From the sequence record MK573636: DNA of 64,000 nt; one strand, given 5' to 3'. The translations under genes were made by a program, and so were the position numbers. This document shows positions 1-64,000 of this stretch, piece after piece. A model generated the notes under the pieces. It was not told the origin of the DNA, searched no databases, and worked only from the letters and a program-made list of their open reading frames with translations. Positions within the stretch are counted from its first letter, which is position 1. Each line of letters opens with the position of its first letter. The stretch is from Escherichia phage vB_EcoM_PHB13.

Positions 1-90
1 ATGTGCTTTAGATGGGGTCTATACGGCTGGAACGTGTCCGGCGATAGTGAAGCTGAATGTATCAATAAAAATGCCAGAACATTCCACTAA
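1..90 (+). CDS. 3' end of an upstream gene (partial, hypothetical)
   Basis: Frame 1 is open from the window edge to TAA at 88-90; no start within the window. Confidence 0.35.
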   Translation: MCFRWGLYGWNVSGDSEAECINKNARTFH

Positions 91-104
91 GCGAGGTTTT
101 TGAT

Positions 105-347
105 ATGGTTGTTATTAATGATATGGCTAATGTAATACATCTACAATCAATTGTCGCGTGGAACCGTCAAAAGATTCATTGTGACTATGCACAACATGTA
201 ATGAATTTTAACAACAAAGTACGCGCATACATGGCAACGGACCGACTGTTAACCGATAATTACGGTAAAGGAATTATTGATTGTAGCGGTTTCATTCTTG
301 ATAAAAATGATCTGGAGTTATTCCGGCACATCGCGGAGGATATTTAA
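105..347 (+). CDS. hypothetical protein (80 aa)
   Basis: ORF with GAGG Shine-Dalgarno 8 nt upstream of ATG 105; stop abuts dexA start. Confidence 0.5.
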   Translation: MVVINDMANVIHLQSIVAWNRQKIHCDYAQHVMNFNNKVRAYMATDRLLTDNYGKGIIDCSGFILDKNDLELFRHIAEDI

Positions 348-348
348 A

Positions 349-1017
349 ATGCTTCCAGTGGATTTAATGATTGACTTTGAAAGTTTAGGTTATCCGCCTG
401 ATGGGGCGGTTATCAATATGGCGGCAATCGGATTTAAAGAAGATCCGCACAATCCACCTACATTTAAAGAACTGGTTGACAATTCCTTTCTGGTAAAATT
501 TGATATTCCTTCCCAGAAAGGTGTAAGAGTGTTTGATCATGGTGTGGTTGAATGGTGGAAGAATACCGCCTCAGAAGGCATGAGAAAGCAATTAATCACA
601 AATGGTACGGAAGTATCAACTAAAGAAGGTTTAGCGCGTTTTAACGCATTCTGTGAAGCCGTAGGAGTAGATCCGGTTAAATCCGTAATGTGGTCACGCG
701 GTAATGCGTTTGATATTCCGTTACTAGTTGATATGATCCGCCGTGCACACAATACACGAGAGACGTTCAGTCTTGAACCTGTGCGATTCTGGAATATCCG
801 AGATGTTCGCACCGCCATTGAGCGTACATTGATGCATCGCGGGATGTGTGAGTGTCCGTTACCAATGGGTACGCTAGATGGTTTTATCGCACATGATGCG
901 ATTCATGATTGCGCTCGCGATATTCTTATGCTAATCTATGCACAACGTTATGCTATGGGTCTGGAAGACCTGCCAGAAAATCCAGATCCAAATTCAGTTA
1001 AGAAACAAAGGGGATAA
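349..1017 (+). CDS. dexA: exonuclease A (DexA)
   Basis: Protein MLPVDLMIDFESLGYPPDG...WWKN...HDAIHDCARDILM matches T4 DexA along its length; GGAGGA RBS before ATG 349. Confidence 0.85.
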   Translation: MLPVDLMIDFESLGYPPDGAVINMAAIGFKEDPHNPPTFKELVDNSFLVKFDIPSQKGVRVFDHGVVEWWKNTASEGMRKQLITNGTEVSTKEGLARFNAFCEAVGVDPVKSVMWSRGNAFDIPLLVDMIRRAHNTRETFSLEPVRFWNIRDVRTAIERTLMHRGMCECPLPMGTLDGFIAHDAIHDCARDILMLIYAQRYAMGLEDLPENPDPNSVKKQRG

Positions 1018-1018
1018 T

Positions 1019-1192
1019 ATGCCATTATATGATTATTCTTGTGAAGAACACGGTCAATTTCAGAAAATCCGCAAAATTTCAGAGCGTGAAAAAGCGGAAT
1101 GTCCTGAATGTGGTAAAGAATGCAAACAGGGATTAACTGCCCCGCGCGGGATTAATGGCGGGTACTATGATAAAAATGTGCGCGTGTCATGA
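1019..1192 (+). CDS. FmdB-like zinc-ribbon protein (57 aa)
   Basis: MPLYDYSCEEHG...CPECG: two Cys pairs typical of the FmdB zinc-ribbon family. Confidence 0.5.
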   Translation: MPLYDYSCEEHGQFQKIRKISEREKAECPECGKECKQGLTAPRGINGGYYDKNVRVS

Positions 1193-1280
1193 GTCATATA
1201 CTTGACAATCACTCAATTTTTAATATGATTGTTGCAGCCGTCTTTGTGGCGGTTGCAGTAAGTTATGGTTATGTTATGTA

Positions 1281-2024
1281 TTGGAGAGAGAAAAAGTGAA
1301 CATCAAAAAGTTTATTGTTGATGTTCTGGAGGCGAAAAGCGGAAATAGACTAAACTCAAATCTTTTTAAAGAAAATAAAATTCCAGAAATGGAAAAATTG
1401 TATCCTGCGGAATTTCAGATTATAAGGAATGAGTTTAAGTTCTGTAATGGAGGTCTCAGAAATCAACAACCATATAACGAGGCTGTTTATAGATTGCGCC
1501 ACGGAATAACAGGAATAGTTAAATGTGCAAGATGCCCAAATCCCGTAAATTATCATACATACTCTAGAGGCTATCATAAATTTTGCTGTTCTCGTTGCGC
1601 ATCGTTGGACCAGGCACAAAACATAAAGATTGAACGAGAATGCGCTAAATGTGGTAAACCATTTGTTGCAATAAACGCATCTCAAAAGTATTGTTCTGAT
1701 GCGTGTCGATTGTTTGAGAAGCGAGAGCGAGAACTAGATAGGCCATATCATCATGCAGAAAATGGTATAAAAATATCAAAAAGAGAAGCGTTGGAAATTT
1801 TAGGTAGAGTTGACAATTGCGAGATATGCGGTGTAAAATTCATAAATGAACGATGCGGCGAGAGAAAACGCCAAAAGTGGAAACATCTTGACCATAATCA
1901 TAAGACTGGTAAGATAAGAGGTGTTCTTTGTGGAAAATGTAATGCCGGATTAGGAATGTTCAAAGACGATCCTCAAATATTATATGCGGCATTGGAATAC
2001 CTGAAACGAACTGACGGAGAATGA
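1281..2024 (+). CDS. HNH / endonuclease VII-type homing endonuclease-like protein (mob-like)
   Basis: C-terminus CEICG...HLDHNHKTGKIRGVLCGKCNAGLG is the His-Me finger endonuclease VII motif, plus additional Cys clusters; start may be GTG 1296. Confidence 0.65.
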   Translation: MEREKVNIKKFIVDVLEAKSGNRLNSNLFKENKIPEMEKLYPAEFQIIRNEFKFCNGGLRNQQPYNEAVYRLRHGITGIVKCARCPNPVNYHTYSRGYHKFCCSRCASLDQAQNIKIERECAKCGKPFVAINASQKYCSDACRLFEKRERELDRPYHHAENGIKISKREALEILGRVDNCEICGVKFINERCGERKRQKWKHLDHNHKTGKIRGVLCGKCNAGLGMFKDDPQILYAALEYLKRTDGE

Positions 2025-2030
2025 TATAAT

Positions 2031-3854
2031 ATGTCTGAATTTTTGCTGTTAGATGATCGCGCTCACTGTCTTAAGAGACCTTCAATGTACATCGGGTCAA
2101 CTACTTATGAATCACATAATCGTTTCCTATTTGGAAAATGGACCAAAGTTTCATACGTTCCCGGTCTAGTTAAAATTATTGATGAAATTATCGACAACTC
2201 TGTAGACGAGGCGATCCGCACTAATTTTGAGTACGCTAATGTTATTAGTGTGGATATAAAAGATAACATTGTGTCAGTAACAGATAATGGTCGCGGTATT
2301 CCGCAACATATTGTTACGACGCCAGAAGGGAAACAGATTCCACAACCAGTTGCTGCATGGACACGAGCTAAAGCAGGGTCTAACTTTGATGATACAAATC
2401 GTGTTACTATGGGTATGAATGGGATCGGAAGCGCGCTCACATCATTTTTCTCGTCCTGGTTTACTGGTGTGACGTGTGACGGAGAGAATGAACTGACCGT
2501 TCAATGTACCAATGGTGCAGAAAATATTAGCTGGTCATCCAAGCCGTCAAAACTGAAAGGAACTAAGGTTACGTTCTGCCCCGATTTCGATCATTTTGAA
2601 GGTATGATCATGTCACAAGAAATTTCAGATGTGATTTGCGACCGAATGTATTCATTGAGTGTAATCTTTCCTAAGATCACGTTTAAATTTAACGGCAAAA
2701 AGATAACCAGCAAGTTCAAGGATTATGCTAAACTATACAATGATGATCCGTTTGTCATCGAGGATAAAAACTTCTCACTTGCCCTAGTTCCTGCGGTCGA
2801 GGGAGAAGGTTTTAAATCAGTATCCTTTGCTAATGGTCTGTTTACCAAAAACGGGGGAACACACGTAGACTACGTGACAGATGATCTTTGTGAAGAGATT
2901 GTAAAACGAATCAAGAAAGAATATAAGGTTGATGTTACTAAAGCTGCGGTTAAGTCTGGATTGACCTGTATTCTTATTGTTCGTGAATTGCCAAACCTCC
3001 GTTTTGATTCACAGACAAAAGAACGATTGACTAATCCAACTGGTGATATCAAGCGTCATATTGATCTTGATTTTAAAAAGCTGGCTAAAGTCATTGCGAA
3101 GAAAGAAAACATTATCATGCCTATTATTGCTGTAGTCCTGGCACGCAAAGAGGCAGCAGATAAAGCGGCAGCGACTAAGGCAGCAAAGGCAGCAAAACGG
3201 GCTAAGGTAGCAAAACACGTTAAAGCTAACCTTATTGGAACTGACGCAGAAACTACCCTGTTTTTGACGGAAGGTGATTCCGCGATCAACTATCTGATCT
3301 CTGTACGTGATCAAGATTTACATGGCGGTTTCCCATTGCGAGGTAAAACTCTTACAACATGGGAACAACCGGAGGCAAAGATCGTTAAGAACGCCGAAAT
3401 TTTTAACATCATGGCTATCACTGGTTTGCAATTTGGTGTTGATGCATTGGAAGTTATGCAATACAAAAATATTGCGATTATGACTGACGCGGATACCGAC
3501 GGGATCGGGTCTATTAAACCTAGTCTGATCTCCTTCTTTGCACGTTGGCCTGAATTGTTCGAAGATGGACGAATCCGGTTTATCAAAACGCCTATTATCA
3601 TTGCTGAACCAAAGAAAGGTGATGATGTTCGATGGTATTATGACCTAGAAGATTTCGAGAACGACCGAGATAATATCAAAGGTTACAACATTCGATATAT
3701 CAAAGGTTTAGCATCGCTCACAGAATCAGACTATCATCGCGTGATCAACGATCCTGTCATGGAGATCATCACGTTACCGGAAAACTATAAAGAGCTATTC
3801 GATTTGCTCTATAGTGAAGATGCAGATCAGCGCAAAATTTGGATGCAATCATAA
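2031..3854 (+). CDS. 39: DNA topoisomerase II large subunit, fused gp39+gp60 equivalent (607 aa)
   Basis: N-terminal GyrB-like ATPase region matches T4 gp39; C-terminal IAIMTDADTDGIGSI...RIWMQS matches T4 gp60; one uninterrupted ORF. Confidence 0.9.
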   Translation: MSEFLLLDDRAHCLKRPSMYIGSTTYESHNRFLFGKWTKVSYVPGLVKIIDEIIDNSVDEAIRTNFEYANVISVDIKDNIVSVTDNGRGIPQHIVTTPEGKQIPQPVAAWTRAKAGSNFDDTNRVTMGMNGIGSALTSFFSSWFTGVTCDGENELTVQCTNGAENISWSSKPSKLKGTKVTFCPDFDHFEGMIMSQEISDVICDRMYSLSVIFPKITFKFNGKKITSKFKDYAKLYNDDPFVIEDKNFSLALVPAVEGEGFKSVSFANGLFTKNGGTHVDYVTDDLCEEIVKRIKKEYKVDVTKAAVKSGLTCILIVRELPNLRFDSQTKERLTNPTGDIKRHIDLDFKKLAKVIAKKENIIMPIIAVVLARKEAADKAAATKAAKAAKRAKVAKHVKANLIGTDAETTLFLTEGDSAINYLISVRDQDLHGGFPLRGKTLTTWEQPEAKIVKNAEIFNIMAITGLQFGVDALEVMQYKNIAIMTDADTDGIGSIKPSLISFFARWPELFEDGRIRFIKTPIIIAEPKKGDDVRWYYDLEDFENDRDNIKGYNIRYIKGLASLTESDYHRVINDPVMEIITLPENYKELFDLLYSEDADQRKIWMQS

Positions 3855-3857
3855 CAC

Positions 3858-3896
3858 TTGACATACAAGGGAGATTCTCTATAATGGGAGTCTCCC
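3858..3896 (+). promoter_or_regulatory. sigma70-type early promoter with embedded stem-loop (PeSL-like)
   Basis: TTGACA 3858-3863, 16-nt spacer, TATAAT 3880-3885; inverted repeat GGGAGA...TCTCCC (3869-3896) encloses the -10 and is followed by a T-run. Confidence 0.6.
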
Positions 3897-3919
3897 TTTT
3901 CTTTTATGAGGATTTAATA

Positions 3920-4219
3920 ATGAGCAAAAAGAATAACATGATGATGAGTATGGCAAAGTTCATGGAAGCAGACCTGATCAAAAATACAGTACAGCATGAA
4001 CGCCAGCGCGAAGCCGCAGTGATTGCAGAACAAGGTTTTCAGGTTATCCACAATCCACCTAAAGACACGGTTAAATCGAAATACAGAGACGATCTGAAAG
4101 ACCATGAAGTACGGGAACTGGTTAATGATCTGCGTGACATTGCCATCAAATATCATGGTTATCAGTGCTTACGAGAACTGATCGCAGAGCGAGTAATGGA
4201 TGCATTGAAAAAAGATTAA
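3920..4219 (+). CDS. hypothetical protein (99 aa)
   Basis: ORF starting MSKKNN at ATG 3920 downstream of the promoter; the ORF track extends it 5' from a TTG. Confidence 0.5.
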   Translation: MSKKNNMMMSMAKFMEADLIKNTVQHERQREAAVIAEQGFQVIHNPPKDTVKSKYRDDLKDHEVRELVNDLRDIAIKYHGYQCLRELIAERVMDALKKD

Positions 4220-4226
4220 AAATCTG

Positions 4227-4261
4227 TTGACACTGGATCGGGGATATATCATAATGTCCCC
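4227..4261 (+). promoter_or_regulatory. early promoter with stem-loop (PeSL-like)
   Basis: TTGACA 4227-4232, 17-nt spacer, CATAAT 4250-4255; stem GGGGATAT/ATGTCCCC around the -10. Confidence 0.55.
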
Positions 4262-4285
4262 ATCGAAAACAAAAGGTTGACTTAT

Positions 4286-4480
4286 ATGAAACCGTTTAAG
4301 AATGAAGAAACTCAAAAATTTTGTGAAAAAATTGCAGAAATCTACTTGACAGGGAATAAGGAAAAAGCTAATATTATGTTCAAAGAGTCGGTTTCCATGA
4401 TGAAAGTAGCACGCTGGGAACTGATCGCAATGCAAGACCAAATTCGTTATCTAGTAACAAAGGAGAATCAAAATGCGTAA
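4286..4480 (+). CDS. hypothetical protein (64 aa)
   Basis: ORF from ATG 4286 (MKPFKNEE) after AAAAGG; ORF track starts at TTG 4277. Confidence 0.5.
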   Translation: MKPFKNEETQKFCEKIAEIYLTGNKEKANIMFKESVSMMKVARWELIAMQDQIRYLVTKENQNA

Positions 4481-4667
4481 CCATTACATCGAACTGGCAA
4501 GCCGTAAAGTTTCCGATCTGAAAGGCGTAATTGCTTACTATGAAGAAGTCTTGAAAAACGAAATAGCTGATTGGGAACGTAAAGAATACAGCAAGTGCTT
4601 AGAGAAAAGCCGCGCTGAACTGGTTGACGCAGAAGCCCATCTGCAATGGGTGATTGAAAATGTATAA
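4473..4667 (+). CDS. hypothetical protein (64 aa)
   Basis: ORF overlapping the previous stop; GGAG RBS upstream. Confidence 0.5.
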   Translation: MRNHYIELASRKVSDLKGVIAYYEEVLKNEIADWERKEYSKCLEKSRAELVDAEAHLQWVIENV

Positions 4668-4677
4668 GGAGTAGAAA

Positions 4678-4935
4678 ATGAGTCGAAGTTTTGATTTTCT
4701 GATCGCCAAGTGTCATCGAGAAAAGAAATCGATGGACCTGTTTATGGAGTGTTTGAGGTATGAATATGCGCATCTTCATAAACACAAAATTGATCCGCAA
4801 GTTTCCTACGAAAACATCAAGAAATATGCGAAAGAAGTGATTGACAACGATTGCACCGTGACATATAATGCGTTTATTGATTTATGGGCGTGGGATGTAA
4901 TCTACGCAGAGATGGACAAAGAAGATTTTAATTAA
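4678..4935 (+). CDS. hypothetical protein (85 aa)
   Basis: ORF with AGGAG RBS upstream. Confidence 0.5.
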   Translation: MSRSFDFLIAKCHREKKSMDLFMECLRYEYAHLHKHKIDPQVSYENIKKYAKEVIDNDCTVTYNAFIDLWAWDVIYAEMDKEDFN

Positions 4936-4949
4936 GTGAGGATTATATT

Positions 4950-7058
4950 ATGAAAATGCATATTGATAATGAAGAAGTATTTGGCAGTGACTTGAGCGGT
5001 GCGGTTGATTTTTCACTGAAAGCAAGTAGCAAGGCTTTTATGGTGCTTTCTAAGAACACTTATCAATATTGTGAGCGTGCTTGCGTCCGTGAGTATTCGT
5101 GCAATGCTACCGACACTCACAAAGAAGCCGGAACCTTAGATCGTCCGTTTGATATTCATTTACCGACTGCAATCGAACCGTATTTTTCTGTGCGTGATTA
5201 TGGTACTGGTATTCCGTCTAAGAAAGAATTAGAACAACTGTTTACGGTTTACTTTGAATCAACAAAAGACCAGACTAATGACTATATCGGGTCTTTTGGT
5301 TTGGGTGCGAAGTCTGCTTATAGCTATACCGACACCTTTACAATCGTAAACTATTACAATGGTCGCGCTTATGGCTTTACGGCATTTGTGCAAAACTCTA
5401 TGCCGAAAATGGTGCAGATTTTCGACGAACCGACCTATGAAGACAATGGTCTGAAAATCACTATTCCGGTGAAAGAAAAAGATATTAAAACATGGCATCG
5501 AGAAGCACAATTTGTACTGCGTCATTTTGGGGAACATAAACCGAATATCAACGCAATCGAAATTAACTATTTCCCTAGCTTTGATAATTATTATGTGTGT
5601 AATGGGCGTGATAACGATTCCTACGTGGTATATGCAATCATGGGTAAGATCCAGTATCCAATCCCGTATGAATATATTCGCGGAACATGGTTAGAAGCTG
5701 TAAACCGCCAGCACCAGACCATTTACATTAATTTTGAGTTGGGTGATCTGGACCTGATGCCATCGCGTGAAGAAGTTCACTTGTCAATTGAGACTAAAGC
5801 GAACATCGAAAAACGTATTGCAGAAATCAATGAAATGATGTTGGAAAAGGTTAAAGAAAAGATCGCCAGCATTGAAACAGAGCGTAAACTTGCTCAATTT
5901 ATGAGCGAGTATTCATCGACTCAACGCAATATTATTGGCAAGATGGGTAAGATCGGACAATGGGATGATCCGGTAGCAATCTATAATAAGTTTGTGAATG
6001 CTGGCAAAGATTCACCCAATGACGTAGAAGGACAGGTGTATACTCTGTATCATACTCGTCACACAATCAGTAAATTGCGCCCTGCTTTCGTTAGCAGTCA
6101 ATACAACATTACGCATTTTGTATGGATGCATAAAGAAGATATTACGTGTCTTATTGATGATACCGATAAACCGAAACTGCGTGCACTGACTCTTAACGGC
6201 ATGGTCCAGGAATACGGCATCAATAAAAAGGTGCTGGTGTTCCGTCAGAACAACGAAAAACATATGGAGACTTTCGAGTACATCAAACAGTATTATGATG
6301 ATTCTGAAATGACCGTGATTAAGGTATCAGAGGCCGATGATCTTCGTGCTAAAGCAATTAAGCCGGAGAAGACCGAGCGTACACAACGTGAATCAACTCC
6401 TAAGCTGCCTAACGTGTATATCATGGAAAAGATTGGTGACAGTTGGCATAAAACCAGCCATCATATGAAAGCGGCAGAGATTCGCGAGTTATCAGGCTTG
6501 CACATGTTCCGCGTGGGTGATGCATTCGAAAGCCGTAGCCGTCAATCGATCTATAATGAAAATACATTACACACGGCGCTTGACTACTTCGGGGTAACAA
6601 AGTATATTATTACCCGTAACGAGACACAAAAATATCTCGTTGACGAACAATTGGAATGTGCGCTAGAATTTGTTCGCGGTAAGCTGGCTGGTCTGGCTAA
6701 GAAGGTTAAGACCAATCATCTGGGGTATGGCGAATATCTGGGTGTGATCACTATGTTGTTTCATGACGATGAACTAGAACGCTGTGTTCCAGAATTTATT
6801 GACAGACTGTACGGTCGTCATTATAATAAAGAGGTTTCCAAGTTACTCCTTCGTACTCGTTGGATTATGGACGAAGAAACTAAAAAGATCTGTGATGAAA
6901 AATTCACGGCAGCAAACGAACGAATTAAAGCAGTTTGTGCGAAGTTTAAAGAGAATAGCCCGTTACTGTATGATATTGTAGATAACTGGTATCGTATTCT
7001 GCATAACGACAAACGCGCACAAGACTTTATGAAACTGGTTAAGAATGTTAAATTTTAA
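4950..7058 (+). CDS. rIIA: rIIA protein (702 aa)
   Basis: Size and HATPase-like N-terminal region (DYGTGIP...GSFGLGAKSAY) match T4 rIIA; it sits between the topoisomerase gene and rIIB as in T4. Confidence 0.85.
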   Translation: MKMHIDNEEVFGSDLSGAVDFSLKASSKAFMVLSKNTYQYCERACVREYSCNATDTHKEAGTLDRPFDIHLPTAIEPYFSVRDYGTGIPSKKELEQLFTVYFESTKDQTNDYIGSFGLGAKSAYSYTDTFTIVNYYNGRAYGFTAFVQNSMPKMVQIFDEPTYEDNGLKITIPVKEKDIKTWHREAQFVLRHFGEHKPNINAIEINYFPSFDNYYVCNGRDNDSYVVYAIMGKIQYPIPYEYIRGTWLEAVNRQHQTIYINFELGDLDLMPSREEVHLSIETKANIEKRIAEINEMMLEKVKEKIASIETERKLAQFMSEYSSTQRNIIGKMGKIGQWDDPVAIYNKFVNAGKDSPNDVEGQVYTLYHTRHTISKLRPAFVSSQYNITHFVWMHKEDITCLIDDTDKPKLRALTLNGMVQEYGINKKVLVFRQNNEKHMETFEYIKQYYDDSEMTVIKVSEADDLRAKAIKPEKTERTQRESTPKLPNVYIMEKIGDSWHKTSHHMKAAEIRELSGLHMFRVGDAFESRSRQSIYNENTLHTALDYFGVTKYIITRNETQKYLVDEQLECALEFVRGKLAGLAKKVKTNHLGYGEYLGVITMLFHDDELERCVPEFIDRLYGRHYNKEVSKLLLRTRWIMDEETKKICDEKFTAANERIKAVCAKFKENSPLLYDIVDNWYRILHNDKRAQDFMKLVKNVKF

Positions 7059-7069
7059 GAGGTGATATT

Positions 7070-7201
7070 ATGACTAAACTGACCGCTATCCAGAAAGAAA
7101 CCATCCGTAAACAATACGCTCGCGGCTTGACTAAAGGCGAACTGGCACGAATCTATAATGTATCAGACCGCACAATCCGCAAGGTTGTAGAAGCAAAATA
7201 A
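7070..7201 (+). CDS. small helix-turn-helix protein (43 aa) resembling the rIIB N-terminus
   Basis: MTKLTAIQKETIRKQYARGLTKGELARIYNVSDRTIRKVVEAK; resembles the N-terminal HTH region of T4 rIIB; not in the ORF track (below 60 aa). Confidence 0.45.
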   Translation: MTKLTAIQKETIRKQYARGLTKGELARIYNVSDRTIRKVVEAK

Positions 7202-7204
7202 TTC

Positions 7205-7241
7205 TGGTATAATGATGTGAATCGGGCGGCGATAGTCGCCC
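7205..7241 (+). promoter_or_regulatory. possible extended -10 promoter plus leader hairpin upstream of rIIB
   Basis: TGgTATAAT at 7205-7213 with no clear -35; inverted repeat GGGCG...CGCCC at 7224-7241. Confidence 0.35.
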
Positions 7242-7263
7242 AACTAATAGAGGAATGAATACT

Positions 7264-8256
7264 ATGACTAAAGCAAAAATCACCGTCTCTGACCGTAACG
7301 TTCAATGCCTGGATTCTGCGAAACAAATCAAACTGGCTAAACAGTGGGGAGAAGGTAAGTTTACTACCCGCGAAGCACTTGCGGCAGCATTTGGGGTATC
7401 TCGTCGTACTGCCTCCCGTGTATTACTGATTCAGAAAGACGCAGTAGCGGAAGGTCGCAAGGCACTAGAAAAACGTAAAGCACGCCGTAAAACAAGTAAA
7501 GGAAAAGGCGGTGAACGCGCAAAAAAGCCCGTGACTACTACCTCAAAAATCGTAGCCATAGCCTCAACTAAGTTTATTACTATTACATGCGGTGACATTG
7601 TTTATACTGCTGATCCATCACATGTTAACTTTAAGGAAGCACTGGAAGCAGTTAAGCAGAATGATTTTATTAAAGCAATTACGCTGATTGACATTAAGAA
7701 AGCGGTTGAAGTATATTATCACGGCGCTTTCCGTATCGAAAATGGTATTGTGTATTATCATAATATTGTTCTTGATAATAATCTGACTCGTCGAGTTGTT
7801 GAGTCTATTAAAGAGAATAAGCCATATACGCACTATCTGAACTTCTTTGAGAAGTGCAAGAAAAACCCTAGCCGTAAGGCGGTAGATCGTCTGTTTGACT
7901 TCTTAGAACACAACGACATTGAGATCGGGGAAGATGGTTGTTTCTATGCATGGAAACGTGTTGATGTTGATTATAAAGATTTCTTTACTCATACGTTTGA
8001 TAATAGCCCAGGGCGCACGGTTAAAATGAAGCGTAAAGACGTTGACCCAGATGATGATCGCACTTGCTCTAATGGCCTCCACGTTGCAGCGAAACACTAT
8101 ATTCCACACTATAGCGGTGGACGAGGCCGAATCATTAAATGCAAAGTTGATCCTCGTCACGTTGTAAGTATTCCGAAAGATTATGCGAATGCCAAAATGC
8201 GCTGTCATCGTTACTATGTGGTTGAAGATGTAACCGAAGGTTTTAGCCATTACTAA
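7264..8256 (+). CDS. rIIB: rIIB protein
   Basis: C-terminal half (KAVDRLFDFLEHNDIEI...CSNGLHVAAK...RHVVSIP...YYVVEDVTEGF) matches T4 rIIB; AGAGGA RBS favours ATG 7264 over 7255. Confidence 0.85.
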   Translation: MTKAKITVSDRNVQCLDSAKQIKLAKQWGEGKFTTREALAAAFGVSRRTASRVLLIQKDAVAEGRKALEKRKARRKTSKGKGGERAKKPVTTTSKIVAIASTKFITITCGDIVYTADPSHVNFKEALEAVKQNDFIKAITLIDIKKAVEVYYHGAFRIENGIVYYHNIVLDNNLTRRVVESIKENKPYTHYLNFFEKCKKNPSRKAVDRLFDFLEHNDIEIGEDGCFYAWKRVDVDYKDFFTHTFDNSPGRTVKMKRKDVDPDDDRTCSNGLHVAAKHYIPHYSGGRGRIIKCKVDPRHVVSIPKDYANAKMRCHRYYVVEDVTEGFSHY

Positions 8257-8270
8257 CAGAGGAATTAATT

Positions 8271-8597
8271 ATGGTTGATATGAAAGTTACTTGCGAAAGT
8301 GCACATGTTGAAGTTGAAAGTAGCCAATATTCATTGCGTCCGTCCGGTCGCGTTACTGTGACTATGGATGATGTTGATTTGGTTAATAATGTTAGTGTTG
8401 AAGATATCGTTAATGAGTATGATCATAGCGAACTGCTAGACGCAATTCCTGAACATGTTGTGATCCAGCACGTAGTAAGCAATAATGATCCATCGACTTT
8501 CATTAAAGAATACGGCGCTGATGAAATGCTCGATGAAATTGGCGAAAAGATTGTTATTGCATGGCTTGAAAACAACGGTTATACTGTAGAACAATAA
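8271..8597 (+). CDS. hypothetical acidic protein (108 aa)
   Basis: ORF with GAGGAA RBS upstream. Confidence 0.5.
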   Translation: MVDMKVTCESAHVEVESSQYSLRPSGRVTVTMDDVDLVNNVSVEDIVNEYDHSELLDAIPEHVVIQHVVSNNDPSTFIKEYGADEMLDEIGEKIVIAWLENNGYTVEQ

Positions 8598-8605
8598 TCA
8601 ACATA

Positions 8606-8628
8606 GGCCGCTTTGCGCGGCCTTTCTT
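8606..8628 (+). terminator. rho-independent terminator
   Basis: Hairpin GGCCGC-TTTGC-GCGGCC followed by TTTCTT. Confidence 0.5.
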
Positions 8629-8642
8629 AGAGGGAATACATT

Positions 8643-8936
8643 ATGACGGTCACGGTTATTACCAAATACGACGACGAAAATATGATTTACGGTGACGTGG
8701 TTGTTGTTCACGGTCGTAGCATGAAAGTTACTGGTAATTGTAAAGATGGTGCTATTATTTGTGGTGAATTGGTGAGAACAGTCAATCCTATCACCGACGA
8801 ACAAAAGCGAGTCATTATCAGAAAACTTAAAGACAGTGGATATTGTAACGTCGTGGTGATTCAAGAAAAAATTGAAGTAGGCCACTTATACACAAATCAG
8901 AAAACAATTCCGGTATCAATGGTTAAAGGCGGTTAA
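8643..8936 (+). CDS. hypothetical protein (97 aa)
   Basis: ORF with AGAGGG RBS upstream. Confidence 0.5.
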   Translation: MTVTVITKYDDENMIYGDVVVVHGRSMKVTGNCKDGAIICGELVRTVNPITDEQKRVIIRKLKDSGYCNVVVIQEKIEVGHLYTNQKTIPVSMVKGG

Positions 8937-8938
8937 TA

Positions 8939-9301
8939 ATGCTAGGTCATTCTAAAATAGAAGATTGCTCATTCAGAGCAATGAAAGATGATTTTTCGGT
9001 CCTGTACGCGTCTATCCGAGAGTTGTTTGTAGATTTTAAGCAATTCAGAGAATACAAAGGCGTTAAGATGCGGGAGTGGGTATTCTGGCCTTTCTATATC
9101 ATTACTCTGTTTTCTATGGTATTTTGTTTTGTCGGGATCACTATCGCTAGTTTTGTCACTTGCGTTTTCCTGATTATCAGGTGTATCATGTTTGCTTTGA
9201 TTGCTGCCCCGTTTATTGTTTCAATCCTTCCGTTAAAATGGCTATTGGATTGGGCTGATAAATCTGATAAAGTAAAGAATGTGATTTGTAAGCGTGTATG
9301 A
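8939..9301 (+). CDS. small membrane protein (120 aa)
   Basis: Long hydrophobic stretch (WVFWPFYIITLFSMVFCFVGITIASFVTCVFLII...) predicting 2-3 TM helices. Confidence 0.5.
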   Translation: MLGHSKIEDCSFRAMKDDFSVLYASIRELFVDFKQFREYKGVKMREWVFWPFYIITLFSMVFCFVGITIASFVTCVFLIIRCIMFALIAAPFIVSILPLKWLLDWADKSDKVKNVICKRV

Positions 9302-10673
9302 GGTGAAGATGGATAAAATTAGTCAAATTGTAAACACATTTACTTACCGCAGCCTTGAAAGCATTGTACATAATGAAGCTAAGGAATATGCGATCTATTC
9401 TGCCGAGGAACGCGGGATTCCTCAATTAGTGGATGGGCTTAAACCAGTGCAACGCTTTGTTATGGAGTGCGCACTTCAAAAGAGTAAAGGCGACCGTAAG
9501 AAATTCCGTAAGATGGCAGATATTGGATCTGGTGTTGCTGAGTTGGGTTATCACCACGGGGAAACTAATGCCGTAGAAGCCGGATCACTCATGGCGAATA
9601 CATGGAGCAATAATACTCCACTGCTTGACGGTCAAGGTAACTTCGGATCGCGTTTAGTCCAGAAAGCAGGTGCGGCACGTTATATCTTTGCTCGTGTGCA
9701 TGAAAACTTCTTTAAAATCTATAAAGATATGAATTGCGCACCTAAGCACGAAGATCTGGAACACATCCCGCCAGCATTCTACTTGCCAGTTGTGCCAATG
9801 GTATTGGCTAATGGTATTAGTGGTATTGCTACAGGGTATAAAACTGACATTTTACCGCATTCACTGGAAAGCCTTATTGAATGCACAGAGCTAGCACTTG
9901 CCGGAAAACTGGATAAAGAACCTAGTGTTCAATTCCCAAAATTCACGGGTAAAGTTATCCCGCGAGATGATCGCGATGGTGTGATTCTTGAGGGTACATA
10001 TGAACTAAACGGCAAGACTAAACTGACAATATCAGAAGTTCCTTATAAGTTCGACCGTGAAGAATATGTGGCGGTACTGGATGCGCTGGAAGAAAAAGAT
10101 CTGATTGTATCGTATAATGACCGTTGCTCTAAGGACGGATTCAGATTTGAAGTAACACTGAAACGCGATTATTTCAAAAGCGAAGATGAATCCGCTCGAC
10201 ATGAGCAAATCATGAAGGATTTTAAACTAACGCAGTTAGTAGCCCAGAATATCGTGGTAGTTAATGAACGTGGCTTAGTTGAAGTATTCGAGAAAGCGAG
10301 CGATCTGATCCGTCGATTCGTCGAAATCCGATTAGGGTATGTCGATAAACGCATTGAATTGATGCAAGCGGAAACGCTGGAAGCATACAATTATGCAATG
10401 GCTAAAGCCAAATTTATCGACCTTGTAATTAAGGGCGAAATCGAGCTACAGGGAAAGAAAAAGGCCGAGGTAATGCAATCCATCAATGGACATGAAAAAC
10501 TGCGTCCATACGCCGATAAGCTAGTTTCTATGCCATTGTATAGCGTTACTCAAGAAGAGTATGATCGACTGGTCAAAGATGCCGAGAAACATCATAGTGA
10601 ATATGAGTATTGGACAAAGACGACCGCAATGAAGGAATATAAGAAAGATCTTAAAGAACTTAAGAAGGGTTGA
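9294..10673 (+). CDS. 52: DNA topoisomerase II medium subunit (GyrA-like)
   Basis: GLKPVQRF...DIGSGVAELGYHHGE...LLDGQGNFGSR...RYIFARV matches T4 gp52; alternative start ATG 9309. Confidence 0.9.
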   Translation: MYEVKMDKISQIVNTFTYRSLESIVHNEAKEYAIYSAEERGIPQLVDGLKPVQRFVMECALQKSKGDRKKFRKMADIGSGVAELGYHHGETNAVEAGSLMANTWSNNTPLLDGQGNFGSRLVQKAGAARYIFARVHENFFKIYKDMNCAPKHEDLEHIPPAFYLPVVPMVLANGISGIATGYKTDILPHSLESLIECTELALAGKLDKEPSVQFPKFTGKVIPRDDRDGVILEGTYELNGKTKLTISEVPYKFDREEYVAVLDALEEKDLIVSYNDRCSKDGFRFEVTLKRDYFKSEDESARHEQIMKDFKLTQLVAQNIVVVNERGLVEVFEKASDLIRRFVEIRLGYVDKRIELMQAETLEAYNYAMAKAKFIDLVIKGEIELQGKKKAEVMQSINGHEKLRPYADKLVSMPLYSVTQEEYDRLVKDAEKHHSEYEYWTKTTAMKEYKKDLKELKKG

Positions 10674-10873
10674 TTATGAAAGAATATCCAGAAGGCGGTT
10701 ATATTGCATTTCTGTACAACAATAAAAAGATTGTGCCAATTGTCGTTGAAACACTGGAAGAATCCAACCGGATCACCAGTGAATCTCTGAGCAAATTAGC
10801 AGAGATGACAAACACGCCAGAACACAGAGCAAAGATCGACAGCTTGATGAAAGAATTATCAGAGAGGAAATAA
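10670..10873 (+). CDS. hypothetical protein (67 aa)
   Basis: ORF overlapping the gene 52 stop (ATGA). Confidence 0.5.
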   Translation: MIMKEYPEGGYIAFLYNNKKIVPIVVETLEESNRITSESLSKLAEMTNTPEHRAKIDSLMKELSERK

Positions 10874-10876
10874 ATT

Positions 10877-11272
10877 ATGACTGAACGACGCATCACTTCA
10901 AATGGTTTGGGTACTCATCATGCATGGATGGTTGACCCAGACAAAAATCCTTATAAACTTTACGATACAACGATTAAACCGTGGAATAATGGCGTATGGA
11001 AAACACCACACACAACAGCACCTATTATGACTGATCCGAAACCGATTAGCCCGATGGCGGAACCAGTACAGATTAAGCCGTTACCTTACCAGATAACAAC
11101 GAATAGCATCGCCAACAAACAAGAAAATGATATTGATATGATCTACGAGATGATTAAACTTTGGCGTGATGTTTATCTGGGTGTTCTCTGCAACACAGAT
11201 AAAAGTGCACATGCGGCAGCGGTACTGGCATCTCATGCAGTAGACGAAGCCAAAAAGAAATTTAGTAAGTAA
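10877..11272 (+). CDS. hypothetical protein (131 aa)
   Basis: ORF with GAGAGG RBS upstream. Confidence 0.5.
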   Translation: MTERRITSNGLGTHHAWMVDPDKNPYKLYDTTIKPWNNGVWKTPHTTAPIMTDPKPISPMAEPVQIKPLPYQITTNSIANKQENDIDMIYEMIKLWRDVYLGVLCNTDKSAHAAAVLASHAVDEAKKKFSK

Positions 11273-11283
11273 CTGATTATTAA

Positions 11284-11310
11284 GCCGATCCTTGTGGTCG
11301 GCTTTTTTAT
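11284..11310 (+). terminator. rho-independent terminator
   Basis: Hairpin GCCGA...TCGGC followed by TTTTTT. Confidence 0.65.
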
Positions 11311-11322
11311 TTTAAAAAGTTG

Positions 11323-11351
11323 TTGACTTACAGAATCCAACATTGCATAAT
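11323..11351 (+). promoter_or_regulatory. sigma70-type early promoter
   Basis: TTGACT 11323-11328, 17-nt spacer, CATAAT 11346-11351, then conserved leader ending AGGAGAATCAAAG-ATG. Confidence 0.55.
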
Positions 11352-11382
11352 ACACCCATACCAAACAAAAGGAGAATCAAAG

Positions 11383-11655
11383 ATGTGCAACGAAAACAGC
11401 AAAGTGTTGGCAATTGCAGATAAAGTAGGTTACTGGAAATGCTGGGATGATATGGAGAAATTAGGCGGTCGCTATCTCGATAACTTAGAGTTGCATTATT
11501 GCCAAGCGCGTAATGCAGAAGTTGCGGGAGTAGCAATCGAAGATATTCCGTCTAAAGTCTTCGGATTCTCTAAAGATGATACTCTAGAGTATGTTTTTAA
11601 GGCTGTAATGGATCAAGCATGGGAAGACGCAGAGACACGCGCTCTTGATTGGTGA
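11383..11655 (+). CDS. hypothetical protein (90 aa)
   Basis: ATG 11383 follows AAGGAGAA; the ORF track extends 5' across the promoter, which is unlikely to be real. Confidence 0.55.
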   Translation: MCNENSKVLAIADKVGYWKCWDDMEKLGGRYLDNLELHYCQARNAEVAGVAIEDIPSKVFGFSKDDTLEYVFKAVMDQAWEDAETRALDW

Positions 11656-11659
11656 TAAT

Positions 11660-11878
11660 ATGAACTGGTATAAAATTTGGAAAAATCAGGTGGAGGCTTA
11701 TCTAGGGTATAAGCCCACCGACGAAGAATTACTCGATGCAATGTACGAAGACGGACTAAATCCGAAAGTAGCCGCGCGAGAATACGCGGAATGGATGAAG
11801 GTCGAAGATAACCTAGAGGCAACGAAAAATTTTCACGAAAATAATAAAAAAGCAGTTGACGCCAAAGGTCATCGATAG
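11660..11878 (+). CDS. hypothetical protein (72 aa)
   Basis: ORF from ATG 11660 (MNWYKIWK); ORF track starts at TTG 11645. Confidence 0.45.
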   Translation: MNWYKIWKNQVEAYLGYKPTDEELLDAMYEDGLNPKVAAREYAEWMKVEDNLEATKNFHENNKKAVDAKGHR

Positions 11879-11884
11879 TATTAT
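11856..11884 (+). promoter_or_regulatory. sigma70-type early promoter
   Basis: TTGACG 11856-11861, 17-nt spacer, TATTAT 11879-11884, then leader CCCATACCGAAACGAA. Confidence 0.5.
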
Positions 11885-11918
11885 ACTCCCATACCGAAAC
11901 GAACTGGAGGAAATAAAA

Positions 11919-12161
11919 ATGGTTAAAGTTAATGTTATCGAAGTTGCACTGTACGACGCTGGAATCTTCCTGAATGAAAAAGAAGCTGCCGTGCTCGATG
12001 AACTGAAAACTGTTTTTGTTCCTGTAGTAGAAGACGTTGAAGCAATTAAAATCGCTTCTCGTAAACTGTCTCGCGAAGCATTCGACATGATTGATCCGGT
12101 TTTCAAAGTTATGCACGAATGCGCGGTTATGATGACCGAAGAAGAAGCGAAAAATTTCTAA
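11919..12161 (+). CDS. hypothetical protein (80 aa)
   Basis: ATG 11919 (MVKVNVIEV) after GGAGGAA RBS. Confidence 0.55.
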   Translation: MVKVNVIEVALYDAGIFLNEKEAAVLDELKTVFVPVVEDVEAIKIASRKLSREAFDMIDPVFKVMHECAVMMTEEEAKNF

Positions 12162-12168
12162 AAACCAG

Positions 12169-12203
12169 TTGACGTAAAGAAACGGGAGTAGTAAGATACT
12201 CCC
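12169..12203 (+). promoter_or_regulatory. early promoter with stem-loop (PeSL-like, GGGAGTA family)
   Basis: TTGACG 12169-12174, 17-nt spacer, TAAGAT 12192-12197 in the loop of GGGAGTA...TACTCCC (12184-12203). Confidence 0.6.
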
Positions 12204-12226
12204 ATACCAAACGAAAGGAGAATCAC

Positions 12227-12439
12227 ATGAAATCTATCGAGCAAGTAGTAACAGAGTTTATGAGCTACGAAGGAAACCGCATCTTTGGACGTTCTCAAGT
12301 TCGCGAGATCGTGGAAGAGGTCTCTGGAGAGTTTGCGGAATCTGGTCACGTTATCACGCAAGAACGTAAAGAAGAAGCAGTAAACCAGATCATGGCTATG
12401 CAGAAAATGCGTATTAATGCACGAGCGGGTAAAAATTAA
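12227..12439 (+). CDS. hypothetical protein (70 aa)
   Basis: ORF after AAGGAGAATCAC-ATG. Confidence 0.55.
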   Translation: MKSIEQVVTEFMSYEGNRIFGRSQVREIVEEVSGEFAESGHVITQERKEEAVNQIMAMQKMRINARAGKN

Positions 12440-12446
12440 AAAGTAG

Positions 12447-12481
12447 TTGACACCGGATTAAGGGAGTAGTAAGATACTCCC
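12447..12481 (+). promoter_or_regulatory. early promoter with stem-loop (PeSL-like, GGGAGTA family)
   Basis: TTGACA 12447-12452, 17-nt spacer, TAAGAT 12470-12475; stem GGGAGTAGTAAGATACTCCC identical to the 12184 copy. Confidence 0.6.
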
Positions 12482-12508
12482 ATCAAGAAAAACATTGAGG
12501 AATATATT

Positions 12509-13309
12509 ATGAAAAACATTATCGCTGCGATCGTTCTTTCTACTACGGCTTTCGGTGCTAATGCTGCGTCCTTTGATTGCGCTAAAGCTACTACCAAACC
12601 AGAGAAGTTTATTTGTGCTAATGAGTCAATCTCCGCACTGGATTCTAAACTTAATGAAGTATATGTTAAGGCTGTTAAGATTGATCCATCTCTTAAACAA
12701 GAGCAACGCAACTGGAATAAAACTGTTCGTGATACAATGATCAACATCGGGCAAATACAGCCACTGGAGGCTGTATATAACGCTCAAATCCAAAACTTGA
12801 TGAACGTATTACCTAAAGAAGAAACAGCGTCAGAAAGCGATTCAGAGACTTCTGCGAAGGTTGAAGAAGAACAACCGAAACAAGAAGAAAAAGTGGTAGA
12901 GCAACCGAAGAAAGAAGAGAAAATCTATGGATCTATCACTTACCAGTGCATTGCAAAATTTACATGGAAAATCATTGATGGTATTGAGACAGACAGCCGC
13001 AAAGATCCATTGTATGGAAACTCTACTTATGGCAACAAGGGCGGAAAGCTGAAAATGACCATGACCGAAGGTGAATTGTCTTCTTTCGTATATGTTGATG
13101 AGCGCGAAGTGTTTAAATCAAATCTGACACGCAGCAAACAATATAAAAATATGGTTGTTGGTATGAGCAAACCGGATGTAGCAGGATACTTCAACGAGTA
13201 CAAAATGTGGGTAGGGGAAAACGATGAAATCCGCTTTGAAGTCATCGAGAAAGGTCGCATTAGCTATGATTATGGTACTCAATATGTTTGCGAATATAAG
13301 AAGGGTTAA
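12509..13309 (+). CDS. secreted protein with DUF1311 (LprI-like) N-terminal domain
   Basis: Signal peptide MKNIIAAIVLSTTAFGANA; then C..A...E.FIC...S...LD..LN..Y......QRNW...VRD pattern typical of DUF1311. Confidence 0.5.
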   Translation: MKNIIAAIVLSTTAFGANAASFDCAKATTKPEKFICANESISALDSKLNEVYVKAVKIDPSLKQEQRNWNKTVRDTMINIGQIQPLEAVYNAQIQNLMNVLPKEETASESDSETSAKVEEEQPKQEEKVVEQPKKEEKIYGSITYQCIAKFTWKIIDGIETDSRKDPLYGNSTYGNKGGKLKMTMTEGELSSFVYVDEREVFKSNLTRSKQYKNMVVGMSKPDVAGYFNEYKMWVGENDEIRFEVIEKGRISYDYGTQYVCEYKKG

Positions 13310-13591
13310 ATGATGAAATTTAACAACATGAAGTTTAAAAAAGATTGGTGGGATGCTATGAGAGCTAACGACCGGATCGGAATTGGAAAGGCAGAAAAGA
13401 CAGTTGTTATTGTCAAGTATAAAGCGACGCAAGATCTTTTGATTAAGGAACTCATTCGAGCGGGTAACTATCAAACACCGGAAGGTCTTATTGACATGAT
13501 GGTTGATAACATGTATAGTGACGAACCACCAAACATTAAACAATATTACAAGCAGTATTACCGAAAGTGGCAGAATTACAACCGAAAATAA
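13310..13591 (+). CDS. hypothetical protein (93 aa)
   Basis: ORF with TAAATG stop-start overlap with the previous gene. Confidence 0.5.
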   Translation: MMKFNNMKFKKDWWDAMRANDRIGIGKAEKTVVIVKYKATQDLLIKELIRAGNYQTPEGLIDMMVDNMYSDEPPNIKQYYKQYYRKWQNYNRK

Positions 13592-13614
13592 GTTGTTGAC
13601 GTGAGGATTATATT

Positions 13615-13806
13615 ATGGTAATTTTTAATCGCGATGGTATCATAGTTCGGCAACACCCATTCCTTGAATACTATCAGGTTGAACAATGGGGATATGGGGA
13701 TTGTTCTCGATCATACGGTCAAAGCTGGGGATACCGTACAGTTTTTGAATCAACCGATATTGACAAAGTACGACAGAAAGTTTTAGAACTTCTTAACGAT
13801 AAGTGA
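13615..13806 (+). CDS. hypothetical protein (63 aa)
   Basis: ORF after GTGAGGATTATATT-ATG RBS motif. Confidence 0.5.
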   Translation: MVIFNRDGIIVRQHPFLEYYQVEQWGYGDCSRSYGQSWGYRTVFESTDIDKVRQKVLELLNDK

Positions 13807-13816
13807 GGATTAAATC

Positions 13817-14185
13817 ATGGAAATTCAAAACAATTACGAAAAATGTGTTATTATCAATGATTTGCAACGTCAATTGCATCATTACGAAACCGATTATAAA
13901 ACAGCAACCAAAACCGGAAAGTTGAAAGTGTGGGAAGTCTGGTATAACCGAAACTATCTGGGAAGCATCCACAAACTTGATCGCAGTGATGTTTATACAA
14001 TGCATGTGGGCGCGTGTGGCGAATCGGATGTAGCATCTAATTTCATGGAAGCACTTGCATTCTATGTAGAATATCTGGTAGACTATATCGAGTTGGAAGA
14101 GGAAGTGGTAGAATTGCTTCCTCCACCGGAAGAAGCGCCGGAAGCAACGATCCTGAAAGCATTAAAGAAAATCTTTGTTAAGTGA
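13817..14185 (+). CDS. hypothetical protein (122 aa)
   Basis: ORF after GTGAGGATTAAATC-ATG. Confidence 0.5.
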   Translation: MEIQNNYEKCVIINDLQRQLHHYETDYKTATKTGKLKVWEVWYNRNYLGSIHKLDRSDVYTMHVGACGESDVASNFMEALAFYVEYLVDYIELEEEVVELLPPPEEAPEATILKALKKIFVK

Positions 14186-14193
14186 GGTGAACT

Positions 14194-14526
14194 ATGAAAA
14201 ATGTACTGATTGTGTGGGAACTGATTCCAGAAACTACTGAATTATACATGGTACAGGTTGATAATAAAGAATTTGAAATTCTGAAACGCGTCAACTGCAA
14301 ATATATTAACATTGATGACATGACCCCAGAAATGGACTATGTAAACTATGCTCTCATGCAGCCTAGTTGGATTATGGATGAAACTAAAGCCGACGCCGAA
14401 TCGCTGGGTGTACCGGAAGAAGTATTAGCGAAATGGCATCAATTCAAAGTTGAAATAAAAGAGGGCGAACCGTTTATTCCTAGTGGTATGATCGATGCGG
14501 TGATCGTAACAGGTTTTCATCTGTAA
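14194..14526 (+). CDS. hypothetical protein (110 aa)
   Basis: ORF after GAGGTG RBS. Confidence 0.5.
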   Translation: MKNVLIVWELIPETTELYMVQVDNKEFEILKRVNCKYINIDDMTPEMDYVNYALMQPSWIMDETKADAESLGVPEEVLAKWHQFKVEIKEGEPFIPSGMIDAVIVTGFHL

Positions 14527-14538
14527 GGAGATTATACA

Positions 14539-14871
14539 ATGTTTAACTATGACAAATATGAATCATGGAAAGCGACCGAACTGAAAGAGGCAGCGCGGTT
14601 AATCACACCGCGTCTTTATCCGGTGTTGTTTAGCGCCGATAAAGTAACAAGGGAAGTAAACGAGGCGCTATCGGTTTTAGGCTATCTGATCGATAAAGTA
14701 GAGAAGACATCGGTATTCACAAATAGCGTAGAATATACCAGATATCGAGTGTTTTTAGATTCCTTGCTCGTTGTCATTAAAGCACTAAATGATCATAACT
14801 ACACCATGAACATGACGAAAATAATCGACGAAGCAAGAATTATGACAGAGAATATTTTCGGTAAATTTTGA
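14539..14871 (+). CDS. hypothetical protein (110 aa), paralogue of 14986-15309
   Basis: C-terminus ...IIDEARIMTENIFGKF resembles ...IVKDARKLAENVYGKF of the next gene. Confidence 0.5.
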   Translation: MFNYDKYESWKATELKEAARLITPRLYPVLFSADKVTREVNEALSVLGYLIDKVEKTSVFTNSVEYTRYRVFLDSLLVVIKALNDHNYTMNMTKIIDEARIMTENIFGKF

Positions 14872-14985
14872 TTATGAAAGATGATGAATCATTGAAAATT
14901 GCACTGGTTATGCTATTACAAGGTATAGAATTAGCAAACCACGAAAAAATGTTGAAACAACAGCGTGAAATTATGAGAGGTGATT

Positions 14986-15309
14986 ATGATCGAGTTTGAA
15001 ATTGACAACTTTCACGAAAAAGCAGAAGACCTAACCAAAATTTTGATTAGTCGAGGTGCATATAATACGAAAGATATTATAAAAGAAGTTAATGTAGCGA
15101 TGGACGCGATCCGAAAGGAATTTAAACATATTTCAGAGATTGGAGAAAATGGTCATCTTGAAGATGTTGAGCTGGTAGCACTGCGACGCTATTACTTCTT
15201 TGTTGATTGCATCATTGATCTATCTAAAAATTATAGTCATTACATGAAAGATATTGTAAAAGATGCACGTAAGCTGGCAGAGAATGTTTACGGGAAGTTT
15301 CCAGAATGA
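14986..15309 (+). CDS. hypothetical protein (107 aa), paralogue of 14539-14871
   Basis: ATG 14986 after GAGAGG; shared C-terminal motif D.AR...EN..GKF. Confidence 0.5.
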   Translation: MIEFEIDNFHEKAEDLTKILISRGAYNTKDIIKEVNVAMDAIRKEFKHISEIGENGHLEDVELVALRRYYFFVDCIIDLSKNYSHYMKDIVKDARKLAENVYGKFPE

Positions 15310-15554
15310 AATTAGAACAAGCGATTGTATACTTTGAGATGGGCTATGATATTGCTCGTGTAGAGTGGGAAGATGGTGATTTTGTCCGATTGATTAATCT
15401 TCCAGAAACAGCTATTGCACTGGTCAAAGTAGAAAACGGTATACAACGAAATTACGCGTTCTCTGACGAAGACAAACAAGCCGATGACTGGTACGCTACA
15501 TGTTTTCATCATACAGCGTCAAAATGTGATTCAGGGGCTTCTATGCGCCAATAA
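15306..15554 (+). CDS. hypothetical protein (82 aa)
   Basis: ORF overlapping the previous stop (ATGA). Confidence 0.5.
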   Translation: MKLEQAIVYFEMGYDIARVEWEDGDFVRLINLPETAIALVKVENGIQRNYAFSDEDKQADDWYATCFHHTASKCDSGASMRQ

Positions 15555-15557
15555 AAA

Positions 15558-15590
15558 GAAGGGGAGGCCGAAAGGCTTCCCCTTTAAGTT
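15558..15590. terminator. convergent-gene terminator hairpin
   Basis: Stem GAAGGGGAGGCC / GGCTTCCCCTT with GAAA loop between convergent genes; T-run on the - strand side (after holin). Confidence 0.5.
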
Positions 15591-16245
15591 ATCTAATCCT
15601 TCCGAGGATTCTGGCAGATTGATTGCAAAGAGTATCTAAATTCTCAATGTCAATATCCGGTTTATTCTTCCATGAAATGGCGATACTACCAGAATAGACA
15701 TTATCGAGATTGAATATAGGACAAGAATACATGAAACCTATATCGATATTCTCTAATTTCTTTTCTCTTGATGGAATATACTGGAAATCTTTATCGGTAA
15801 AATATGATTTACCTAAAAGATGCCTACGATATTCTTCACTCGTTTTATTGATAGGGAATCCGCCTAAATTTTTTTCATCGATTGTGTGTGGTAGCTTTCC
15901 TTCATATGCCACCAAATCAACAAAATAGTTTAGGTTTTTCGGACGAAAACTAAAAACAGCAGAAAAATCGGCATCAGCCGACACATGAACTATCTGTAAC
16001 TGCTCCTGTGCTGCATTATCAAAATTGCGGTCTTTCTCTACCTGGAGAATGTGAGCATAAGTCTCATAACGAGTCTCTTTATAAAGCGCAAATAACTCGT
16101 TTTTACTATAAACGACAAATGCCAATATGGACAACACGACGGCAGCAAAAACACGAAGTACGAGCAACTCCGTGCTTTTAGTTGTGAAAATAGCGCGCAG
16201 GACATTTGAGATAGCAAAGTCTTTCCCTTTTTCAGAAACTTGCAT
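15589..16245 (-). CDS. t: holin T (218 aa)
   Basis: Matches T4 holin T: ...YKETRYETYAHILQVEK...EQLQIVHVSADADFSAVFSFRPKNLNYFVD...AYEGKLP...MYSCPIFNLDNVYSG...ARILGR; same length. Confidence 0.9.
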   Translation of the reverse strand: MQVSEKGKDFAISNVLRAIFTTKSTELLVLRVFAAVVLSILAFVVYSKNELFALYKETRYETYAHILQVEKDRNFDNAAQEQLQIVHVSADADFSAVFSFRPKNLNYFVDLVAYEGKLPHTIDEKNLGGFPINKTSEEYRRHLLGKSYFTDKDFQYIPSREKKLENIDIGFMYSCPIFNLDNVYSGSIAISWKNKPDIDIENLDTLCNQSARILGRIR

Positions 16246-16278
16246 ATAATGCCCTAAGATAACTATGACAGTGTACTC

Positions 16279-16518
16279 TTATTTAGGTAGTTGACTATCA
16301 CTAGGTTTATCTTGCTCGTTACTATCTTCTGACTGATCTTTATTAAACTCCTTATAAAGTTCTTCCACAAAACGATCATCAATTGGCGTATTGGTATAAG
16401 CCGCAAGACGACGAGCGCAATAGAAGAAAATTTTAGTGAGCATCTTTTCACTAATTAACTTTGACAATAATTTCATTCCGAAATTAGACAAAGCACCAAT
16501 GACGATATTATAGACCAT
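16279..16518 (-). CDS. hypothetical protein (79 aa)
   Basis: - strand ORF with strong RBS (TAAGGAGAAACGGCT-ATG) between gene 37 and holin; no gp38 resemblance. Confidence 0.5.
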   Translation of the reverse strand: MVYNIVIGALSNFGMKLLSKLISEKMLTKIFFYCARRLAAYTNTPIDDRFVEELYKEFNKDQSEDSNEQDKPSDSQLPK

Positions 16519-16558
16519 AGCCGTTTCTCCTTAGTAGTTCCCTTCCCTGGGATTTTCC

Positions 16559-19477
16559 TTAATTCTTTTTAAGTTCCGCTAGTTCAGCTTTAACGGCTTT
16601 CAATTCTTCGCTCATTTCCTGAAACGCCTTAATTAAAAGAGCGTTGACAGCAGAGTTAGAAATTGTTAAGATCTCTTCTGGTTTATCTGGATCGCCGATC
16701 TTAGAAGTTGTTACTGCTTCCGGCAATTCTTTTTCAAGATCCTGAGCAATAATACCAACTTCATGAGCGATAACAGTGCGGTCCGTCAAAGACTTAACCT
16801 TATCGTAGGTGTACACAGTCAAGCGATTAACTTTATCGGTGGCATTCTCCTTATACTCTTCCTTGTTGATTTTCAGACGAGCATCAGAACGAATATACAC
16901 ATCGTTAAACGAACCGTTACGTCCTGCCGACATGTCACCGGTGGCGCTAAAGTCAAAGTTGGCGTCATTAACGTTTAGGCGTGCTATAGCATTACCTATA
17001 GTGCCGCCAGGAACGTGTACACCCATTGCCGCAATATGATATTTTCCCCAATGAGTCGCTTTCCAGATGTTATGAGCGGAATCGGTTGATTGAGGACAGT
17101 CTACGAGGATTCCGGCAGAACGATCACGCCAGCTAGCCCAGCTACCACCAGCAACACTACCACGAATCAAACCTTTATCAGATCCGCCGACGCTACCAGA
17201 TTCCAACTGGATCATTTTATCTGCAAATTTCCACACCTGGGCTTGTTTCTGACCACGGAAGCGAATAACACCAGCATCATCGCAGTACATCAAGCCTAAC
17301 TCTAAACCGTTCGGATCTCTAAACCAGATGTGCTTATTGCCAGTACGACGAAAATCAATATCAGAACCGCCCAAAATAATATTACCGCCAGTGGTAATTG
17401 CTTGCGGCCTAAGAGTACCGTTGATGGCAAACTCGATTAATTCAGTACCCGGACCGCCAGGTCGGTGGGTATACCAATGCCACCCGCTTTCATCACCGCA
17501 TTCAAATATTTGTTTACGACTATCGTTACCCCATACACGTAGAGTAAACGTAGATGCGGCGGTCCCTTTACCCCATTTAATTTGACCAGCAGATTCCAAA
17601 TCACCGAAGAATTTAGTTTTAATCGCACCAGTTGATAAAGTACGTTCAGTGGTGAAGTGTGCACCCATGCTATCGTCAAGCTGTAAGATGTTATCACGCG
17701 CGTTATTGCTATCGCCCCAATGGTTAAACCGGAAGTAGTCGCGGGAATTTAATCGCCCAGCGTCGAAAGTCAAATGCCCTTTCTTAATGTAAACGTCATT
17801 ACTAAAGCGAGCGGCACGAGAAGCACGTTCTAACGTTAATGCTTCTTCGTTACCATCACCGCCTAATTGAACGTTACCGGAAGTTAAATCATAAATGAAT
17901 GGACGATAGCTATTCCATCCACCAAAACGATCATTTTCGGCAGTAGAAAGAAGATAAACTTTAGTGCCGTCATTACGCCAGAATGCACCGTAATTACCAA
18001 AGATCATACGGTATGCATTAGAGTTAGCGGAATAATATTGTCCGTTGGTATATACAATTTTTGTTTTTCCTACCGACAGCGTAACCTGACCAGTATCATC
18101 CAGTCTTAATGAGTTAGTACCTTCCGTTAATTCATTTACTAACTGTACGGTGTTAGTAGTAGCGTCACCATACCCTAGATAACCTTGACGGCGGTTAGCA
18201 CCGGAACGATAATCATAAAATTCTAGGTAATTACTTTGTCCGTCTCTACGCTCCATTCTGATAGCGTTATTTCCCTTAACGAAAAGACGATTTACAGTAA
18301 CCCCATTAAAATCAATTTTTAGTTGGTCTGACTGATCAGTAACGCCAGTAGCTAAACGATATACGCCACCCTCGACAACCTCATGCCATATTGTTTCTGC
18401 GGATTTGCTACGAAACTTACGAAGATATTTTTTATTGCTATCAGTCGAGTTATTCAAGCTGATAATATCATACGTTCCTTGACCGTTATTATCAAACATC
18501 AACGTTCCGGCTTTGTTTTCGGTGTTGAACATGGTAATAACACGAGCATCAAATTTAGTTCCGGTTTCTGGTTTAGTCGCCGAAAATTCAGGAACATCGT
18601 GAACAGTCAATGCAACATCAACAGTTTTTCCAAACTCTACAATAACGTTATCAGTGAAGCGACCATAGTTAACATAAATGTCATAGTTATCACCGGAAGT
18701 ATTAATTGCAAATACTTCATGGACGTTCAAAGAATTTCGACGATATGCAGCAATACTAACGCCTTTAGGGTTATTATTACCACTACGAATCACAATTTCA
18801 AGGAAATCCACCTGATCGTAGGAGTTAACATTAAATCCGTTCCCACCATAGATTCGCAGAAACGCCATCCGACCACTCTGCGGGATCATTGCGGATGCAA
18901 TTTTAAAATAACCACGGGTTGCTCCACCAGAAGGAGTAGACATTTTAACGTTCTTAACAAACATACGGTCAATTTCTTGTTTGCTATAGACGTTCAATTC
19001 TGAGGGAGTAGGTTTATCACCTTCGTGATACATGCGAAAGCTGAATCTCTTGTTACCATCCTTATCAAAGCCATAGGTTTTAACCTGAGAGGAACTAGAA
19101 CCATATTGAAATTCGAACCCGCGACCGTGTGCTTTACCGCTGGGATGAGGAATGTTCAGAATCAAGTTAGACCAATCATCAGCATTATTCGGTCGAAACG
19201 CACCAAAATAATTAAGATCTCGCGCGGTTTGGTCTTCAAAATAATTAGCGGTTTTACTTAAAATATAATTATTTCCTTTAACCTTACCCGCCATTGTAAC
19301 ATCGCTGTCATAAACCGGAGGACAACTTAAATTGATAATAGCACCGGAATCATTTTTAGTAAGAAGATATTGATCCGCAAGGTTGATTGCCAATTCCCCC
19401 GGATTCATCGTACTAGCATCCGGTCGACGACCTTTAGTGCTAGTGCGTTTAAATTGGATTCTGCTTAAATCTGCCAT
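16559..19477 (-). CDS. 37: long tail fibre distal subunit gp37 with C-terminal intramolecular chaperone domain
   Basis: N-terminus MADLSRIQFKRTSTKGRRPDAS...GELAINL matches T4 gp37; C-terminus ...SDARLKINKEEY...AVKAELAELKK resembles S74-type self-cleaving chaperone domains. Confidence 0.85.
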   Translation of the reverse strand: MADLSRIQFKRTSTKGRRPDASTMNPGELAINLADQYLLTKNDSGAIINLSCPPVYDSDVTMAGKVKGNNYILSKTANYFEDQTARDLNYFGAFRPNNADDWSNLILNIPHPSGKAHGRGFEFQYGSSSSQVKTYGFDKDGNKRFSFRMYHEGDKPTPSELNVYSKQEIDRMFVKNVKMSTPSGGATRGYFKIASAMIPQSGRMAFLRIYGGNGFNVNSYDQVDFLEIVIRSGNNNPKGVSIAAYRRNSLNVHEVFAINTSGDNYDIYVNYGRFTDNVIVEFGKTVDVALTVHDVPEFSATKPETGTKFDARVITMFNTENKAGTLMFDNNGQGTYDIISLNNSTDSNKKYLRKFRSKSAETIWHEVVEGGVYRLATGVTDQSDQLKIDFNGVTVNRLFVKGNNAIRMERRDGQSNYLEFYDYRSGANRRQGYLGYGDATTNTVQLVNELTEGTNSLRLDDTGQVTLSVGKTKIVYTNGQYYSANSNAYRMIFGNYGAFWRNDGTKVYLLSTAENDRFGGWNSYRPFIYDLTSGNVQLGGDGNEEALTLERASRAARFSNDVYIKKGHLTFDAGRLNSRDYFRFNHWGDSNNARDNILQLDDSMGAHFTTERTLSTGAIKTKFFGDLESAGQIKWGKGTAASTFTLRVWGNDSRKQIFECGDESGWHWYTHRPGGPGTELIEFAINGTLRPQAITTGGNIILGGSDIDFRRTGNKHIWFRDPNGLELGLMYCDDAGVIRFRGQKQAQVWKFADKMIQLESGSVGGSDKGLIRGSVAGGSWASWRDRSAGILVDCPQSTDSAHNIWKATHWGKYHIAAMGVHVPGGTIGNAIARLNVNDANFDFSATGDMSAGRNGSFNDVYIRSDARLKINKEEYKENATDKVNRLTVYTYDKVKSLTDRTVIAHEVGIIAQDLEKELPEAVTTSKIGDPDKPEEILTISNSAVNALLIKAFQEMSEELKAVKAELAELKKN

Positions 19478-19514
19478 TTTATAAAATCCTTAAACGGTTA
19501 TTAGAATAATATTA

Positions 19515-19545
19515 TTTAGAAAAGCGGGGAGATAATCCCCGCTAA
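19515..19545 (-). terminator. rho-independent terminator or attenuator between genes 36 and 37
   Basis: On the - strand: GCGGGGATTATCTCCCCGC followed by TTTTCT. Confidence 0.45.
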
Positions 19546-19547
19546 AA

Positions 19548-21038
19548 TTAGAAAGTACCAAAATCAATCACCGCATTAAGTGGAACTGCGCCAACATCAG
19601 CCGGAGTAGGTTTATTGCCTTCATGATAAAGCTGATAGCGGTCCACGGTTTGAGTATTGTTTCTAGAACGGAAAAACACGACCTTTGAGTCGTGGGTGAT
19701 CCCCAGCTTTTCGGTCCCTTTAATATCACTAATACGGTGAATCATAGCAGTACCATCAGCACCGCTTAACGCCGCATAACAGTTATCCCCGTTATAGTTA
19801 GTTTTAGCTGTTCTAACACCGTTTGCAGCCGGAACAGTTAACGGTCCTGTCATGGTATCGCCAGTTACGTTAACATAGCGAATATCGGCTAATTTACGGT
19901 GATCTACATAGTTCCATGCAGTCCATGATTCATTAGAACACGAACGCCAGCACATCGGATGATCAATAGATTCAGGATAATACACCTGAACAATTCGACG
20001 AGTACCGACCGCATCTTCTGGGCGATATACCATCAAAACGCCGTTATAATAACTATCAGACGGTTTATTAGTACCCGACCCAGCATTTTCCACACGATAG
20101 ATACCGCGATTAATAAGAGTGTTCCAATCAACGTTTCCAATGATGGTTGGATTTGCTACCATTGATTTTCTCTCAAAGTAGCTCAAACGAACCAATTCAT
20201 TAGGACCAGCAGGATCGTTTGTCGCCAACATTCTAGGCGCTTGCAAGTTACCTTCCATAATATCACCAGCACGTTTAACCTGTGCATCATTGGTGACATT
20301 GCCTAGCCCAACATCGGCTTTAGTTGGTTTATTGTTGGTGTGATAAAAACGACCTTCTCTGCCATTAACAAAAATGGTAGGCTCATCTTTACTTCGGAAT
20401 ACCAACGTATCAAGAACGTTACCATAATAGATCTTAGTCGCATCAAAATTAATTAAATCACGTTCCCTTGCAATTAATTTCGAATCAACCGATAGTTTAA
20501 CAGTGACAGTGTTTAAATTATATGTTCCTGTGAGAGTATCACCGCGACGAGACACCAAATCTAAATCATTATTCGTTGGTTTATTAACAGGGCTATAGAC
20601 GCGTTGACCTGTGTCTTTAATGGTTGTCCCTTCGATAGTCCCTTTAGACTTAAATTCGCCCGTTGTGGTGTCAATATACGCCATAATAACGCCATCACGG
20701 GCATTAACAAAGCCGATTGACTTCCATGAATGCAAACCCCAGCTTACGCCGTCAAAATTAGCGGCATCACTCTGGCCTTTAAAGATACCATTCTTTTTGG
20801 TTTCTCCAGCCGATGCGCTACCTACGCTTAAACCTTCCTCGAAATGAACTTGCTTTTGAAATGTGCCACCTTCGGATGCACTAACAGCATCAAAATCGGT
20901 AGCCGAAGGTCTATCAAAAGCGGTATAGATTTTATGACCTTTGTAGAAAAGCTGGTCCCCCGCTGGCTGGATCGTCAAGTTTCCTTGCGTCCAAATGGGA
21001 GATCCGCCTACAGTAGATCCATATTTCAAATCTGCCAT
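19548..21038 (-). CDS. 36: long tail fibre subunit gp36 (496 aa)
   Basis: N-terminus MADLKYGSTVGGSPIWTQGN matches T4 gp36 (MADLKVGSTTGGSVIW); position between 35 and 37. Confidence 0.8.
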   Translation of the reverse strand: MADLKYGSTVGGSPIWTQGNLTIQPAGDQLFYKGHKIYTAFDRPSATDFDAVSASEGGTFQKQVHFEEGLSVGSASAGETKKNGIFKGQSDAANFDGVSWGLHSWKSIGFVNARDGVIMAYIDTTTGEFKSKGTIEGTTIKDTGQRVYSPVNKPTNNDLDLVSRRGDTLTGTYNLNTVTVKLSVDSKLIARERDLINFDATKIYYGNVLDTLVFRSKDEPTIFVNGREGRFYHTNNKPTKADVGLGNVTNDAQVKRAGDIMEGNLQAPRMLATNDPAGPNELVRLSYFERKSMVANPTIIGNVDWNTLINRGIYRVENAGSGTNKPSDSYYNGVLMVYRPEDAVGTRRIVQVYYPESIDHPMCWRSCSNESWTAWNYVDHRKLADIRYVNVTGDTMTGPLTVPAANGVRTAKTNYNGDNCYAALSGADGTAMIHRISDIKGTEKLGITHDSKVVFFRSRNNTQTVDRYQLYHEGNKPTPADVGAVPLNAVIDFGTF

Positions 21039-21071
21039 AAAGTAACCTCAAAAATTAGTTATAGTTCCGAG

Positions 21072-21079
21072 TATTTATA
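21072..21079 (-). promoter_or_regulatory. candidate T4-type late promoter for gene 36
   Basis: Exact TATAAATA on the - strand 34-41 nt upstream of the gene 36 ATG. Confidence 0.4.
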
Positions 21080-21204
21080 GAATGTTAACAAAATATCGCT
21101 TCGCGACGTGCCGTAGGCACTGACTAATTTTTAACCGAAACAAACTTTTCTATATTCTAAAGATCTTTCTTCGTTTTGGTTACATTTTAACCAACTGTAT
21201 AAAA

Positions 21205-21240
21205 ATAAAGCCGACCACATGGATCGGCTTGTAAAAAATG
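21205..21240 (-). terminator. rho-independent terminator after gene 35
   Basis: On the - strand: hairpin AGCCGA...TCGGCT followed by TTATTTTTAT. Confidence 0.5.
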
Positions 21241-22380
21241 TTAATCAACATCGAACTCTTTAAAGTTGTTGGATGTGATGTGTTTATTATCTCTGGGTAG
21301 TTTAAGAAGACTCATTACAGGGTTAGTAAAATCACCGTTATCCTGAATATGAGTTGTTCTAACACCATTAACACCAAATGAAGTAGGACCAGTAGTTTTG
21401 ACGACTCCACTGATCGGCGTTATTAGTATGTTTCTAATTTTAACAATACCTTCATTGGAGTTGGTTGGATATCTGATACAACCAGTTACTACACTATCGA
21501 CACCTTCCGGTACTGTATAGACTGCTTCAAACTTTTCCCATTGGTCTTTTTTGCTGGCATTGTATCTAACACCAGTTTTATATTGTCCATCGGTGAAGTA
21601 GTTGTGATAGAAACGCGCTGTTACGTTGGCTGCGGCTGCGGCACTATCACGGAACAATTCAAAGGATATTGATAGTTTGTCACCTGCCTTTATGTTAAAA
21701 TCTTCAAGTGGTGCGCTGATCTCATCGTGAGGCCATTGTATTAGCTCGAAATGTTCGGCATCTTCGCTAACATACTCAACCGGATAATCTAAAAATCGTT
21801 GTGGTGTTCCTGTTATAGCAAGATCATCTATAGTATCATAGACTTTCTCAATTTGTATAGATGAATCTTGTCCTTCCCCGTGAGTTGCTTGCATCCCTTC
21901 GCACACAATTTTACCCATTTTAGTAGAATAAATTGCTGCATATGATACACGAGGCATTTGCTGTAACAAAATGTGATTCGGGAATGATACCGATCCCATC
22001 TTAGAAAATACAACATCACTTATCGGATCTGCAAACAATTCTCCATGAGTTGCCATCGCAATGATATAATCACCTTTCAGCAAAGAAAGATAATCACGCA
22101 TTGCCAAAACAGCACCGCGACCATAGAATACCTTTTCTTCGTGTAGTTGTCCAGTTGGAGTAAGAACTTTAAAATTTAGGCCATTTTCATAGCCAGTGCC
22201 AACGATATCCACTCCATTAAATCTAATCCTTGCTGGTTTGGTAGAATCCGCATTAGATCCGCGCACTTCCAGCTTATACATCACAGAGTTATTTTCTGAA
22301 ATGCTGGTAAATGTCGCAGAGTCTTCGTCGAAATGCGCAAACCTAATTCCAGTGTTGCGTAATTCTATATCTTGTGTCAT
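21241..22380 (-). CDS. 35: long tail fibre hinge protein gp35 (379 aa)
   Basis: Size and position between gp34 and gp36 as in T4 (gp35 372 aa). Confidence 0.7.
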   Translation of the reverse strand: MTQDIELRNTGIRFAHFDEDSATFTSISENNSVMYKLEVRGSNADSTKPARIRFNGVDIVGTGYENGLNFKVLTPTGQLHEEKVFYGRGAVLAMRDYLSLLKGDYIIAMATHGELFADPISDVVFSKMGSVSFPNHILLQQMPRVSYAAIYSTKMGKIVCEGMQATHGEGQDSSIQIEKVYDTIDDLAITGTPQRFLDYPVEYVSEDAEHFELIQWPHDEISAPLEDFNIKAGDKLSISFELFRDSAAAAANVTARFYHNYFTDGQYKTGVRYNASKKDQWEKFEAVYTVPEGVDSVVTGCIRYPTNSNEGIVKIRNILITPISGVVKTTGPTSFGVNGVRTTHIQDNGDFTNPVMSLLKLPRDNKHITSNNFKEFDVD

Positions 22381-22392
22381 AATAACCCCATA

Positions 22393-22410
22393 GGGGGGCT
22401 TTCGCCCCCC
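22393..22410 (-). other. GNRA-tetraloop hairpin between genes 34 and 35
   Basis: - strand reads GGGGGGC-GAAA-GCCCCCC; no T-run follows. Confidence 0.5.
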
Positions 22411-22417
22411 CCTTTAA

Positions 22418-25400
22418 TTAGTCTTCCCAGATAAAGTCTACGGTACGAGTCAGATTATTGGCGATGATTTTAACATTACCAACTTTGATCCAATCACGAA
22501 CCGTCATAGAGTTCATTAAACCACCTTCTGCAACTACTGCCCCGATTTCCTGAGCTGTAGGCTTATTCTGTTTGGTGTAAATTTCACCCCATGCGGTCCA
22601 TTGACCACCAGTACCGGAACGGATATAATGTTTATGAGTACCATCAGGGGACCAAAGCTGGGTAAGCCCGTCCGCGTCAGTACCCCATTGCATCAGAGTA
22701 CCGTTTTTCTTCTCTGGATAAGTTTCTTTGATGTTCTGGGTAGTAACTCGCATATTCCAGAAACCGATGTTACCGATTGCTGGAGCGGTTGCCGCGCTAG
22801 CTTCATGCTTAACAGAAACAATAGGCGCATTATCCATAGTCAGCTTACCGACCATTGTATCGCCAGCATTCTTAACAAACTGACGGTTAAGAACTTCGTC
22901 AGCGTTTCCTGCGTGTACGATCTGATATTTCTGTCCGGCGATCTCTGTAGTTAACGTTTGATGACCTGCCTTGATGTTAACACTTCCACCGTGCCCGATA
23001 TTCAGCATACCATCTGGGGAACGAGTCATTGCCGGATTAGACTGGTCAACAATGTATAAACCGCCTTGTTTCGCATACAGGTTACGACCTGCAATAAAGT
23101 CTCTATATGCTGTCGCGTCGCCATTGTGTTTCATAGCAAAGGCGTAATGCTCGACGACTCCACCATCATTGATTTTACCGAAAGCGATAGCATCACTATC
23201 AACAACTTGCGCTGTTCCAGTACCACCAACGATAATAGACCATGAGTTTTTCATGCCTTCCGATGCGGTTGTGCCATGCAGAGTAATTCCGGTGTGTCCG
23301 TCAACTCCACGCTCACCCAACACCAGATGACCATTACTCGGATCATCAGTAGAGTTCTTAGTCACAGACAGAGTTTCAAAGGAACCAGATTTTAAGCACT
23401 CTAAATCGCCCTTCACGTTAACGTTTTTATTAAACGTGTAATTGCTCTCTATGGTCTGGTCAATGTCTCTACGCGCCCATTTAGCGGCCTCTACGTTACC
23501 CAATTTCAAACTATTCTGAGCGGTTGCCATCTTAGGTAAGAAATTAGCAAGTGCGTAGTTTAATCCTTTAGGGGTAACAGCAATTCCGTCATGCTGGTAG
23601 TTTCCTAGTTCTTGAGTAGAACCTTGCAGATTATCACCAACAAAACAGTTTTCCTGAGTAGCAACTTTCAAGAATCCACGACGCGCTTCTGTTGCTTTCC
23701 ATGTATCCTCTGTCTGAACAACATATTTGAAGTTCTTCGGAGAAATTGCTACATTAGCCAGTGTACCAGCCACGGTTTCGGCTTGAGTACCAACTCGGAT
23801 AATACCTTCTTTACCTTCGGTGGCTTTTTTGCCTTGTAGCTTTTTAGGCGTGATGATTGTAGTATCATCTTGACCAGCATCCGTAAGCTGAGTAGTAGCA
23901 ACTTTAGCGACACCTTTTGTGTCTTCGGTTGCATCCAGACCGCTGATCATGATACCTTGCCACAAATCACCAGTAAGGTTAAGCCCCTGAGTCGGATCTA
24001 CTTTCAAACGCTGTGCATTCTCAAAGAAGGTTTTAATCTTCAATGGGGTAGAAATGCGAGCATCGTCAAGACCTGCGTCAAACTCCGGTTGAGTTGCAAT
24101 TTCTGCTAAACCATGTAAAGTTTCCGTTGCGCGGCGAGTATGCAGCTTTTTAGGCGTGATGATATGGTTATCACTTTGACCTAAGTTTGTTTCTTCCTGA
24201 GTTGCAATTTCAGCGATACCAGTGCGCGATTCTGTAGCAGTACGTTTCGTTAGCGTGCGAGTCGTGATTAGTAAAGCATCTTGCGGGGTTGATTCTGTAG
24301 CCCCTTGCACTTCCGCGTCAGTTGCCAGATAGCCAACACCACGGGAAGTTTCGGTCGCCTTGACTTCGTTGATGTTTTGTGGCGTAACAATTTTAGCATG
24401 GTCGTTGATGTTATAGATCCCTGTACCAGCTTCGCCACGTCGAGCGGCAGCACTACCGCCAACCTGAACAATTTCAGCAATACCAGCGAGATCTTCGGAA
24501 GCGCGACGTTCTTCTAATTTCTTAGGAGTTATTGCGCGAGTATCGTCTAAACCTTCGTTGGTTTCATGTTGAGTTGCAATTTCCATCACACCACGACGGG
24601 CTTCGGTAGCAACACAATCATTTAACTTTTTAGGCGTAACGATAACATCATCCAGGAAGCTGGAACCAGTATCTTGATGCGTTTCCGCTTGAGTCGCAAT
24701 GCGAGCAATACCGCGTCGAGTTTCGTTGGCGGTTTTATTAGCCAGCATTTTTGGTGTTACCGCAACTTCGTCGCTAGGATTCTCTTCATGATTTTTATTC
24801 GTTTCAGTCTGGGTAGCCAGTGCAATTACACCAACACGATCTTTACGAGTCGGATCTACTCGTTCTACAATCGGGTGAGCATGTGCCACCAACCAGTATT
24901 TCTTACCATCATCAACTTCTGAATAAGAGAACTCCAGATAAGGTACATAATCATTTGCAGCGTTGAAAGACAATTCAGACACTCCCGTCCATGTATCGGT
25001 CCCATTGAATGGGTACTCGCTACGCTTAGGAAACTGAACCATGTTTTTCTGAATAAGGATTTTTGTATCCTCTGTGGCGGTGATAATACGGCAATTCTGG
25101 TTTCCTTGCATATACTGCATAGAAACTTGAATACGATCACCCTGCTCGACATTGGTCGGCAGCGTCAGAGTAACATCACGATCACCAAATACAGCAACAT
25201 AGCTATTAGGTTGCAAGCGAGTGTCATCGATGATCGGTTTAAGACGAACAGACTGATCACCATCCCACAAACGCCATAAGTTTTCCGTCTTGTCAAAGAT
25301 GAATACACCATGACCGCTACGCTTACCGATAATCTCTTTTAGACCGGACGTGCCAATTGATTGTTCTTCTGCGTGCTCATGAACTTTAACCGTAACGTGG

Positions 25401-26158
25401 TTGGTTGCGGTTAATCCGTCAAGGTCTGTAGTCTGGATCATGTCGCCATTGTTGGCAAACTTAGGAAGCACTAAGGTAATATTACCCAACGAACTACGAC
25501 GAAATACCTGATCACCATTCTGCATTTGAATAGCATCAATCGCTGGCTGTGCGTACACACCGCGCGGCTCTGTTCCCGTCTGATAAACATGCCAACGATT
25601 CCGAACAAAGATGAAATAGTTCATTGCATACGGGGTAGTGCAATACCATTTTCGGTTATACACATTACCGTTATGGTAAAACTCATGTCCTGAACTCAAG
25701 AACGATAATTCGTTAACACCACACTTGCCACCGATATCTTTTACTGTTATAGTGTCTCCCTCTGCTGGTTTAGTTGGCATAGAGAAAGTCAAGTTTGCAA
25801 ATTGACCATCTGCTGCGATATAATCACCAGACTTTAAAGGAGTATCACCGGAAGTTGCTGCAATATAATCCCAACGTGGGTCAGTGCGCAGTGCTTGCCA
25901 TTTAGTCGGGTCAAAATCACCTGCTGGCTTTGTGATATCTTCTTTTGCATAATACGGACGGTTTTGATAGATTGTAGTTCCGTATTGATCATAACCGCGA
26001 GTTGTGTCATACTGAGTAATACCATTATGGTAATTGAAAAATTCAACGTTGACCGCATCCGTTGATGTGTTTTTATCTGCGTATGCTACATTGACGACCT
26101 TTTCATTACCAGCGTCAAAGCCAAATGTGGCCTTGAAATGTTGAGAAAAATCTGCCAT
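22418..26158 (-). CDS. 34: long tail fibre proximal subunit gp34 (1246 aa)
   Basis: N-terminus MADFSQHFKATFGFDAGNEKVVNVAYADKN matches T4 gp34; internal ...GIARIATQAET... and ...GIAEIATQ... repeats and C-terminus ...IRDFLRIGNV-like also match. Confidence 0.9.
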   Translation of the reverse strand: MADFSQHFKATFGFDAGNEKVVNVAYADKNTSTDAVNVEFFNYHNGITQYDTTRGYDQYGTTIYQNRPYYAKEDITKPAGDFDPTKWQALRTDPRWDYIAATSGDTPLKSGDYIAADGQFANLTFSMPTKPAEGDTITVKDIGGKCGVNELSFLSSGHEFYHNGNVYNRKWYCTTPYAMNYFIFVRNRWHVYQTGTEPRGVYAQPAIDAIQMQNGDQVFRRSSLGNITLVLPKFANNGDMIQTTDLDGLTATNHVTVKVHEHAEEQSIGTSGLKEIIGKRSGHGVFIFDKTENLWRLWDGDQSVRLKPIIDDTRLQPNSYVAVFGDRDVTLTLPTNVEQGDRIQVSMQYMQGNQNCRIITATEDTKILIQKNMVQFPKRSEYPFNGTDTWTGVSELSFNAANDYVPYLEFSYSEVDDGKKYWLVAHAHPIVERVDPTRKDRVGVIALATQTETNKNHEENPSDEVAVTPKMLANKTANETRRGIARIATQAETHQDTGSSFLDDVIVTPKKLNDCVATEARRGVMEIATQHETNEGLDDTRAITPKKLEERRASEDLAGIAEIVQVGGSAAARRGEAGTGIYNINDHAKIVTPQNINEVKATETSRGVGYLATDAEVQGATESTPQDALLITTRTLTKRTATESRTGIAEIATQEETNLGQSDNHIITPKKLHTRRATETLHGLAEIATQPEFDAGLDDARISTPLKIKTFFENAQRLKVDPTQGLNLTGDLWQGIMISGLDATEDTKGVAKVATTQLTDAGQDDTTIITPKKLQGKKATEGKEGIIRVGTQAETVAGTLANVAISPKNFKYVVQTEDTWKATEARRGFLKVATQENCFVGDNLQGSTQELGNYQHDGIAVTPKGLNYALANFLPKMATAQNSLKLGNVEAAKWARRDIDQTIESNYTFNKNVNVKGDLECLKSGSFETLSVTKNSTDDPSNGHLVLGERGVDGHTGITLHGTTASEGMKNSWSIIVGGTGTAQVVDSDAIAFGKINDGGVVEHYAFAMKHNGDATAYRDFIAGRNLYAKQGGLYIVDQSNPAMTRSPDGMLNIGHGGSVNIKAGHQTLTTEIAGQKYQIVHAGNADEVLNRQFVKNAGDTMVGKLTMDNAPIVSVKHEASAATAPAIGNIGFWNMRVTTQNIKETYPEKKNGTLMQWGTDADGLTQLWSPDGTHKHYIRSGTGGQWTAWGEIYTKQNKPTAQEIGAVVAEGGLMNSMTVRDWIKVGNVKIIANNLTRTVDFIWED

Positions 26159-26209
26159 TATTGGGTCTCCTGTTATAATATGAAATTATTTATTATGTGA
26201 GGTGTTGTT

Positions 26210-26774
26210 GTGGCAAAAACAAAATTTTGGGATATCGAGACACAGAAAGCGATAAAAGGTAGATTTTATCATGTTGATGGAATATTATACCATTTAAAGG
26301 ATTCTGTATCTGCTGGATTCCGAAAAGAAGGGTCCAGATACAAAAAAAGGTGATGTGGTAAGGGTACGTCTCCATAAAGAAGGATATTTATACTTTACAT
26401 TTTATAACAATGGTCATAAACTTAATCTGTTTGTACATAGAGTTGTCTGGTTTTTAGAGTATGGTACTCAGGTTGAACTAATAGATCACATAGACCAAGA
26501 CAAAACTAACAATAGACCGTCAAACATGAGAGAAGCAACAGAACAGCAAAATCAGTTTAACGTCTCAAAGAAAAAGGCTTGCCATAGCAAATATAAAGGT
26601 GTATCATTATCAACAAGCAAGAAAAAGCCGTGGAAGGCGTATATTGTTATCAATCGAAAGAATATACATCTAGGATACTTTGAGACAGAAGTTGAGGCGG
26701 CTAAGGCTTATGACCGTGCAGCACATGAAAGAGTTGGCGAGTATGCTTATTTAAATTTTCCAAAAAGAGGATGA
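26210..26774 (+). pseudogene. HNH-AP2 homing endonuclease-like gene interrupted by a frameshift at an A7 tract
   Basis: Fragment 26210-26353 (...FWDIETQKAIKGRFYHVDGILYHL...) stops just after AAAAAAA (26342-26348); downstream ORF 26355-26774 carries the HNH (FVHRVVW...IDHIDQDKTNN) and AP2 (YKGVS...AYIVINRKNIHLGYFETEVEAAKAYDRAA) motifs; removing one A joins them. Confidence 0.6.
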
Positions 26775-26780
26775 TATATT

Positions 26781-26966
26781 ATGGTTAAAGTTGATTTGTC
26801 AGAAGGTGCAAAATGGGTAGTTGACAGAATCCCTGATAAGGATTATAATTATTTCCGTGCCGAATTAAACAATGCAATTCTGCGAGTTATGGAAAAGTAC
26901 GGGTATGACCGTGAAGTATCTAACTCGTTTGGTGAATATGTTGTTGTGAGAGTGGAGAGAACTTAA
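26781..26966 (+). CDS. hypothetical protein (61 aa)
   Basis: ORF with AGAGGA RBS upstream. Confidence 0.5.
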   Translation: MVKVDLSEGAKWVVDRIPDKDYNYFRAELNNAILRVMEKYGYDREVSNSFGEYVVVRVERT

Positions 26967-26968
26967 TT

Positions 26969-27916
26969 ATGACGTATAACCCGTTTACAAAAACTACCGC
27001 TACACTTAATGATTTCTTCGATGATCCAGAAGATAAACTGCCGGAAGGTGTGCATTTGATTGATATGTCGCAGCTTATGATTGCTACTATCTCGCATACC
27101 TTTAAACCGGAAGATCCTATTAGTGAAGGTATGATCCGTCATCTTATTCTTGACACCATGCGTTATAATATGACAAAATTCAAAGAGCAATACCCAATTA
27201 CGGTACTTGCCTTTGATTCAAGCAAAGGTTACTGGCGACGTGATATCGCACCTTACTATAAACGCAACCGTAAGGAAAAACGAGACGCAGATCCGCGTGA
27301 TTGGGAGATGATCTTTGCTGCGATCAATAAGATCACCGAAGAGTTTAAAGAGAACATGCCTTATCACGTTATTAAGGTTGACAAAGTTGAAGCAGATGAT
27401 ATAATCGCTGTGTTAACTAAAAAGTTTTCTGTAGAAGGTCGCCAGGTGCTAATCAACTCCGGTGATGGTGACTACACACAGTTGCACAAATACAAAAACG
27501 TGAAACAGTGGGCACCAGTACAGAAAACATGGAAGAAGTGCAAATATGGTAGCCCATACAAAGACCTTATGGTAAAATGTGTTAAGGGTGACGCAAAAGA
27601 CGGTGTAGCTTCTATCAAGTGCCGTAGTGATTTCATTATCTCACGACTGGAAGGGGAACGAGCTAAACCAATTGCAACCAAATGGTTAGAGCAAATTTTC
27701 GATGCCGAAGATCCAAAGTCTTTGATGACAGAGGAAGAAGCACGACGCTTTGACGAAAACCGCGAACTTATTGATTTTGAATTTATTCCTGATAACATCG
27801 AATATGAAATTTTGTTAGCATGGGAGAAATCTAAACCAGCACCACGCGGTAAAATTTATAACTATTTTGTAACAAATGCGTTAGTTAAAATGTTGCAGAA
27901 AATTGGTGAGTTCTAA
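26969..27916 (+). CDS. rnh: RNase H / flap endonuclease
   Basis: GVHLIDMSQLMIATI... and downstream acidic clusters match T4 RNase H (305 aa); sits next to gene 34 as in T4. Confidence 0.85.
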   Translation: MTYNPFTKTTATLNDFFDDPEDKLPEGVHLIDMSQLMIATISHTFKPEDPISEGMIRHLILDTMRYNMTKFKEQYPITVLAFDSSKGYWRRDIAPYYKRNRKEKRDADPRDWEMIFAAINKITEEFKENMPYHVIKVDKVEADDIIAVLTKKFSVEGRQVLINSGDGDYTQLHKYKNVKQWAPVQKTWKKCKYGSPYKDLMVKCVKGDAKDGVASIKCRSDFIISRLEGERAKPIATKWLEQIFDAEDPKSLMTEEEARRFDENRELIDFEFIPDNIEYEILLAWEKSKPAPRGKIYNYFVTNALVKMLQKIGEF

Positions 27917-27926
27917 GGGTTGACAT

Positions 27927-28523
27927 ATGAAAGAACTTGAATTAAAATACTATGCACACTCACAAATTGGCGTCGAAACAATCTGTGATTTGTGGGTAGC
28001 AATGTATGACGGGTACAATCTAGTAGATCGTGCTAACACTCTAAAACACGAATTTTATTATGATACCGAAGATCATGCACTGCGTCGAAAAGGAATTTAT
28101 GCTAGACTTGACGTTAATAGATCATTGATCATGGTCAAAATAGGTGATAGTGAATCTGGACTCTTCAACCGAGAAGAAATTACTTTTTCAACAACGGATG
28201 ATTTCTATCACTATGTTGATAGTCTAGGCGTAAACTCCGACCTTATCATTCCTTTACTTCAAGTAATGACATACCGCAAGTCATTGACACTTGACCTTGA
28301 GGGTGCTATAGTGGAAATGTGCAAAGACACTTTCTATTATTGCAAAGTCGGCGAAGTAATGGGAGATGCTCACTATGAACTTGAGTTCGAGTTAAAATCA
28401 GGTGATGAAAAAGCACTTGACATTATCCGAGAAATGATGCTAGAATATGTTGGTGACGATTTAAGTCCTAGCGAAATTTCAAAAGCTGAACGTGGTTTTC
28501 AATTAATGACGAAAGAGGGTTAA
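27927..28523 (+). CDS. CYTH-like (triphosphate tunnel metalloenzyme-like) protein
   Basis: N-terminal ELELKY and C-terminal YELEFELK resemble the E-x-E-x-K signatures of CYTH domains; assignment is tentative. Confidence 0.4.
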   Translation: MKELELKYYAHSQIGVETICDLWVAMYDGYNLVDRANTLKHEFYYDTEDHALRRKGIYARLDVNRSLIMVKIGDSESGLFNREEITFSTTDDFYHYVDSLGVNSDLIIPLLQVMTYRKSLTLDLEGAIVEMCKDTFYYCKVGEVMGDAHYELEFELKSGDEKALDIIREMMLEYVGDDLSPSEISKAERGFQLMTKEG

Positions 28524-28528
28524 ATATT

Positions 28529-28804
28529 ATGACTGAACAGAAAAAAGAAAAAGTAGTATTCGATGAAAATGTACACGGAAATACCCTGGCACAACTGATT
28601 AAAGAAGCCAGCGATCAGAAAACCATTCAAGAAGCATACGGCGATAAGATCAAAGAGATCAAACAGCGTGCTAAAGAAGAATTAGGCGTAGACGGTAAAA
28701 TGTGGGGCATTCTGTTTAAACTGTATCACCAGCAACAGCGCGAAACCTTCGAAGCAGAACGCGATGAAGCGGTAGAACTCTATGATCGGGTGTTCAATGC
28801 TTAA
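28529..28804 (+). CDS. dsbA: double-stranded DNA-binding protein DsbA-like
   Basis: 91-aa basic/acidic protein in the T4 dsbA position between rnh and gene 33. Confidence 0.55.
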   Translation: MTEQKKEKVVFDENVHGNTLAQLIKEASDQKTIQEAYGDKIKEIKQRAKEELGVDGKMWGILFKLYHQQQRETFEAERDEAVELYDRVFNA

Positions 28805-29051
28805 TGAACATGCGGTAAAAGCCGCGAATAAAACAGCAAACGGTCTTGCAATCGAAAAACTGGTTGTTGAAGAGGGATTGACCTATCTTGAAGCAACAAC
28901 TCAGTTTGTAGAGGAAAACTCTATCGAATATGGTCACTATCAGAAGTATATTCCGGTGTCCATTATTGACAAGATCACACAAGAATGTATAGTAAATAGA
29001 ACGCTCAGGAAGGGAGTGATCGACGAACCGACCAACACTCTCGATATTTAA
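28782..29051 (+). CDS. 33: late transcription co-activator gp33
   Basis: IEKLVVEEGLTYLEATTQFVEENSI matches T4 gp33 (IEKMVEEFGMSYLEATTAFLEENSI); start may be ATG 28797. Confidence 0.8.
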   Translation: MIGCSMLNEHAVKAANKTANGLAIEKLVVEEGLTYLEATTQFVEENSIEYGHYQKYIPVSIIDKITQECIVNRTLRKGVIDEPTNTLDI

Positions 29052-29060
29052 GGGGTATGT

Positions 29061-29741
29061 ATGATCAGAAACCGTCTTCCTCCAGATCCAGATATGCGAA
29101 TTAATGCTAAATCTGTGTATATGTTATATTGCATGATGAAAGCTCATATGAACGGGCGTTATGATTGCGTAAAATACAATTGGAGGATGCGGTTGTCTGA
29201 TGCCGCATTCAATAAACGCAGAGATAAGTATTATTTCGCAAAATTAGCGGAAAAGTACAATCTAAGAGAACTATACTTCCTATTCCTAAGCAATCTGGTG
29301 GCTAATACCGATGCATGGGTAGGTGAAATCACTGATGTTGACGCATACGGCTTTTATATGGAATACATAGGAAAGATAACCGATGCAGCAACAAGATTTG
29401 ACGATGACATTAAAAGTCTGGTATACTTCTCCGAGAAACGCGGGGTTACTCTTAAAGAGCTAATTACATACAATCCCGCAACCGAAACAAGCGGTATCTT
29501 TAAACTACTGCAAAATCGGATTATATCGTTTGAGTCGTTTATGTTGTTAGATAGCTTTCTAAATATAATCGACGAACACGACAAGGTAGCCAAAGACTTG
29601 ATTTGGCAAACTTATAGTGTTAAAATGAAGGCGTACAAGAAACTACTTGTTATTGACGCCGCAAAAGCAAGAGCATTATTTGTTAAAGTAGTTAAAGAGT
29701 GTAAAGAAATATCTCAATTAAAAACCGAAACAAATAGTTGA
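29061..29741 (+). CDS. 59: helicase loader gp59
   Basis: ...KSVYMLYCMMKAHMNGRYDCVKYNWRMRLSDAAFNKRRDKYYF... matches T4 gp59 closely. Confidence 0.9.
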   Translation: MIRNRLPPDPDMRINAKSVYMLYCMMKAHMNGRYDCVKYNWRMRLSDAAFNKRRDKYYFAKLAEKYNLRELYFLFLSNLVANTDAWVGEITDVDAYGFYMEYIGKITDAATRFDDDIKSLVYFSEKRGVTLKELITYNPATETSGIFKLLQNRIISFESFMLLDSFLNIIDEHDKVAKDLIWQTYSVKMKAYKKLLVIDAAKARALFVKVVKECKEISQLKTETNS

Positions 29742-29765
29742 CAAGTAAATTTAAATCTGTATAAT
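29738..29765 (+). promoter_or_regulatory. sigma70-type promoter upstream of gene 32
   Basis: TTGACA 29738-29743, 16-nt spacer, TATAAT 29760-29765. Confidence 0.5.
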
Positions 29766-29795
29766 AATCTAGTAAATTAATCAAAAGAAGGAATA

Positions 29796-30770
29796 GTGAA
29801 TATGTTTAAACGCCAAGATTCTTCCAAACTGCAAGCTCAACTGGCCGCACTGAAAGGTGGCAACGGTTTCTCCAAAGAAGATCCGAAAGAGTGGAAGATT
29901 AAGACTGATGCAGCAGGTAACGGTGAAGCCCTGATTCGCTTCCTGCCGTCTAAGACAGAAGACGGTCTGCCGATTGTGAAACTGGTAAACCATTCCTTCA
30001 AAGTTAATGGCAAATGGTATTGGGAAAACTGCTCCAGCACCCACGGTGATTTTGATTCTTGCCCTGTGTGCAAATATATTAACGAAAAAGACCTGTACAA
30101 TACCGATAAAACAGAATGGCAACTGATTAAGCGTAAAGCGTCTTACTACGCAAATATTCTGGTACTGAAAGATCCTCAAGCACCAGAAAATGAAGGTAAG
30201 GTATTCAAATTCCGCTTCGGTCAGAAAATTTATGATAAGATCGTTGCAATGGTGAACGTGAATACCGATATGGGCGAAGTTCCGGTCGATGTAACTTGTG
30301 TGTTCTCTGGTGCTAACTTCCTCCTGAAAGCTAAGAAGGTTGATAAACACCAGAACTATGATGATTCTCGTTTCATGCAGCAATCACAGCTTCCGAAAAT
30401 TGAAGACGAAGCATATCAGAAATATCTGATGGAAAACATGGTTGATCTGAGTGAGATTGTAGCGCCTAGCCAGTTTAAACCGTTCGATGAACTGGAAACC
30501 AAATTTAAGAAAACTATGGGCGTTTCTATGGTAGCTGGTGCTGCGGCTTCCAGTGCTGCGGCAGCGATTAACAGCCAGCTTGACGATTTTGACGCACAGA
30601 TGAATGCATTCGATTCTGGTATGACCGCAGCTAGCACTGTAGTTGGTATTAACGCAGCTAGCACGGCGTTAGATTCTTCCGCTGATGACCTGATGGCATC
30701 GCTGGATCTGGGTGGCGGTACTTCCTCCGCTTCTGATCTGGATGATCTCGACGCTCTGTTAGGGATGTAA
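29796..30770 (+). CDS. 32: single-stranded DNA-binding protein gp32
   Basis: MFKRQDSS...[30 protein letters not shown]...[17 protein letters not shown]...acidic C-terminus matches T4 gp32; ATG 29802 is the likely start. Confidence 0.95.
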
Positions 30771-30780
30771 TGAATTTTAA

Positions 30781-30809
30781 AGCCTTCCTTCGGGGAGGCT
30801 TTTTTATTA
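30781..30809 (+). terminator. rho-independent terminator after gene 32
   Basis: Hairpin GCCTTCC-TTCG-GGGAGGC followed by TTTTTTATT. Confidence 0.65.
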
Positions 30810-30833
30810 CCTAAATTTTTATGAAAAAATATA

Positions 30834-30861
30834 TTGACATGCTGGCGCGGTAATGTATAAT
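30834..30861 (+). promoter_or_regulatory. sigma70-type early promoter
   Basis: TTGACA 30834-30839, 16-nt spacer, TATAAT 30856-30861, then leader CACATCGAAACAA and GGAGGA RBS. Confidence 0.55.
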
Positions 30862-30896
30862 ACACACATCGAAACAACGGAGGATAATATTATATT

Positions 30897-31226
30897 ATGT
30901 GGACTGTAGAACAAATCGTAGATGAAAAAGTAAGTATTATCTCGTGCGGCACTATTGAAGAATGCCTTAAAGCCGCTAATCGTGAATGTATTACGGTTTA
31001 TGAAGCCCGTCGCGGGGATGGTACTGTGTTAACCAGCGACTATCGATATGAACCAAAAATGATTACCTTTCGTTTTTGGGAAAATGGTGTTAATGTTGGG
31101 GTATCTCACTTAAAACGTTTTCGTGATTATTCTGACCGTTATTTCATCACACCGGATAACGGTCAAGAATTTAAGACAGCAATCACAGAAGAAAATGTAA
31201 ACGAAAACTATTTCAAACTGATTTGA
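30897..31226 (+). CDS. hypothetical protein (109 aa)
   Basis: ORF after GGAGGA RBS. Confidence 0.5.
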   Translation: MWTVEQIVDEKVSIISCGTIEECLKAANRECITVYEARRGDGTVLTSDYRYEPKMITFRFWENGVNVGVSHLKRFRDYSDRYFITPDNGQEFKTAITEENVNENYFKLI

Positions 31227-31241
31227 TGGGAGATTTATATT

Positions 31242-31811
31242 ATGATTCAATGTGTATTTGCGATTGGTGACACTAAAATGTCAGATGAAAATTGGGCTTT
31301 TGGTTTTAAAGGCGGTTTACCGTGGGGTCGTCCAATCAAAAAGGACATGGAAAACTTTAAAATGCGCACTATGGGAGATGTTGACCTTGCGGCGGTGGTA
31401 ATGGGACGTAATACCTTTGAAAGTCTCCCTAAAGCACTGGAAGGACGTCTTAATGTGGTTATTAGCACCGATGCCAGTAAGCCGACACCAAAAGCTAAAA
31501 ACGGCGACCAGCCTAATGTGTATACTGGAATTGAATTAAAGGATCTGTTAAAAGTCCTGGAGAAAACGCAAGGTTTGGTAAGCGTTATCGGTGGACCTTC
31601 CCTAATTGAAAAAGCAGTTGACTTTGCGGACCGTATTGTGTTAACGTATGTTCAACGTTCAGGGACCAACGATCCATTGGAATATGATGTTGGAATCTCT
31701 AAGGATATGATTCAGGAATTATTTTTTGACTTTGCAACAAAAGAAGAACATAATTACTTCCTTGATGATTACCTGATCAGCGAACAAATTTTAGAACGTA
31801 AGAAGGCGTAA
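31242..31811 (+). CDS. frd: dihydrofolate reductase
   Basis: ...AFGFKGGLPWGRPIKKDMENFKMRT...VVMGRNTFESLP...VIGGPSL... are DHFR motifs; sits upstream of td as in T4. Confidence 0.8.
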   Translation: MIQCVFAIGDTKMSDENWAFGFKGGLPWGRPIKKDMENFKMRTMGDVDLAAVVMGRNTFESLPKALEGRLNVVISTDASKPTPKAKNGDQPNVYTGIELKDLLKVLEKTQGLVSVIGGPSLIEKAVDFADRIVLTYVQRSGTNDPLEYDVGISKDMIQELFFDFATKEEHNYFLDDYLISEQILERKKA

Positions 31812-31812
31812 C

Positions 31813-31905
31813 ATGAAAATTCTGACAGATTATGAGTGCAAACATTGTGGTGAATCTTTGATGTTTGCTGGTAGTCGGTGCTTACATTGCGGACGGGAAC
31901 AATAA
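31813..31905 (+). CDS. possible 30-aa zinc-ribbon micro-ORF
   Basis: MKILTDYECKHCGESLMFAGSRCLHCGREQ: two CxxC pairs; stop overlaps the next start (TAATG). Confidence 0.3.
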   Translation: MKILTDYECKHCGESLMFAGSRCLHCGREQ

Positions 31906-32174
31906 TGAAAGTCGGTATTATTCAATTATGGACGGCTACCAGTGAAAACTACGCAGTAGCCGTAGATTATTACGGTTTACAATATCTCTATGATGAAGCG
32001 AGCGCATCATGGCTTCCTGTGCAAGAAAATAGCGATATCTCAAGACCTGCAACTGTATTCGACCGTGGCGTTGTCTTTATCGATATTGACGAGACAGTAG
32101 CAAAACTGCGTAAGAAAGCAATCAACAAGAAAAAGGTGATGTGGGATGAAAGAATATTTGAAACTGTTGCGTGA
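31905..32174 (+). CDS. hypothetical protein (89 aa)
   Basis: ORF from ATG 31905 (MKVGIIQLW); overlaps the td start. Confidence 0.5.
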   Translation: MKVGIIQLWTATSENYAVAVDYYGLQYLYDEASASWLPVQENSDISRPATVFDRGVVFIDIDETVAKLRKKAINKKKVMWDERIFETVA

Positions 32175-33366
32175 TGTTCTTGATAATGGCTGGCCTCGTG
32201 AAGACCGCACGGGGGTAGGTACGCTCTCTAAATTCGGCGCAGAGATGCGAATTGATTTAAGCAAGGGTTTCCCATTACTGACCACTAAAAAGATGGCTAC
32301 AGCCTCTGTAATTGGCGAATTGCTATGGTTTATGGAAGGGTCACTTGACCGCCGTCGCTTACAGGAAATTACACGCGGTAAGTTTGACGAAGAAGCCTTT
32401 GACATTTGGCGCGGTAATTGTCTTGATATGAAAGAAAAGAATCCTTTGCGATTCAATGGTTATAATGTTGGCAATATGTATGGTATGGCATGGCGACGCA
32501 AACCGATTCATCCACACGGTGAGATCAAAATTAAGCGCGTTAAGAGCAAATATACACATACATTTAAACACCCGTGGGTAGAAGACTTTACGCCAACCAA
32601 TGAAACAGAAGACCGTTTATGTGCTATCTGGCGTGGTATGATTTATGAAGAGTTTGATTGTATTCTGGTAGCAGACCACTGGAAGACTCAATCTAATTTT
32701 GTTAATGATGCATATTGCTTGTGGGGATTCCAGGAATGGGTAGATAGTGGTTATTTCGATTATCTGCTTGATAGTGATTATCTGGGTGGCGACATTTTAG
32801 CACCGGATACCACGATGTTTGTTAGTATGGACGTAGACACATCAAGCACTAAAGACGATGAAGAATATGTCTATCGCCCGAAGATTTGGGAAGACCAGTT
32901 ACAAAACGTGATTGAACAAATTAAAAACAATCCAACGGATCGCCGGATCATTATTGACTCATGGAACGTACAAGGAACACATAATGCTGTATTAGGTGTA
33001 TGTCATCCTTTCGTGCAATTCTATGTCAATGAAGGTAAACTGTCTTGTATGTGGTTTCAGCGAAGCGTAGACAGCTTTTTGGGCTTGCCCTTTAACGTCG
33101 CCAGCTATGCGCTGTTAACTCACATCATAGCGAAAATGTGTGATCTTGAGGTAGGAGAACTGATTTTCTCTGGTGGAGATACTCACATTTACAAAAACCA
33201 CTTTAATCAAGTTATGGAACAGTTAAGCCGTGTTCCGTTTGATAAACCAACAATTGAGTTGCCGGAATTTAAATCTTTAGATGAGATATTGACAAAGACT
33301 CCGAAAGACTTTAAAATTCACAACTATCAAAGCCATCCAGCGATCCCCGCTCAAATGGCAGTATAA
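32146..33366 (+). CDS. td: thymidylate synthase with ~125-aa internal insertion (406 aa)
   Basis: N-terminal MKEYLKLLRDVLDNG...DRTGVGT and C-terminal RRIIIDSWNV...VCHPFVQFYV...FQRSVDSFLGLPFNVASYALLTH...GDTHIYKNH...HPAIPAQMAV match T4/E. coli TS; an extra block follows YGMAWR. Confidence 0.85.
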   Translation: MKEYLKLLRDVLDNGWPREDRTGVGTLSKFGAEMRIDLSKGFPLLTTKKMATASVIGELLWFMEGSLDRRRLQEITRGKFDEEAFDIWRGNCLDMKEKNPLRFNGYNVGNMYGMAWRRKPIHPHGEIKIKRVKSKYTHTFKHPWVEDFTPTNETEDRLCAIWRGMIYEEFDCILVADHWKTQSNFVNDAYCLWGFQEWVDSGYFDYLLDSDYLGGDILAPDTTMFVSMDVDTSSTKDDEEYVYRPKIWEDQLQNVIEQIKNNPTDRRIIIDSWNVQGTHNAVLGVCHPFVQFYVNEGKLSCMWFQRSVDSFLGLPFNVASYALLTHIIAKMCDLEVGELIFSGGDTHIYKNHFNQVMEQLSRVPFDKPTIELPEFKSLDEILTKTPKDFKIHNYQSHPAIPAQMAV

Positions 33367-33372
33367 ACAAAG

Positions 33373-33388
33373 GGGGGCGAAAGCCCCC
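33373..33388 (+). other. GNRA-tetraloop hairpin between td and nrdA
   Basis: GGGGGC-GAAA-GCCCCC with no T-run after it. Confidence 0.5.
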
Positions 33389-33436
33389 AATATGGAGGAT
33401 AAAACTTGTTCCTGCTAAAATATGAAGTGAGGTAAT

Positions 33437-35680
33437 ATGATTAAAAATGTTGTTAAGTCTTCCGGTCTGACTGTTCCGTTTGAAAAAGAAAAAGTAATGA
33501 AAATTCTGGAAGCGGCAGCCGAAGGTCATAACGTTGATCCATATGAATTGTTTGATATGGTTGAACCACTTCTGACAGAAGGTATGTCTACCAATGATAT
33601 CCAGAAAGTATTGATTAAGGTCGCCGCAGATAACATTACTGTAGAAACGCCTGATTATCAATATGTAGCAAGTAACCTTGCAATGTTCGCTCTTCGTAAA
33701 TCAGTATACGGTCAATTCCAACCGATTGATTTTTATAGCCATATTGAGCGTAATATTGCAACCGGAAAATATGATCGTGAAATTCTGCAAAAGTATTCCC
33801 GTGAAGAAGTGGAATATCTGGAGAAATTCATCGACCATAAACTTGATTTTAAAATGACCTATGCTGGTGCGATGCAGTTAAAAGAGAAATATCTTGTTCA
33901 GGATCGCAGCACTAAGAAAATCATTGAAACACCGCAATTTGCGTATATGCTGATCGGTATGTGCTTGCATCAAGAAGAGACAGAAAATCGACTTGAACAT
34001 GTGATTGATTTTTATAATGCTGTTGCGAATAAGCAAATCTCTCTGCCTACTCCGATTATGGCAGGTGTGCGTACCCCAACACGCCAATTTAGTTCGTGTG
34101 TGGTGATTGAAAGTGATGACTCATTGCAGGGCATCAACGAAACAGCAAATGCAATCATCAAGTATATTAGCAAGCGTGCTGGTATCGGTATCAACGCTGG
34201 CATGATTCGCGCGGAAGGATCTAAGATCGGGCATGGTGAAGTTCGTCATACTGGCGTTATCCCATTCTGGAAACATTTTCAGACTGCCGTTAAGTCATGC
34301 TCACAAGGCGGTATTCGTGGCGGGGCGGCGACTCTCTATTACCCAATGTGGCATTTAGAGTTTGAAAGTCTTATTGTGTTGAAGAACAATAAGGGGGTGG
34401 AAGATAACCGCATTCGTCATCTTGATTACGGCGTACAGATTAATAACCTGATGGTAGAGCGATTCCTTAAACGGGATTACATTACTCTGTTTAGTCCAGA
34501 TGTTGCAGGTGGCTTGTTGTGGGATCTGTACTTCCGAGATGAGGAAGGTTTCCGCCAGCTTTACGAAAAACTGGAAAAAGATCCGAGTGTTCGTAAAACT
34601 CGTGTTAAAGCCGAAGACCTGTTTTTAGCGGTGGCAATTGAACGTTTTAACACTGGTCGAATCTATCCAGCGTTCACAGACAACATGAACAATCACGGGG
34701 CGTTTATTCGTAATGTAGCACCGATTAAACAATCCAACCTGTGTTGTGAAATTGCTCTGCCGACAAAACCGATGGGTCGTGATGATTCAGAGATCAGTCT
34801 ATGCACTTTGGCAGCATATGTTTTAGGAAACTTTGATATCGAAAATATGGAAGAAGTAGAACGCATTGCTATGGTTATGGTGCGTGCACTTGACAACCTG
34901 TTAGATTATCAGGATTATCCTGTAGAACAAGCTCTGACAGCCAAAAAACGTCGCTCTCTGGGTGTTGGCGTGACTAACTTTGCATCGTATCTCGCGGATA
35001 ATTTCTTCACATATGAAGACGCTAACGAGTTTACGCATAAAACGTTTGAACGCTTGCAATATGCTCTGATTAAGGCTAGTGTGCAACTAGCAAAAGAGAA
35101 GGGTACTTGCGAACTGATGCACGAAACACGTTATGGTCGCGGTGAACTGCCTATCGACTGGTACAAAAAGACAGTAGATGAACTGGTTGATCCGGTGTAT
35201 GAGATGGATTGGGAAGAACTGCGCGAAGACCTGAAAAAATATGGCATTCGTAACAGTACGCTTTCGGCTCTGATGCCTTGTGAGTCGTCTTCTCAGGTAT
35301 CTAACAGCACAAACGGTATTGAACCGCCTCGCGGGATTGTATCGGTTAAAGGATCAAAGGAAGGACAATTTAATCAGGTTATTCCGAACGTAGAGAATAA
35401 TGCTGATGTTATTGACCTGCTTTGGACACTGATCAAGAAAGGTAACAAGCCTTATCTGACACTGGCAGCGATTATGCAGAAGTTTGTAGATCAGGCGATT
35501 AGTTCCAATACATCCTATGATCCAAGCACTTATAAGACTGGTAAAGTCGATATTGCTGATGTGTTAGATGATATGTTGTTCGCTCAACATTACGGTCTGA
35601 AAACCCTGTATTATGCGAACGTTCGCGACGGTGCAGATGGTACGGAAGACGCTAGCGAGTGCTCATCTTGCAAGCTGTAA
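33437..35680 (+). CDS. nrdA: ribonucleotide reductase large subunit
   Basis: 747-aa ORF with N-terminal ATP-cone region and class I RNR features (…NLCCEIALP…, C-terminal CxxC); size matches T4 NrdA (754 aa). Confidence 0.9.
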   Translation: MIKNVVKSSGLTVPFEKEKVMKILEAAAEGHNVDPYELFDMVEPLLTEGMSTNDIQKVLIKVAADNITVETPDYQYVASNLAMFALRKSVYGQFQPIDFYSHIERNIATGKYDREILQKYSREEVEYLEKFIDHKLDFKMTYAGAMQLKEKYLVQDRSTKKIIETPQFAYMLIGMCLHQEETENRLEHVIDFYNAVANKQISLPTPIMAGVRTPTRQFSSCVVIESDDSLQGINETANAIIKYISKRAGIGINAGMIRAEGSKIGHGEVRHTGVIPFWKHFQTAVKSCSQGGIRGGAATLYYPMWHLEFESLIVLKNNKGVEDNRIRHLDYGVQINNLMVERFLKRDYITLFSPDVAGGLLWDLYFRDEEGFRQLYEKLEKDPSVRKTRVKAEDLFLAVAIERFNTGRIYPAFTDNMNNHGAFIRNVAPIKQSNLCCEIALPTKPMGRDDSEISLCTLAAYVLGNFDIENMEEVERIAMVMVRALDNLLDYQDYPVEQALTAKKRRSLGVGVTNFASYLADNFFTYEDANEFTHKTFERLQYALIKASVQLAKEKGTCELMHETRYGRGELPIDWYKKTVDELVDPVYEMDWEELREDLKKYGIRNSTLSALMPCESSSQVSNSTNGIEPPRGIVSVKGSKEGQFNQVIPNVENNADVIDLLWTLIKKGNKPYLTLAAIMQKFVDQAISSNTSYDPSTYKTGKVDIADVLDDMLFAQHYGLKTLYYANVRDGADGTEDASECSSCKL

Positions 35681-35688
35681 AATAAGTG

Positions 35689-35717
35689 TTGACGCGGGGA
35701 GAAATCCCCGCTATAAT
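35689..35717 (+). promoter_or_regulatory. early promoter with stem-loop in the spacer (PeSL-like)
   Basis: TTGACG 35689-35694, stem GCGGGGA-GAAA-TCCCCGC in the spacer, TATAAT 35712-35717. Confidence 0.6.
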
Positions 35718-35748
35718 ACAACCATCAAAAACAAGTGAGGATTTTATT

Positions 35749-35916
35749 ATGACCAAATTAAAATGTGTTGCTGTAGATTTTGAGCTAGCTGATAGCTTTG
35801 TTGTCGGTGATGTATATGATGCTCGACATGATGGGACTTGCTACTACGTTGAGGATGAATACGGCGTAGAATGGGCTATTCTTCCTGATGATAAATGTTT
35901 TGAGGTTGTCGGATAA
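35749..35916 (+). CDS. hypothetical protein (55 aa)
   Basis: ATG 35749 (MTKLKCVAVDF) after GTGAGGA RBS. Confidence 0.5.
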   Translation: MTKLKCVAVDFELADSFVVGDVYDARHDGTCYYVEDEYGVEWAILPDDKCFEVVG

Positions 35917-36089
35917 TGGCTACTGTATGGTTATTGATTGCAATCAGCAATTCAATGTATAATTACGGAAATATGTCAAGCATTGAGTTTGCAACAAAGC
36001 AGGATTGCGTTAAAGCTCGCGAGGTTATCCGCGAAGACAATAAACGCTTTATGAATCTGTACTGTGTTGAAAAGCAGAAGGTGAACTAA
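35916..36089 (+). CDS. small protein (57 aa), tandem paralogue A
   Basis: MATVWLLIAISNSMYNYG...SIEFATKQDC...CVEKQ; TAATG overlap with neighbours; not in the ORF track (below 60 aa). Confidence 0.5.
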   Translation: MATVWLLIAISNSMYNYGNMSSIEFATKQDCVKAREVIREDNKRFMNLYCVEKQKVN

Positions 36090-36256
36090 TGGCTACAATA
36101 TGGTTATTGCTTTCCGTTAGCGTAGGCGTATATAATAAAGGAACTGTTACCAGCGTAGAGTTTTCATCACATCAAAATTGTTTTGAAGCTGTGCAGGAAT
36201 TGCAGCAGGATAGCGAAATAAACAGAAATACTAAGTTCTTTTGTGTTAAAAAGTGA
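36089..36256 (+). CDS. small protein (55 aa), tandem paralogue B
   Basis: MATIWLLLSVSVGVYNKG...SVEFSSHQNC...CVKK; clearly similar to the preceding ORF. Confidence 0.5.
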   Translation: MATIWLLLSVSVGVYNKGTVTSVEFSSHQNCFEAVQELQQDSEINRNTKFFCVKK

Positions 36257-36271
36257 TAGTGAGGTGAATTA

Positions 36272-37435
36272 ATGAGCGTATTTAATCGTGAACATGTTGA
36301 TATTATGAATGAACCGATGTTTCTGGGTAGTGGGTTGGGTATCGCTCGCTATGATATTCAGCGTCATCAAGTATTTGAAGAATTAATTGAAAAATCTCTG
36401 TCATTTTTCTGGCGTCCAGAAGAAATTTCACTCGCAACCGACCGTATTCAATATCTTAATATGTGTGACGTTGAAAAGCGTTTCTTTACCGAAAACTTGA
36501 AGTATCAGACATTACTTGATTCTATTCAAGGTCGCGCACCGTCCGCAGCATTTGGTCCAATTGTATCTGATCCGACTCTCGATACATGGTTGCAAACATG
36601 GACATTCAGCGAAACGATTCATAGCCGAAGCTATACACACATTATGCGTAACTGTTTCATTGATCCGGCTAGTGAGTTCGACCAGATCATCGATAACCCT
36701 GCTATCATGAAGCGAGCGGAATCTATCGGGCAATATTATGATGATGTTCTGGTGAAAATCCGTGAATACGAGGACGCTAAAGAAAGTTTTAGTCGTTCTT
36801 CTGAAAATGAATTTGACCTTGATGCATATTCTGATAGCATTTCGTACGTGGAAGAAACTAAACGCAATCTGATGGACTCACTCTATCTGTGTATGCATTG
36901 CGTTAATGCACTGGAAGCAATCCGTTTTTATGTGTCCTTTGCATGTACTTTCAGCTTTGCCGAACGTGGTTTACTGGAAGGTAACGCGAAGATCATGAAA
37001 TTTATTGCGCGTGATGAACAACTTCACTTAAAAGGAACACAATACATTATTCGTCAATGGCAAACGGGGGCTGATGGTGATGAGTGGAAACAGATTGCGG
37101 AAGAACTTGAAGACGAAGCAACGAAAATCTTTCTGGATGTTGTCGAGCAAGAAAAAGAATGGGTAGATCACTTATTCGCAATGGGGGCAATTCCTGGCTT
37201 GTCACCGGAAATTCTGAAAACCTATGTAGAATACCTGGCAGATTCCCGTATGCGTGCTGCCGGACTGAAAAGCCCGTTTAGTGTTCGTCGTCATCCGTTA
37301 CCGTGGATGCGTAAATGGTTGAACTCTGACGAAGTACAGAATGCAGCGCAGGAAGTAGAGATTATGTATCTGGTATCTCAGGTTAATACCGATTTAACAG
37401 ACGACGACTACAACCGATTCGGGAAATATCTATGA
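36272..37435 (+). CDS. nrdB: ribonucleotide reductase small subunit
   Basis: 387-aa ORF with di-iron/tyrosyl radical region motifs; size matches T4 NrdB (388 aa); no intron interruption. Confidence 0.9.
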   Translation: MSVFNREHVDIMNEPMFLGSGLGIARYDIQRHQVFEELIEKSLSFFWRPEEISLATDRIQYLNMCDVEKRFFTENLKYQTLLDSIQGRAPSAAFGPIVSDPTLDTWLQTWTFSETIHSRSYTHIMRNCFIDPASEFDQIIDNPAIMKRAESIGQYYDDVLVKIREYEDAKESFSRSSENEFDLDAYSDSISYVEETKRNLMDSLYLCMHCVNALEAIRFYVSFACTFSFAERGLLEGNAKIMKFIARDEQLHLKGTQYIIRQWQTGADGDEWKQIAEELEDEATKIFLDVVEQEKEWVDHLFAMGAIPGLSPEILKTYVEYLADSRMRAAGLKSPFSVRRHPLPWMRKWLNSDEVQNAAQEVEIMYLVSQVNTDLTDDDYNRFGKYL

Positions 37436-37908
37436 TATATTTTGTCGATTTAGATTTTACGATCACAGATCCAACGCATCGACTAGCAAAGATGCCAACC
37501 GAAAATCTTGATAAAGTCGAGTCGTGGATCGAATATAACAAGGCATGTGGGGGAGATTCCCCCATTTACGATGTAGTTCGTGTTATTAATGCTCTTTCCG
37601 ACAACGGGCATTTGATTTACATCCTCACCGGACGAAGTTCACATGCTTACATGGAAACAATTGATTGGTTAATTTCTAACGGGGTGTGTTTTGATAAAAT
37701 CTTTATGAGAGGCCGTACCGATTCCCGTAAAGACTATCACATCAAATTAGAGGTAATTAAATCCTTTGATAAAGATGAAGTTGTCGGAGTCTTTGAGGAT
37801 AACCCAGAAGTGATTAAAGTTTTGCGTGAAAATGGTTATCGTGTCTTTGACGTAGGAAATCACAAAGATAAGACGCGAGCGGATATTGCAAATCACGGTC
37901 ATGATTAA
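37432..37908 (+). CDS. HAD-superfamily phosphatase-like protein
   Basis: N-terminal FVDLDFTITD (DxDxT motif) and C-terminal GVFEDN are HAD motifs; occupies the position of T4 denA but shows no endonuclease II similarity. Confidence 0.55.
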   Translation: MIYFVDLDFTITDPTHRLAKMPTENLDKVESWIEYNKACGGDSPIYDVVRVINALSDNGHLIYILTGRSSHAYMETIDWLISNGVCFDKIFMRGRTDSRKDYHIKLEVIKSFDKDEVVGVFEDNPEVIKVLRENGYRVFDVGNHKDKTRADIANHGHD

Positions 37909-37918
37909 TGTTTGTTCA

Positions 37919-37946
37919 AAGTCGCCCATAGTGGCGACTTTTTTTG
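37919..37946 (+). terminator. rho-independent terminator
   Basis: Hairpin GTCGCC...GGCGAC followed by TTTTTTTGTT. Confidence 0.65.
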
Positions 37947-37956
37947 TTATTGGGTG

Positions 37957-37985
37957 TTGACAATCTGATCTTGCCATAGCATAAT
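37957..37985 (+). promoter_or_regulatory. sigma70-type early promoter
   Basis: TTGACA 37957-37962, 17-nt spacer, CATAAT 37980-37985, leader CACATCGAAACGGAGGAA. Confidence 0.55.
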
Positions 37986-38009
37986 ACGCACATCGAAACG
38001 GAGGAACAT

Positions 38010-38228
38010 ATGGAAACAGAAGAACAAGTCATTGCATATTTTCATCGTAAAAAGATGAAACTTAGAATCGAAAAGCAGTACATCAATCACTACATTGACC
38101 GAGTTCACTTAACAAGTACACCTTACCTATTCCGGTTGATAAACCCTAGAAAACGGTGGGAGAAGTTGGATAGAAACACAAAAATAATTGATAAGCTCAC
38201 CCAATGGTGGAATGAATACAACAAGTAA
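38010..38228 (+). CDS. hypothetical protein (72 aa)
   Basis: ORF after GGAGGAA RBS. Confidence 0.5.
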   Translation: METEEQVIAYFHRKKMKLRIEKQYINHYIDRVHLTSTPYLFRLINPRKRWEKLDRNTKIIDKLTQWWNEYNK

Positions 38229-38242
38229 AAAGTAAAAAGTAG

Positions 38243-38276
38243 TTGACACTGAATAACGGGGTAGTAAGATACTCCC
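38243..38276 (+). promoter_or_regulatory. early promoter with stem-loop (PeSL-like, GGGAGTA family variant)
   Basis: TTGACA 38243-38248, TAAGAT 38265-38270 within GGGGTAGTAAGATACTCCC. Confidence 0.55.
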
Positions 38277-38301
38277 ATCAAGAAAACAAAGGAGAATCAA
38301 A

Positions 38302-38520
38302 ATGAAATTTACTTGCACCGACTCTATCAACAAACACTTTGTAGTGGGCGAAGTATACGAATCTACTACCATTCGCCAGCGTGACCTGATGGGTCGCCTT
38401 TACAATCAGCCAGTATTCATTATTGGTGAAGAATTGTTCTACATTGAAAACCGTCCGTGGGTTGCTTTCAATAAACGAGGACGCAAGGTAGCAAAATTCG
38501 AACTTGTCATTAAAAAGTAG
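38302..38520 (+). CDS. hypothetical protein (72 aa)
   Basis: ORF after AGGAGAATCAAA-ATG. Confidence 0.55.
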   Translation: MKFTCTDSINKHFVVGEVYESTTIRQRDLMGRLYNQPVFIIGEELFYIENRPWVAFNKRGRKVAKFELVIKK

Positions 38521-38555
38521 TTGACAGCATGAAACGGGGGTAGTAATATACCCCC
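38521..38555 (+). promoter_or_regulatory. early promoter with stem-loop (PeSL-like)
   Basis: TTGACA 38521-38526, 17-nt spacer, TAATAT 38544-38549 in loop of GGGGGTA...TACCCCC. Confidence 0.6.
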
Positions 38556-38588
38556 CATCGAAACGAAATACACTTTAAGGAGAATCAA

Positions 38589-38738
38589 ATGAACAACTTT
38601 GACGCGGTACTGAAAATGGCAATCGAAACTTACGCGGAGATCTCCGGCGAGAAAGTAGAGGACATTATCAAAGAATGTCAGAACTTTGAAAGCCAGACAG
38701 CCAAGAATGTTCAAATGTTGATGTTTGCGGTTGCATAA
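38589..38738 (+). CDS. hypothetical protein (49 aa)
   Basis: MNNFDAVLKMAIETYAEISGEK... after AAGGAGAATCAA-ATG; not in the ORF track. Confidence 0.45.
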   Translation: MNNFDAVLKMAIETYAEISGEKVEDIIKECQNFESQTAKNVQMLMFAVA

Positions 38739-38746
38739 AAAAGCAG

Positions 38747-38781
38747 TTGACAGCATATCACGGGAGTAGTAAGATACTCCC
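38747..38781 (+). promoter_or_regulatory. early promoter with stem-loop (PeSL-like, GGGAGTA family)
   Basis: TTGACA 38747-38752, 17-nt spacer, TAAGAT 38770-38775 within GGGAGTAGTAAGATACTCCC. Confidence 0.6.
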
Positions 38782-38808
38782 ATACCAAAACAACTAAGGA
38801 GTATCAAG

Positions 38809-39207
38809 ATGATTAAATTTCAAACTCGCAAAGACGTTCTGGACTTCGTTAAAGTTTTCGGTTACGCTGCATTGCAACATGCAATGGACAAAATGACCAT
38901 CTCCCCAGATCAGACTATGCTGATCCGTATGGTTAAAGCAACCGCCTACAAAAACGACATTACCCTCTCAGAAATCAACGACGGTAATACTGTCCGCGAG
39001 GTAATTGTTTCTTTCGAATCACCGAAAATTGGCGGTTTTCATACCACGATGTTAGGTGAAATCACTGTCACTGTATACGGGCAAGGTGGCGGAGTGTTTA
39101 CCGTCAAAGAAGCAATGGAAAATGGAACGCTGAACAAAGAAAAACTGGAATTTGTCCTGAAAATCATCAAGGAGCGTAACGAAGCTCGCGATATTCTGGA
39201 AAGTTAA
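38809..39207 (+). CDS. hypothetical protein (132 aa)
   Basis: ORF after TAAGGAGTATCAAG-ATG. Confidence 0.55.
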   Translation: MIKFQTRKDVLDFVKVFGYAALQHAMDKMTISPDQTMLIRMVKATAYKNDITLSEINDGNTVREVIVSFESPKIGGFHTTMLGEITVTVYGQGGGVFTVKEAMENGTLNKEKLEFVLKIIKERNEARDILES

Positions 39208-39213
39208 TAAGGT

Positions 39214-39240
39214 GGGCGGGAGAAATCCCGCCTTTGTTGT
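39214..39240 (+). terminator. rho-independent terminator
   Basis: Hairpin GGGCGGGA-GAAA-TCCCGCC followed by TTTGTTGT. Confidence 0.6.
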
Positions 39241-39257
39241 GACGTGAGGAAAGGATA

Positions 39258-39719
39258 ATGATTAATGAGCTAATAGAAAACTATGGATTCGTTAAATATT
39301 CATGTTTAGAGTGTAAAGATGGTGATGTGATTCTACCGCCTCAGAAGAACCGTTTAAATGTTCTTTATGCTATTGTGGTTGATGATGAACTGGTATACAT
39401 TGGTCAGACTGTCAATCTCAGAAAGCGGATCAATTATTACCGGACTAGCATTAACAGACAAACACCAACAGCGGATACTCGCAAGAGTAAGAATATTCAT
39501 AAGGCGCTAGAGGAAGGGAAGACAGTAACATTCTATTACCGCCAGTGCTTTGAGTTATATATTGAGAATCCAACGGGTAAAGATATTATAAGCACTGCCG
39601 ATATCGAAGAACCTGTTTTGATCACCAAATTTAAACCAGAATGGAACACAAATTATGTCAACAAAAGAAAACAACAAAAAAGTTTTAGCATTGTTCAAAA
39701 ATCTGATGGCACTATGTGA
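39258..39719 (+). CDS. GIY-YIG nuclease domain protein (153 aa)
   Basis: VLYAIVVDDELVYIGQTVNLRKRINYY matches the GIY...YIG...R motif; possibly a seg-like endonuclease. Confidence 0.55.
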   Translation: MINELIENYGFVKYSCLECKDGDVILPPQKNRLNVLYAIVVDDELVYIGQTVNLRKRINYYRTSINRQTPTADTRKSKNIHKALEEGKTVTFYYRQCFELYIENPTGKDIISTADIEEPVLITKFKPEWNTNYVNKRKQQKSFSIVQKSDGTM

Positions 39720-40824
39720 CGGATCTGATACGTTCTATTACAAAGATGAAATTACGGCGATGCAAACCCGTATGCGCATTTTTAGCTATCTGTACTTGAG
39801 CAAACCGGAAATGTGGAATAAACCAGATGCGTTAGAGTGTCGCGGGATCATGTTTGAAATTGACGATAAAGGTCGTCCGGTCCGCATCGCATCTCGTCCT
39901 ATGGAGAAGTTTTTTAATTTGGGTGAGAATGATCGCGCTCGCTTTAAGCCGGAAGATGTGGAAATGGTCATGGACAAAATGGACGGTAGTCTAGTAAGCA
40001 CATACATTGATAACGGCTATGTTCAGTTGAAGTCTAAAGCGGCCTTGTACTCAAGCCAGGCAGAGAGAGCAAACGGTCTTCTGTATTCAGAGAAGTATGC
40101 GGATCTACGAGCTAAGATCGCTGATATTGGGTCTGATTATACTTTCAACTTTGAATATACAGCACCCAGCAACCGAATTGTTGTAGAATATTCTGAACCG
40201 TCGCTAACACTTCTGAATGTACGCCATAACGTCACAGGAGAATACGTACCGCATCAAATGCTATTTGCTGACGCAATCCTACGTTCTCATCTGGTAAATG
40301 CGTTACAGGTTGATTCAGCGCGTTTTAGTAATATTCTTGATGAAGTTCGGACCGCAGAAGGTATCGAAGGAATTGTTGCACGCACTAAAGACGGTCAAAT
40401 GTTCAAGGTGAAGAGTGAATGGTATATTGGTGTGCATAACATTAAAAACACATCGATGTTTCCTAATAACCTGATCTACTATGTCGTAGAAAGCGAAACC
40501 GATGATTTGCGTGCTGCATATGAAGGCGAACCGGAAGCACTGGAACGAATCGAGCTATTCGAGGAAGCATTCAGGTCTATTCTTCGCAATGCCTTCACGA
40601 CAGCAACAGAATTTTATAACGCACACGCGGGAGAAGACAGAAAGACATATGCATCCAATGCGACTATCGAATCACGTAAACATGGTGACGCACAAGCATA
40701 TATTTTCATGTGTCTGATGATTGCATTTGATGGTCTTGATTATGACCGTATTCTGGCTTCAATGAAAACCTACTATCTACGGAATTATAAGAAACTGATT
40801 CCGGCTGATAAGATTGATTGGTAA
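39655..40824 (+). CDS. rnlA: RNA ligase 1
   Basis: ...DALECRGIMFEIDDKGRPVRIASRPMEKFFNLGEN...DGSLVSTY...FEYTAPSNRIV...KDGQMFKVKSEWY...GEDRKTYA...NYKKLIP matches T4 RnlA; start uncertain (overlaps the previous ORF). Confidence 0.85.
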   Translation: MSTKENNKKVLALFKNLMALCDGSDTFYYKDEITAMQTRMRIFSYLYLSKPEMWNKPDALECRGIMFEIDDKGRPVRIASRPMEKFFNLGENDRARFKPEDVEMVMDKMDGSLVSTYIDNGYVQLKSKAALYSSQAERANGLLYSEKYADLRAKIADIGSDYTFNFEYTAPSNRIVVEYSEPSLTLLNVRHNVTGEYVPHQMLFADAILRSHLVNALQVDSARFSNILDEVRTAEGIEGIVARTKDGQMFKVKSEWYIGVHNIKNTSMFPNNLIYYVVESETDDLRAAYEGEPEALERIELFEEAFRSILRNAFTTATEFYNAHAGEDRKTYASNATIESRKHGDAQAYIFMCLMIAFDGLDYDRILASMKTYYLRNYKKLIPADKIDW

Positions 40825-40830
40825 TAATAA

Positions 40831-40856
40831 GCGGGGCTTGCCCCGCCTTTTGTCGT
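40831..40856 (+). terminator. rho-independent terminator
   Basis: Hairpin GCGGGG-CTTG-CCCCGC followed by CTTTTGTCGTT. Confidence 0.6.
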
Positions 40857-40866
40857 TGGGGGTAAT

Positions 40867-41190
40867 ATGTCAAAACTGATATACATTGTTATCATATCTG
40901 TGTTGCTGGGGGTAGGTGGCAATATGTGGTGGGAAAATAAAAAGGAGGTAGATCGACTGAATCAGGAATTTACAGAGTATAAGAAAAAGACAGATGAGAA
41001 GATGAAGATTGTAGACTCACTACAAAAGGAGATGTACGGAATAAGAACTAAGTTTGCAGAAGAACAAAACAAAGCAATGAAAGACGCTACACGAGGCTAT
41101 GTAGTAGCACAAAAACCCAAGTTGGTAGAGAAACAGCTTAATGATTCATTTAAGGAGTTTACCGAAGAATTAAAGGAGGCTACTAAATGA
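40867..41190 (+). CDS. putative i-spanin (107 aa)
   Basis: N-terminal TM helix (LIYIVIISVLLGVGG) then charged coiled-coil region; next to pseT like the T4 i-spanin PseT.3. Confidence 0.5.
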   Translation: MSKLIYIVIISVLLGVGGNMWWENKKEVDRLNQEFTEYKKKTDEKMKIVDSLQKEMYGIRTKFAEEQNKAMKDATRGYVVAQKPKLVEKQLNDSFKEFTEELKEATK

Positions 41191-41306
41191 GCATAGAAAT
41201 ATTGCCTACACAAGAGCAGATAAGCAATTTTAATCTGGTTGATTATCTGTGGATAGGTGCAAGCATTATTATCCTGATGGTGTTTTCAATTTTCGTGATA
41301 CACTGG

Positions 41307-41639
41307 ATGTTTAAGAAAGCACATAAGAATTTTCAGACCGCCATAATCCATGTCTTCGCTGTGCCTATTGTATTTGCTCTTTCTTCGTGTACAATGGACC
41401 ATTATTCACAGGAACCGAAATTACATCCTCCACTACCAGCACCAATAGAAAAAGTTGACATTGACCTGAATGTGGATACAATAGACGGTAAGCCTAGAGT
41501 TTCTATGTCGTGGGAGGACTCCCAAAAATTTAGAGTCTGGTTGGCTGATATTAAGAGATATACACTTGAAAGTAAGTTGATCCTGTGTTATTATCGCAAA
41601 GAACTCAATGAGGAACGGTGTAAACCGAAGGAGAAATAA
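41307..41639 (+). CDS. putative o-spanin lipoprotein
   Basis: From ATG 41307: signal peptide MFKKAHKNFQTAIIHVFAVPIVFALSSC with lipobox LSSC; the ORF track starts earlier at 41187. Confidence 0.45.
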   Translation: MFKKAHKNFQTAIIHVFAVPIVFALSSCTMDHYSQEPKLHPPLPAPIEKVDIDLNVDTIDGKPRVSMSWEDSQKFRVWLADIKRYTLESKLILCYYRKELNEERCKPKEK

Positions 41640-42517
41640 TGCCGAAATGTGAAGTGATTTTAACCGTTGGTTGTTCTGGGTCCGGTAAAACTACATGGGC
41701 TATGGAAACGTGTAAACGGTTTAGTAATTATCGTAATGTGAATCGTGATGATCTTCGTCTTATGTTGTTTGGTGTTGACTCACCTTTGAAATACAAATAT
41801 ACTAAGGAAAAGGAAAAGCTGGTAGAGTCTATTCAGAGAATGATTGCTCGCGAGACTCTATCACGCGGATTAAGTATCATTATCTCTGATACTAACCTGA
41901 AAGAAAAACATCGTGTATTCTACAAAGAACTTGCAAAAGAATTTAACGCGGTGTATACTGAACAAGTGTTCAATGAATCATTTGAGACACTAAAGAAACG
42001 TAATTTCTATCGCGGCGAGAAAGCAATTCCACTTTCTCATTTGCGCAACCAATTTTATCTGATGCAGGAATATATGGGTCAAGAAGTATACAATCCGAAT
42101 ACCATGCTGCCGAAGGCAGTGATCTTTGATATTGATGGAACATTAGCGGATAAGGGCGGTCGTCATCCGTTTGACTGGACAAAGGTCAAAGAAGATAAAC
42201 CACGTCCGCAAGTGATCGAAATGCTTAAACTGTATCGTGATAATGGCTATCGTATCATTACATGCTCAGGGCGTGAGGATGTTTGCGAAGAAGATACTCT
42301 GCAATGGTTGCGTGAACAGGGTATTGAACCGAGTGATCACTTTCAACGTGAAACTAATGATCGTCGTCCTGATCATGAAGTGAAGAAAGAGATTTTCTTC
42401 TCTGAAATTGCACCGCGTTATCATGTTGTGTTGGCAGTAGATGATCGTGATCAAGTGGTTGACATGTACCGCTCAATTGGTGTAGAATGTTTTCAGGTTA
42501 ACTACGGAGACTTTTAA
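41639..42517 (+). CDS. pseT: polynucleotide kinase / 3'-phosphatase
   Basis: Walker A ILTVGCSGSGKTTWA plus HAD motif AVIFDIDGTLA and C-terminus ...IGVECFQVNYGDF match T4 PseT. Confidence 0.9.
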   Translation: MPKCEVILTVGCSGSGKTTWAMETCKRFSNYRNVNRDDLRLMLFGVDSPLKYKYTKEKEKLVESIQRMIARETLSRGLSIIISDTNLKEKHRVFYKELAKEFNAVYTEQVFNESFETLKKRNFYRGEKAIPLSHLRNQFYLMQEYMGQEVYNPNTMLPKAVIFDIDGTLADKGGRHPFDWTKVKEDKPRPQVIEMLKLYRDNGYRIITCSGREDVCEEDTLQWLREQGIEPSDHFQRETNDRRPDHEVKKEIFFSEIAPRYHVVLAVDDRDQVVDMYRSIGVECFQVNYGDF

Positions 42518-42720
42518 TGTTTACCGATAAAATCAAGCAATTAGGCGAAGCACTTGCTAAACGTGGTTTTAGTGTTGATATTGAACCAGCGCCAGTTATG
42601 CCGTTTAGCGATGAACGTCGTAGTTTATATGTCATCATGAGAAATAATCATGGTGTGAATACATTCAATGTAAAACAGTATAGCGACGGATCAGTAGAAT
42701 ACTTTCGCGTATACGGTTAA
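42517..42720 (+). CDS. hypothetical protein (67 aa)
   Basis: ORF overlapping the pseT stop (TAATG). Confidence 0.5.
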   Translation: MFTDKIKQLGEALAKRGFSVDIEPAPVMPFSDERRSLYVIMRNNHGVNTFNVKQYSDGSVEYFRVYG

Positions 42721-42741
42721 TTAATATGTGAGTATTATATT

Positions 42742-43248
42742 ATGTTGTCACAAACTTACATGCAGATCGCCTATCTAATCGCAAAGAACTCTAAATGCGT
42801 TTCGTGGAAGGTAGGCGCACTGATCGAAAAAGACGGGCGAATCATTTCTACTGGATTTAACGGCACTCCAGCAGGGCAAGTAAATTGTATCTGTCATGCA
42901 CATAAAAGCGGTTGGCTGGATGATGACGGCAAAATGATCTCAGAAAAACGACCAGAGCATAGTGCATGGTCACAGAAAAACGAGATCCACGCTGAATTAA
43001 ATGCTATTTTGTTTGCTGCCCGTAGCGGTGTATCGATTGAAGGCGCTAGTATGTGGTGTACTGCTTCACCGTGTCCAGATTGCGCTAAAGCAATTGCAAA
43101 CAGTGGAATTAAACATTTATACTATTGCGACACATATGATCGAAATGGTGGGCGTGATTGGGCTGATATTCTGAATAATGCAGATATTACGATCACGCGT
43201 ATTCCAAAAGCATTATTGACTGATTTGAAGGGTATTGATAATGACTGA
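42742..43248 (+). CDS. cd: dCMP deaminase
   Basis: HAELNAILFAA...C.ASPCPDCAKAI are cytidine/dCMP deaminase zinc motifs; position as in T4. Confidence 0.85.
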   Translation: MLSQTYMQIAYLIAKNSKCVSWKVGALIEKDGRIISTGFNGTPAGQVNCICHAHKSGWLDDDGKMISEKRPEHSAWSQKNEIHAELNAILFAARSGVSIEGASMWCTASPCPDCAKAIANSGIKHLYYCDTYDRNGGRDWADILNNADITITRIPKALLTDLKGIDND

Positions 43249-43561
43249 ACAAGTTGATAATATCGCACTTCGTGAAGCACTAAAGAAAATGTTTTCGGTC
43301 GGTACTCACTCTTTGCAGTTTACTAAGAAAGATGGTACTGTCCGTGAGATGATCGCCACGCGAGATCCGGCACTGATGCCATTTGAAACATACGAAAAAT
43401 GGTTAGTTCCTAATGTTGAAAAACCGCGTAAAGAATCAGAAACATCTTTGCCAGTATATGAAATTGCAGTTGAAGGTTTCCGTAGTTTTGGGCTTGATAG
43501 TCTGATTAATGTAGACGGGCTGACTCCAGCGCAGATCGTCGAAATTTACGGTGGCAGTTGA
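43235..43561 (+). CDS. hypothetical protein (108 aa)
   Basis: ORF overlapping the cd stop. Confidence 0.5.
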   Translation: MIMTEQVDNIALREALKKMFSVGTHSLQFTKKDGTVREMIATRDPALMPFETYEKWLVPNVEKPRKESETSLPVYEIAVEGFRSFGLDSLINVDGLTPAQIVEIYGGS

Positions 43562-43563
43562 CA

Positions 43564-44175
43564 ATGGAAACAAAAGATGATAATATCGTATTACCAGCGC
43601 CGGAAGAATGGAGACAAGCTGTAGGTTATCCGTGGTATGAAATCTCTAATTATGGTAGATTGAGATCTATTGACCGAAGTATCGAATTTTATAGAGAAGT
43701 TTCTCCCGGTAATATTAAGCTCGTAAAACAAAAACGTGCTGGTAAAATAATAAAACCAATTTTAGACCGATATGGATATTATTATTCAACATTGTCAAAA
43801 CAAAAAGACAATGGTAAAATCTCAGTTAAAGCCGAAAAGATACATCGACTTGTAGCAAATGCATTTCTAGGAGACGTTACCGGACTTGAGGTTAATCACA
43901 TCAATGGTGTAAAAACCTGCAATTATGTGTGGAATCTAGAAATAGTAACCTTACTAGAAAATATGAGACATTCATTTAGAACTGGACTCAATAACAATGT
44001 CGGTGAAAACCACTCACGGGCAAAACTGACAAATGCGCAAGTCGAAGAAATAATGCGGCTTAAAGGAAAAGTTAAGAAGCAAATTATAGCTGATATGTTT
44101 AATGTTTCTTATTGTTGTATAGCGCAAATACATTCCGGTCTGCGGAGAAATCCAAAGGTCGCGAAATATAAATAA
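43564..44175 (+). CDS. HNH homing endonuclease-like protein with C-terminal HTH
   Basis: YPWYEISNYGRLRS (NUMOD4-like), HRLVANAF...VNHINGVKTCNYVWNLE (HNH) and a C-terminal HTH-like region. Confidence 0.7.
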   Translation: METKDDNIVLPAPEEWRQAVGYPWYEISNYGRLRSIDRSIEFYREVSPGNIKLVKQKRAGKIIKPILDRYGYYYSTLSKQKDNGKISVKAEKIHRLVANAFLGDVTGLEVNHINGVKTCNYVWNLEIVTLLENMRHSFRTGLNNNVGENHSRAKLTNAQVEEIMRLKGKVKKQIIADMFNVSYCCIAQIHSGLRRNPKVAKYK

Positions 44176-44211
44176 TTTACTATTGAGATGAATTGAAGAG
44201 GTAAGAAAATT

Positions 44212-44535
44212 ATGACCGTTAAAACTCCTAAAGCACTTGGTGACTATGTGATCATTGAAGCTAAAGCGGAAAGCGCAGGGACCGAAGTAAAGAGCGATTT
44301 TGGTATTATCATCGAGCAAAAACGAACTATGGGAGAGATTCCTTTAGTCGGTAAGATTATTGATATCGGTGATAACGTTGATAAAGAATTGCTGGGCAAG
44401 ACTGTATTGCTTCCTCATGGGAAACTTAATAAAGTTCCTCATCCAGACGTTATTAACGGCGTTAAGAAGGAAGAAGAGATCGACCTGAAATGGACTGTAA
44501 CGCACAAACAGAATATTGTGGTAGTTTACGGTTAA
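44212..44535 (+). CDS. 31: co-chaperonin gp31 (GroES-like)
   Basis: ...LGDYVIIEAKAESAGTE...GIIIEQKRTMGEIP...NKVPHP matches T4 gp31 in size and motifs. Confidence 0.8.
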   Translation: MTVKTPKALGDYVIIEAKAESAGTEVKSDFGIIIEQKRTMGEIPLVGKIIDIGDNVDKELLGKTVLLPHGKLNKVPHPDVINGVKKEEEIDLKWTVTHKQNIVVVYG

Positions 44536-44546
44536 TGATTTTAAAC

Positions 44547-44574
44547 GGCGGGAAATAATCCCGCCTATATTTTG
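44547..44574 (+). terminator. rho-independent terminator after gene 31
   Basis: Hairpin GGCGGGA-AATAA-TCCCGCC followed by TATATTTTGG. Confidence 0.6.
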
Positions 44575-44617
44575 GCTATATGATTTTGTAAGTTATTGAT
44601 TATTAAGGAATTTTATT

Positions 44618-44782
44618 ATGAAAACTATGAATGTAAACATCCACGAAATCCATACCGAAGTATTCACCGAAGAAGACCAGTTTGGTGTATGGGTAAATCC
44701 TCATTCGATTACTATCGATATTCCTAATGACGATTATGATCCGTTCTCTCTGATTAGCGAGATTAGTTTCAATGACTTCTGA
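44618..44782 (+). CDS. hypothetical protein (54 aa)
   Basis: MKTMNVNIHEIHTEVFTEEDQF...; not in the ORF track. Confidence 0.4.
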   Translation: MKTMNVNIHEIHTEVFTEEDQFGVWVNPHSITIDIPNDDYDPFSLISEISFNDF

Positions 44783-45251
44783 AATTGATATCTATGCGGG
44801 TGGACCTTATCCATCGGGTGAATTGAGTAATTTCAATAAAAGACCATTCCGTCTATTTGGTTGCGATATTAACAGCACAGAAGGATTTTTACAGGGGCTA
44901 AGATTTAAGAACCCTCAGAGACAAAGAGAAATCTTTTTGATGCATGGTGGCAAAGCAAAAAGAACCGGAAGAACTGAAAAGATTGAGAATCACATGTTAT
45001 ATTTTCAGGGTCGCCCGATTCATCGAATGAGTGAGCATTATTACAAACTGGTACATCTGGCATTTGTTACGATGGCACGGAATAACCCAGAATTTTGTAA
45101 AGCATTACTCTCGACCGGAAATAAGAAATTACGTCATAGTATAGGTGGAACTGATCCGTTAAAGACTATATTGACTGAATCGGAATTTTGTAGTATCCTC
45201 AATGATATTCGTGAACGTTTAACAAAACGAGGTGAAAATGTCAATTCTTAA
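44772..45251 (+). CDS. NADAR-like (YbiA/DUF1768-like) protein
   Basis: GELSNFNKRPFRLFGCDINSTEGFLQGLRF resembles the NADAR signature (...SNF...F...G..F.S.EH.YQA.KF); tentative. Confidence 0.45.
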   Translation: MTSEIDIYAGGPYPSGELSNFNKRPFRLFGCDINSTEGFLQGLRFKNPQRQREIFLMHGGKAKRTGRTEKIENHMLYFQGRPIHRMSEHYYKLVHLAFVTMARNNPEFCKALLSTGNKKLRHSIGGTDPLKTILTESEFCSILNDIRERLTKRGENVNS

Positions 45252-46734
45252 TATCATTAATCAGCTTGCAGCAACAGACAAAACATCGCTGAAAGAAAAG
45301 ATCCTGAAAGAATCTGCAAGCAATGAAACGCTGAAAGAATGCTTTTATCTGGCATATTGCAAACAGGTTACGTTTGGCGTAAAGAAATACGATAAACCAT
45401 CGCGTTATTCGTCTGTATTGTCTTTATCCGGTGCATTACAGGTCTTTAAAAATAAACTTGCCACGCGTCAAGTAACTGGTAACGCAGCATTACAGCTAGT
45501 TACCGATACTCTGACTTGCTTGTCAGAAGATGATGCTAAAGTTGCAATGATGGTCCTGAATCGTGATCTGGAATGTGGTTGTTCCGCTACCACTGCAAAC
45601 AAGGTATGGAAGAAACTGATCCCCCAGCAACCGTGTCACCTTGCATCGTCATGTTCTGATAAGACTATTGCTAATATCAAGTATCCGGCGTATGCACAAC
45701 TTAAAAGCGATGGCGCTCGTGGTATGGCTGATATTGACGGGGAAACATTAGCAATCTATACCCGTTCAGGTAATACCTATCAGGGACTTGATGATTTGTT
45801 TGCGGTTTTAGAGCGTCTACGAGGCCGTGGAATTGTTCTAGATGGCGAATTGGTATATATGCCTACCCTTTCGCAAACACCAGCGCAGAACTTCGTTGAG
45901 AGCATTTATGATGGTACTCTGTCATGGATATTTGAAGAAGAGGAAATGCCATTAACGCCAGTAGCGGAAGCAGTAAAAGAATCCGTTGTTGCAGATCGTC
46001 AGACCGGAAATGGTATCCTCAACAAATCACTGAAAGGAACTATTCCAAAAGAAGAAGCCCAATGTATTGTTTACACTGTCTGGGATGTTATCGACCGTGA
46101 TGTGTATTACGGAAACGAGAAAGCAACGAAGCAATATAAAGATCGATTCGAAGAACTAAAACAGATTGTTGAAGAACTTAACGATCCTCGTGTTCAGATA
46201 ATCGAAAACACTGTAGTTAACAATATAGATGAAGCTCGCGAAGTATATCATCGCTATGTAAACATGGGCTTAGAAGGTATTATCCTTAAAAATTTACATG
46301 GTGTATTTGAAGATCGTCGCAGTAAAGATCAGGTTAAATTTAAAGAAGTGATTGACTTCGACGCGGAAATTGTTGATGTATATCCGCATAGTAAAGACCC
46401 TAATAAGGTAGGCGGTTTTACTGTCCGTAGTGCGTGCGGACGAATGATGACTAACACCGGATCGGGATTGACTGACACCACAACCGAAAAAGGTGATGAT
46501 GGTATTGAACGTGTAATTCCGTTCGATCGTCGAAATGAACTCGACCGAGAAATGTTATGGGCTGACCGTCATAACCTGATTGGAAAAGTCATTGAGATGA
46601 CATGCAACGGGTATATCCGCAGCAAATCACGTAAAGAAGATGAACCGGAGTTCTCTTTATTTCTCCCGATCATCAAACGTATTCGCTACGACAAGACCAC
46701 TGCAAATACAGTAAAAGAGGTATTCGATGTGTGA
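45232..46734 (+). CDS. 30: ATP-dependent DNA ligase
   Basis: ...AYAQLKSDGARG (adenylation lysine motif)...VLDGELVY...EGIILKN...KFKEVIDFD... matches T4 gp30 (487 aa). Confidence 0.9.
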   Translation: MKMSILNIINQLAATDKTSLKEKILKESASNETLKECFYLAYCKQVTFGVKKYDKPSRYSSVLSLSGALQVFKNKLATRQVTGNAALQLVTDTLTCLSEDDAKVAMMVLNRDLECGCSATTANKVWKKLIPQQPCHLASSCSDKTIANIKYPAYAQLKSDGARGMADIDGETLAIYTRSGNTYQGLDDLFAVLERLRGRGIVLDGELVYMPTLSQTPAQNFVESIYDGTLSWIFEEEEMPLTPVAEAVKESVVADRQTGNGILNKSLKGTIPKEEAQCIVYTVWDVIDRDVYYGNEKATKQYKDRFEELKQIVEELNDPRVQIIENTVVNNIDEAREVYHRYVNMGLEGIILKNLHGVFEDRRSKDQVKFKEVIDFDAEIVDVYPHSKDPNKVGGFTVRSACGRMMTNTGSGLTDTTTEKGDDGIERVIPFDRRNELDREMLWADRHNLIGKVIEMTCNGYIRSKSRKEDEPEFSLFLPIIKRIRYDKTTANTVKEVFDV

Positions 46735-47200
46735 TAATGAAGGGGCGAAAGCCCCTAAACCTAAAAAATTGTCAAAGAAAGAGCAACGCCAGATCCTGAA
46801 AATGAAATATGGTGGACGTTGTGCCTATTGTGGCGAGGAACTAGGGGATCGCTGGCACGCAGACCACATCAAACCAGTATTGCGACGCTCAAAGGTAGTC
46901 TATGATGAAAATGGACGAATTGCCCGTAATGATGATGGATCGTGGAAGTATAAGGTTGTAGGAATGCATAAACCGGAACATGATATACTTGATAACATGA
47001 ATCCGGCGTGTGTGCAATGCAATCTTTATAAAAGCTGTATGGGCTTAGAATACTGGCGTAAGTTTATACGCGAGAACTTCCAGAAGTACATTCAGCGAAA
47101 TATGGGGTTGCGAGCGGCTAAACGCTTTGGCTTGCTGTCAATTCATGACCAGCCAGTAGAATTTTATTTCGAAAAGTACGAGCGCGAAAATAAGGAGTAA
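46727..47200 (+). CDS. HNH endonuclease-like protein
   Basis: CAYCGEE...WHADHIKP...NMNPACVQCNLYK is an HNH motif; true start may be downstream at MKYGG given the hairpin at 46743. Confidence 0.6.
   Translation: MCDNEGAKAPKPKKLSKKEQRQILKMKYGGRCAYCGEELGDRWHADHIKPVLRRSKVVYDENGRIARNDDGSWKYKVVGMHKPEHDILDNMNPACVQCNLYKSCMGLEYWRKFIRENFQKYIQRNMGLRAAKRFGLLSIHDQPVEFYFEKYERENKE
46743..46756 (+). other. GNRA-tetraloop hairpin just after the ligase stop
   Basis: GGGGC-GAAA-GCCCC with no T-run; lies in the annotated 5' end of the next ORF. Confidence 0.45.
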
Positions 47201-47207
47201 CCATTAT

Positions 47208-47552
47208 ATGTTCTTTATGTTTATCTATATCCTTTTTGTTTTCCTGGTAGGCATGTACGCAAGCCGTTTAAACCGTAGCGTTATCGGTTATGTTCTCCTA
47301 TCTTTGATCATTAGCCCGTTGATCACCTTTATCATTTTGTTGGTGTTGGGTCCAACTAAATCATATGAACAGGAACAAGCAGACAAGCTAAAAGCAGAGA
47401 TGGTAGAGAAACAATTTGTTCAACTGTATCTAGAAAACCCAGAGTTTGAGGAAGTTTCCACCCTTAAGCGAATGTATGACGATCTAACACGATACCCTAA
47501 CTATCGAAATGTGCTGGCTATGGAAGAAGCCATTAAGCTCATGAAAAAATAA
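47208..47552 (+). CDS. small membrane protein (114 aa)
   Basis: Two hydrophobic helices (FMFIYILFVFLVGMY, VLLSLIISPLITFIILLVLG). Confidence 0.5.
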   Translation: MFFMFIYILFVFLVGMYASRLNRSVIGYVLLSLIISPLITFIILLVLGPTKSYEQEQADKLKAEMVEKQFVQLYLENPEFEEVSTLKRMYDDLTRYPNYRNVLAMEEAIKLMKK

Positions 47553-47565
47553 TTCAAAAAAGTTG

Positions 47566-47594
47566 TTGACAGGGGATCACGTATCCCCTATACT
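47566..47594 (+). promoter_or_regulatory. early promoter with stem-loop (PeSL-like, GGGGATC family)
   Basis: TTGACA 47566-47571, stem GGGGAT-CACGT-ATCCCC, TATACT 47589-47594; conserved leader and AGGAGAATCAAAA-ATG. Confidence 0.6.
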
Positions 47595-47637
47595 ACACAC
47601 ATCAAAACGAAACACACTTTCTTAAGGAGAATCAAAA

Positions 47638-47949
47638 ATGAAATACATCGTAACGCTGCCAATGATTGACTTCGACGGAACCATGAACACCCAGAAGACC
47701 ATGAGCGCGGAGAACCAACTGAAAAACGCTACCCTGATTCGTGAAGTTCGCAAGGCACTGGCAAAAGAATTTAACACCAAAATTCATTCTGTAACTGGCG
47801 AACGTTTCGCGGATCATCTTGATATCAATATCAAACCAGTGCGCAACGGTGTTATCTCTGTAACAACCAACCGCCCACATGCTGACGCTGATAATCTGAC
47901 CGCTCGCGCAGAAGATGTAATTATGACCGTTATCATGGAAAAACTTTAA
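47638..47949 (+). CDS. hypothetical protein (103 aa)
   Basis: ORF after the cassette; shares A.R.VR.A.AKEFN.K with the 50954 ORF. Confidence 0.55.
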   Translation: MKYIVTLPMIDFDGTMNTQKTMSAENQLKNATLIREVRKALAKEFNTKIHSVTGERFADHLDINIKPVRNGVISVTTNRPHADADNLTARAEDVIMTVIMEKL

Positions 47950-47958
47950 AAAAAGTTG

Positions 47959-47988
47959 TTGACAGGGGAGGTTAAACTCCCCTATAAT
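47959..47988 (+). promoter_or_regulatory. early promoter with stem-loop (PeSL-like)
   Basis: TTGACA 47959-47964, stem GGGGAG-GTTAAA-CTCCCC, TATAAT 47983-47988. Confidence 0.6.
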
Positions 47989-48022
47989 ACACACATACCG
48001 AAACGAACTAGGAGAATCAATT

Positions 48023-48202
48023 ATGAACTTCAACGAAATCATCGCTAAAATCCGCTACAACGAAGAAACCATTGAACTGATGCAAAACAATATCACCAAT
48101 GGATATATGATTGCAGCGTCACAAGAAATCATTGATTTGACGGTAGCAGAAAATGCTCAGTTGAAACATCAACTTTCAACGGCTGGCGTGATTGTTATGT
48201 AA
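48023..48202 (+). CDS. hypothetical protein (59 aa)
   Basis: MNFNEIIAKIRYNEETIELMQ... after AGGAGAATCAATT-ATG. Confidence 0.45.
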   Translation: MNFNEIIAKIRYNEETIELMQNNITNGYMIAASQEIIDLTVAENAQLKHQLSTAGVIVM

Positions 48203-48219
48203 TAAAGAGAGGTGACTAA

Positions 48220-48522
48220 ATGGCAAAAGTTCAGGTAGGTGAGGTCTTCAAAATGGAAGACCATACCGTGGAAGAGATGAAAGGCGCAGTATTGAAAGTA
48301 ATTAATTCAATGTGGCGTAGTGTGCTTTACATCAACTTTATCGACGGTGATGTGTGGTGGGCTAGCGATAGCGATAAATGGGATATCAAGTTCTACAAAG
48401 GTCATACTCACTGGTTAGGATCAGAGGATGTTGTAGAAGTTCTGGCGGTTGATGTTATGCCAGGAGAGATCGAGAATCTTAGCGGAACAGCAAAAGAAGC
48501 ATTGACACGCCATTTTGCGTAA
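48220..48522 (+). CDS. H-x-H-W family paralogue 1 (100 aa)
   Basis: ...YINFIDGDV...KGHTHWLGSEDVVEVLAVDV... Confidence 0.55.
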   Translation: MAKVQVGEVFKMEDHTVEEMKGAVLKVINSMWRSVLYINFIDGDVWWASDSDKWDIKFYKGHTHWLGSEDVVEVLAVDVMPGEIENLSGTAKEALTRHFA

Positions 48523-48578
48523 TGTAGTATAACAATAATCGGGAGGGTAATACTCTCCCACAAATTGAGGATAATATT

Positions 48579-48770
48579 ATGTGTGGTCTTAAAATGGTTG
48601 CTGAATATAAGCGAACTGGTAATGTTATGATGTATCGACGCAATGCCAACGAAGAATGGAAACCTTCAAACCGCATTAAATCCATCCAGACGTTTATGAA
48701 TAACATCAAAGAAAACCTTTTCGTTAAGCGTGCTGGTGCTGGACATTGGGAAGTTTACGAAGCTGTATAA
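48579..48770 (+). CDS. hypothetical protein (63 aa)
   Basis: ORF after GAGGATAATATT-ATG; preceded by a stem GGGAG...CTCCC lacking a -35. Confidence 0.5.
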   Translation: MCGLKMVAEYKRTGNVMMYRRNANEEWKPSNRIKSIQTFMNNIKENLFVKRAGAGHWEVYEAV

Positions 48771-48786
48771 TTTTGAGGAAAATATT

Positions 48787-49095
48787 ATGGAACAAACTAA
48801 GCTATTTGTCGCGGAACCTTTTGTAAGAGACAATAAAAATCTGGCTAAAACAATCATTTTGTATTCGGATTGGATCTTTTATATCGATGGTAATTTAGAC
48901 GTATATTGTCGCACAGCTCCAACTGATTCGTTTTATATCGAAGAAAACGACACTCATAATCATTGGTATGATGGAAACGACAAAACCGAACTAGCTGTTG
49001 TCCTAGCGTCAGACGTAGAACCTGAAAACGCGGACAAAGTAGCAGACAAATTTATGAAGTACGCATATAAAGATAAAAATGAAGATGAAGAATAA
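48787..49095 (+). CDS. H-x-H-W family paralogue 2 (102 aa)
   Basis: ATG 48787; ...WIFYIDGNLDVY...DTHNHWYDGNDKTELAVVLASDV... Confidence 0.55.
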   Translation: MEQTKLFVAEPFVRDNKNLAKTIILYSDWIFYIDGNLDVYCRTAPTDSFYIEENDTHNHWYDGNDKTELAVVLASDVEPENADKVADKFMKYAYKDKNEDEE

Positions 49096-49102
49096 AAAGT
49101 TG

Positions 49103-49131
49103 TTGACAGGGGATCACCGATCCCCTATAAT
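49103..49131 (+). promoter_or_regulatory. early promoter with stem-loop (PeSL-like, GGGGATC family)
   Basis: TTGACA 49103-49108, stem GGGGATC-ACC-GATCCCC, TATAAT 49126-49131. Confidence 0.6.
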
Positions 49132-49165
49132 ACACACATACCAACGAGATATAGGAGAATCAAAA

Positions 49166-49333
49166 ATGTTCCAGACTAAAGCAGAATGCGAAGCATACAT
49201 TGTAGCAAACCACGGTGAAGACTACCTGAAATTCGATATCGTAGTAGCACAGAAGATCACCGGAATGGTTGCAAAATATCTGGGTGTTAAAGAAGGTTAC
49301 TATCCTAGCAACGCACCAGAAATTAACAAATAA
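49166..49333 (+). CDS. small protein (55 aa), copy 1 of a duplicated gene
   Basis: MFQTKAECEAYIVANHGEDYLKFDIVVAQKITGMVAKYLGVKEGYYPSNAPEINK; near-identical to 52424-52591. Confidence 0.6.
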   Translation: MFQTKAECEAYIVANHGEDYLKFDIVVAQKITGMVAKYLGVKEGYYPSNAPEINK

Positions 49334-49336
49334 TAG

Positions 49337-49371
49337 TTGACAATGATTAAAGGGAGTAGTAAGATACTCCC
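49337..49371 (+). promoter_or_regulatory. early promoter with stem-loop (PeSL-like, GGGAGTA family)
   Basis: TTGACA 49337-49342, TAAGAT 49360-49365 within GGGAGTAGTAAGATACTCCC. Confidence 0.6.
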
Positions 49372-49397
49372 ATCAAGACAACAAACGGAGAATCAAA

Positions 49398-49577
49398 ATG
49401 AAAGCTATCGAAGTTCAGAAGTACATGGAAATCATCGTTGAAAGTAAAGCACATTTAGTGTTGACTACTCACGTAGGATATGATAAAAATGTGCATATGC
49501 TGGTAGACAACATCGGCTGGATGAAGTTTAATCCTAACGAGAACGTACAAGCTCAAGAAATGACCATCCCTTTCTAA
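49398..49577 (+). CDS. hypothetical protein (59 aa)
   Basis: MKAIEVQKYMEIIVESKAHLVLTTHVGYDK...; not in the ORF track. Confidence 0.45.
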   Translation: MKAIEVQKYMEIIVESKAHLVLTTHVGYDKNVHMLVDNIGWMKFNPNENVQAQEMTIPF

Positions 49578-49589
49578 GAGGAATATATT

Positions 49590-49868
49590 ATGATGCGAAT
49601 TACTGCAACGCTGGATAAGACACACAAAGAAAGATTTTTCGGTATGATCTTAAAAACGCCGATTTTCGATAATTACCTTTATGTTGACTATAACGGTCAC
49701 ATTAGCTATAAATGTAAAAATGATATTCGTGATTCCTTTGGTGATAAATCACAAGCCGATATTCACGATCATTGGTGGAACCATGACGAACCTTTACGGG
49801 TTATCGCAGTTGATGTAAAAACAACAAAAGAAGCTGATAAGGTAGTGAATGATTATGAGCAAATTTAA
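49590..49868 (+). CDS. H-x-H-W family paralogue 3 (92 aa)
   Basis: ...NYLYVDYNGHISY...DIHDHWWNHDEPLRVIAVDV... Confidence 0.55.
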   Translation: MMRITATLDKTHKERFFGMILKTPIFDNYLYVDYNGHISYKCKNDIRDSFGDKSQADIHDHWWNHDEPLRVIAVDVKTTKEADKVVNDYEQI

Positions 49869-50064
49869 AGATTATAAAGCATATCAACAGATCTTGCGAG
49901 TATACGAACCAGAGTTCGCCGAAAAGATGATGGAAGATGCATCAAAATGCCCGTCCTTTTCTGGAAACAAAAACCATTATTCTACTGGTATTGTATCATG
50001 GAAAGAAACCGCATATACTCAACAATGGATAGATGTGTTTTCAAAAACTCTTGATTGGTGTTAA
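49855..50064 (+). CDS. small protein, MSKFKDY family copy 1
   Basis: MSKFKDYKAYQQI...MMEDASKC...; tandem paralogue of the next ORF. Confidence 0.5.
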   Translation: MSKFKDYKAYQQILRVYEPEFAEKMMEDASKCPSFSGNKNHYSTGIVSWKETAYTQQWIDVFSKTLDWC

Positions 50065-50066
50065 TT

Positions 50067-50282
50067 ATGAGTAAATTTAAAGATTATCGAGCATATAAAG
50101 CGATCTGCGATATATTCGATGAAAAGACCGCTCATGCAATGATGGAAGATGCAGAACAATATGAATCATTCGTCAATTCCAAAGATTGCACAGTAAACGA
50201 GGTTGTGTGCTGGAAAGATACAAAGTATGAAGAAAAATGGATTACTGTGTATTACGGAGAACTAGAATATGAAATTAACTAA
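50067..50282 (+). CDS. small protein, MSKFKDY family copy 2
   Basis: MSKFKDYRAYKAI...MMEDAEQY... Confidence 0.5.
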   Translation: MSKFKDYRAYKAICDIFDEKTAHAMMEDAEQYESFVNSKDCTVNEVVCWKDTKYEEKWITVYYGELEYEIN

Positions 50283-50589
50283 AAAGATTTTCCCAGAATT
50301 GCGTAACTGTCTGTTACTGGTTACTGAATATAAACCTTATACGATCTACTTGTATGTTGATGAAAATCTGAAAATCCGTTACTATGATTATACGTCTCCA
50401 GTAATGAGATCATTTGCTCACGCGATAGCAAACAATTGTATGAATCATAATCATTGGGTAAGTGATAATGATCATGATGCGTCAGAAGTTGTAGTGATCG
50501 CATGGAATCTATCACCAGCGGAAGCAGATCAAGCACGCATTAAGCATTATGCGAAAAACAATTGGTTTGACCTTATAAGTGAGGACTAA
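50269..50589 (+). CDS. H-x-H-W family paralogue 4 (106 aa)
   Basis: ...YTIYLYVDENLKIRYYDY...NHNHWVSDNDHDASEVVVIAWNL... Confidence 0.55.
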   Translation: MKLTKKIFPELRNCLLLVTEYKPYTIYLYVDENLKIRYYDYTSPVMRSFAHAIANNCMNHNHWVSDNDHDASEVVVIAWNLSPAEADQARIKHYAKNNWFDLISED

Positions 50590-50593
50590 TATT

Positions 50594-50872
50594 ATGTTCA
50601 AAGTAGGTGATAAGTTTATTCTTAGTCGTGATATTCTCCCTAATCTGAAAGGTTGTATCATCAATCCTAGTAAAAATTCATGGTTTTATCTGTTTATCGA
50701 CGACAAACTGAATGTACGCGCCGAATATAAAGAAGGTCTTCGTACTGGTCTAGGTTTCTTTCACGATCATGATCATAGCCATTGGCTAAACGGTGGATTC
50801 GAAGCAACGGTGCTAGCGGTTGATGTGACTTACACGAACATCATAGAAAAATATCAAAAAATTATTTTATAA
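50594..50872 (+). CDS. H-x-H-W family paralogue 5 (92 aa)
   Basis: ATG 50594 after GAGGAC; ...WFYLFIDDKLNV...HDHDHSHWLNGGFEATVLAVDV... Confidence 0.55.
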   Translation: MFKVGDKFILSRDILPNLKGCIINPSKNSWFYLFIDDKLNVRAEYKEGLRTGLGFFHDHDHSHWLNGGFEATVLAVDVTYTNIIEKYQKIIL

Positions 50873-50878
50873 AAAGTG

Positions 50879-50913
50879 TTGACATAAGATCGGGTGTATA
50901 GCATAATACACCC
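50879..50913 (+). promoter_or_regulatory. early promoter with stem-loop (PeSL-like, GGGTGTAT family)
   Basis: TTGACA 50879-50884, 17-nt spacer, CATAAT 50902-50907 in loop of GGGTGTAT...ATACACCC. Confidence 0.6.
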
Positions 50914-50953
50914 ATCGAAACGAGATACACTTTCTAACTAGGAGAATCAAATT

Positions 50954-51241
50954 ATGGCATACATCACTATCACTCTGAAAGTTAACAAATTTGCTCACGC
51001 TGCACACGAAACCGATAATGCAATCCGTAACAACAAGTTTGCACGTCTGGTACGCGATGCAGTAGCTAAAGAGTTCAACTTCAAATTTGCAGATGGTAAA
51101 GTTATCACTAAATGGACTCATGACGGCGAAACTAAAGTAGAACTTGCTGACAACTTCGCAAATCAGGAATATGCACACCGCCGCATCAATGAAATCATCA
51201 GCGATGAACTCTACTACGGAGTACAGGAAGGTTTGTTTTAA
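50954..51241 (+). CDS. hypothetical protein (95 aa)
   Basis: ORF after the cassette; weak similarity to the 47638 ORF. Confidence 0.55.
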   Translation: MAYITITLKVNKFAHAAHETDNAIRNNKFARLVRDAVAKEFNFKFADGKVITKWTHDGETKVELADNFANQEYAHRRINEIISDELYYGVQEGLF

Positions 51242-51245
51242 TATA

Positions 51246-51267
51246 GGGGGCGTTAAGCCCCTTTTAA
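51246..51267 (+). terminator. rho-independent terminator
   Basis: Hairpin GGGGC-GTTAA-GCCCC followed by TTTT. Confidence 0.55.
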
Positions 51268-51290
51268 TCTATCTGAATGAGGATATCACT

Positions 51291-51599
51291 ATGAAAAATC
51301 TTGTAGTTGAATTTACCCGCGAGAATTTACCACAATTTCGCAATTCTCTGCTTAAACTAGAGAACAGTAATTATGATGTATATTTTTACATCACCGAAGA
51401 TCTAGAGATCCTTTACGCTGATTACCCAGGTCCGATCCGTACCTTCGAAACCGCATCAAAATATAAAAATGTGCACGGTCATGAGCACTGGTTACGAGAA
51501 AACCCAGGTCGCAAGAAAGCACGCGTTAAAGTGTTGGCGATTGACATAACACCAGCATACGCCGACCGGATTGCACAGAATGATTATTTGTCTAAATGA
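51291..51599 (+). CDS. H-x-H-W family paralogue 6 (102 aa)
   Basis: ATG 51291; ...YDVYFYITEDLEILYADY...HGHEHWLRENPGRKKARVKVLAIDI... Confidence 0.55.
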   Translation: MKNLVVEFTRENLPQFRNSLLKLENSNYDVYFYITEDLEILYADYPGPIRTFETASKYKNVHGHEHWLRENPGRKKARVKVLAIDITPAYADRIAQNDYLSK

Positions 51600-51606
51600 T
51601 TTCATT

Positions 51607-51633
51607 AGCCGACCTTAGTGTCGGCTTTTTTAT
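51607..51633 (+). terminator. rho-independent terminator
   Basis: Hairpin AGCCGAC...TCGGCT followed by TTTTTTATT. Confidence 0.6.
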
Positions 51634-51657
51634 TGCATAAAATTTAAAAAAAAGGCA

Positions 51658-51686
51658 TTGACACCAGATCACGCCTATAGCATAAT
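51658..51686 (+). promoter_or_regulatory. early promoter (degenerate GGGTGTAT-family cassette)
   Basis: TTGACA 51658-51663, 17-nt spacer, CATAAT 51681-51686; right arm ATACACCC kept, left arm degenerate. Confidence 0.5.
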
Positions 51687-51726
51687 ACACCCATCGAAAC
51701 GAGATACCACTTAGGAGAATCAAACA

Positions 51727-51996
51727 ATGGCGCTGACTAAAACCACTACCAACTTTGCAAAACGTCACGGCTTCGACCTTGAAATCAATAGCTTTAACGA
51801 TTACACCCTTCTGTGTGTATATGAAATCGAAAATGATTGCGAGTGGATGTTCAGCTATCGCGTAAACGAAGACGGATCTTTCACTTGGAACGGAAATATC
51901 TATCTTGCACAGGAAGTAAAAGAAGAACTTCCGGCGACTATCAAAGATGAGAAACATTTACGTCAAGTTTTAAAATTTATTTCTGAAAATATCTAA
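51727..51996 (+). CDS. hypothetical protein (89 aa)
   Basis: ORF after TTAGGAGAATCAAACA-ATG. Confidence 0.55.
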   Translation: MALTKTTTNFAKRHGFDLEINSFNDYTLLCVYEIENDCEWMFSYRVNEDGSFTWNGNIYLAQEVKEELPATIKDEKHLRQVLKFISENI

Positions 51997-52003
51997 AAAG
52001 TTG

Positions 52004-52032
52004 TTGACACCAAAGTAAGAACATAGCATAAT
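52004..52032 (+). promoter_or_regulatory. early promoter (degenerate GGGTGTAT-family cassette)
   Basis: TTGACA 52004-52009, 17-nt spacer, CATAAT 52027-52032, then ATACACCC. Confidence 0.5.
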
Positions 52033-52065
52033 ACACCCATACCGAAACGAACTGGAGAATCAAAA

Positions 52066-52347
52066 ATGAAATTCATCAAAGCAACCGAAATCCTGAAAAA
52101 CAAAGAAGCATACATCGGAAACATCGTTGGTATGAACATTCGCGGCGCTGGTAGCCAGTGGACCAAACTGGTTGATGTTAAAGCTAAAGGCGATAAAATT
52201 GAGTTCACTGTAAAAATGCTTACTCATAACGCACATATGGGTATCAAGACAAAAACGATGGCAGCAGATAAAAGCATCAACTATCAGGATCTGGGTGATT
52301 GGCTGAACTGGTGCAAAATGCACAACATCGAAACTAATCACGAATAA
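52066..52347 (+). CDS. hypothetical protein (93 aa)
   Basis: ORF after GGAGAATCAAAA-ATG. Confidence 0.55.
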   Translation: MKFIKATEILKNKEAYIGNIVGMNIRGAGSQWTKLVDVKAKGDKIEFTVKMLTHNAHMGIKTKTMAADKSINYQDLGDWLNWCKMHNIETNHE

Positions 52348-52361
52348 TTTTAAAAAAGTTG

Positions 52362-52390
52362 TTGACGGGGATCGGGAGATCCCCTATAAT
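52362..52390 (+). promoter_or_regulatory. early promoter with stem-loop (PeSL-like, GGGGATC family)
   Basis: TTGACG 52362-52367, stem GGGGATC-GGGA-GATCCCC, TATAAT 52385-52390. Confidence 0.6.
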
Positions 52391-52423
52391 ACACACATAC
52401 CGAAACGAAATAGGAGAATCAAA

Positions 52424-52591
52424 ATGTTCGAGACTAAAGCAGCATGTGAAGCATATATCATTGAAACCCACGGCGAAGATTATCTGAAATTTGACATTGT
52501 AGTAGCACAGAAGATTGTAGGGATGGTTGCGAAATACCTCGGAGTTAAAGAAGGTTACTATCCAAGCAACGCACCGGAAATTAACAAATAA
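52424..52591 (+). CDS. small protein (55 aa), copy 2 of a duplicated gene
   Basis: MFETKAACEAYIIETHGEDYLKFDIVVAQKIVGMVAKYLGVKEGYYPSNAPEINK; about 90% amino-acid identity to 49166-49333. Confidence 0.6.
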   Translation: MFETKAACEAYIIETHGEDYLKFDIVVAQKIVGMVAKYLGVKEGYYPSNAPEINK

Positions 52592-52606
52592 TTTTTATAA
52601 AAAGTG

Positions 52607-52635
52607 TTGACAGGGGAGACACCCTCCCCTATAAT
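52607..52635 (+). promoter_or_regulatory. early promoter with stem-loop (PeSL-like)
   Basis: TTGACA 52607-52612, stem GGGGAG-ACACC-CTCCCC, TATAAT 52630-52635. Confidence 0.6.
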
Positions 52636-52675
52636 ACAACCATCAAGACGAGATACCACTTAGGAGAATCAAACA

Positions 52676-52927
52676 ATGGCTAACATCGAAACCGCAAAGA
52701 AAATCGCTAAAGACCTGAACGTTAAAGGCTTCCGTAAACTGAAATTACAGCGTGTACGCTACACCATCGGCAAACAGTGCTCTTTCATGAGCGAAGAAGT
52801 TGCTAACAGCCTCATTGATAACCTGATTGCGGCTGGCTGGGAAGTTGCGGATCTGAAAACTTGCCGCGAACTGGCTAACAAAGGTCTTTTAGATTCTGTT
52901 ACTATAAAACCAATGGGGGCAGCGTGA
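52676..52927 (+). CDS. hypothetical protein (83 aa), first gene of a coupled operon
   Basis: MANIETAKKIAKDL...; first 16 coding nt identical to the 54805 ORF; stop overlaps the next start (GTGA). Confidence 0.55.
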   Translation: MANIETAKKIAKDLNVKGFRKLKLQRVRYTIGKQCSFMSEEVANSLIDNLIAAGWEVADLKTCRELANKGLLDSVTIKPMGAA

Positions 52928-53169
52928 AAAGAAAATTAATTAAACGAAATAAGGAATTTTTGAATAACTGCATTAAGGTTGCTAATGGTTGGCCTTTGTT
53001 CCTCTTCCTTTATGATTGGTATTCTAAACAATCGGTAGAGGAAACACGACACTATAAGAAGATCAGAAAAGAATCATATACAAAACAAGGCCGCATTAAC
53101 GGACTTTACTTAATGTGGCACGGCAAAGAACCTTCTAAAATCTGTGTTGGATTAAAGGGGCGTATATGA
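52924..53169 (+). CDS. hypothetical basic protein (81 aa)
   Basis: GTG start overlapping the previous stop; its stop overlaps the next start (ATGA). Confidence 0.45.
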   Translation: MKRKLIKRNKEFLNNCIKVANGWPLFLFLYDWYSKQSVEETRHYKKIRKESYTKQGRINGLYLMWHGKEPSKICVGLKGRI

Positions 53170-53882
53170 AACAAAAATTAATATTCTGCAACTTTGACGG
53201 ATCGGGGATAATGGGGCTAGAATGGGCTAAAGCAGGTCATAAGGTGATCTGCTTTAATGCAGATGATGCCGACCACGGCACATACAAAAAGTATAATACC
53301 CGATTTGAACATCCAAACATTACATATGTAAACACATGGATTGATTTGGATTGGCTGGAAAGAGCAATGGACCTTGAATGGGGAAAACCAGATATTATCT
53401 TTGCATTCCCACCGTGCACCAATTTAGCTGTTAGTGGCGCTGCACACTTTGAACGAAAGAAACGAGAACAAGGACCATTAATTCAAGTTCATGATGTAAG
53501 GGCAGCTAAAATAACCGCTTATTTGGGCGAATGGTTAGAAGTTCCCTACATGATAGAGAATCCTGTAAGCGTTATCTCTAGCATGTGGCGTAAGCCTGAT
53601 TACATGTTCCACCCGTGGGAATATGGCGGTTATTTGCCGGAATATGATATACATCCTACGTTTCCTGAGTATATTGCCTCCCGTGATATGTACCCGAAAA
53701 AGACTTGCTTATGGACGGGACAAGGTTTTATAATGCCAGAAAAGAAACCTATACCGATTAATAAAGGGTACAGTAAACAGCATTCTAAGCTAGGCGGGAA
53801 AGGAACCAGAACAAAGACTATCAGGTCACTTACCCCGCGAGGATTCGCAAAGGCAGTATTTGAAGCCAATAAGGATCTATGA
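53166..53882 (+). CDS. cytosine-C5 methyltransferase-like catalytic core protein (238 aa)
   Basis: Motif I-like FCNFDGSGIMG, motif IV-like IIFAFPPCTNLAVSGA (Pro-Cys) and motif VI-like YMIENPVSV in DNA C5-MTase order; too short for a target-recognition domain. Confidence 0.5.
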   Translation: MKQKLIFCNFDGSGIMGLEWAKAGHKVICFNADDADHGTYKKYNTRFEHPNITYVNTWIDLDWLERAMDLEWGKPDIIFAFPPCTNLAVSGAAHFERKKREQGPLIQVHDVRAAKITAYLGEWLEVPYMIENPVSVISSMWRKPDYMFHPWEYGGYLPEYDIHPTFPEYIASRDMYPKKTCLWTGQGFIMPEKKPIPINKGYSKQHSKLGGKGTRTKTIRSLTPRGFAKAVFEANKDL

Positions 53883-54211
53883 TGGGATTGTTTAAGTATT
53901 CGCTAACGTCAAATTACGATAAACAAGGTCATTGCATCAGTTGCCCTGATTGTCGTAGCCATAACATCGAAAGCAAGATCACCGATCATATTGATGGACT
54001 TTGGTCGCCAGCAAGCGAGATAGAATACTATTGCGCTGATTGTGGAATTGTAGTAGCATATTGGGCATACGGATCATATGATCCTTACTTCCAGATGGGA
54101 GAGCGTTCAATCCCTGCTCTTATCTGGAGAATTAAGAACAATATCCGCCATTCATGGGATGAGTTCTTAAAAGATATTGATTTACGTGATGATCCATTCA
54201 GGAGACTATAA
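53879..54211 (+). CDS. zinc-ribbon protein (110 aa)
   Basis: CISCPDC ... CADCG: four-Cys zinc ribbon; start overlaps the previous stop (ATGA). Confidence 0.5.
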   Translation: MMGLFKYSLTSNYDKQGHCISCPDCRSHNIESKITDHIDGLWSPASEIEYYCADCGIVVAYWAYGSYDPYFQMGERSIPALIWRIKNNIRHSWDEFLKDIDLRDDPFRRL

Positions 54212-54212
54212 C

Positions 54213-54731
54213 ATGAACCGTTTGACGCCTAAACGCCGTTACTATACCAATACTAAAAACTTTGTCATCTCTGTTTATGAGGCGTGGTTAGAAGATGGCT
54301 ATATCAACATGAACCCAGATTACCAGCGTCCTTTGGTATGGGACACCGAAAACAAACGTATGTTTATCGAAAACCTGATTAATGATTTTCCGGTTGGTGC
54401 TATCGCAATGGCTAAGATTGATGATGGCTCTCGCTATGAGATCGAAATCGTGGACGGTAAACAGCGTTTAAACGCAATATTCTCCTTTATGAAAGATGAG
54501 TTTAGCATTGCTGGTAATGATGATTCTATGTTGTATTACAGTGATTTTACGCCAGCAGAAAAGCGACGTTTTCGCAATCTCGGACTACCCGCGATCATGA
54601 TGGAAGAGAGCACACGAGAAGATCGATTAGAATATTTCTACAAAACAAACTTTTTCGGTGTGCCTCAATCAGAAGATCATCGCCAGCATGTGATTGCATT
54701 ATTGCAAGATGAGCAATTAAAAAATAACTAA
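54213..54731 (+). CDS. DUF262 / ParB-like nuclease-domain protein (172 aa)
   Basis: NPDYQRPLVW...FIENLINDFPVGAI...EIVDGKQRLNAI matches the DUF262 hallmarks (YQR...W, DGQQR-like); ATG 54213 after GGAGA. Confidence 0.55.
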   Translation: MNRLTPKRRYYTNTKNFVISVYEAWLEDGYINMNPDYQRPLVWDTENKRMFIENLINDFPVGAIAMAKIDDGSRYEIEIVDGKQRLNAIFSFMKDEFSIAGNDDSMLYYSDFTPAEKRRFRNLGLPAIMMEESTREDRLEYFYKTNFFGVPQSEDHRQHVIALLQDEQLKNN

Positions 54732-54738
54732 AAAGTTG

Positions 54739-54768
54739 TTGACAGGGGGATCGGTGATCCCCTATAAT
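54739..54768 (+). promoter_or_regulatory. early promoter with stem-loop (PeSL-like, GGGGATC family)
   Basis: TTGACA 54739-54744, stem GGGGGATC-GGT-GATCCCC, TATAAT 54763-54768. Confidence 0.6.
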
Positions 54769-54804
54769 GCAAACATACCGAAACGAACTACTAAGGAGTA
54801 TCAA

Positions 54805-55017
54805 ATGGCTAACATCGAAATCATCATTACCGACGTAACTTATGACCGCATTAACGAAATCGGTACTGCTTTGCTAGAAGATGGAACAACTCGCACCATC
54901 AACTACGCAGAATACGTTGAAATGCGCGGTTGTATTAAACGAGTAGGAAAATATATCCTGATTGAAAAAGACTATTCAGGATACACATTAGAGCAATTGC
55001 TCGATGGTGCATTATAA
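54805..55017 (+). CDS. hypothetical protein (70 aa)
   Basis: MANIEIIITDVTYDRINEIG... after TAAGGAGTATCAA-ATG. Confidence 0.55.
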   Translation: MANIEIIITDVTYDRINEIGTALLEDGTTRTINYAEYVEMRGCIKRVGKYILIEKDYSGYTLEQLLDGAL

Positions 55018-55023
55018 TAAATT

Positions 55024-55044
55024 GGGGCGTTAAGCCCCCTTTTC
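55024..55044 (+). terminator. rho-independent terminator
   Basis: Hairpin GGGGC-GTTAA-GCCCC followed by CTTTT; same loop as the 51246 terminator. Confidence 0.55.
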
Positions 55045-55084
55045 ATAAATATAGGTTTATAGGTTATCAACTAGAGGATATAAA

Positions 55085-57136
55085 ATGTTTAACTTAGAAA
55101 TCGACGATCTAATGATTGAATCTTTCGAGAAATGGCTGTTGACGGAAGAGGAAGAAAACTTTGGCAGTATTGCTCCGGTACAGTGCTTAAAGCCTAAGCA
55201 GAATCCTAAACAGCTTTTTGCAGTACAGACACGCGATAAAGATGTGATTGTCCGTCTTTGTAACTTCACCAACAAAACACCTAAAATCATTCGTATGGGT
55301 GACAAGACCGCACATGTTGTACTGTGCGAAATGAACAAAAGCGGTCGTATTGTACAGCTTAAAAATGGTCTAGGCGATAACCCGATTGCAGTTATGGCAA
55401 GTGCTTTTGATGTGGTTATGGAAACAGCCCGTAAAGCGCAATTAGACGCTGTTATGTTCCGTTTTAACGTATCCCGCATGAAAGGTAAGACCGAACTGGT
55501 TAAGCGCGTTATAGAGCGTTTGGTGCGTCGTACACCGAAGTTTGAAGTATTCCAGCAGGAAGTAATGACCAGCAAAAAGATCGCTTTAGTTGTTGTCAAG
55601 CGTCGAGGTATGGCGATTGATAAGATTAAAGGGATTAAACTTGATGAATCCTTGTTCACTAAAGTAGAAAGTGATTTAGGTGATCGCTGGGTATCTAAAG
55701 CTACTGGCGAATCTCTGACTAAAGATGAAGCATATGCGGCTAGTCTTGTGTCAGAAGAAGAACGAAACGCGGAAGCAGAACAACGCGTAGCGGCTAAATC
55801 TCGTTTGACTAAAGAAGAAATGCTGAAAACTCAAGCGACCTATAACAGCGACTATGTGAATCATCCAGAAAAAATTAATCTTAAACCGGAAGAAGATATC
55901 ACCGAAGCAGAACCTAAGAAACAGTTTAATACTCTGATTGACCGTCAAGCCTTAGAACGTTCAACCGCCCGTTCTCTGAATGACTGGACAAGTGATATTA
56001 TCACTCGCTATGGTTTCATGCGTACTATTTTTGAAAGCGAAGCCGATGCAAAATACGCAGTAAGCGAACTGGTAAAAGTTCAGGACCAATATGATCCGTT
56101 GTCTGCGGAAGTTATCGCAGCATCAATCAAACGCTTAAAAGAAATCATGAGCGAGGAAGTATTCGAAAACAAGATCACTGCGTTGGCAATGGATCGAGTA
56201 GACCAGTCTATGCCAGCAGATGTAAAAGCTGAAATGCTGCGTAGTCATATCACACAGATTAAAACCGATGCCCTTCGTAATGTTGCCTCCGGTATGTTTG
56301 AAGCAATTGCAAGTAACATGGGTGAAATGATGGCAGATATTGATCTTGACCTACCAGGCGCGGAAGGTTTTGTGTTGAGCGAATATGCGGATGCAGCATA
56401 CATCAATATGAACAACTTCCTAACCGATCGTAAGCTGGATGAGTTCGAAGGGATCGCTGACCCAGAAGAATTGGTCAAGATGTGCGACGCACTGGATAAT
56501 GCCTTCGCTAACTATGGCGTTAAACTTGATCCGGGTACTATTCTGTATCGTGGTATGGACTTCCGGTCTCAAATGTGGGAAACTGCACGTAAGCAAAAAG
56601 CGTTTTACTTTAAAAACTATGTGAGCACTTCCCTTGCACCTAACATTTTTGGCGGCTGGAATGCAAACGTGGCTAGTGCCGTTGCTGGTGTTGATTCTAT
56701 GGCTGGCTCTCGCGGTGAAGGTGGCGCGAATGTTGCTTTCTCCATTGCTGGCGCGGAAAACATCCCTGTATTGCCAGTAGGTAACAAAGCATTTGCTTAC
56801 AAAGAATGCGAGATTTTACTTCCTCGCGGTGTTGTGTTATCCTTTGATACGGTAACTCGTGCTACGGCATCGACGGATTCACAAGAAACATATTACATTG
56901 AGGCACATATTATGAACAAAAGTGAACTGGCAGCATTACAAGAATCTGGCGAAATGATCGCGGATGGTGATGCATTCATCCGTGAAGGTGTTGTTAAACC
57001 TGCTTCTGACCTGTCTTTCTCCAGATTCATTACAGAAGCTAAAACCGAACGTAAGAAAGCAGATAAGGCAACTCTACGTCAGCTTATCGCTGATCTGGTG
57101 TCTGTAGACGCAATGCCAGATAAATTTAAAATGTAA
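55085..57136 (+). CDS. alt: Alt ADP-ribosyltransferase (683 aa)
   Basis: Length equals T4 Alt (682 aa); catalytic region LYRG...YVSTSL...ECEILLPRG (R / STS / E-x-E) and C-terminus ...PDKFKM match T4 Alt (...PLKFVM). Confidence 0.85.
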   Translation: MFNLEIDDLMIESFEKWLLTEEEENFGSIAPVQCLKPKQNPKQLFAVQTRDKDVIVRLCNFTNKTPKIIRMGDKTAHVVLCEMNKSGRIVQLKNGLGDNPIAVMASAFDVVMETARKAQLDAVMFRFNVSRMKGKTELVKRVIERLVRRTPKFEVFQQEVMTSKKIALVVVKRRGMAIDKIKGIKLDESLFTKVESDLGDRWVSKATGESLTKDEAYAASLVSEEERNAEAEQRVAAKSRLTKEEMLKTQATYNSDYVNHPEKINLKPEEDITEAEPKKQFNTLIDRQALERSTARSLNDWTSDIITRYGFMRTIFESEADAKYAVSELVKVQDQYDPLSAEVIAASIKRLKEIMSEEVFENKITALAMDRVDQSMPADVKAEMLRSHITQIKTDALRNVASGMFEAIASNMGEMMADIDLDLPGAEGFVLSEYADAAYINMNNFLTDRKLDEFEGIADPEELVKMCDALDNAFANYGVKLDPGTILYRGMDFRSQMWETARKQKAFYFKNYVSTSLAPNIFGGWNANVASAVAGVDSMAGSRGEGGANVAFSIAGAENIPVLPVGNKAFAYKECEILLPRGVVLSFDTVTRATASTDSQETYYIEAHIMNKSELAALQESGEMIADGDAFIREGVVKPASDLSFSRFITEAKTERKKADKATLRQLIADLVSVDAMPDKFKM

Positions 57137-57153
57137 TTTTTAAGAAATAATGG

Positions 57154-57194
57154 TTGACTCAAACGGGGACTAGTTTTATACTAGCCCCGTTTTC
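57154..57194 (+). promoter_or_regulatory. promoter with stem-loop that may also terminate alt transcripts
   Basis: TTGACT 57154-57159; stem GGGGACTAG...CTAGCCCC around TATACT (57177-57182), followed by GTTTTCTGTT. Confidence 0.5.
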
Positions 57195-57214
57195 TGTTAT
57201 ATGGGAGGTTTAAA

Positions 57215-58039
57215 ATGTTCAAGAAATTACAGGATTTTCGTCTTTCAGAAGAATCACGCGAATCAATGATGGAACGTATGGATAATTACATCGAAACATA
57301 TGACATTGAGGGGATTAATGGTTACATGATCACTGAGATGATCAGCGATCAGATTAACTTTGATGATTATGTGAAGGTTATCCGCTTCCTTGAGCGTGAG
57401 ACACAAGATTATGGATTTGTCAAGAAAATCATTAATGTGATGTATGAAGTACACTCCGAAGACTTTGGAGATAATGTATTCAAACATTACAAACATAACA
57501 ACATAACCCCAGCAGAATATAATGCAATCTGTGATTATGTGTCTGAACAATACGAATGGGTAAATGGTGCTCTCTTAGGGGAAGAAGACATGACCGATGA
57601 GATATCAGAGATTGTTGATTTGATGGATTGCGCCATGGATAAAACCGAAAAGTTAAACGGTACTCTTTATCGCGGTCAACATCTTGACATTCAGACAATA
57701 GAGCGTATTATTGAAGATAAGGAATTTACCTTTAAAAACTTTGTGTCAACCAGCATGACACCGATCATCTTTGGAGGCTGGCTATCAAACAGCACTAGCC
57801 TTTATTGTGAGAATCGATATGAATCCATGACCGGAAAGATGCAACATTCTTGTAATGTATCGTGGGTAATTGACGTAAAAGATCATAAAGGTTTTGTTGT
57901 TGGGTCAATTGCATGGAATCCTTGCGAATGTGAAGTAATTTTACCGCGCGGGACTTGCGTCAAGGTAAACGACGTAGTAGAATCTTTCGGTGATGAGAAT
58001 CGTAGACAATTTACAATTTTCGGTGAGGTGACTAAATGA
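57215..58039 (+). CDS. second, shorter ADP-ribosyltransferase (Alt paralogue, 274 aa)
   Basis: LYRGQ...FTFKNFVSTSMTPIIFGGW...CECEVILPRG parallels the Alt catalytic region (FYFKNYVSTSLAPNIFGGW...ECEILLPRG). Confidence 0.7.
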   Translation: MFKKLQDFRLSEESRESMMERMDNYIETYDIEGINGYMITEMISDQINFDDYVKVIRFLERETQDYGFVKKIINVMYEVHSEDFGDNVFKHYKHNNITPAEYNAICDYVSEQYEWVNGALLGEEDMTDEISEIVDLMDCAMDKTEKLNGTLYRGQHLDIQTIERIIEDKEFTFKNFVSTSMTPIIFGGWLSNSTSLYCENRYESMTGKMQHSCNVSWVIDVKDHKGFVVGSIAWNPCECEVILPRGTCVKVNDVVESFGDENRRQFTIFGEVTK

Positions 58040-58548
58040 AAATGATTAAACTGATTGGTCTTGCGGCTTTAGTGGCTATGCTTAATGGGTGCGCTGTGCA
58101 TGATCTGGCACTTGCATCTAAGAATACACACGAGTTTGTACGGTCATGTGAACGATGGCAGAAAGAGTCACGTTTTCCATTTAATAGCGTTGAAGATTGC
58201 GTGATTGACTACCTTGAAAAGAAAGACGCCTCATTACAGCGTTTAGGTCGTCAACCGGAATCAGCAGAACAGATCGCAAAGATTAAGGCAGATAAAGAAG
58301 CAGAGAAGAAACGCATTTACGAATATTATTATGGTCATGAAAATTCAATTGAAGAAATGAATCGCAAAGCAATGGAAGATGCCGACCGTCGTAGAAAATT
58401 TGGAGTATGTGTAATCGGGACGGAAGCAGCATATCAAGATGATCTTTCGGCTGCATATGAGGAAGGGGATTATGAAAAACTTCAATTGCTACAATCAAAA
58501 CAGTATCGCTATAAACTACGCAAACAATGTGATGATTTAATCAAATAA
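58036..58548 (+). CDS. putative lipoprotein (170 aa)
   Basis: Signal peptide MKMIKLIGLAALVAMLNGC with lipobox LNGC; charged mature part. Confidence 0.55.
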   Translation: MKMIKLIGLAALVAMLNGCAVHDLALASKNTHEFVRSCERWQKESRFPFNSVEDCVIDYLEKKDASLQRLGRQPESAEQIAKIKADKEAEKKRIYEYYYGHENSIEEMNRKAMEDADRRRKFGVCVIGTEAAYQDDLSAAYEEGDYEKLQLLQSKQYRYKLRKQCDDLIK

Positions 58549-58575
58549 AAGGCGGGGATTATCCCCGCCTTTCGC
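58548..58575. terminator. bidirectional terminator between convergent genes
   Basis: Hairpin GGCGGGGA-TTAT-CCCCGCC with T-runs on both strands (TTTCGCTT on +, TTTTATTTGA on -). Confidence 0.6.
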
Positions 58576-58578
58576 TTA

Positions 58579-59511
58579 TCAGAACCAGTTAGTGACAGTA
58601 TTCACCACACGCCCACCAACGCCATTTAGACGCGATAAAGCATTACCAGCAGCAGATAACCCACTATCAAGTAAATTATTGCCGAACGTGTTTGTTATTG
58701 CGTTTATTGCCTTATCCTCAATCCATTCTCGCGCGGCTTGCTCTCCTACAGCACCAGTTTGCATAGAACGATATGCGAAAGTAACATCGAATGTTGTGAT
58801 TTCGTTGTTGTTTTCATAGTTTAATTCCGGTGCACTCACACCAACAGGAACACAACCATTAAACATCATGATCGTGTGAGGAACTCCCATTCGGTTATGT
58901 AAGTTGACCTGAATATCTGCTTCAACGTCAACAGGAAGCGCACGAAGCCCTGTAACGGGGTCTTCTACTGAGTTAACCCAATCCTGCATTGCTCGATAGT
59001 TTGATGCGCTAGAGTCCATTCTAAAGCTCAATACAAGCGGATCGAAATCACGTCCGGTAATTCGAATGTTTGGCGCATTGTGGTTACGGTCCATTTCATA
59101 ATTCAATCTGTTTTCTGGAACCTTAACAGCATACACCAGAAGACCGCTTGTCTTATATGCCATATTGAACCAGTCAAGCGCATATGTACCAACATCAAAT
59201 TGCCCCAGAAGAGATTGAACTACGCGGGATGACATTGCACCTAAAAGATACTTTTTGACACCAGATGAATCAACAGCACGCCTAACACCCTGTACAGCAA
59301 GATTTGTTAATGCGTCAGTATAATCACCACGAGTAATCCCGAAATAGTCATTTAATGCATTTGGTATAATATCATATACCGCACCGCCCATACTTTCTAG
59401 GATCGCTTGTGTCTTATTACTTGGAGTGGTGGCAAATGCCACGCTGAATAAGTTAGATCGCTGAAAGTCAAGGTTAGCGGCTTGTTCGTTAAAGTCATTT
59501 AAATCAAACAT
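58579..59511 (-). CDS. 54: baseplate tail-tube initiator gp54
   Basis: 310-aa - strand ORF in the gp54 position next to alt; size close to T4 gp54 (320 aa). Confidence 0.7.
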   Translation of the reverse strand: MFDLNDFNEQAANLDFQRSNLFSVAFATTPSNKTQAILESMGGAVYDIIPNALNDYFGITRGDYTDALTNLAVQGVRRAVDSSGVKKYLLGAMSSRVVQSLLGQFDVGTYALDWFNMAYKTSGLLVYAVKVPENRLNYEMDRNHNAPNIRITGRDFDPLVLSFRMDSSASNYRAMQDWVNSVEDPVTGLRALPVDVEADIQVNLHNRMGVPHTIMMFNGCVPVGVSAPELNYENNNEITTFDVTFAYRSMQTGAVGEQAAREWIEDKAINAITNTFGNNLLDSGLSAAGNALSRLNGVGGRVVNTVTNWF

Positions 59512-60569
59512 TATGCCGCACTCCCAAATATAGTACCACGGGAAAGTGTCAAGATCTCTCTAAATGATACTTCCAGAACAAAGGTACTCGGCAAGTTAGG
59601 AGAAATAGCAAGGCCATTAAACTTACCATCAGGCGACTTGTCCAGACGTACACTTGAGATCTGAGCGGGACCAAATGCATCGCTACGCCCTTCAAACGAT
59701 GTACGCTTACCGAAGTTAGAGATCATCCATATTGTCGGGTTAGATACAGTAATTGCGTTTGATAGAAAATCGGTGATCCCTTCAAACAGAGTATCATTTC
59801 TCTTCGCTTCCTCTGGGGTGGATTTTCTCAATAGTGTATTTTTATACCACGCATCAACTTCCGCTTTTAGTTCTTTTGCGGTGCTTGAAATACCACTAGA
59901 TCCATAAGACAATTCTAAAAACGTTTCGTATATGATCAGAATATTGCGAAGGTCTTCAATACTACGTGGGGTTAAATGCCATACATAGTTTTTAGTTCGT
60001 GCGTCAGCACCCGCATACATGCTTCGTGCAGTATTATAAATCTGTTCACCGTGATCGGCAAGGTATCCACCAGTAATACTTTCGATACCACCAAAAACGG
60101 CAGTAGATGCCATATTAGAAAGAGCACCGCCTAAAGTACCACCGCCGCGAGAAATGACAGATTCACCAACATCATTAAACTTATGGCTAGCAGCGTCAAC
60201 GTCAGATTGACTACGAGGAAGAAGAATATTAGCAATTGCCTCTCGGTCAAATGCAGCATTTCTCCCACCCAAATTTAAATCAAAACCAGCGATATTAACG
60301 CTACCACCAAAACCACTAGCAACATTTTTCTTTTTCCTGAAATCACGCAACGATCCGGTAGTACGAGATGTATAATCGTATGCAGTGAATAACAGACCAT
60401 TATTATATAAGTCGTTGATATAATAACCGCTAGCATCATTACCGCTAGCACGTTCAGCGGGGAATTGAGCGGTTAATGTTTTCCCTTTATTTTTTGAGGT
60501 AAAACCAGCGGAGGTTTTAACCCCCGCTTTAAAGCTATCAACGGCATCATTGATAACACTAATTTTCAT
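59511..60569 (-). CDS. 48: baseplate tail-tube junction protein gp48
   Basis: 352-aa ORF coupled to gp54 (start/stop overlap); size close to T4 gp48 (364 aa). Confidence 0.7.
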   Translation of the reverse strand: MKISVINDAVDSFKAGVKTSAGFTSKNKGKTLTAQFPAERASGNDASGYYINDLYNNGLLFTAYDYTSRTTGSLRDFRKKKNVASGFGGSVNIAGFDLNLGGRNAAFDREAIANILLPRSQSDVDAASHKFNDVGESVISRGGGTLGGALSNMASTAVFGGIESITGGYLADHGEQIYNTARSMYAGADARTKNYVWHLTPRSIEDLRNILIIYETFLELSYGSSGISSTAKELKAEVDAWYKNTLLRKSTPEEAKRNDTLFEGITDFLSNAITVSNPTIWMISNFGKRTSFEGRSDAFGPAQISSVRLDKSPDGKFNGLAISPNLPSTFVLEVSFREILTLSRGTIFGSAA

Positions 60570-62296
60570 TAAAAGTTCCCCATATTAATTGTACCGGGGG
60601 CATCAATTCTAGTTGTTGGTGCACCCTGTTTAATAGTTCTATTGTTTGTTACAATTTGTGTATTATTTACGTTTGAGGTCTGATTTGTCGTTTGTTGCTG
60701 GATTGCAGCTTGTTTCTGCATTTGTTCAGTACGTTCCGCTTGTTTTGCTGTTTCCGTTTCAGTTGCAGGAACAGGATTAGTTGGAACCACACCATTAGTT
60801 TTATCAGCATACATCTCATCAAATTTTTCAATAAGACGCTCTAACTGAGAACGATCACTTTCAACTAATGTAGGATCTTGAACTTGCTCACGGTAAACAT
60901 CAATATCCTTTTTCAACTCTACCATTCTTTCTTTGTCATAGTCACCGCTCAAATTCTCCATAACTTCATTAATATTATTGATCGCACCCTCGCTTTTAAT
61001 TCTAAGTTTACGACTAGCAGATCGTTGTTCAGCAGAAACAGACTTGTATTCCCCTCGTTTTAATTCTTCTTGTCGTTTCTCTGCGTCAACATCCTTTTGA
61101 TCTCTCCAGCCCAGACTAACAAGACCTTCATTAAATTTATCTTTAATAGATTCGCCTATGGCCTCGCCAATATCACGGGCTTTTCCTGTCCATCCTGTGC
61201 GCTCTCCATATTTGTCTTCTTCGTGTTCAGACTCGACCTTATCCATTAATTCGAGTTCTCTGTCATTTGGCTTATAGCCTTTAGCAACAGCAGACTTTAA
61301 AGCACCGTATTCTAAATTATCGGCATAATCACCCATACCAGGGATCATGCGAAGAATTTTAGCAATACCAGTAGTGATAATTCGATCAAGTTGGATAAAG
61401 GTTTTATAGAATGCATCACCAATACCCATAACCAGCGATTTAATTAATTCTTTATATTCTCCTTTAGACCAATAATCTCGAACCTGACGAACAGTAGTTA
61501 AAATATCGCTAATAGGACCAGCCCATCCTCCGGCCTTATCCATAAATTCATTGAATTTTGTTTCGAATAAATCACTCCAATATCTGAAATGAACCATCAG
61601 GGTATCAATAACAAAAACAATACCCAGCAAAATAGCACCCCATTTTGCGGCTTCTGCCATTGCGGTTAAGGTGATCTTAAATAACATCCCTAAGACCTTA
61701 TTAGAGATTCCTATGGTTTCTTTAAATCCACCACGAACAACTTTAATAAGATTTTCCATAGAGTCTTTATCTAACTCTTTCCTTTTCTTCTTTTTGTCTT
61801 CCTGTTCAGGTTTCCTCTTAGGGAGATTCTGATAATTGTCGTTGTTAGGTTGTTCAGGGACAGTAGGCAAAACTGGCTGAGGTGATGGCATTGTTTGCGG
61901 TTGTTCCGGTTTTTTCAGTGCTTCTTCAATCGCACCAATACCGCTAGCCATTTTACTGACAACACCAAATCTACGTTCCATCATAACACCAAAACCACGT
62001 AATTTCTCATTCATCTGAGAAGAGAAATTATTGAGTTTTTGCAATTCTTCATAAGTTTTTTGGGTATTGCCAGCGGTAGATTGTGTATTTTCTGCCGTCA
62101 ATTCATTGGCTGCGGTGTTATCCTCTACCGCACCAACAACTTCATTAGATTTTTGTTCCACTGTCTCCGCCACCAATTCGGTAGCGGCTTGCAAATTATC
62201 AATAGAATCAAGTTTATCTAATTTGTTAAGTTTATCAATCGGGTTTTCTTCCGCTTCCTTGCGCATCCCGCGAAATGATGTTAATGCGTCATTCAT
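60569..62296 (-). CDS. 29: baseplate hub / tail-length determinator gp29
   Basis: 575-aa ORF, size close to T4 gp29 (590 aa), in the 28-29-48 order. Confidence 0.7.
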   Translation of the reverse strand: MNDALTSFRGMRKEAEENPIDKLNKLDKLDSIDNLQAATELVAETVEQKSNEVVGAVEDNTAANELTAENTQSTAGNTQKTYEELQKLNNFSSQMNEKLRGFGVMMERRFGVVSKMASGIGAIEEALKKPEQPQTMPSPQPVLPTVPEQPNNDNYQNLPKRKPEQEDKKKKRKELDKDSMENLIKVVRGGFKETIGISNKVLGMLFKITLTAMAEAAKWGAILLGIVFVIDTLMVHFRYWSDLFETKFNEFMDKAGGWAGPISDILTTVRQVRDYWSKGEYKELIKSLVMGIGDAFYKTFIQLDRIITTGIAKILRMIPGMGDYADNLEYGALKSAVAKGYKPNDRELELMDKVESEHEEDKYGERTGWTGKARDIGEAIGESIKDKFNEGLVSLGWRDQKDVDAEKRQEELKRGEYKSVSAEQRSASRKLRIKSEGAINNINEVMENLSGDYDKERMVELKKDIDVYREQVQDPTLVESDRSQLERLIEKFDEMYADKTNGVVPTNPVPATETETAKQAERTEQMQKQAAIQQQTTNQTSNVNNTQIVTNNRTIKQGAPTTRIDAPGTINMGNF

Positions 62297-62811
62297 GATA
62301 GGCGATCCAATATGTTAATTCCACCATAGATAGTACCTTCCGGTGTATCCAGTGCAATAGTTTTTCTTAATCCTGTAGCCCAATCCATAATAAAAGCTGG
62401 GAAATCATGGAAGTCTACGCTAGGATCGTGATAATGATGACTCAAGAAATCAGCGTCATCGATAATGGGGTCAGAAGTATACATTGGATTTTTAAATTTA
62501 AAGACTTTACCATTTAAAGTAAATTCAGTCTCTGTACAAATATACACATCAGACAGCTTAAGACCATCTTTTTCTTCCAGACACTTACCATTAAACGCAC
62601 AAAGGTTAAGCATAACCAATTCAGACTCGGCAGCGTTTAACCCAGGACAGATTGAATCAAGAAGAATCTTTAATGTTTCATCACAGCTACGAACATCTTT
62701 TAATAATCGATGTTGCTTAATCCCCATTTTTGGGATCTTAATATGTTTCCCGTTTATCTCTAATTTTTTTACAGGAACAACAAATTTTAACATAGGTTTA
62801 GTTTCTGTCAT
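62293..62811 (-). CDS. 28: baseplate hub distal subunit gp28
   Basis: 172-aa ORF, size close to T4 gp28 (177 aa); overlaps neighbours by 1-4 nt. Confidence 0.65.
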   Translation of the reverse strand: MTETKPMLKFVVPVKKLEINGKHIKIPKMGIKQHRLLKDVRSCDETLKILLDSICPGLNAAESELVMLNLCAFNGKCLEEKDGLKLSDVYICTETEFTLNGKVFKFKNPMYTSDPIIDDADFLSHHYHDPSVDFHDFPAFIMDWATGLRKTIALDTPEGTIYGGINILDRLS

Positions 62812-63920
62812 TATATCTTACCTTCAAATTTGACTTCCTGTAATTCTTCGCTGTTACCGATCATATACAGGTGAGTTAATGATTGCTCTCGGCTAATTTC
62901 ATGCACAACTTCGTCAACAATAAAATCATTGCGTGCTTGTTGCTTCTCATCAAAGAATCGAATAACCATACCGGGGCGCAACGAAAAATTACCGTGACAC
63001 ACGGCGGTAGCATATGAATCATATTGTTCTATTGTGGCAAGTTTAGAACCTTCCAAAAACGCATTCTTATAAGTTAAATCGCCATAAGCGCCACCATGAG
63101 CAAAGTGTGCAATATTATCCCCATTACCAACAATAATTTTATTATACTGCTTAGTAACAAAATCAATAGTTGTGTATGTCACATTGCTAAACGAATTTTT
63201 AACTTTAGCATTGCTCTTAGTCTGCCATTCGAAATTAAAAACCATCAGATTAGGCGACATATCAATAAATTGCCCCATGAGTCTAGGCTCACAGATTATA
63301 GCTGGTATTGGCTCATTTTTTAGTATTGTATCGTGTCCAGCGATCGTTATACCATCAAAATCTTCCCAGCAATACACGAAAGACTCTGTTTCTACGCTTT
63401 GCCCGTATGCCCTCACAAAATCCATATAGTCATTTATGGTACTAACCCACGGACAACGAGGAATAACAACGTTATCACCCTTTATAGTAGGTTTCCATAA
63501 AGGAACTTCCTTATAGATGGCATCAATCATGCTAGTTACGTTATTAACCGCGTTATTTGTCAATGAGCGAGAAAATTTAAGGTTTAATGTTTCGTGATAG
63601 CTCTTTAACTGGAATGTTAAAATATTGTCGGATTTTTGGTCAATTGTTACATTACTATGAGAGATCCCATAGATTCGGTTAAACACTTCATCTGTATTAG
63701 CAGTGGATAGCGAAATCTGAATGATCTCTCTCCCGTTTAATTTTGTATGCATCGCCTTATTATCATAGAATTGCAACAATCCTTCATTCACCCCACGAAT
63801 CGAATCACGCAGAGTCATTGTAACAAAGGTAGCACCCAACTCTATAAAGCGATGATTTAGAAATGCCTCATAATCCTGATAAAGTTTTATTGAGACATTA
63901 GGAAACCCCGTTCTTTGCAT
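62811..63920 (-). CDS. 27: baseplate hub subunit gp27
   Basis: 369-aa ORF, size close to T4 gp27 (391 aa); synteny 51-27-28-29-48-54. Confidence 0.7.
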   Translation of the reverse strand: MQRTGFPNVSIKLYQDYEAFLNHRFIELGATFVTMTLRDSIRGVNEGLLQFYDNKAMHTKLNGREIIQISLSTANTDEVFNRIYGISHSNVTIDQKSDNILTFQLKSYHETLNLKFSRSLTNNAVNNVTSMIDAIYKEVPLWKPTIKGDNVVIPRCPWVSTINDYMDFVRAYGQSVETESFVYCWEDFDGITIAGHDTILKNEPIPAIICEPRLMGQFIDMSPNLMVFNFEWQTKSNAKVKNSFSNVTYTTIDFVTKQYNKIIVGNGDNIAHFAHGGAYGDLTYKNAFLEGSKLATIEQYDSYATAVCHGNFSLRPGMVIRFFDEKQQARNDFIVDEVVHEISREQSLTHLYMIGNSEELQEVKFEGKI

Positions 63921-64000
63921 TATTTGCCTCTTTTACGTCTTTCTCGACCAGTGTCAGCGCAATGTTTCTCTCAATCGGTAACATATCCATAAGATCACTG
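63920..64000 (-). CDS. 51: 3' end of the baseplate hub assembly gene (gp51-like), partial
   Basis: - strand reading frame open to the window edge, ending with a TAATG overlap onto the gp27 start. Confidence 0.45.

Follow-up and report, generated by a model that had tools for sequence, protein, structure and literature searches.

Within a 64,000-nucleotide stretch of DNA from Escherichia phage vB_EcoM_PHB13 (record MK573636), which we refer to as the window, two neighbouring small genes encode proteins with strikingly similar C-termini. Based on a sequence-only reading, this similarity had been interpreted as the result of a local duplication. Does it extend over the whole of the two proteins, or is it confined to a short tail, and which role might the two proteins play for the phage?

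Genomic Context of the Gene Pair

The window belongs to the Krischvirus group (RB49/Phi1/JSE/GEC-3S type), with 98–99% nucleotide identity over 2.8 kb around the gene pair. The first gene (14539..14871, + strand) encodes 110 aa, is preceded by a strong SD (AAGGAG, 8 nt upstream), and corresponds to ORF257 of Phi1 and RB49. The second gene (14986..15309, + strand) encodes 107 aa and corresponds to ORF256 of the same phages; its start is the ATG at 14986, as annotated in RB49 and Phi1, and an in-frame GTG is found at 14980. In the annotation of these relatives, both products are listed as 'hypothetical protein'. The pair is part of the gene string gene 52 ... ORF262-261-260-259-258-257-256.1-256-255, followed by a terminator, the convergent holin gene t, and gp37. 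Gene 52 (9294-10673) is located ~3.9 kb upstream of the pair, and holin t (15589-16245, − strand) is convergent to ORF255. In T4, the interval between 52 and t comprises motA.1-motA-arn.4...arn-asiA.1-asiA and is syntenic to the Krischvirus block. The genes of the block are tightly packed, i.e., their stops and starts overlap or abut, and most of them have their own SD.

Directly downstream of the pair, ORF255 (15306..15554, + strand; 82 aa) encodes a Tad2-like (DUF2829) protein, which matches PF11195 with an E-value of 3.1e-6 and 28.1 bits at a cut-off of 25. The ATG of ORF255 overlaps the stop codon of ORF256 (ATGA) in every Krischvirus variant, and the order 256, Tad2-like gene, terminator, and holin t is invariant across all alleles of ORF256. 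A sequence search of ORF255 against solved structures, including the solved Tad2, returned no match. We regard ORF255 as a candidate for a Krischvirus sponge of the anti-Thoeris type. In the gap that separates this gene from the convergent holin t, a GC-rich 12-bp hairpin (15558..15585; ΔG −23.6 kcal/mol, z = −4.1) is predicted to close the transcription unit. The annotations of GEC-3S and Makalu list it as a bidirectional terminator, and it was missed by a simple terminator scan.

The nearest strong sigma70-type promoter-like site (TTGACA-17-TATAGT, 11/12; 13491..13519, + strand) lies upstream of ORF260 to ORF255. Promoter-like sites are no more frequent in the block than in shuffled sequence, and the late-promoter motif TATAAATA does not occur in the block. 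The pair had been described as part of an early-gene block downstream of gene 52. The position given in this description is correct, and early expression of the block is suggested by the promoter matches.

Other genes of the block showed features of their own. ORF262 (12509-13309; 266 aa) carries a signal-peptide-like N-terminus and an LprI domain (DUF1311, lysozyme-inhibitor-like; E = 9e-7), and is probably a periplasmic protein encoded in the same early block as the paralogues. In the RB49 record (L007, 5279-5647), ORF259 (window 13817-14185) carries a note on its similarity to a 12.8-kDa protein from the asiA-motA region of T4. BLASTP of ORF259 against the T4 reference proteins of the asiA-motA interval revealed no similarity, the best E-value being 0.25 (to Arn).

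The Shared C-Terminal Motif

ORF257 ends with IIDEARIMTENIFGKF (14821..14868, + strand) and ORF256 with IVKDARKLAENVYGKFPE, each followed by the stop codon. The motif in ORF256 reads IVKDARKLAENVYGKF (15253..15300, + strand). Both C-termini are exactly as given in the sequence-only reading, and a comparison of the 16-mers revealed 8 identical and 6 conservative positions. The motif D.AR...EN..GKF that had been derived from them holds as a shared motif, but not in the register of its 'D.AR' part, as the Asp residues are one column apart. The corrected motif is [DE]AR-x-[LM]-[TA]-EN-[IV]-[FY]-GKF. BLASTP of ORF257 against ORF256 resulted in an E-value of 1e-7 with 37% identity over the last 43 residues, and the local-alignment score reached z = 9.2 against 5000 shuffles, none of which scored as well (0/5000). 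The C-terminal similarity is therefore far above chance. Among 1005 six-frame segments of the window, these two frames were the only ones to match the family profile or motif. A third 'copy' at 69-344 (E = 0.03 among 1005 sequences) was discarded as noise.

Full-Length Paralogy of ORF257 and ORF256

For the proteins without their last 16 residues, the outcome depended on the method. Bare pairwise comparison was borderline, with a non-significant local alignment (z = 0.18) and a global alignment with z = 3.7 (5 of 5000 shuffles as good); at the profile level, similarity outside the last 16 residues was clearly significant (E = 6e-7 to 2e-5). The weak local alignment would fit an alternative explanation, according to which the shared C-terminus is a local artefact in two genes that are unrelated elsewhere and never arose by duplication, and goes back to chance, gene conversion, or a shared recombination junction. 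Also in favour of this explanation, the last ~50 nt of the ORF256 alleles belong to the conserved flank: dS is 0.2 in this part and >1.2 in the body of the gene, which places a recombination boundary within the ORF256 motif.

The profile comparisons argue strongly against such an artefact. Residues 7-110 of ORF257 match positions 1-105 of the 107 positions of the phrog_9457 profile (E = 2.7e-43), and residues 1-107 of ORF256 match positions 1-107 of 107 (E = 3.7e-56). An hhalign comparison of the ORF257 clade with the ORF256 clade yielded a probability of 93.5% and an E-value of 2.2e-7 over 89 columns. For a motif-deleted test, the C-terminal 15-20 residues were cut from every sequence, and the ORFs of the window served as background. 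The motif-deleted profile of the ORF256 alleles found all ORF257 proteins over their full length (E = 6e-7 to 2e-5), while the best decoy among the window ORFs reached an E-value of 1.2. hhalign of the two motif-deleted clades gave 95.2% and an E-value of 2.7e-8 over 82 columns. In the orthologue alignment, 16 columns are invariant in both clades and spread over the whole length, including (in ORF257 numbering) A19, EVN-x-A at 39-43, I51, K53, Y69, F72, D74, Y88, M92, A99, N105, and G108. The N-termini are bridged by ORF256 variants starting with MFNIDD or MFNINC (kvi/AV108, L006), which resemble the MFNYDK of ORF257.

Furthermore, both proteins have PHROG, length, and four-helix layout in common. 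The motif codons of ORF257 and ORF256 are only 65% identical (dS = 0.8), which rules out a recent gene conversion, and a distant relative from a metagenome (contig L005, see below) keeps the motif at the protein level despite saturated synonymous change. At the level of sequence profiles, the hhalign and motif-removed tests already refute the artefact explanation, and we give it next to no chance. ORF257 and ORF256 are paralogues over their full length that arose by an ancient duplication: the relationship covers ~85–90 aligned columns and reaches beyond the shared tail according to PHROG, hhalign, and motif-deleted profiles, which bears out the proposed local duplication.

Predicted Fold and Protein Properties

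The AF2 model of ORF256, which was based on a 19-sequence alignment, is a confident four-helix bundle (pLDDT 85.7, pTM 0.80) with helices at residues 9-22, 28-54, 59-82, and 87-102. The model of ORF257 is of low confidence (pLDDT 60.6) and places helices at residues 4-26, 33-56, 64-86, and 92-107; the two paralogues are thus predicted to have the same four-helix layout with matching boundaries. Judging from the position of helix 4, the shared motif would comprise the last two turns of this helix and a Gly-Lys-Phe cap. Conserved positions are spread over all four helices, i.e., Ala in H1, (E/D)VN-x-A in H2, RY-xx-F-x-D in H3, and NY...M...AR...EN..G in H4, and the C-terminal motif is the best conserved part of them. 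Foldseek searches of the PDB with both models returned nothing below an E-value of 0.6, the top matches being generic or de novo designed helical bundles. In BFVD, the orthologue from phage JEP8 was the only match to the ORF257 model.

Both proteins are soluble and near-neutral (pI 5.0–7.9, net charge 0 to −5, GRAVY −0.1 to −0.6), and their sequences contain no transmembrane segment or signal peptide. We rejected the idea of a DNA mimic, as these pI and charge values are unlike those of Ocr/Arn. The idea of an internal (capsid-targeting) protein was likewise rejected: a MKTYQEFIAE-like leader is absent by inspection, and the locus is the wrong one for internal proteins.

Distribution of the Family

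The family is identical to phrog_9457, which comprises four-helix proteins of ~105–115 residues and has no functional annotation. Word-indexed searches in 5.8 billion clusters returned only Krischvirus-type sequences. When 1.84 billion representatives at 50% identity were scanned exhaustively with HMMER, four true clusters emerged (P0002, P0025, P0030, and P0031), all of them from Krischvirus-like phages. Three further hits were classified as spurious. Two of them were read: P0032 is a repeat protein with ALSALGYDM segments resembling the ALSVLGYLI stretch, and P0033 a surface protein with leucine-rich repeats. The third, P0029, has 2562 aa and 13 matched stretches. Two family loci were found in IMG/VR. 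A metagenome collection contributed five candidates, three of which were read and proved to be Krischvirus-like; L018 is a chance match, i.e., a bacterial TonB/TPR-like protein with a fortuitous EARKIAENIYGK, and L015 was left out.

The source of cluster P0030 is L005 (ENA ERZ27254724 k141_1959), a 1.5-kb contig. As its holin has only 78% nucleotide identity to Krischvirus, the contig represents an uncultured sister lineage of this genus. On L005, P0030 is the sole copy of the family, intermediate in type, and directly precedes a Tad2-like gene and holin t; the stop codon of the family member overlaps the start codon of the Tad2-like gene by one base (TAATG).

Searches of Pfam and NCBIfam with both proteins returned nothing above threshold, only sub-threshold noise (LAMB4, Grx2, and CudC). 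A sequence search of the PDB with the combined profile did not reveal a credible relative, the only match being an Lrp-type regulator at E = 0.4. The profile of the ORF256 clade matched engineered five-helix-bundle constructs of the coronavirus spike HR1 with an E-value of 5e-7. We rejected this match, because it has no support from Foldseek, and attribute it to a heptad or compositional similarity to repeated coiled-coil segments. By these searches, the family appears to be very small and restricted to Krischvirus-like T4-type phages.

Age of the Duplication and Selection

Between the paralogues, dS is ~2, i.e., synonymous sites are saturated, as they are between the ORF256 alleles, and there is no sign of gene conversion between ORF257 and ORF256. 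Together with the low identity of the motif codons, this indicates an ancient rather than a recent duplication. The dN/dS ratios range from 0.06 to 0.26 for ORF257 pairs and from 0.17 to 0.35 for ORF256 pairs, and both copies are therefore real genes under purifying selection. The combination of low dN/dS with saturated dS characterizes genes that are old and selectively maintained, neither fast-evolving nor decaying. In L005, the motif is kept at the protein level despite saturated synonymous change (dN 0.19, dS 3.4), which suggests that the motif is also under direct selection.

Allele and Copy-Number Polymorphism of the Slot

By tblastn, 48 phage records contain ORF257 and 58 contain a gene of the ORF256 type. 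The genes occur in several arrangements. The first comprises ORF257, ORF256.1, and allele A of ORF256, which applies to the window, RB49, Phi1, JSE, and GEC-3S. The second, found in SSG23, combines ORF257, a 36-aa small ORF, and allele C. In the third (kvi, FL38, and AV108), a kvi-type ORF257 (69% aa identity) is directly followed by allele B, and in the fourth (L006), ORF257 is combined with allele D. The fifth is a single copy of allele C without ORF257, which was seen directly in ECD7, Makalu, L013, and L014, and, as suggested by the tblastn lists, is also present in MIZ4/5, Brandy, Skers, and pEJ01. The sixth and last arrangement is the single copy (P0030) of the sister lineage L005. In total, at least five deeply diverged alleles occur in the ORF256 slot; they share 40–53% aa identity with allele A and among themselves, and the flanks on either side are 97–100% identical. 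ORF257 is represented by two allele types or is absent within the genus. The paralogue pair is not fixed in the genus, as several Krischviruses carry one copy only.

Sliding nucleotide identity to kvi amounts to 97–100% on both sides of the pair and drops to 25–88% exactly over 14530-15245. The pair therefore behaves like a cassette that is exchanged by recombination. The boundaries of this cassette lie in conserved coding sequence, i.e., the end of ORF258 on the left and the C-terminal motif of ORF256 on the right (~15245), and the last 17 codons of the ORF256 alleles (dS ~0.2) belong to the conserved side. A second mosaic patch is found at 12884-13590, where ORF262 in its C-terminal half and ORF261 over most of its length have only 25–80% identity to phage kvi; the flanks of this patch are 93–100% identical to kvi.

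The loss of one copy can be traced in L014 (~4945-4990). Here, the first 14 nt of ORF257 (ATGTTTAACTATGA) are fused to the SD and start codon of ORF256 by a deletion of 424 bp (window 14553-14976) across a 5-bp microhomology (TATGA), which leaves a 6-codon mini-ORF. From this vestige it follows that the one-copy state is secondary in this phage and the duplication ancestral. ORF257 seems to be dispensable, considering that it was apparently lost repeatedly.

The 112-bp spacer between the paralogues is bounded by a 9-bp direct repeat (TGATTATGA), with the left copy at 14869..14877 and the right copy at 14981..14989 (both + strand); the latter holds the SD-proximal bases and the ATG of ORF256. 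Located in this spacer is ORF256.1 (14874..14999, + strand; 41 aa; phrog_17009), which was added to the RB49 annotation in 2010 (PMC2839356). Apart from this addition, our search of the literature on ORF256/ORF257 revealed no mention. Among close relatives, substitutions in ORF256.1 are almost all non-synonymous (dN 0.02–0.07, dS 0–0.05), unlike those in ORF257 and ORF256 of the same genomes, where dN is far below dS. Furthermore, the spacer segment is missing in kvi/AV108 and cut to 36 aa in SSG23. ORF256.1 is probably not a conserved protein-coding gene.

Proposed Function and Alternative Explanations

The explanation that we favour, and that in our view has a little better than an even chance of holding as a whole, describes an ancient paralogous four-helix family that occupies an exchangeable cassette and provides the phage with dispensable early binding effectors. 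The ORF256/257 proteins would act stoichiometrically, by binding a host component, a host-defence component, or a small ligand, and not by catalysis. The conserved polar residues on helices 2-4 would form a common binding or structural core, and the variable remainder, together with the variation in copy number, would be a sign of adaptation to diverse hosts among E. coli and Shigella. We consider a binding mechanism most likely, because the proteins are small, helical, phage-restricted, dispensable, and multi-allelic, belong to an early block, and are coupled to a Tad2-like gene. No catalytic or known-domain signal was found in Pfam or NCBIfam. Taken by itself, and in its broad form, stoichiometric binding of a host or host-defence component has a chance that we would put at even or slightly below.

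Among the specific forms of such binding, anti-defence is the most likely one, because ORF256 is invariably coupled to the Tad2-like gene. The proteins might represent an unrecognised helical-bundle class of anti-defence proteins, acting with the Tad2-like protein either by soaking up immune signals as a sponge or by inhibiting a defence protein directly. Each allele would then neutralise another variant of the host, and this would keep the old alleles and the copy-number variation in existence. As a specific claim, we nevertheless regard this as rather unlikely. None of the searches in Pfam, NCBIfam, PHROGs, PDB sequences, and Foldseek revealed a significant characterised anti-defence relative. 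The adjacency to the Tad2-like gene is a weak argument, i.e., guilt by association, and the Pfam match of this gene is just above threshold. Moreover, allele divergence is purifying (omega < 1), not positive, and the arms-race reading therefore draws only on the polymorphism in alleles and presence/absence, a pattern that many genes of the T4-like hyperplastic regions display.

The coupling to ORF255 could also mean that the ORF256/257 proteins are no independent effectors but functional partners of the Tad2-like protein, be it as a subunit, a regulator, or a second sponge. The ATGA overlap in every variant (TAATG in L005), the invariant order from ORF256 to holin t, and the Pfam score of ORF255 above the Tad2-like threshold agree with a partnership. 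However, ORF255 is nearly invariant (92–97% nucleotide identity) while the ORF256 alleles differ by ~50%, so that the two do not co-vary, and stop/start overlaps are usual throughout the genes of this block. In addition, known Tad2 proteins act alone. We therefore consider this alternative unlikely.

A further alternative relates to the position of the pair, which between gene 52 and t matches that of motA-arn-asiA in T4. The ORF256/257 proteins could be transcription-takeover factors, i.e., analogues of AsiA/MotA that bind the host RNA polymerase or sigma70. The lineage is without a recognisable MotA or AsiA: searches of RB49 for a motA orthologue and for a middle-promoter consensus had no success, and RB49 is not among the phages listed with an AsiA orthologue (PMC1524935). 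The proteins are small and all-helical like AsiA, and weak, non-significant Foldseek matches include sigma-factor chains (E ~5). Despite these points, neither BLASTP nor HMM comparisons revealed sequence similarity to any T4 protein of the syntenic motA-to-asiA region, including AsiA, MotA, and the Arn proteins, Pfam AsiA was not matched even at E-values up to 5, and no AsiA structure appeared among the Foldseek PDB matches listed. A core regulator is also not expected to be multi-allelic at 50% identity, or to have one copy deleted in many isolates, which makes a role in transcription takeover very unlikely.

Equally improbable in our view is a role in inter-phage competition instead of anti-host immunity, i.e., superinfection exclusion or protection from the weapon of a co-infecting relative. 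Old alleles that occur side by side in near-identical genomes and presence/absence polymorphism are patterns that also fit the phage–phage conflict loci in hyperplastic regions of T-even phages. Yet neither protein has a transmembrane segment or a signal peptide, in which they differ from Imm and Sp of T4, and a nuclease or homing-endonuclease neighbour is absent from the block. Dispensable early binding effectors remain the explanation that we prefer for the paralogue pair.

Significance and Comparison with Known Systems

Prior to this analysis, the family was listed among the PHROGs without annotation. New are the evidence for full-length paralogy, the fold model, the polymorphism in alleles and copy number, including one deletion that could be documented, and the doubts cast on ORF256.1. 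Two 'hypothetical proteins' of ~50–60 sequenced therapeutic-type coliphages are thereby united in one family with a confident fold model. The locus illustrates routine evolution of an accessory region, comprising an old tandem duplication, allele replacement via conserved flanks, and loss by microhomology deletion. Being compact, naturally polymorphic, and located next to a Tad2-like gene, it is a reasonable candidate for host-range and anti-defence screens in Krischvirus. If the proteins did act against host defence, the alleles that occur in nature could serve directly as a panel for specificity.

Regarding known systems, the closest counterpart is phrog_9457 itself, which both proteins of the window match end to end, and which is therefore not merely similar to the family but the same thing. 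The tandem paralogy and the multi-allelic, copy-number-variable slot are recorded neither for this PHROG nor in the papers on RB49 and Phi1 that were consulted. Small anti-defence binders and sponges (Tad2/DUF2829, Acb2-type) are likewise small, non-enzymatic, and phage-restricted, and ORF256 is coupled to a Tad2-like gene; however, the searches revealed no homology to any of them and no significant Foldseek match to any PDB entry, and the resemblance is one of context only. The T4 genes for AsiA, Arn, Arn.1-4, and MotA occupy the same place between gene 52 and holin t. Their products, which are small and made early, work through binding to proteins of the host, but they have no detectable similarity to the ORF256/257 proteins in sequence or fold.

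The hyperplastic regions of T4-like phages, as described by the shuffling between RB49 and Phi1 (Arbiol et al. 2010, PMC2839356), offer the broadest parallel. Like these regions, the locus is a block of non-core, early-type ORFans that underwent replacement, insertion, and deletion between near-identical genomes. The same study describes promoter-stem-loop (PeSL) cassettes in modular shuffling. Our locus differs from these regions in that its exchange boundaries lie in conserved coding sequence, and in that one of the losses is a simple microhomology deletion. In this comparison, the paralogue pair is an ordinary feature of the hyperplastic/accessory regions of T4-like phages.

Follow-up and report, generated by a model that had tools for sequence, protein, structure and literature searches.

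The distal end of the long tail fibre encoded in the stretch of Escherichia phage vB_EcoM_PHB13 DNA analysed here (64,000 nt of record MK573636, hereafter "the window") is very likely the standard T2/T6/S16-type tip of an RB49-like (Krischvirus) phage. Under this model, the 972-aa gp37 precursor would trimerise with the help of its own 109-aa C-terminal intramolecular chaperone. Once the trimer had folded, Ser864, activated by Lys869, would cut the Arg863-Ser864 bond, and the chaperone would leave. The exposed end of gp37 would then be capped by the gp38 adhesin, whose glycine-rich C-terminal loops would recognise the receptor (for RB49-like phages, OmpA or some O antigens). The gp38 gene would be located ~55 kb from gene 37, and the 79-aa open reading frame (ORF79) that follows gene 37 would be an unrelated small conserved gene. 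The arrangement is real, ordinary and already described: the window carries a new allele of the known Krischvirus gene 37, and the layout with a displaced gene 38 (g38) is known. It therefore matters little as a discovery, and its value lies in the annotation of a well-understood host-range module.

The window is a segment of a Krischvirus genome (RB49-like, Straboviridae), since the GenBank phages matched by megablast with positions 15500-19600 and 1-25000 are all RB49-like. The highest identity for the gene 37 region (15500-19600) is 91.8%, to AV108, with FL37 as the second-best match, and the highest for positions 1-25000 is 96.8%, to MIZ6. An exact-protein look-up found no record with an identical gp37 protein. 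The start of the window falls in a region matching RB49 dda, near 7.2 kb, and rIIA and gene 39 are present in the window. The long-tail-fibre module is encoded on the minus strand and comprises gene 34 (22418-26158), gene 35 (21241-22380), gene 36 (19548-21038; 496 aa, matching phrog_16472 over its full length), which encodes the proximal part of the distal half-fibre, and gene 37 (16559-19477; phrog_1699, E 1.3e-184), which encodes the precursor of the distal long-tail-fibre subunit. These genes are followed on the same strand by ORF79 (16279-16518; phrog_402, E 5.2e-20), which is listed as "Dc5" or hypothetical in RB49, and by the holin gene t (15589-16245; 218 aa; Pfam Phage_holin_T, E 4.5e-61). 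Relatives of gene 36 are annotated as gp36 hinge connector, and the annotation of phrog_1699 is "long tail fiber protein distal subunit". The gene 37-dc5-t locus of RB49, Phi1 and JSE is alike in gene order and sizes, shares the 79-aa frame and the holin, and also has g38 displaced. The differences from RB49-like phages are allelic only. The gp37 proteins of RB49 and AV108 are 82-89% identical to that of the window, rising to 98-99% in the chaperone domain, and the differences are mostly in the fibre shaft, at aa 101-150, 351-450 and 651-700.

An earlier, sequence-only reading of this DNA had likened the C-terminal ~110 aa of gp37 to the intramolecular chaperones of phage tailspikes and fibres, and this likeness is well supported. 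The peptides that it quoted do occur in the gene 37 translation. The interval 16559-16900 encodes gp37 aa 859-972 plus the stop codon. The profile search for Peptidase_S74 that the same reading had suggested gave a match to PF13884 at aa 864-923, over profile positions 1-58 of 58 (Pfam, E 1.4e-11), scoring 44.9 bits where the curated cut-off is 22, far beyond chance. The descriptor of PF13884 is "chaperone of endosialidase". The complete domain, aa 864-972 (109 aa; 16562-16888, minus strand), has the expected Ser and Lys in place and forms the extreme C-terminus of the 972-aa fibre protein. Its predicted fold was compared with solved structures using an AlphaFold2 monomer model of aa 765-972 (mean pLDDT 80), which covers the chaperone and the 99-residue tip that precedes it. 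The only significant PDB matches of this model in Foldseek were 7DC3, the intramolecular chaperone auto-processing (ICA) domain of MyRF (E 7.5e-5), 3GW6, the intramolecular chaperone of the K1F endosialidase, endoNF (E 4.9e-3), and 3GUD, the chaperone of the GA-1 neck appendage (E 1.2e-2), with Foldseek probabilities of 0.97-1.00. TM-scores to these solved chaperones were moderate, at 0.34-0.47 on the query, for a monomer model that includes the tip. Because the Pfam match, the invariant motif residues and the predicted fold agree, the assignment of the gp37 C-terminus as an intramolecular-chaperone (S74) domain is solid.

The remainder of gp37 resembles other fibre proteins in parts. The presumed mature distal tip, aa 765-863 (16889-17185, minus strand), is beta-rich in the AlphaFold2 model, and a Gp34_trimer-like internal domain is found at aa 454-529 (17891-18118, minus strand; PF21446, E 1.7e-28). 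A phmmer search with full gp37 against PDB sequences returned 4UXE and 5NXF (T4 gp34) and 5YVQ (Mu fibre S) only, with no match to the needle/head domain of T4 gp37.

The catalytic motif of the chaperone, SDARLK, has Ser864 (codon 16886-16888) as its first residue and conforms to the pattern S-D-x-x-x-K, with the Lys five residues past the Ser (S864-D-A-R-L-K869). When 27 homologues, each with PF13884, are aligned, Ser864, Asp865 and Lys869 do not vary, and neither do Val860, Arg863, Leu868 and Asn871. We take Ser864 and Lys869 to be the catalytic dyad, by the published work on endoNF and T5. The assignment also rests on the study of Salem et al., who reported that the last 113 residues of gp37 from Salmonella phage S16 are autocleaved at DLNVS^SDRRIKK, where the caret marks the cut (PMC7917993). 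The equivalent site in gp38-carrying Tequatroviruses (the fPS phages), DVYIR^SDGRLKI, was aligned to the S16 cleavage site in that work. The site in the window, DVYIR^SDARLKI, differs from that of the fPS phages at one position, with Ala for Gly. From the position of the motif, the scissile bond is predicted to be Arg863/Ser864 (16886-16891, minus strand), and, by analogy with S16, its cleavage is predicted to release aa 864-972 after the trimer has folded. RB49 gp37 has been described as having a self-cleaving chaperone, with gp38 attaching afterwards (PMC9569957). The predicted processing site at Arg863/Ser864 is useful for the design of recombinant fibre constructs.

The sequence-only reading had also concluded that the receptor-binding tip is organised differently from those of T4 and T2. 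This is correct for T4 and not supported for T2. In T4, with which the window has the module 34-35-36-37-t in common, gp38 acts as a chaperone and the gp37 needle is the tip; T4 gp37 is unprocessed, and gp38 is absent from the virion (PMC3157838). In T2 and T6, the C-terminus of gp37 is cleaved and the fibre is then capped by gp38 (Trojet et al., PMC3157838). A self-cleaving gp37 end therefore characterises the T2 type and is no deviation from it. Relatives of the chaperone were found by tblastn in 1446 phage records, and the ends of gene 37 in phages of the T2 type are among them: identity to the window chaperone is 66.7% for T6, 70.9% for RB14 and up to 77.8% for other Tequatroviruses (T4_ev240), and RB43 is 51% identical in this domain. 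S16 gp37, from the gp37-gp38 complex (6F45_A), matches over the C-terminal 145 aa (E 5.7e-5). In this alignment SDARLK is paired with SDRRIK, such that S-D-x-R-x-K is shared at the homologous position of the two chaperones. The S16 protein has no recognisable similarity just upstream of its cleavage site, and the alignment begins at 6F45 residue 71. The gp38 proteins of the RB49-like lineage have a Gp38_N attachment part and glycine-rich motifs, as in the S16/T2/T6 type. One difference is that the gp38 gene lies directly downstream of gene 37 in S16, T2 and T6, whereas it is ~55 kb away in the RB49-like lineage. This displacement concerns gene order and not the structure of the fibre. The likeness to chaperones outside this group is more distant. 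The K1F endosialidase (3GW6), GA-1 (3GUD) and MyRF (7DC3) domains have PF13884, the Ser-Lys dyad motif and the predicted fold in common with the window chaperone, but identity in structural alignments is 10-21%, and these chaperones are found on a tailspike or a transcription factor rather than on a long tail fibre.

The interval from gene 37 to the holin gene is indeed free of a gp38 gene, as had been claimed. In the list of open reading frames, ORF79 alone separates the stop codon of gene 37 (16559) from t. A tblastn search with RB49 gp38 across the whole 64-kb window gave no match at E<=10, and a scan for glycine-richness in all window frames of at least 100 aa identified no gp38 candidate. 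There is no gp38 gene in the window because its expected locus lies outside, ~37 kb before window position 1 when the coordinates of relatives are mapped onto the window; the window therefore says nothing on the presence of gp38 in the phage. More generally, when a gene is missing from its usual position in an incomplete stretch of genome, this is no evidence that its function is lacking. A displaced g38 is a known peculiarity of Krischvirus, and in RB49 a small frame occupies its place (PMC3157838). The annotation of RB49 (NC_005066) has "g38; similar to T2 and RB69 gp38 adhesin" at 45367-46143, far from gene 37 at 151717-154656, and the 258-aa product shows the glycine-rich motifs seen in gp38 adhesins.

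The relatives point to the same layout. Among the matches listed in a tblastn search with RB49 gp38 (40 records, beyond which 755 further records matched), gp38 was found at 81-100% identity in at least 24 of the 30 relatives with the gene 37 locus, including AV108, Phi1, JSE, ECD7, 011D4, GoldenSnicker, SSG23, Whisky, Cognac, the Makalu phages and others. The gp38 matches listed had no identifiable entry for FL37, FL38, W115, Delraymugoa, Aragogtheria or the first-listed RB49 record. The distance between gp38 and gene 37 in the relatives is 53-57 kb; in AV108, for example, gene 37 is at 66.9-69.8 kb and gp38 at 123.8-124.5 kb. MIZ6, the closest genome overall, has a 261-aa coding sequence (123322-124107) near the place predicted for gp38. 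It is annotated "tail fiber protein; host specificity" and was assigned as gp38 by annotation, size and position. Judging from these genomes, the gp38 gene in this phage group has not been lost but lies elsewhere, ~55 kb from gene 37. Extrapolation from the relatives suggests that gp38 is also present in this particular genome.

The distribution of variation bears on which protein contacts the receptor. In an alignment of gp37 from seven Krischvirus phages (the window, AV108, RB49, GoldenSnicker, 011D4, SSG23 and Makalu_003), 95% of columns are invariant in the chaperone, 70% in the last 63 residues of the tip (aa 801-863) and 52% in aa 1-800, with the troughs of conservation in the shaft. The six corresponding gp38 proteins are at least 92% invariant over residues 1-100, the attachment part that includes Trp7 and Trp20, and differ most at aa 201-225. 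The pattern agrees with a model in which a conserved gp37 end docks the conserved N-terminus of gp38 and the distal loops of gp38 determine specificity, but not with one in which the gp37 end binds the receptor itself. In S16, cleavage exposes the surface on gp37 where gp38 docks (PMC7917993), and by analogy the gp37 tip at aa 765-863 is presumed to be the docking platform, with gp38 probably docking on cleaved gp37. Tequatrovirus PaulHMueller (Bas45) has a gp38 that is 90.5% identical to that of RB49 and adjoins gene 37. A shared gp37 tip was considered for this phage and rejected, as its tip is unrelated and the match is to the chaperone only, at 40% identity. This gp38 lies beside an unrelated gp37 tip, which suggests that docking tolerates different tip sequences, and the docking interface therefore cannot be read from sequence conservation alone. 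For host-range prediction or engineering in this phage, the appropriate target is the distant gp38 and not the end of gp37.

Other models for the tip have some support. The cleaved end of the gp37 trimer could itself be the receptor binder, with no separate adhesin, as in a tip like that of T5 pb1 or K1F. The lack of gp38 in the 64-kb window is consistent with this model, as is the chaperone, which is ~44% identical to the cleavable S74 end of T5 pb1 and T5-like L-shaped fibres. In T5, however, the trimer end itself is the receptor-binding domain, whereas the RB49-like lineage has a separate gp38 adhesin, encoded at a distant locus in the great majority of relatives among the matches listed and, by annotation, in MIZ6. 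Moreover, host-range mutations in RB49 map to gp38 (E230K/Y231S; PMC9569957). Neither a pb1-like fold nor a hypervariable tip was observed: the Foldseek match of the monomer model to the T5 pb1 tip was not significant (4UW7, E 1.7, probability 0.14), and in the seven Krischvirus phages conservation is higher in the tip than in the shaft. The gp37 end ranks with the best-conserved portions of the protein, whereas variation would be expected in a tip that binds the receptor. We consider this model very improbable. An S74-like end that is a degenerate remnant, aiding folding while remaining uncleaved such that full-length gp37 is found in the virion, would be consistent with the literature, in which we found no demonstrated cleavage of any Krischvirus gp37. 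It is nevertheless scarcely credible, since Ser864, Asp865, Lys869 and the surrounding motif do not vary in the 27 homologues and 95% of the domain is invariant within the genus, as would be expected of a working catalytic site, and the homologous domain of S16 is cleaved (PMC7917993). There is also a very small chance that this phage, unlike its relatives, has lost gp38, with either the cleaved gp37 end or a Dc5-family protein recognising the receptor; in a weaker version of this proposal, Dc5/PF26925 would link fibre assembly or adsorption to lysis control.

ORF79 could instead replace gp38 functionally, as a small adhesin or a fibre-specific chaperone. The frame sits where T-even phages have gp38, a strong Shine-Dalgarno sequence (AAGGAG) lies 7 nt upstream of its ATG, and its transcription is probably late, together with that of genes 36-37. 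Such a role was raised as one possibility for the small frames that follow gene 37 in other T4-like phages (Trojet et al., PMC3157838). However, ORF79 has neither glycine-rich motifs nor a Gp38_N domain, and its homologues are not confined to genomes in which gp38 is displaced. A related metagenomic phage contig (L005) carries the chaperone end of gene 37, gp38 (Gp38_N and GP38), a 76-aa frame and the holin gene in succession, so that gp38 and an ORF79 homologue lie side by side; the 76-aa frame is 61% identical to ORF79, and the holin is 85% identical to that of the window. In a second contig (L002), the ORF79 homologue follows a 524-aa Gp10_C-type fibre gene with no S74 hit on record. The ORF79 family thus always adjoins holin t, whether or not gp38 is upstream, and its constant neighbour is the holin and not a type of fibre. 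Given this constant neighbour and the coexistence with gp38 in L005, a role as a substitute for gp38 is most unlikely, and a T2/T6/S16-type tip with a displaced gp38 gene remains the preferred model.

Homologues of ORF79 carry PF26925 (Phage_PM2_Gpl), and ORF79 itself had no match in Pfam or NCBIfam. A search with an ORF79 profile against 1.84 billion representatives retrieved 20 small proteins only. The invariant core of the family is FFYCARRLA..T.TPIDD.FVEELY. The N-terminus of ORF79 is moderately hydrophobic, with no 19-residue stretch that is clearly membrane-spanning. Two exact matches to the T4-type late promoter box were found near the fibre module: TATAAATA upstream of gene 36 (21072-21079, minus strand) and TATAAATA upstream of gene 34 (26385-26392). 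Neither an exact late box nor a convincing terminator was found between gene 37 and t. Genes 36 and 37, ORF79 and t may therefore share a late transcript, for which the gene 36 box is the candidate start.

The position of g38, the gene for the gp38 adhesin, is variable among close relatives. Evidence for this came from a Logan contig of a related phage, L005 (SRR8048117, L005:2-2164), where the chaperone end of gene 37 is followed by gp38, a Dc5-like ORF of 76 aa (ORF76) and the holin. gp38 occupies the canonical slot in a phage whose holin is 85% identical to that of the window and whose flanks share 77-96% nucleotide identity with it, such that placement of g38, canonical or displaced, differs between close relatives.

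The distal fibre itself can also be replaced. In a second relative, L002 (ENA ERZ27235516 contig, L002:1722-4286), the place of gp37 is taken by a distal fibre of 524 aa that carries a Gp10_C domain and for which no match to S74 is on record. A Dc5-like ORF and the holin still lie downstream of this Gp10_C-type fibre. The distal fibre type has been exchanged wholesale in L002, while the surrounding frame is conserved.

The adhesin may move independently of the fibre tip. RB49 gp38 and the gp38 of the Tequatrovirus PaulHMueller/Bas45 (L008:541-5262) share 90.5% identity over aa 8-260, despite coming from phages of different genera with unrelated gp37 tips. It looks as if only the adhesin was exchanged, horizontally and recently. 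In P0033, a single predicted protein of 303 aa from an E. coli assembly, the N-terminus is gp38-like (Gp38_N/GP38 Pfam matches) and the C-terminus is an S74 chaperone. Recombination, a chimeric assembly or a wrongly called ORF would each account for this combination.

Within gp37, aa 454-529 (17891-18118, minus strand) strongly match the C-terminal trimerisation domain of T4 gp34 (E 1.7e-28), and the same residues also match the tail fibre protein S of phage Mu (PDB 5YVQ). This shows that domains have been shuffled between the proximal and the distal proteins of the fibre. At 496 aa, the product of gene 36 (19548-21038, minus strand) is over double the length that PMC3157838 gives for gp36 (roughly 220 aa). 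It matches Pfam Phage_T4_gp36 weakly, at 21.4 bits and under the cut-off of 26, and its N-terminus (~77 residues or fewer) also matches distal-fibre-subunit PHROG families, e.g. phrog_5667 at aa 1-77.

A distant match to the profile of ORF79, the Dc5-family ORF between gene 37 and the holin, is the 196-aa signal-peptide protein P0049, which carries YKYTDTPADKRSVDDLHKR in six tandem copies; the Dc5/PM2_Gpl core T-D-T-P-x-D is thereby present as a repeat unit. Upstream of the holin, the early region contains a 266-aa ORF (12509-13309, plus strand) that has a signal-peptide-like N-terminus, MKNIIAAIVLSTTAFGANAAS, and a Lys/Glu-rich linker, and that may encode a secreted or periplasmic phage protein.

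Follow-up and report, generated by a model that had tools for sequence, protein, structure and literature searches.

The window, the whole 64,000-nt stretch of Escherichia phage vB_EcoM_PHB13 analysed here (MK573636), comes from an RB49/Phi1-like T4-type coliphage and contains three short hairpins, which lie between genes 34 and 35 (#1), between td and nrdA (#2), and just past the stop codon of the ligase gene (gene 30), where a gene for a free-standing HNH endonuclease begins (#3). RB49 annotation bears out these gene identities (34, 35, td, nrdA and ligase), as they had been given in an earlier note on this DNA. Each hairpin is a perfect 6-7 bp G-C stem with a 4-nt loop (RNA dG -11.6 to -16.6 kcal/mol), and together the three locally dominate the minimum-free-energy fold. 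Direct reading of the sequence extends the G-run of hairpin #1 to 22412, and the core that hairpin #3 has in common with #1 and #2 is GGGGC/GCCCC only. The earlier note had the end of hairpin #3 right but began it at 46743, 2 nt away from its correct start at 46741.

Table 1. Positions, within the window, of the three hairpins and of the features around them
Feature	Position	Strand	Details
Hairpin #1 (34/35)	22393-22410	-	GGGGGGC-GAAA-GCCCCCC; 7 bp; RNA dG -16.6 kcal/mol
Hairpin #2 (td/nrdA)	33373-33388	+	GGGGGC-GAAA-GCCCCC; 6 bp; dG -13.3 kcal/mol
Hairpin #3 (ligase/HNH)	46741-46756	+	AGGGGC-GAAA-GCCCCT; 6 bp; dG -11.6 kcal/mol
Canonical intrinsic terminator 3' of gene 35	21208-21230	-	AAGCCGATCC-ATG-TGGTCGGCTT then TATTTTTATA
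Gene 35 ribosome-binding region	22378-22389	-	GGGG Shine-Dalgarno-like run 22386-22389; ATG 22378-22380
Gene 34 stop codon	22418-22420	-	TAA
Candidate sigma-70-like promoter	33289-33317	+	TTGACA-17-TAAAAT, 11/12 consensus match; inside td 3' end
td stop codon	33364-33366	+	Hairpin #2 begins 6 nt later
td-nrdA spacer	33389-33436	+	Orphan GGAGG and 8-codon mini-ORF
Free-standing HNH endonuclease gene	46727-47200	+	RB49ORF212c homologue (Pfam HNH, PHROG 2118, RB49 annotation)
Ligase (gene 30) stop codon	46732-46734	+	Hairpin #3 begins 6 nt later
24-nt in-frame insertion	46733-46756	+	GATAATGAAGGGGCGAAAGCCCCT; HNH codons 3-10, relative to nearest outside homologue (protein alignment)

The 14-mer common to all three hairpins, GGGGCGAAAGCCCC, has three copies in the window and none in 100 dinucleotide-preserving shuffles of it, and in the complete 162,105-bp RB49-type genome it occurs exactly three times, at the same three junctions, against ~0.0002 copies expected from base composition. 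The recurrence is thus real and non-random, as had been claimed. The 14-mer is not phage-specific, since at least 120 unrelated IMG/VR contigs contain it as well, frequently together with a T-run. All three hairpins were found in every Krischvirus genome examined. GAAA lies on the mRNA-sense strand in each, which agrees with the transcript orientation first reported, and the sense tails (UAUGGGGU, AAUAUGGA and AAACCUAA for #1, #2 and #3) contain 3, 2 and 1 U, respectively, in the first 8 nt past the stem, compared with 4-7 in the canonical terminators of the window. On the sense strand there is therefore no U-tract 3' of the stem at any of the three, and the earlier statement that no T-run follows holds.

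At the 34/35 junction the first paired base of the hairpin lies 7 nt past the gene 34 stop codon in the window and 5 nt past it in RB49, and only 12 nt separate the hairpin from the gene 35 ATG, which leaves no space for a promoter. A ribosome-binding site is annotated at the gene 35 start region in the Makalu_003 record, and the terminator 3' of gene 35 closes the 34-35 unit; a 35-to-36 terminator has been predicted in six of six T4-like genomes (PMC1524935). Hairpin #1 was present in 12/12 Krischvirus sequences examined, with a G-run of 5-8 and a C-run of 4-6, and with a non-GNRA loop, TAAA, in phage Skers. Comparison of orthologous junctions showed that the GGGGGC/GCCCCC stem is constant in ten lineages, whose gp35 identity ranges from 100% to 49%. 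The loops differ in nearly every lineage and the flanks have diverged too; the invariant columns of the alignment are stem bases only (mean column identity 51%). Ten different loops of 3-6 nt occur among twelve aligned sequences, including TTT, TTTT, AATT, GTTT and, in one sister lineage, TTCG as C-UUCG-G, and one lineage has an additional base pair, with both arms extended. As the stems are invariant they give no formal covariation support. A short U-run follows the stem in six of eight non-Krischvirus lineages, and the other two, L177 and L179, retain an intact stem, also with no U-run. The hairpin is absent from this junction in T4 and Aeromonas phage 25.

Hairpin #2 was found in all ten Krischvirus sequences recovered, with a T bulge in UPWr_E1 and a 5-bp stem in ECD7. 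It ends 48 nt before the nrdA ATG (33437), and a motif scan of this 48-nt spacer returned no promoter match. Based on partial sequence similarity, the spacer probably represents what is left of a DUF4326 gene; in sister lineages such a gene separates td from nrdA. Hairpin #2 would be in the leader of any transcript begun at the candidate promoter inside td. In PspYZU05 the td/nrdA hairpin is GGAGGC-GAAA-GCCTCC followed by TTTTTT, and in RB43 terminators are predicted at td-to-nrdA and after ligase.

The description of all three sites as gene junctions is accurate for #1 and #2 but not for #3, which falls within the HNH ORF, +15 to +30 counted from the ATG (codons 5-10, E-G-A-K-A-P). The HNH ATG and the 3' end of the ligase gene overlap, with the Shine-Dalgarno sequence AAGAGGT also within ligase, and the HNH homologues (n=181) are mostly 125-140 aa long and begin at query residue 13. 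The clean 24-nt insertion supplies the ligase frame with a triple stop, TGA-TAA-TGA, and also adds the hairpin; the junction in lineage L148, whose ligase is 71% identical, reads TTGTAATGTGTAAACCAAAG with no insertion, and the L155 lineage also has no hairpin #3. By these alignments, hairpin #3 was gained in the Krischvirus lineage and is no leftover. Its length is the same in 10/10 Krischvirus sequences, consistent with the frame being kept, and in KFS-EC a G-to-T change causes one mismatch and replaces Ala with Ser. The tail is AAACCUAAAA, which has no U-run. Hairpin #3 borders the ORFan-rich region beyond the ligase gene, yet is within an ORF.

With intrinsic terminators of E. coli and T4-type phages the hairpins have in common a GC-rich 6-7 bp stem (5' arm rich in G, 3' arm rich in C), a stable tetraloop, a location a few nucleotides past a stop codon, sense orientation, and U-run hairpins at the equivalent junctions of relatives. 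Their stability equals or exceeds that of the canonical terminators of the window (dG -9.9 to -14.6), and their start 5-7 nt past the stop agrees with the 5-12 nt, mostly 5-8, of those terminators. They differ in having no sense U-tract and in that essential downstream genes depend on read-through. The U-tract is normally required for intrinsic termination by E. coli RNA polymerase. TransTerm predictions in RB49 include none at the three sites. Stop-codon proximity is terminator-like, but past the hairpin there is no separate promoter for gene 35, nrdA or HNH, and the hairpins would therefore not be transcription-unit ends. A full-text literature search found no transcriptome or RNA-seq study of a Krischvirus.

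The same phage group has promoter-early stem-loop (PeSL) cassettes, known from RB49/Phi1, with stem-loops of G(n)-loop-C(n) consensus (Comeau 2014, PMC4122927) and no U-tract, a pattern also seen in our three hairpins (arms G5-8 C / G C4-6). A PeSL stem-loop without a U-tract lowered lacZ expression like rrnB T1 and behaved as an attenuator/terminator (Arbiol 2010, PMC2839356). The earlier note had judged the hairpins unlikely to be intrinsic terminators, and while the U-tract is indeed absent this was too strong, given their terminator geometry and stability, the U-runs at 34/35 in most sister lineages, the GAAA loop plus UUUUUU of PspYZU05, and this reporter result. A PeSL has sigma-70-like -35 (TTGACA) and -10 (TATAAT) boxes on either side of the stem-loop or overlapping it, and AT-rich DNA upstream. 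True PeSLs in the window, of the form GTTGAC-[stem-loop]-TATAAT, are at 35689, 47959, 49103, 52362, 52607 and 54739, and neither a TTGAC -35 nor a TATAAT -10 box adjoins any of the three hairpins. Furthermore, PeSLs occur in hyperplastic regions, next to ORFans and indel breakpoints, whereas the neighbours of hairpins #1 and #2 are conserved core genes whose order is the same in every genome compared.

For hairpin #3 there is a parallel in T4 mobE and segF, which have weak terminators within the 5' coding region, proposed to limit endonuclease transcripts (Edgell, Gibb & Belfort 2010, PMC2988022). In both cases a core gene is directly followed by an HNH gene whose start overlaps the stop region upstream and whose first codons contain a terminator-type hairpin. 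However, in T4 mobE a short poly(U) follows the hairpin and termination was measured at ~30% (PMC2988022), and hairpin #3 has no U-run. The host gene of the endonuclease also differs, being ligase here and nrdA in T4.

Extra-stable RNA tetraloop hairpins are said to have been first noticed in T4 intercistronic regions, by Tuerk et al. in 1988. They include C(UUCG)G and GNRA loops (commentary PMC4371310), and C-GAAA-G on a G-C stem is what our hairpins have in common with them, although this is a structural class and not a functional family. In the full RB49-type genome, GNRA/UNCG loops account for 9/18 sense-oriented and 2/18 antisense intergenic GC-rich tetraloop hairpins, with GAAA alone providing seven of the sense cases. 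Most lineages have ordinary loops at 34/35, indicating that the special loop is optional.

We consider that the three hairpins favour the upstream cistron, acting on sense RNA as attenuators, 3'-end protectors or both, with a probability of roughly 0.55. They follow the G(n)-loop-C(n) terminator/attenuator pattern that recurs throughout this phage clade, minus the U-tail, and are a fairly ordinary regulatory feature and no new element type. As there is no U-tract and no promoter room before 35, nrdA and HNH, the hairpins must pass most transcription, and attenuation would be leaky. A hairpin may pause or weakly terminate RNA polymerase, and may also block 3'-to-5' exonucleases after downstream RNA cleavage; by either route upstream-cistron message would outlast or outnumber that of the downstream cistron. 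We infer both attenuation and 3' protection from the observed structure, position, strand and conservation of the hairpins and from their counterparts in relatives. Weakened natural variants (the KFS-EC mismatch in #3, the UPWr_E1 bulge in #2 and the Skers loop in #1) indicate that constraint is not absolute. An RNA-level role, whether in stability, attenuation or translation, as suggested at the outset, remains the best reading.

It is unlikely that the hairpins are decaying former terminators which have lost the U-tract, have little function and are kept because the genus is young. U-runs in sister lineages and none in Krischvirus fit such decay, as do disruptive polymorphisms and varying G/C-run lengths within the genus, where the flanks are also ~97% conserved so that hairpin conservation is little informative. 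Against this, the 34/35 stem is intact despite fully diverged flanks and loops, including in L177 and L179 with no U-run, hairpin #3 was gained in the Krischvirus lineage, and all three copies are kept in every genome examined.

We think it quite improbable that the hairpins tune or couple translation initiation of the downstream gene (gene 35, HNH). Hairpin #1 ends 3 nt upstream of the Shine-Dalgarno-like run of gene 35, which is partly paired by the outer helix of the minimum-free-energy fold, hairpin #3 lies on the margin of the 30S footprint, and RNA structure commonly represses T4-type homing endonucleases (PMC2988022). However, none of the three hairpins sequesters a Shine-Dalgarno sequence or start codon, and where they lie with respect to the downstream start varies, #1 being 12 nt and #2 48 nt ahead of it and #3 within the ORF, with the 34/35 hairpin-to-ATG distance ranging from 12 to 26 nt across other lineages, while all three begin a constant 5-7 nt past the upstream stop.

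The three may conceivably form one co-evolving set, which we regard as very doubtful: copies of a ~22-25 nt cassette (stop codons, an A-rich linker and G4-5C-GAAA-GC4-5) would have spread by recombination or gene conversion, most recently as the 24-nt ligase/HNH insertion, and would be kept identical through recognition of this hairpin by some factor of the phage or its host, for instance a nuclease or an RNA-binding protein. The insertion flank TAATGAA resembles TAATTAAA upstream of hairpin #1, and within Krischvirus GAAA and its closing pairs are common to the three sites although the 34/35 loop drifts freely between lineages, which points toward such a set. If so, the factor would govern how strongly the two genes at each site are expressed relative to each other (34:35, td:nrdA and ligase:HNH).

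Termination of antisense transcription against genes 34, td and nrdA is very unlikely. Hairpins #1 and #2 have T-rich tails on the antisense strand (CCTTTAATTA and CTTTGTTTAT) and were called by a terminator consensus scan on that strand only, which explains why some GenBank records, including TB34 and Makalu_003, annotate opposite-strand terminators there; these features are, however, automated predictions. Hairpin #3 has no antisense T-run, relatives carry their U-run in the sense direction, enrichment of stable GNRA/UNCG loops is confined to the sense orientation, and the exact late-promoter motif TATAAATA is absent from the - strand across 26393-64000, from where #2 and #3 would be fed.

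Least probable of all is a DNA-level role, as a non-template d(GCGAAAGC) mini-hairpin for replication priming or recombination, or as PeSL-like recombination linkers: the exact 8-mer, which along with GCGAAGC can form the core of this element, is in all three copies, this mini-hairpin (Hirao and colleagues) is extraordinarily stable, binds SSB poorly and is present at the phage G4 origin (PMC13037366), PeSL stem-loops are recombination sites in the RB49/Phi1 group (PMC2839356), and hairpin #3 arose as a discrete insertion, but d(GCGAAAGC) acts in single-stranded DNA at replication origins, to which our hairpins have no link, its five copies in 162 kb are about chance level, the 34/35 loops of relatives are variable and none is of its type although the stem is kept, and no gene-order breakpoint falls at #1 or #2 in the genomes compared.

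If the hairpins do attenuate or protect in favour of the upstream cistron, attenuation at 34/35 would fit the 3:1 ratio of tail-fibre proteins gp34 and gp35, a trimer and a monomer, respectively (PMC5537660), with the T4 and Aeromonas phage 25 junctions indicating that a hairpin is not generally required for this ratio. Likewise, the ligase/HNH hairpin would hold homing-endonuclease expression low, in line with the proposal for T4 mobE and segF.

The window comes from a Krischvirus, a T4-type coliphage resembling RB49 and Phi1, and has 97–99% identity to many deposited genomes, and gene names here follow the RB49 annotation. Direct reading confirmed that, as the earlier note claimed, a G(n)-GAAA-C(n) hairpin recurs at three sites in transcript orientation (hairpins #1 to #3), and the window contains three copies of the 14-mer common to all of them, GGGGCGAAAGCCCC, compared with no copies in 100 shuffles. 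A genome-wide scan, proposed in the same note, detected exactly three copies in a complete 162,105-bp RB49-type genome, all at the same junctions, and the window therefore holds every copy. Hairpins #1, #2 and #3 are the dominant structures in local RNA folds, with free energies of −16.6, −13.3 and −11.6 kcal/mol, respectively, which equal or exceed in stability the canonical terminators of the window, and a search of the entire window against Rfam at gathering thresholds gave no hit and no matching family. The 14-mer itself is a generic design; unrelated IMG/VR contigs that contain it number at least 120, with a strong T-run after approximately one third of the copies and many located directly past stop codons. 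Homopolymer lengths in #1 and #2 vary among isolates (22405-22412 and 33372-33377; G5 to G8, C4 to C6), with the G8 of the window being the longest G-run, and these differences could be due to real slippage or to errors made in sequencing homopolymers when the genomes were deposited.

Hairpins (sequences read directly) and promoter-early stem-loop (PeSL) cassettes in the window
Feature	Sequence	Position	Strand	Location
Hairpin #1	GGGGGGC-GAAA-GCCCCCC	22393-22410	-	between genes 34 and 35
Hairpin #2	GGGGGC-GAAA-GCCCCC	33373-33388	+	between td and nrdA
Hairpin #3	AGGGGC-GAAA-GCCCCT	46741-46756	+	just past ligase stop
PeSL cassette	GTTGAC-[G-rich stem-loop]-TATAAT	35689-35717	+	
PeSL cassette	as above	47959-47988	+	
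PeSL cassette	as above	49103-49131	+	
PeSL cassette	as above	52362-52390	+	
PeSL cassette	as above	52607-52635	+	
PeSL cassette	as above	54739-54768	+	

We conclude that these elements belong to the terminator/attenuator-type stem-loops known from T4-like phages. Like the PeSL stem-loops they are U-less, and #3 finds an analogue in the weak terminator of T4 mobE. They resemble the terminators of this clade in every respect but the U-tract. Each begins 5–7 nt after the upstream stop codon, compared with 5–12 nt (mostly 5–8) for the canonical terminators of the window, as measured from ORF ends and hairpin coordinates, and in 3/3 the mRNA-sense strand carries GAAA. Among 18 intergenic GC-rich tetraloop hairpins genome-wide, stable GNRA or UNCG loops were found in 9 on the sense and 2 on the antisense strand, by a crude strand assignment. 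The first 8 nt of the sense tail contain three, two and one U in #1, #2 and #3, respectively, while canonical terminators of the window have 4–7 and PeSL stem-loops 2–3. The interpretation in the earlier note is partly supported: it was correct that the hairpins are real and have no T-run on the sense strand, but its view that they are unlikely to be terminators goes too far, since their geometry and stability match those of this phage's terminators.

PeSL stem-loops of RB49/Phi1, whose consensus has been described (PMC4122927), are also U-less G(n)-loop-C(n) structures and reduced reporter expression to the same extent as rrnB T1 (PMC2839356). The six cassettes in the window have the hairpin between the -35 and -10 boxes and form a cluster where ORFans abound, downstream of the ligase gene, with one, following nrdA, displaying a GAAA loop. 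Hairpins #1 to #3 have no -35 or -10 boxes and membership of this family was rejected. None of them is included in the TransTerm list published for RB49; td to nrdA and post-ligase terminators are predicted in RB43 (PMC1524935, supplement 6). In addition, at 19523-19543 (-), 4 nt past the gene 36 stop, there is a hairpin (AGCGGGGA-UUAUC-UCCCCGCU) followed by a weak U-run (UUUCUAAAUA), which is the TransTerm-predicted 36 to 37 terminator of RB49; a stem-loop therefore stands between each of tail-fibre genes 34, 35, 36 and 37 and the next, and these differ by degrees in their quality as terminators, with a canonical terminator 3' of gene 35.

The distance to the downstream ATG is 12 nt from the end of hairpin #1 (gene 35) and 48 nt from the end of #2 (nrdA), and #3 sits within the downstream ORF. 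Modulation of downstream translation is possible for #1 and #3, but the three hairpins do not share a consistent geometry. A consensus scan of the td-nrdA spacer found neither an exact late-promoter motif (TATAAATA) nor a sigma-70-type match, and a middle (MotA-type) or late promoter here, judged by eye, was rejected. On the - strand, exact late-promoter motifs precede no genes other than 34 and 36. From these positions, the motifs and the spacer scan, gp35, NrdA and HNH transcripts must traverse the hairpins. In the sister lineages L155 (9694-10008) and L156 (9684-9989) a DUF4326 gene lies between td and nrdA. The Krischvirus spacer (33389-33436, +) also contains a GGAGG without a gene, a mini-ORF of 8 codons (ATGGAGGATAAAACTTGTTCCTGCTAA) and, at its 3' side, the segment ATGAAGTGAGGT, which resembles the end of the L156 gene, and the spacer looks like a deletion scar. 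Upstream, the thymidylate synthase (32146-33366, +) has 406 aa and is spanned along its whole length by a 266-position Pfam profile, which indicates an insertion of ~140 aa relative to ordinary ThyA/Td, while td of L156 is split into ORFs of 186 and 94 aa, and the ~440 nt lying between them may be an intron.

The ORF at 46727-47200 (+) encodes an HNH endonuclease (Pfam; PHROG 2118; RB49ORF212c), with an ATG that overlaps the ligase gene end and a good upstream Shine-Dalgarno, AAGAGGT. Hairpin #3 is just after the ligase stop, as first described, but inside this ORF and not in a spacer. Homologues are typically 125–140 aa and start at query residue 13, and the closest outside the genus (70% identity; neighbouring ligase, 71%) starts MCKPKKL, at the junction TTGTAATGTGTAAACC. 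Relative to this homologue, Krischvirus has a clean 24-nt in-frame insertion, GATAATGAAGGGGCGAAAGCCCCT, which contributes both the hairpin and, read in frame with the ligase, the triple stop TGA-TAA-TGA. L155 also does not have the insertion and carries a canonical UUCG terminator 3' of its HNH gene. Furthermore, the length of #3 is constant in 10/10 Krischvirus sequences whereas #1 and #2, which are intergenic, have G and C runs of variable length, and this agrees with #3 being translated. In T4 gene 60 a stop codon is followed by a tetraloop hairpin, and programmed bypassing or recoding was therefore considered for #3 but rejected, as the HNH frame runs straight through it. An IMG/VR contig (L063) sharing GGGGCGAAAGCCCCTAAAACCTAAAAC with #3 raised the possibility of a hairpin travelling with the HNH gene, but translation revealed an unrelated intergenic site and coincidence. 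In another contig (L175, 1001-1035; ENA ERZ27287269) the gene caller lengthened gp35 by 11 codons across hairpin #1 (LKGAKAPYGVIM...), yielding GAKAP, the same peptide genuinely encoded by the HNH gene via #3, which shows the hairpin misleading annotation. Elsewhere, a ~600-nt insert (26200-26775, +) between divergent gene 34 and the RB49ORF246c homologue, absent from RB49 (gap 75 nt) and present without annotation in KFS-EC, encodes an HNH-type homing endonuclease; its ORF (26355-26774) matches positions 146-268 of 383 in PHROG 99, the N-terminal part appears to lie 5' of an A7 run near 26340 and in a different frame, so that this may be a pseudogene or a frameshifted gene.

All three hairpins are present in every Krischvirus sequence examined (10–12 per junction), with weakening variants in Skers (#1 loop TAAA), UPWr_E1 (T bulge in #2) and KFS-EC (G-to-T mismatch in #3). 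Outside the genus we compared 34/35 junctions from lineages with 89, 86, 80, 72, 69, 64, 61 and 49% gp35 identity and one further sister contig. All have the GGGGGC/GCCCCC stem, one with an additional A-U pair on both arms, while the loop is GAAA, UAAA, UUU, UAAAU, AAAC, UUUU, GUUU, AAUU, GCGUUA or UUCG. The flanks have diverged, and stem bases are the sole invariant alignment columns (mean column identity 51%), so this comparison of orthologous junctions, also suggested previously, demonstrates retention of the stem down to 49% gp35 identity. Formal covariation would be uninformative because the stems are invariant, and as MAFFT mis-registers the variable loops, per-sequence folds were used. 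The variable loop length favours a hairpin over a fixed-spacing DNA-binding site. A short U-run follows the stem in 6/8 non-Krischvirus lineages, abutting the gene 35 Shine-Dalgarno, while two other lineages, like Krischvirus, do without it. In T4 and Aeromonas phage 25, genes 34 and 35 are just 8–9 nt apart and the hairpin is absent. The td/nrdA junction of phage PspYZU05 carries GGAGGC-GAAA-GCCTCC then UUUUUU and that of one sister lineage a PeSL-like stem-loop, with the hairpin absent from two relatives, one of them a sister lineage. A metagenome scan with the NrdA N-terminus returned three loci and no new junction types, and an IMG/VR pattern scan with the gp34 C-terminus (FIWED*) only three relatives, already known.

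It is possible that the hairpins are decaying relics, but the stem is kept across deep divergence and #3 is a gain, not a leftover. Antisense terminators are poorly supported. T-rich tails on the antisense strand of #1 and #2 explain the opposite-strand terminator calls made by a simple scan and in two GenBank records (TB34, Makalu_003); however, an antisense T-run is missing from #3, no late-promoter motif on the - strand could feed #2 or #3, and in relatives the U-run follows the stem on the sense strand. A DNA-level role of the d(GCGAAAGC) mini-hairpin (PMC13037366) is unlikely, as relatives swap the loop freely and the genome shows no enrichment of this 8-mer. The loop at 34/35 changes freely from one lineage to the next, yet within Krischvirus the three sites share GAAA and closing pairs, and the #3 insertion flank TAATGAA resembles that before #1, TAATTAAA. 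One site may have been copied or converted from another, or a single factor may recognise them all, a reading that seems improbable; the shared GAAA could equally reflect a genome-wide preference (loop of 7/18 intergenic GC-rich tetraloop hairpins).

The most economical reading is that each hairpin acts as a leaky attenuator and/or 3'-exonuclease barrier, which would favour the upstream cistron. At 34/35 this would agree with the ratio of trimeric gp34 to monomeric gp35 (PMC5537660). At ligase/HNH it would be the counterpart of the weak terminators of T4 mobE and segF, where, as in #3, a hairpin lies in the 5' coding region of a homing endonuclease gene; ~30% of mobE transcripts end at its weak terminator, an arrangement proposed to keep endonuclease expression low (PMC2988022). 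A full-text search found no RNA-seq/Term-seq literature on Krischvirus.

These findings leave the current understanding of phage gene regulation unchanged, but public records mis-annotate these sites, either as antisense terminators or with nothing, and when engineering genes 34-37 in therapeutic Krischvirus phages the 34/35 junction is best left intact. If the proposed mechanism is true, an RB49-type phage would tune the in-operon ratios of gp34/gp35, td/nrdA and ligase/a possibly harmful homing endonuclease by reusing a standard terminator stem-loop without its U-tail.

Follow-up and report, generated by a model that had tools for sequence, protein, structure and literature searches.

The genome of Escherichia phage vB_EcoM_PHB13 contains two short tandem reading frames between a tail fibre gene and the gene for RNase H. 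The question raised by this locus is whether the two frames are the remains of one gene and, if so, whether that gene was broken in nature, was misread during sequencing, or is still expressed across the break. A stretch of 64,000 nucleotides of the phage genome (sequence record MK573636), called the window in the following, was analysed for this purpose. A preceding sequence-only reading had proposed that a single HNH-AP2 homing endonuclease gene was split at a run of seven A, and had listed as possible causes a decaying endonuclease, a homopolymer sequencing error, and slippage-dependent expression.

Arrangement of the split gene

The window represents an RB49-like T4-type coliphage (Krischvirus, Straboviridae), which is about 97% identical to the phages KFS-EC, G37-3 and MIZ6. 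The two open reading frames (ORFs; Table 1) were indeed found in different frames (2 and 0), the longer one being in the +1 frame relative to the shorter, and the switch fell at the A7 run as proposed; this is the sole A/T run of at least six nucleotides within positions 26000-27000. When one A was removed, an uninterrupted ORF resulted, as had been predicted, although with a length of 187 amino acids instead of about 188. The first ORF consists of the ancestral residues 1-46 and one out-of-frame Arg; it is ended after 47 codons by the TGA at 26351-26353, and the intact endonuclease frame is absent from this genome. Frame 0 is open upstream of 26355, from about 26304, and thus both frames overlap across the A run. 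The GTG at 26355 is situated 1 nt past the upstream stop codon, with AGGTGA immediately 5' of it. All catalytic and DNA-binding residues are encoded in this downstream ORF, whose product is an exact match to GenBank entry QBQ74273.1, designated "homing endonuclease" of Escherichia phage vB_EcoM_PHB13 (MK573636).

The Shine-Dalgarno-like GAGGT upstream of the first GTG was kept in all carriers of the gene. At the other end, the stop codon of the endonuclease falls within the ribosome-binding region of the neighbouring 61-aa ORF. Inside that ORF, just 5' of rnh, a perfect sigma-70 consensus promoter was noticed at 26821-26849 (+ strand; TTGACA-17 nt-TATAAT, 12/12), which would uncouple expression of rnh from events in the upstream endonuclease gene.

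Table 1. Features of the endonuclease locus in the window, and lesions in alleles of the gene (window coordinates).
Feature	Position	Strand	Remarks
Gene 34, long tail fibre proximal subunit, 1246 aa (left neighbour)	22418..26158	-	Divergent; orthologue annotation
Sigma-70-like promoter candidate	26152..26179	+	10/12 match, TG before -10; directed into the endonuclease gene
Mobile insert, free-standing homing endonuclease cassette, ~590 bp	26172..26762	+	From presence/absence and junction comparison
Shine-Dalgarno-like GAGGT	26199..26203	+	6 nt 5' of GTG start; read from sequence
N-terminal fragment ORF, 47 aa, MAKTKFWDIETQKAIKGRFYHVDGILYHLKDSVSAGFRKEGSRYKKR, then stop	26210..26353	+	GTG start, frame 2
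C-terminal ORF, 139 aa	26355..26774	+	Internal GTG start, frame 0
HNH_3 (His-Me finger) nuclease motif	26430..26555	+	Residues 74-115 of repaired protein; Pfam
AP2/ERF-type DNA-binding domain	26586..26738	+	Residues 126-176 of repaired protein; Pfam, PDB matches
Conserved 61-aa ORF (right neighbour)	26781-26966	+	Adjoins the endonuclease gene
rnh, RNase H (right neighbour)	26969-27916	+	Orthologue annotation
Lesion: A7 homopolymer AAAAAAA	26342..26348	+	Window; one A above the A6 (Lys45-Lys46) of intact alleles; allele group 2
Lesion: A5	Same run		L015, L016 (DRR831796, DRR831793); allele group 2
Lesion: nonsense TAC>TAA	26290 (Tyr27)		L014 (SRR23253384); allele group 2
Lesion: extra A, 24 nt downstream	After 26365		Phage FL20; allele group 2
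Lesion: 11-bp deletion	26428-26438		L031 (ERR11478199); allele group 2

The repaired protein and its relatives

Both the HNH motif and the AP2 domain expected in the downstream ORF were recovered there. In the repaired protein, i.e., the translation with one A removed, the Pfam match to HNH_3 (PF13392) reached 46.1 bits at a cut-off of 24.8, and D92-H93 (26484-26489), N105 and N114 are included in this motif. Across 83 homologues, H93, N105 and R107 were invariant, and D92, H76, N101, N114 and N117 were conserved to at least 90%; all of them are encoded in the downstream ORF. The AP2 domain obtained 28.9 bits in Pfam (E 1.4e-6), a score below the gathering cut-off of 33.3, and AP2/ERF chains from the PDB matched the same C-terminal domain with E values of 6e-8 to 6e-5 (phmmer).

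The similarity of the upstream fragment to this family had been named as a point on which the idea of a single ancestral gene depended. The 47-aa fragment alone gave no Pfam match, yet its residues align with the N-termini of full-length homologues of 47-54% identity (P0002-P0007). It is a genuine part of the family, since distant full-length homologues align over it and a YK.GD motif at the junction is conserved in them. A search of a large protein collection with the repaired protein yielded a cluster at 90% identity with 27 sequences, mostly of 187 amino acids. One member, P0129, which was predicted in independent assemblies, equals the repaired window protein at every residue, including the window-specific Ser34; the pairing of the 47-aa and 139-aa ORFs is therefore not a chance juxtaposition.

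An AlphaFold (AF2) model of the intact protein, made from an input alignment of 83 sequences, had a pLDDT of 95.2 and a pTM of 0.87, with values of 94-98 for the N-terminal blocks. The nuclease part is predicted to adopt a beta-beta-alpha-metal fold, and the top PDB match of the model was I-HmuI (1u3e; Foldseek probability 1.00, rmsd 2.7 Å over 102 columns). The C-terminal domain was modelled with strands at 131-133, 141-147 and 150-157 and a helix at 160-174, i.e., as the three-stranded sheet packed on one helix of AP2 domains; it could be superposed on 7et4, 7wq5 and 1gcc with rmsd values of 1.2-1.7 Å and identities of 35-44%.

I-HmuI, from Bacillus phage SPO1, was the best match by sequence as well as by fold (residues ~44-159, E 6e-5), and its His-Me catalytic residues, DH...N...N, are conserved in the window protein. 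The identity is just 22%, however, and I-HmuI is intron-encoded, nicks one strand and possesses a C-terminal helix-turn-helix module, whereas the window protein is free-standing and has an AP2 domain in that place. The plant AP2/ERF proteins onto which its C-terminal ~60 residues superpose are AtERF1 (1gcc), WRI1 (7wq5) and TEM1 (7et4). In contrast to these, the AP2 domain of the window protein is fused to a nuclease, and presumably it provides target recognition, not transcription control. An evolutionary link between HNH-AP2 endonucleases of phages and cyanobacteria and the plant AP2 factors is attributed to Magnani et al. 2004 in PMC1524935.

Free-standing HNH-AP2 homing endonuclease genes have been described in T4-related phages, for example RB49ORF040c and genes of RB16, RB43 and JSE (PMC1524935; PMC2993671, Table 5). 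The window gene shares with them the HNH_3 plus AP2 architecture, the free-standing intergenic position, the sporadic presence among close relatives and the phage group (Krischvirus, RB49-like); it differs from them in its locus, the gene 34 / rnh spacer, and in being frame-broken. To our knowledge, a biochemically defined target has been established for none of the HNH-AP2 genes of T4-related phages.

The insert, its alleles and their lesions

The endonuclease gene is carried on an insert, which replaces about 43 nt of the gene 34 / rnh-side intergenic spacer of phages with an empty site. Carriers made up 8 of 58 Krischvirus records; about 50 had an empty site, shorter by 548 bp. When loci were sampled via the neighbouring 61-aa ORF, one of ten was a carrier and nine were empty. 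The right junction was placed at about 26762/3, where AAAAGAGGATGA is common to empty sites and the last endonuclease codons merge into the ribosome-binding site of the neighbour. On the left side, SNPs at 26172, 26178 and 26183-26186 distinguished, without exception, the 25 carriers from the 6 empty sites compared; these junction SNPs are candidates for target-site immunity or co-conversion. Two of them, the element-linked G at 26172 and A at 26178, convert TTTTATAGT of the empty site to TGTTATAAT, the extended -10 (26171-26179) of a promoter candidate, and the site may work as a promoter. The sporadic, discrete and intergenic pattern is that of a free-standing homing endonuclease gene.

An uninterrupted ORF of 564 nt and 187 aa with A6 was present in six phage records (PTE-Eco09, ELT4, KFS-EC, G37-3, pEJ01 and FL15). 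For the intact 187-aa copy of KFS-EC (MH560358.1, NC_055757.1; record positions 88510-89089) no gene is annotated in GenBank or RefSeq, and the record of FL20 contains just the 82-aa tail of its own frameshifted copy. The same endonuclease is labelled "HNH endonuclease, partial [Bacillus atrophaeus]" (WP_239816030.1) on a 2.5-kb contig, and is listed as an "Escherichia coli" protein, EHU9813694.1, on a contig of 165,715 bp; these entries, P0123 and P0124 in the P0001 cluster, most likely represent phage DNA in bacterial assemblies.

Some further observations concern the surroundings of the insert. Inside the 5' end of gene 34, a dense polymorphic patch at 26060-26082, with some 12 changes over 23 nt, sets RB49, Phi1, GEC-3S and ECD7 apart from MIZ6, JSE and every carrier of the insert; this mosaic tract falls within the first ~30 tail-fibre codons, and the carriers have a single haplotype, which occurs also in two empty-site phages. 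Two contigs in which the gene 34 / rnh site is empty (L036, L045; ERZ27232925 k141_220579 and ERZ28573645 scaffold_15) contain at 2638-3186 a different HNH-AP2 gene of 191 aa, about 50% identical and P0005-like, directly 3' of rnh; its insertion site is a second homing-endonuclease site, about 1 kb from the first. In L014, L015, L023 and L025 (~6370-6564), a 198-aa HNH_3 gene follows right after gene 59; the window has no such gene at 29741-29796, as gene 59 (29061-29741) directly adjoins gene 32 (29796-30770). The stretch from rnh to gene 32 seems to be a hotspot for endonuclease insertion.

A similar paralogue of the endonuclease was not found elsewhere in the window. Within the genus, paralogous HNH genes exist, because G37-3, pEJ01 and FL15 have a second, more distant DNA match to the endonuclease gene elsewhere in their genomes, and several empty-site Krischviruses (JSE, kvi, W115 etc.) have an HNH core of 120 nt with ~75% identity at another locus. 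A repeat of another type, AAAAAGTTGTTGACAGGGG...CCCCTATA, recurs between small ORFs at ~47550-54800 of the window, e.g., at 47556-47600, 49094-49130, 52352-52390, 52592-52640 and 54730-54770, and comprises an early-promoter -35, a GC stem-loop and a -10. These copies look like the PeSL promoter-stem-loop cassettes which were described for RB49 and phi1 (PMC2839356, PMC4122927).

At the nucleotide level, the element of the window was compared with that of 24 other carriers, the census of run lengths being drawn from phage records and from Logan/ENA contigs reached via protein look-ups. In the comparison of orthologues which had been suggested, the run was A6 in 22 of the 24 and A5 in two, and A7 occurred in none. 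DNA-pattern scans across the A run, allowing any run length, gave nothing in the collections viral_contigs, metagenome_contigs and genome_contigs, and an exact product look-up of the 47-aa fragment found it not on record. Three independent metagenome/SRA assemblies, L018 (DRR770853), L019 (ERZ27297797) and L020 (ERZ28635246), have A6 and an intact 187-aa ORF, their protein being P0129. They are identical to window positions 26210-26774 at the other 564 bases and differ in the A run only; the allele of the window is therefore a one-step derivative (+1 A) of an extant intact allele, and the proposal of one ancestral HNH-AP2 gene that was split is well supported. The window-specific flank base, 26195A, is common to L018 and L019.

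The alleles form two groups with about 9-12 site differences; group 2 includes the window, FL20 and most metagenomic copies. All five lesion types (Table 1) were seen in just this one group within the available sample. Intact copies of group 2 outnumber the disabled ones (P0126 in 24 contigs, P0001 in six, P0129 in four, P0130 and P0131 in two each). Since L014-L016 were retrieved by exact matching to the 139-aa product, which can return only upstream lesions followed by an unchanged C-terminal ORF, no selection can be deduced from the N-terminal clustering of the lesions or from the "synonymous-only" differences. Purifying selection acting on the 139-aa ORF, as it might be concluded from the synonymous-only differences of L014-L016, was rejected for this reason of ascertainment. 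As the alleles compared show, the endonuclease gene has been knocked out repeatedly and recently in nature, and the A6 tract has slipped both ways.

Decay, sequencing error or expression across the A run

Most likely, the copy in the window is now a pseudogene and represents the degeneration phase in the life cycle of homing endonucleases. A free-standing HNH-AP2 homing endonuclease gene has probably been disabled by a real one-base insertion; the extra A would then be biological and not a sequencing error, and the enzyme of the split gene would be inactive. Presumably the intact 187-aa enzyme would cut the gene 34 / rnh intergenic region of insert-less phages, and the endonuclease gene would be copied in through recombinational repair after cleavage. 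Replication slippage on the A6 tract (Lys45-Lys46) would have led to the gain of one A, whereupon translation from the normal GTG would halt after 47 residues, with the catalytic and DNA-binding parts out of frame. Restoration of the frame at a low level, or re-initiation at GTG 26355, may occur from the split gene.

Natural inactivation is recurrent, because four further, different lesions were found in the allele group of the window. Such recurrent lesions, together with the presence/absence polymorphism, fit the decay of a homing endonuclease gene in which the A6 run is a slippage hotspot. Runs of six A are classical hotspots of spontaneous frameshifts in T4 (Streisinger slippage, rII). Here also, +1 (A7) and -1 (A5) changes occur at one A6 run in a T4-type phage, but as natural variation in a dispensable selfish gene and not as laboratory-selected mutations. 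Degeneration of homing endonuclease genes after fixation is part of their accepted life cycle, as reviewed for T4-type phages (PMC2988022), where the cycle of invasion, fixation, degeneration and loss (Goddard-Burt model) is also discussed. The co-occurrence, at a single locus, of empty sites with both intact and independently disabled copies is in keeping with this cycle. The decay is very recent, however, in that each disabled copy is separated from an intact allele by a single lesion and, at most, a few other changes.

A less probable, but still serious, explanation is that the true run in the phage is A6, with the 187-aa endonuclease intact, and that the seventh A arose by a homopolymer miscall or assembly error in the deposited genome. 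The window differs from the intact L018-L020 by one base only, within a homopolymer, and A7 was seen in this single sequence, neither other carriers nor contig pattern scans containing it, so that one miscall would look identical; moreover, the record of PHB13, MK573636, has just the 139-aa ORF annotated. Two tests were directed at an assembly that is error-prone in general. All ORFs of KFS-EC and MIZ6 of at least 80 aa were compared with the window by ungapped tblastn, and apart from the endonuclease no real gene in the 64 kb was interrupted by a change of frame; the other flags were stop-to-stop extensions 5' of true starts or unannotated antisense ORFs. Gapped tblastn was discarded for this purpose, since it missed the known frameshift, which was bridged by a low-identity gapped HSP, and the unfiltered indels from blastn comparisons with KFS-EC and MIZ6 were too noisy for counting frameshifts, due to paired compensating gaps in divergent stretches. 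In a reciprocal comparison, differences in homopolymer length amounted to 5 of 41 runs for the window, 8 of 43 for KFS-EC and 7 of 43 for MIZ6; they were thus no commoner than between the relatives, those which could be placed were intergenic, and an apparent "+1" excess in the window was rejected. Runs longer by one base in the window than in both KFS-EC and MIZ6 were noted at 37939-37945 (T7), 47948-47954 (A7) and 54745-54749 (G5), all apparently intergenic. With the frame-break and reciprocal homopolymer tests clean, there was no sign of systematic homopolymer miscalling. Against an error speak also the other lesions of this gene in independent data sets, among them two cases of A5 in the run itself, and the fact that A7 is a rather short run for a consensus-level mistake in short-read assemblies.

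The third of the causes originally listed, slippage-dependent expression, is disfavoured, because the A7 arrangement was present in none of the 24 other carriers and no stimulatory RNA structure was detected; that the A7 allele still yields the full-length enzyme is very improbable. The route would be a +1 ribosomal frameshift at AAA-AGG-UGA, or omission of one A by RNA polymerase. In the ribosomal version, Lys-tRNA would re-pair on the AAA at 26346-26348 while the rare AGG and the stop codon await in the A site. A +1 shift on TAC AAA AAA AGG TGA is sterically possible and would indeed regenerate the exact ancestral protein (...YKKGDVV...), no Arg codon is used less often here than AGG (1.5 per 1000), and the window contains no phage tRNA gene. 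But the out-of-frame arrangement is not conserved, as A6 keeps the gene in frame in 22 of the 24 other carriers. The predicted fold of 26349-26430 (-10.7 kcal/mol; z = 0.57 versus shuffles) does not exceed chance, the nearest SD-like element, GAAGGG, is more than 10 nt away and thus not a well-spaced upstream stimulator, and A7 is short, since efficient transcriptional slippage generally takes runs of about nine or more. Programmed -1 frameshifting was rejected, as a -1 shift does not reach the HNH frame. Any leakage between the frames would be incidental, not programmed. It is likewise scarcely to be expected that the A tract tunes a selfish nuclease, with A7 keeping a trickle of wild-type enzyme via +1 frameshifting or RNA polymerase slippage; if true, the cost of the nuclease would be lowered while its homing potential and an easy reversion were kept, with A5, A6 and A7 circulating in Krischvirus. 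The same three alleles, all natural and in nearly identical backgrounds, might suggest a phase-variable contingency switch, by which the tract toggles the endonuclease reversibly between ON (A6) and OFF (A5/A7). This is highly unlikely: A6 is dominant (22 of 25), a tract of 6 nt is short for switching at a high rate, and the A run is missing from more distant homologues (YKAGD, YKHGD, YKIGD). Three of the five kinds of lesion, namely the nonsense change, the +A at another position and the 11-bp deletion, fall outside the tract and could not be undone by slippage, so that the signature is one of decay rather than switching. Very little probability is also left for the notion that the 139-aa HNH plus AP2 product is made alone from GTG 26355 and is functional in DNA binding or nicking, the split being tolerated or selected. 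Its ORF is intact and holds all catalytic and AP2 residues, its GTG closely follows the upstream stop and AGGTGA (see above), and three different upstream lesions are each followed by a reading frame for the same product. This recurrence, however, is an artefact of the exact search for the 139-aa product, which is not preserved in FL20 and L031; the spacing between SD and GTG is too short for efficient initiation; and the N-terminal 46 residues are conserved in the family, confidently modelled within the protein, and have their counterpart in the N-terminal sheet region of I-HmuI.

Of the causes listed at the outset, a decaying endonuclease is thus the probable one, with a sequencing error as the less probable second. 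The feature is an ordinary copy of an already known class of phage genes, disabled or, less likely, mis-sequenced. For annotation, this means that the 47-aa and 139-aa ORFs should be treated as one disrupted homing endonuclease gene (a pseudogene, or "frameshift, verify sequence") and not as a 139-aa "homing endonuclease". Current understanding is left unchanged, and the locus could be used, on a small scale, in teaching or as a test set. It provides a natural snapshot of the life cycle of a homing endonuclease within one phage genus, with empty sites, two intact allele groups and five independent one-step knock-outs.
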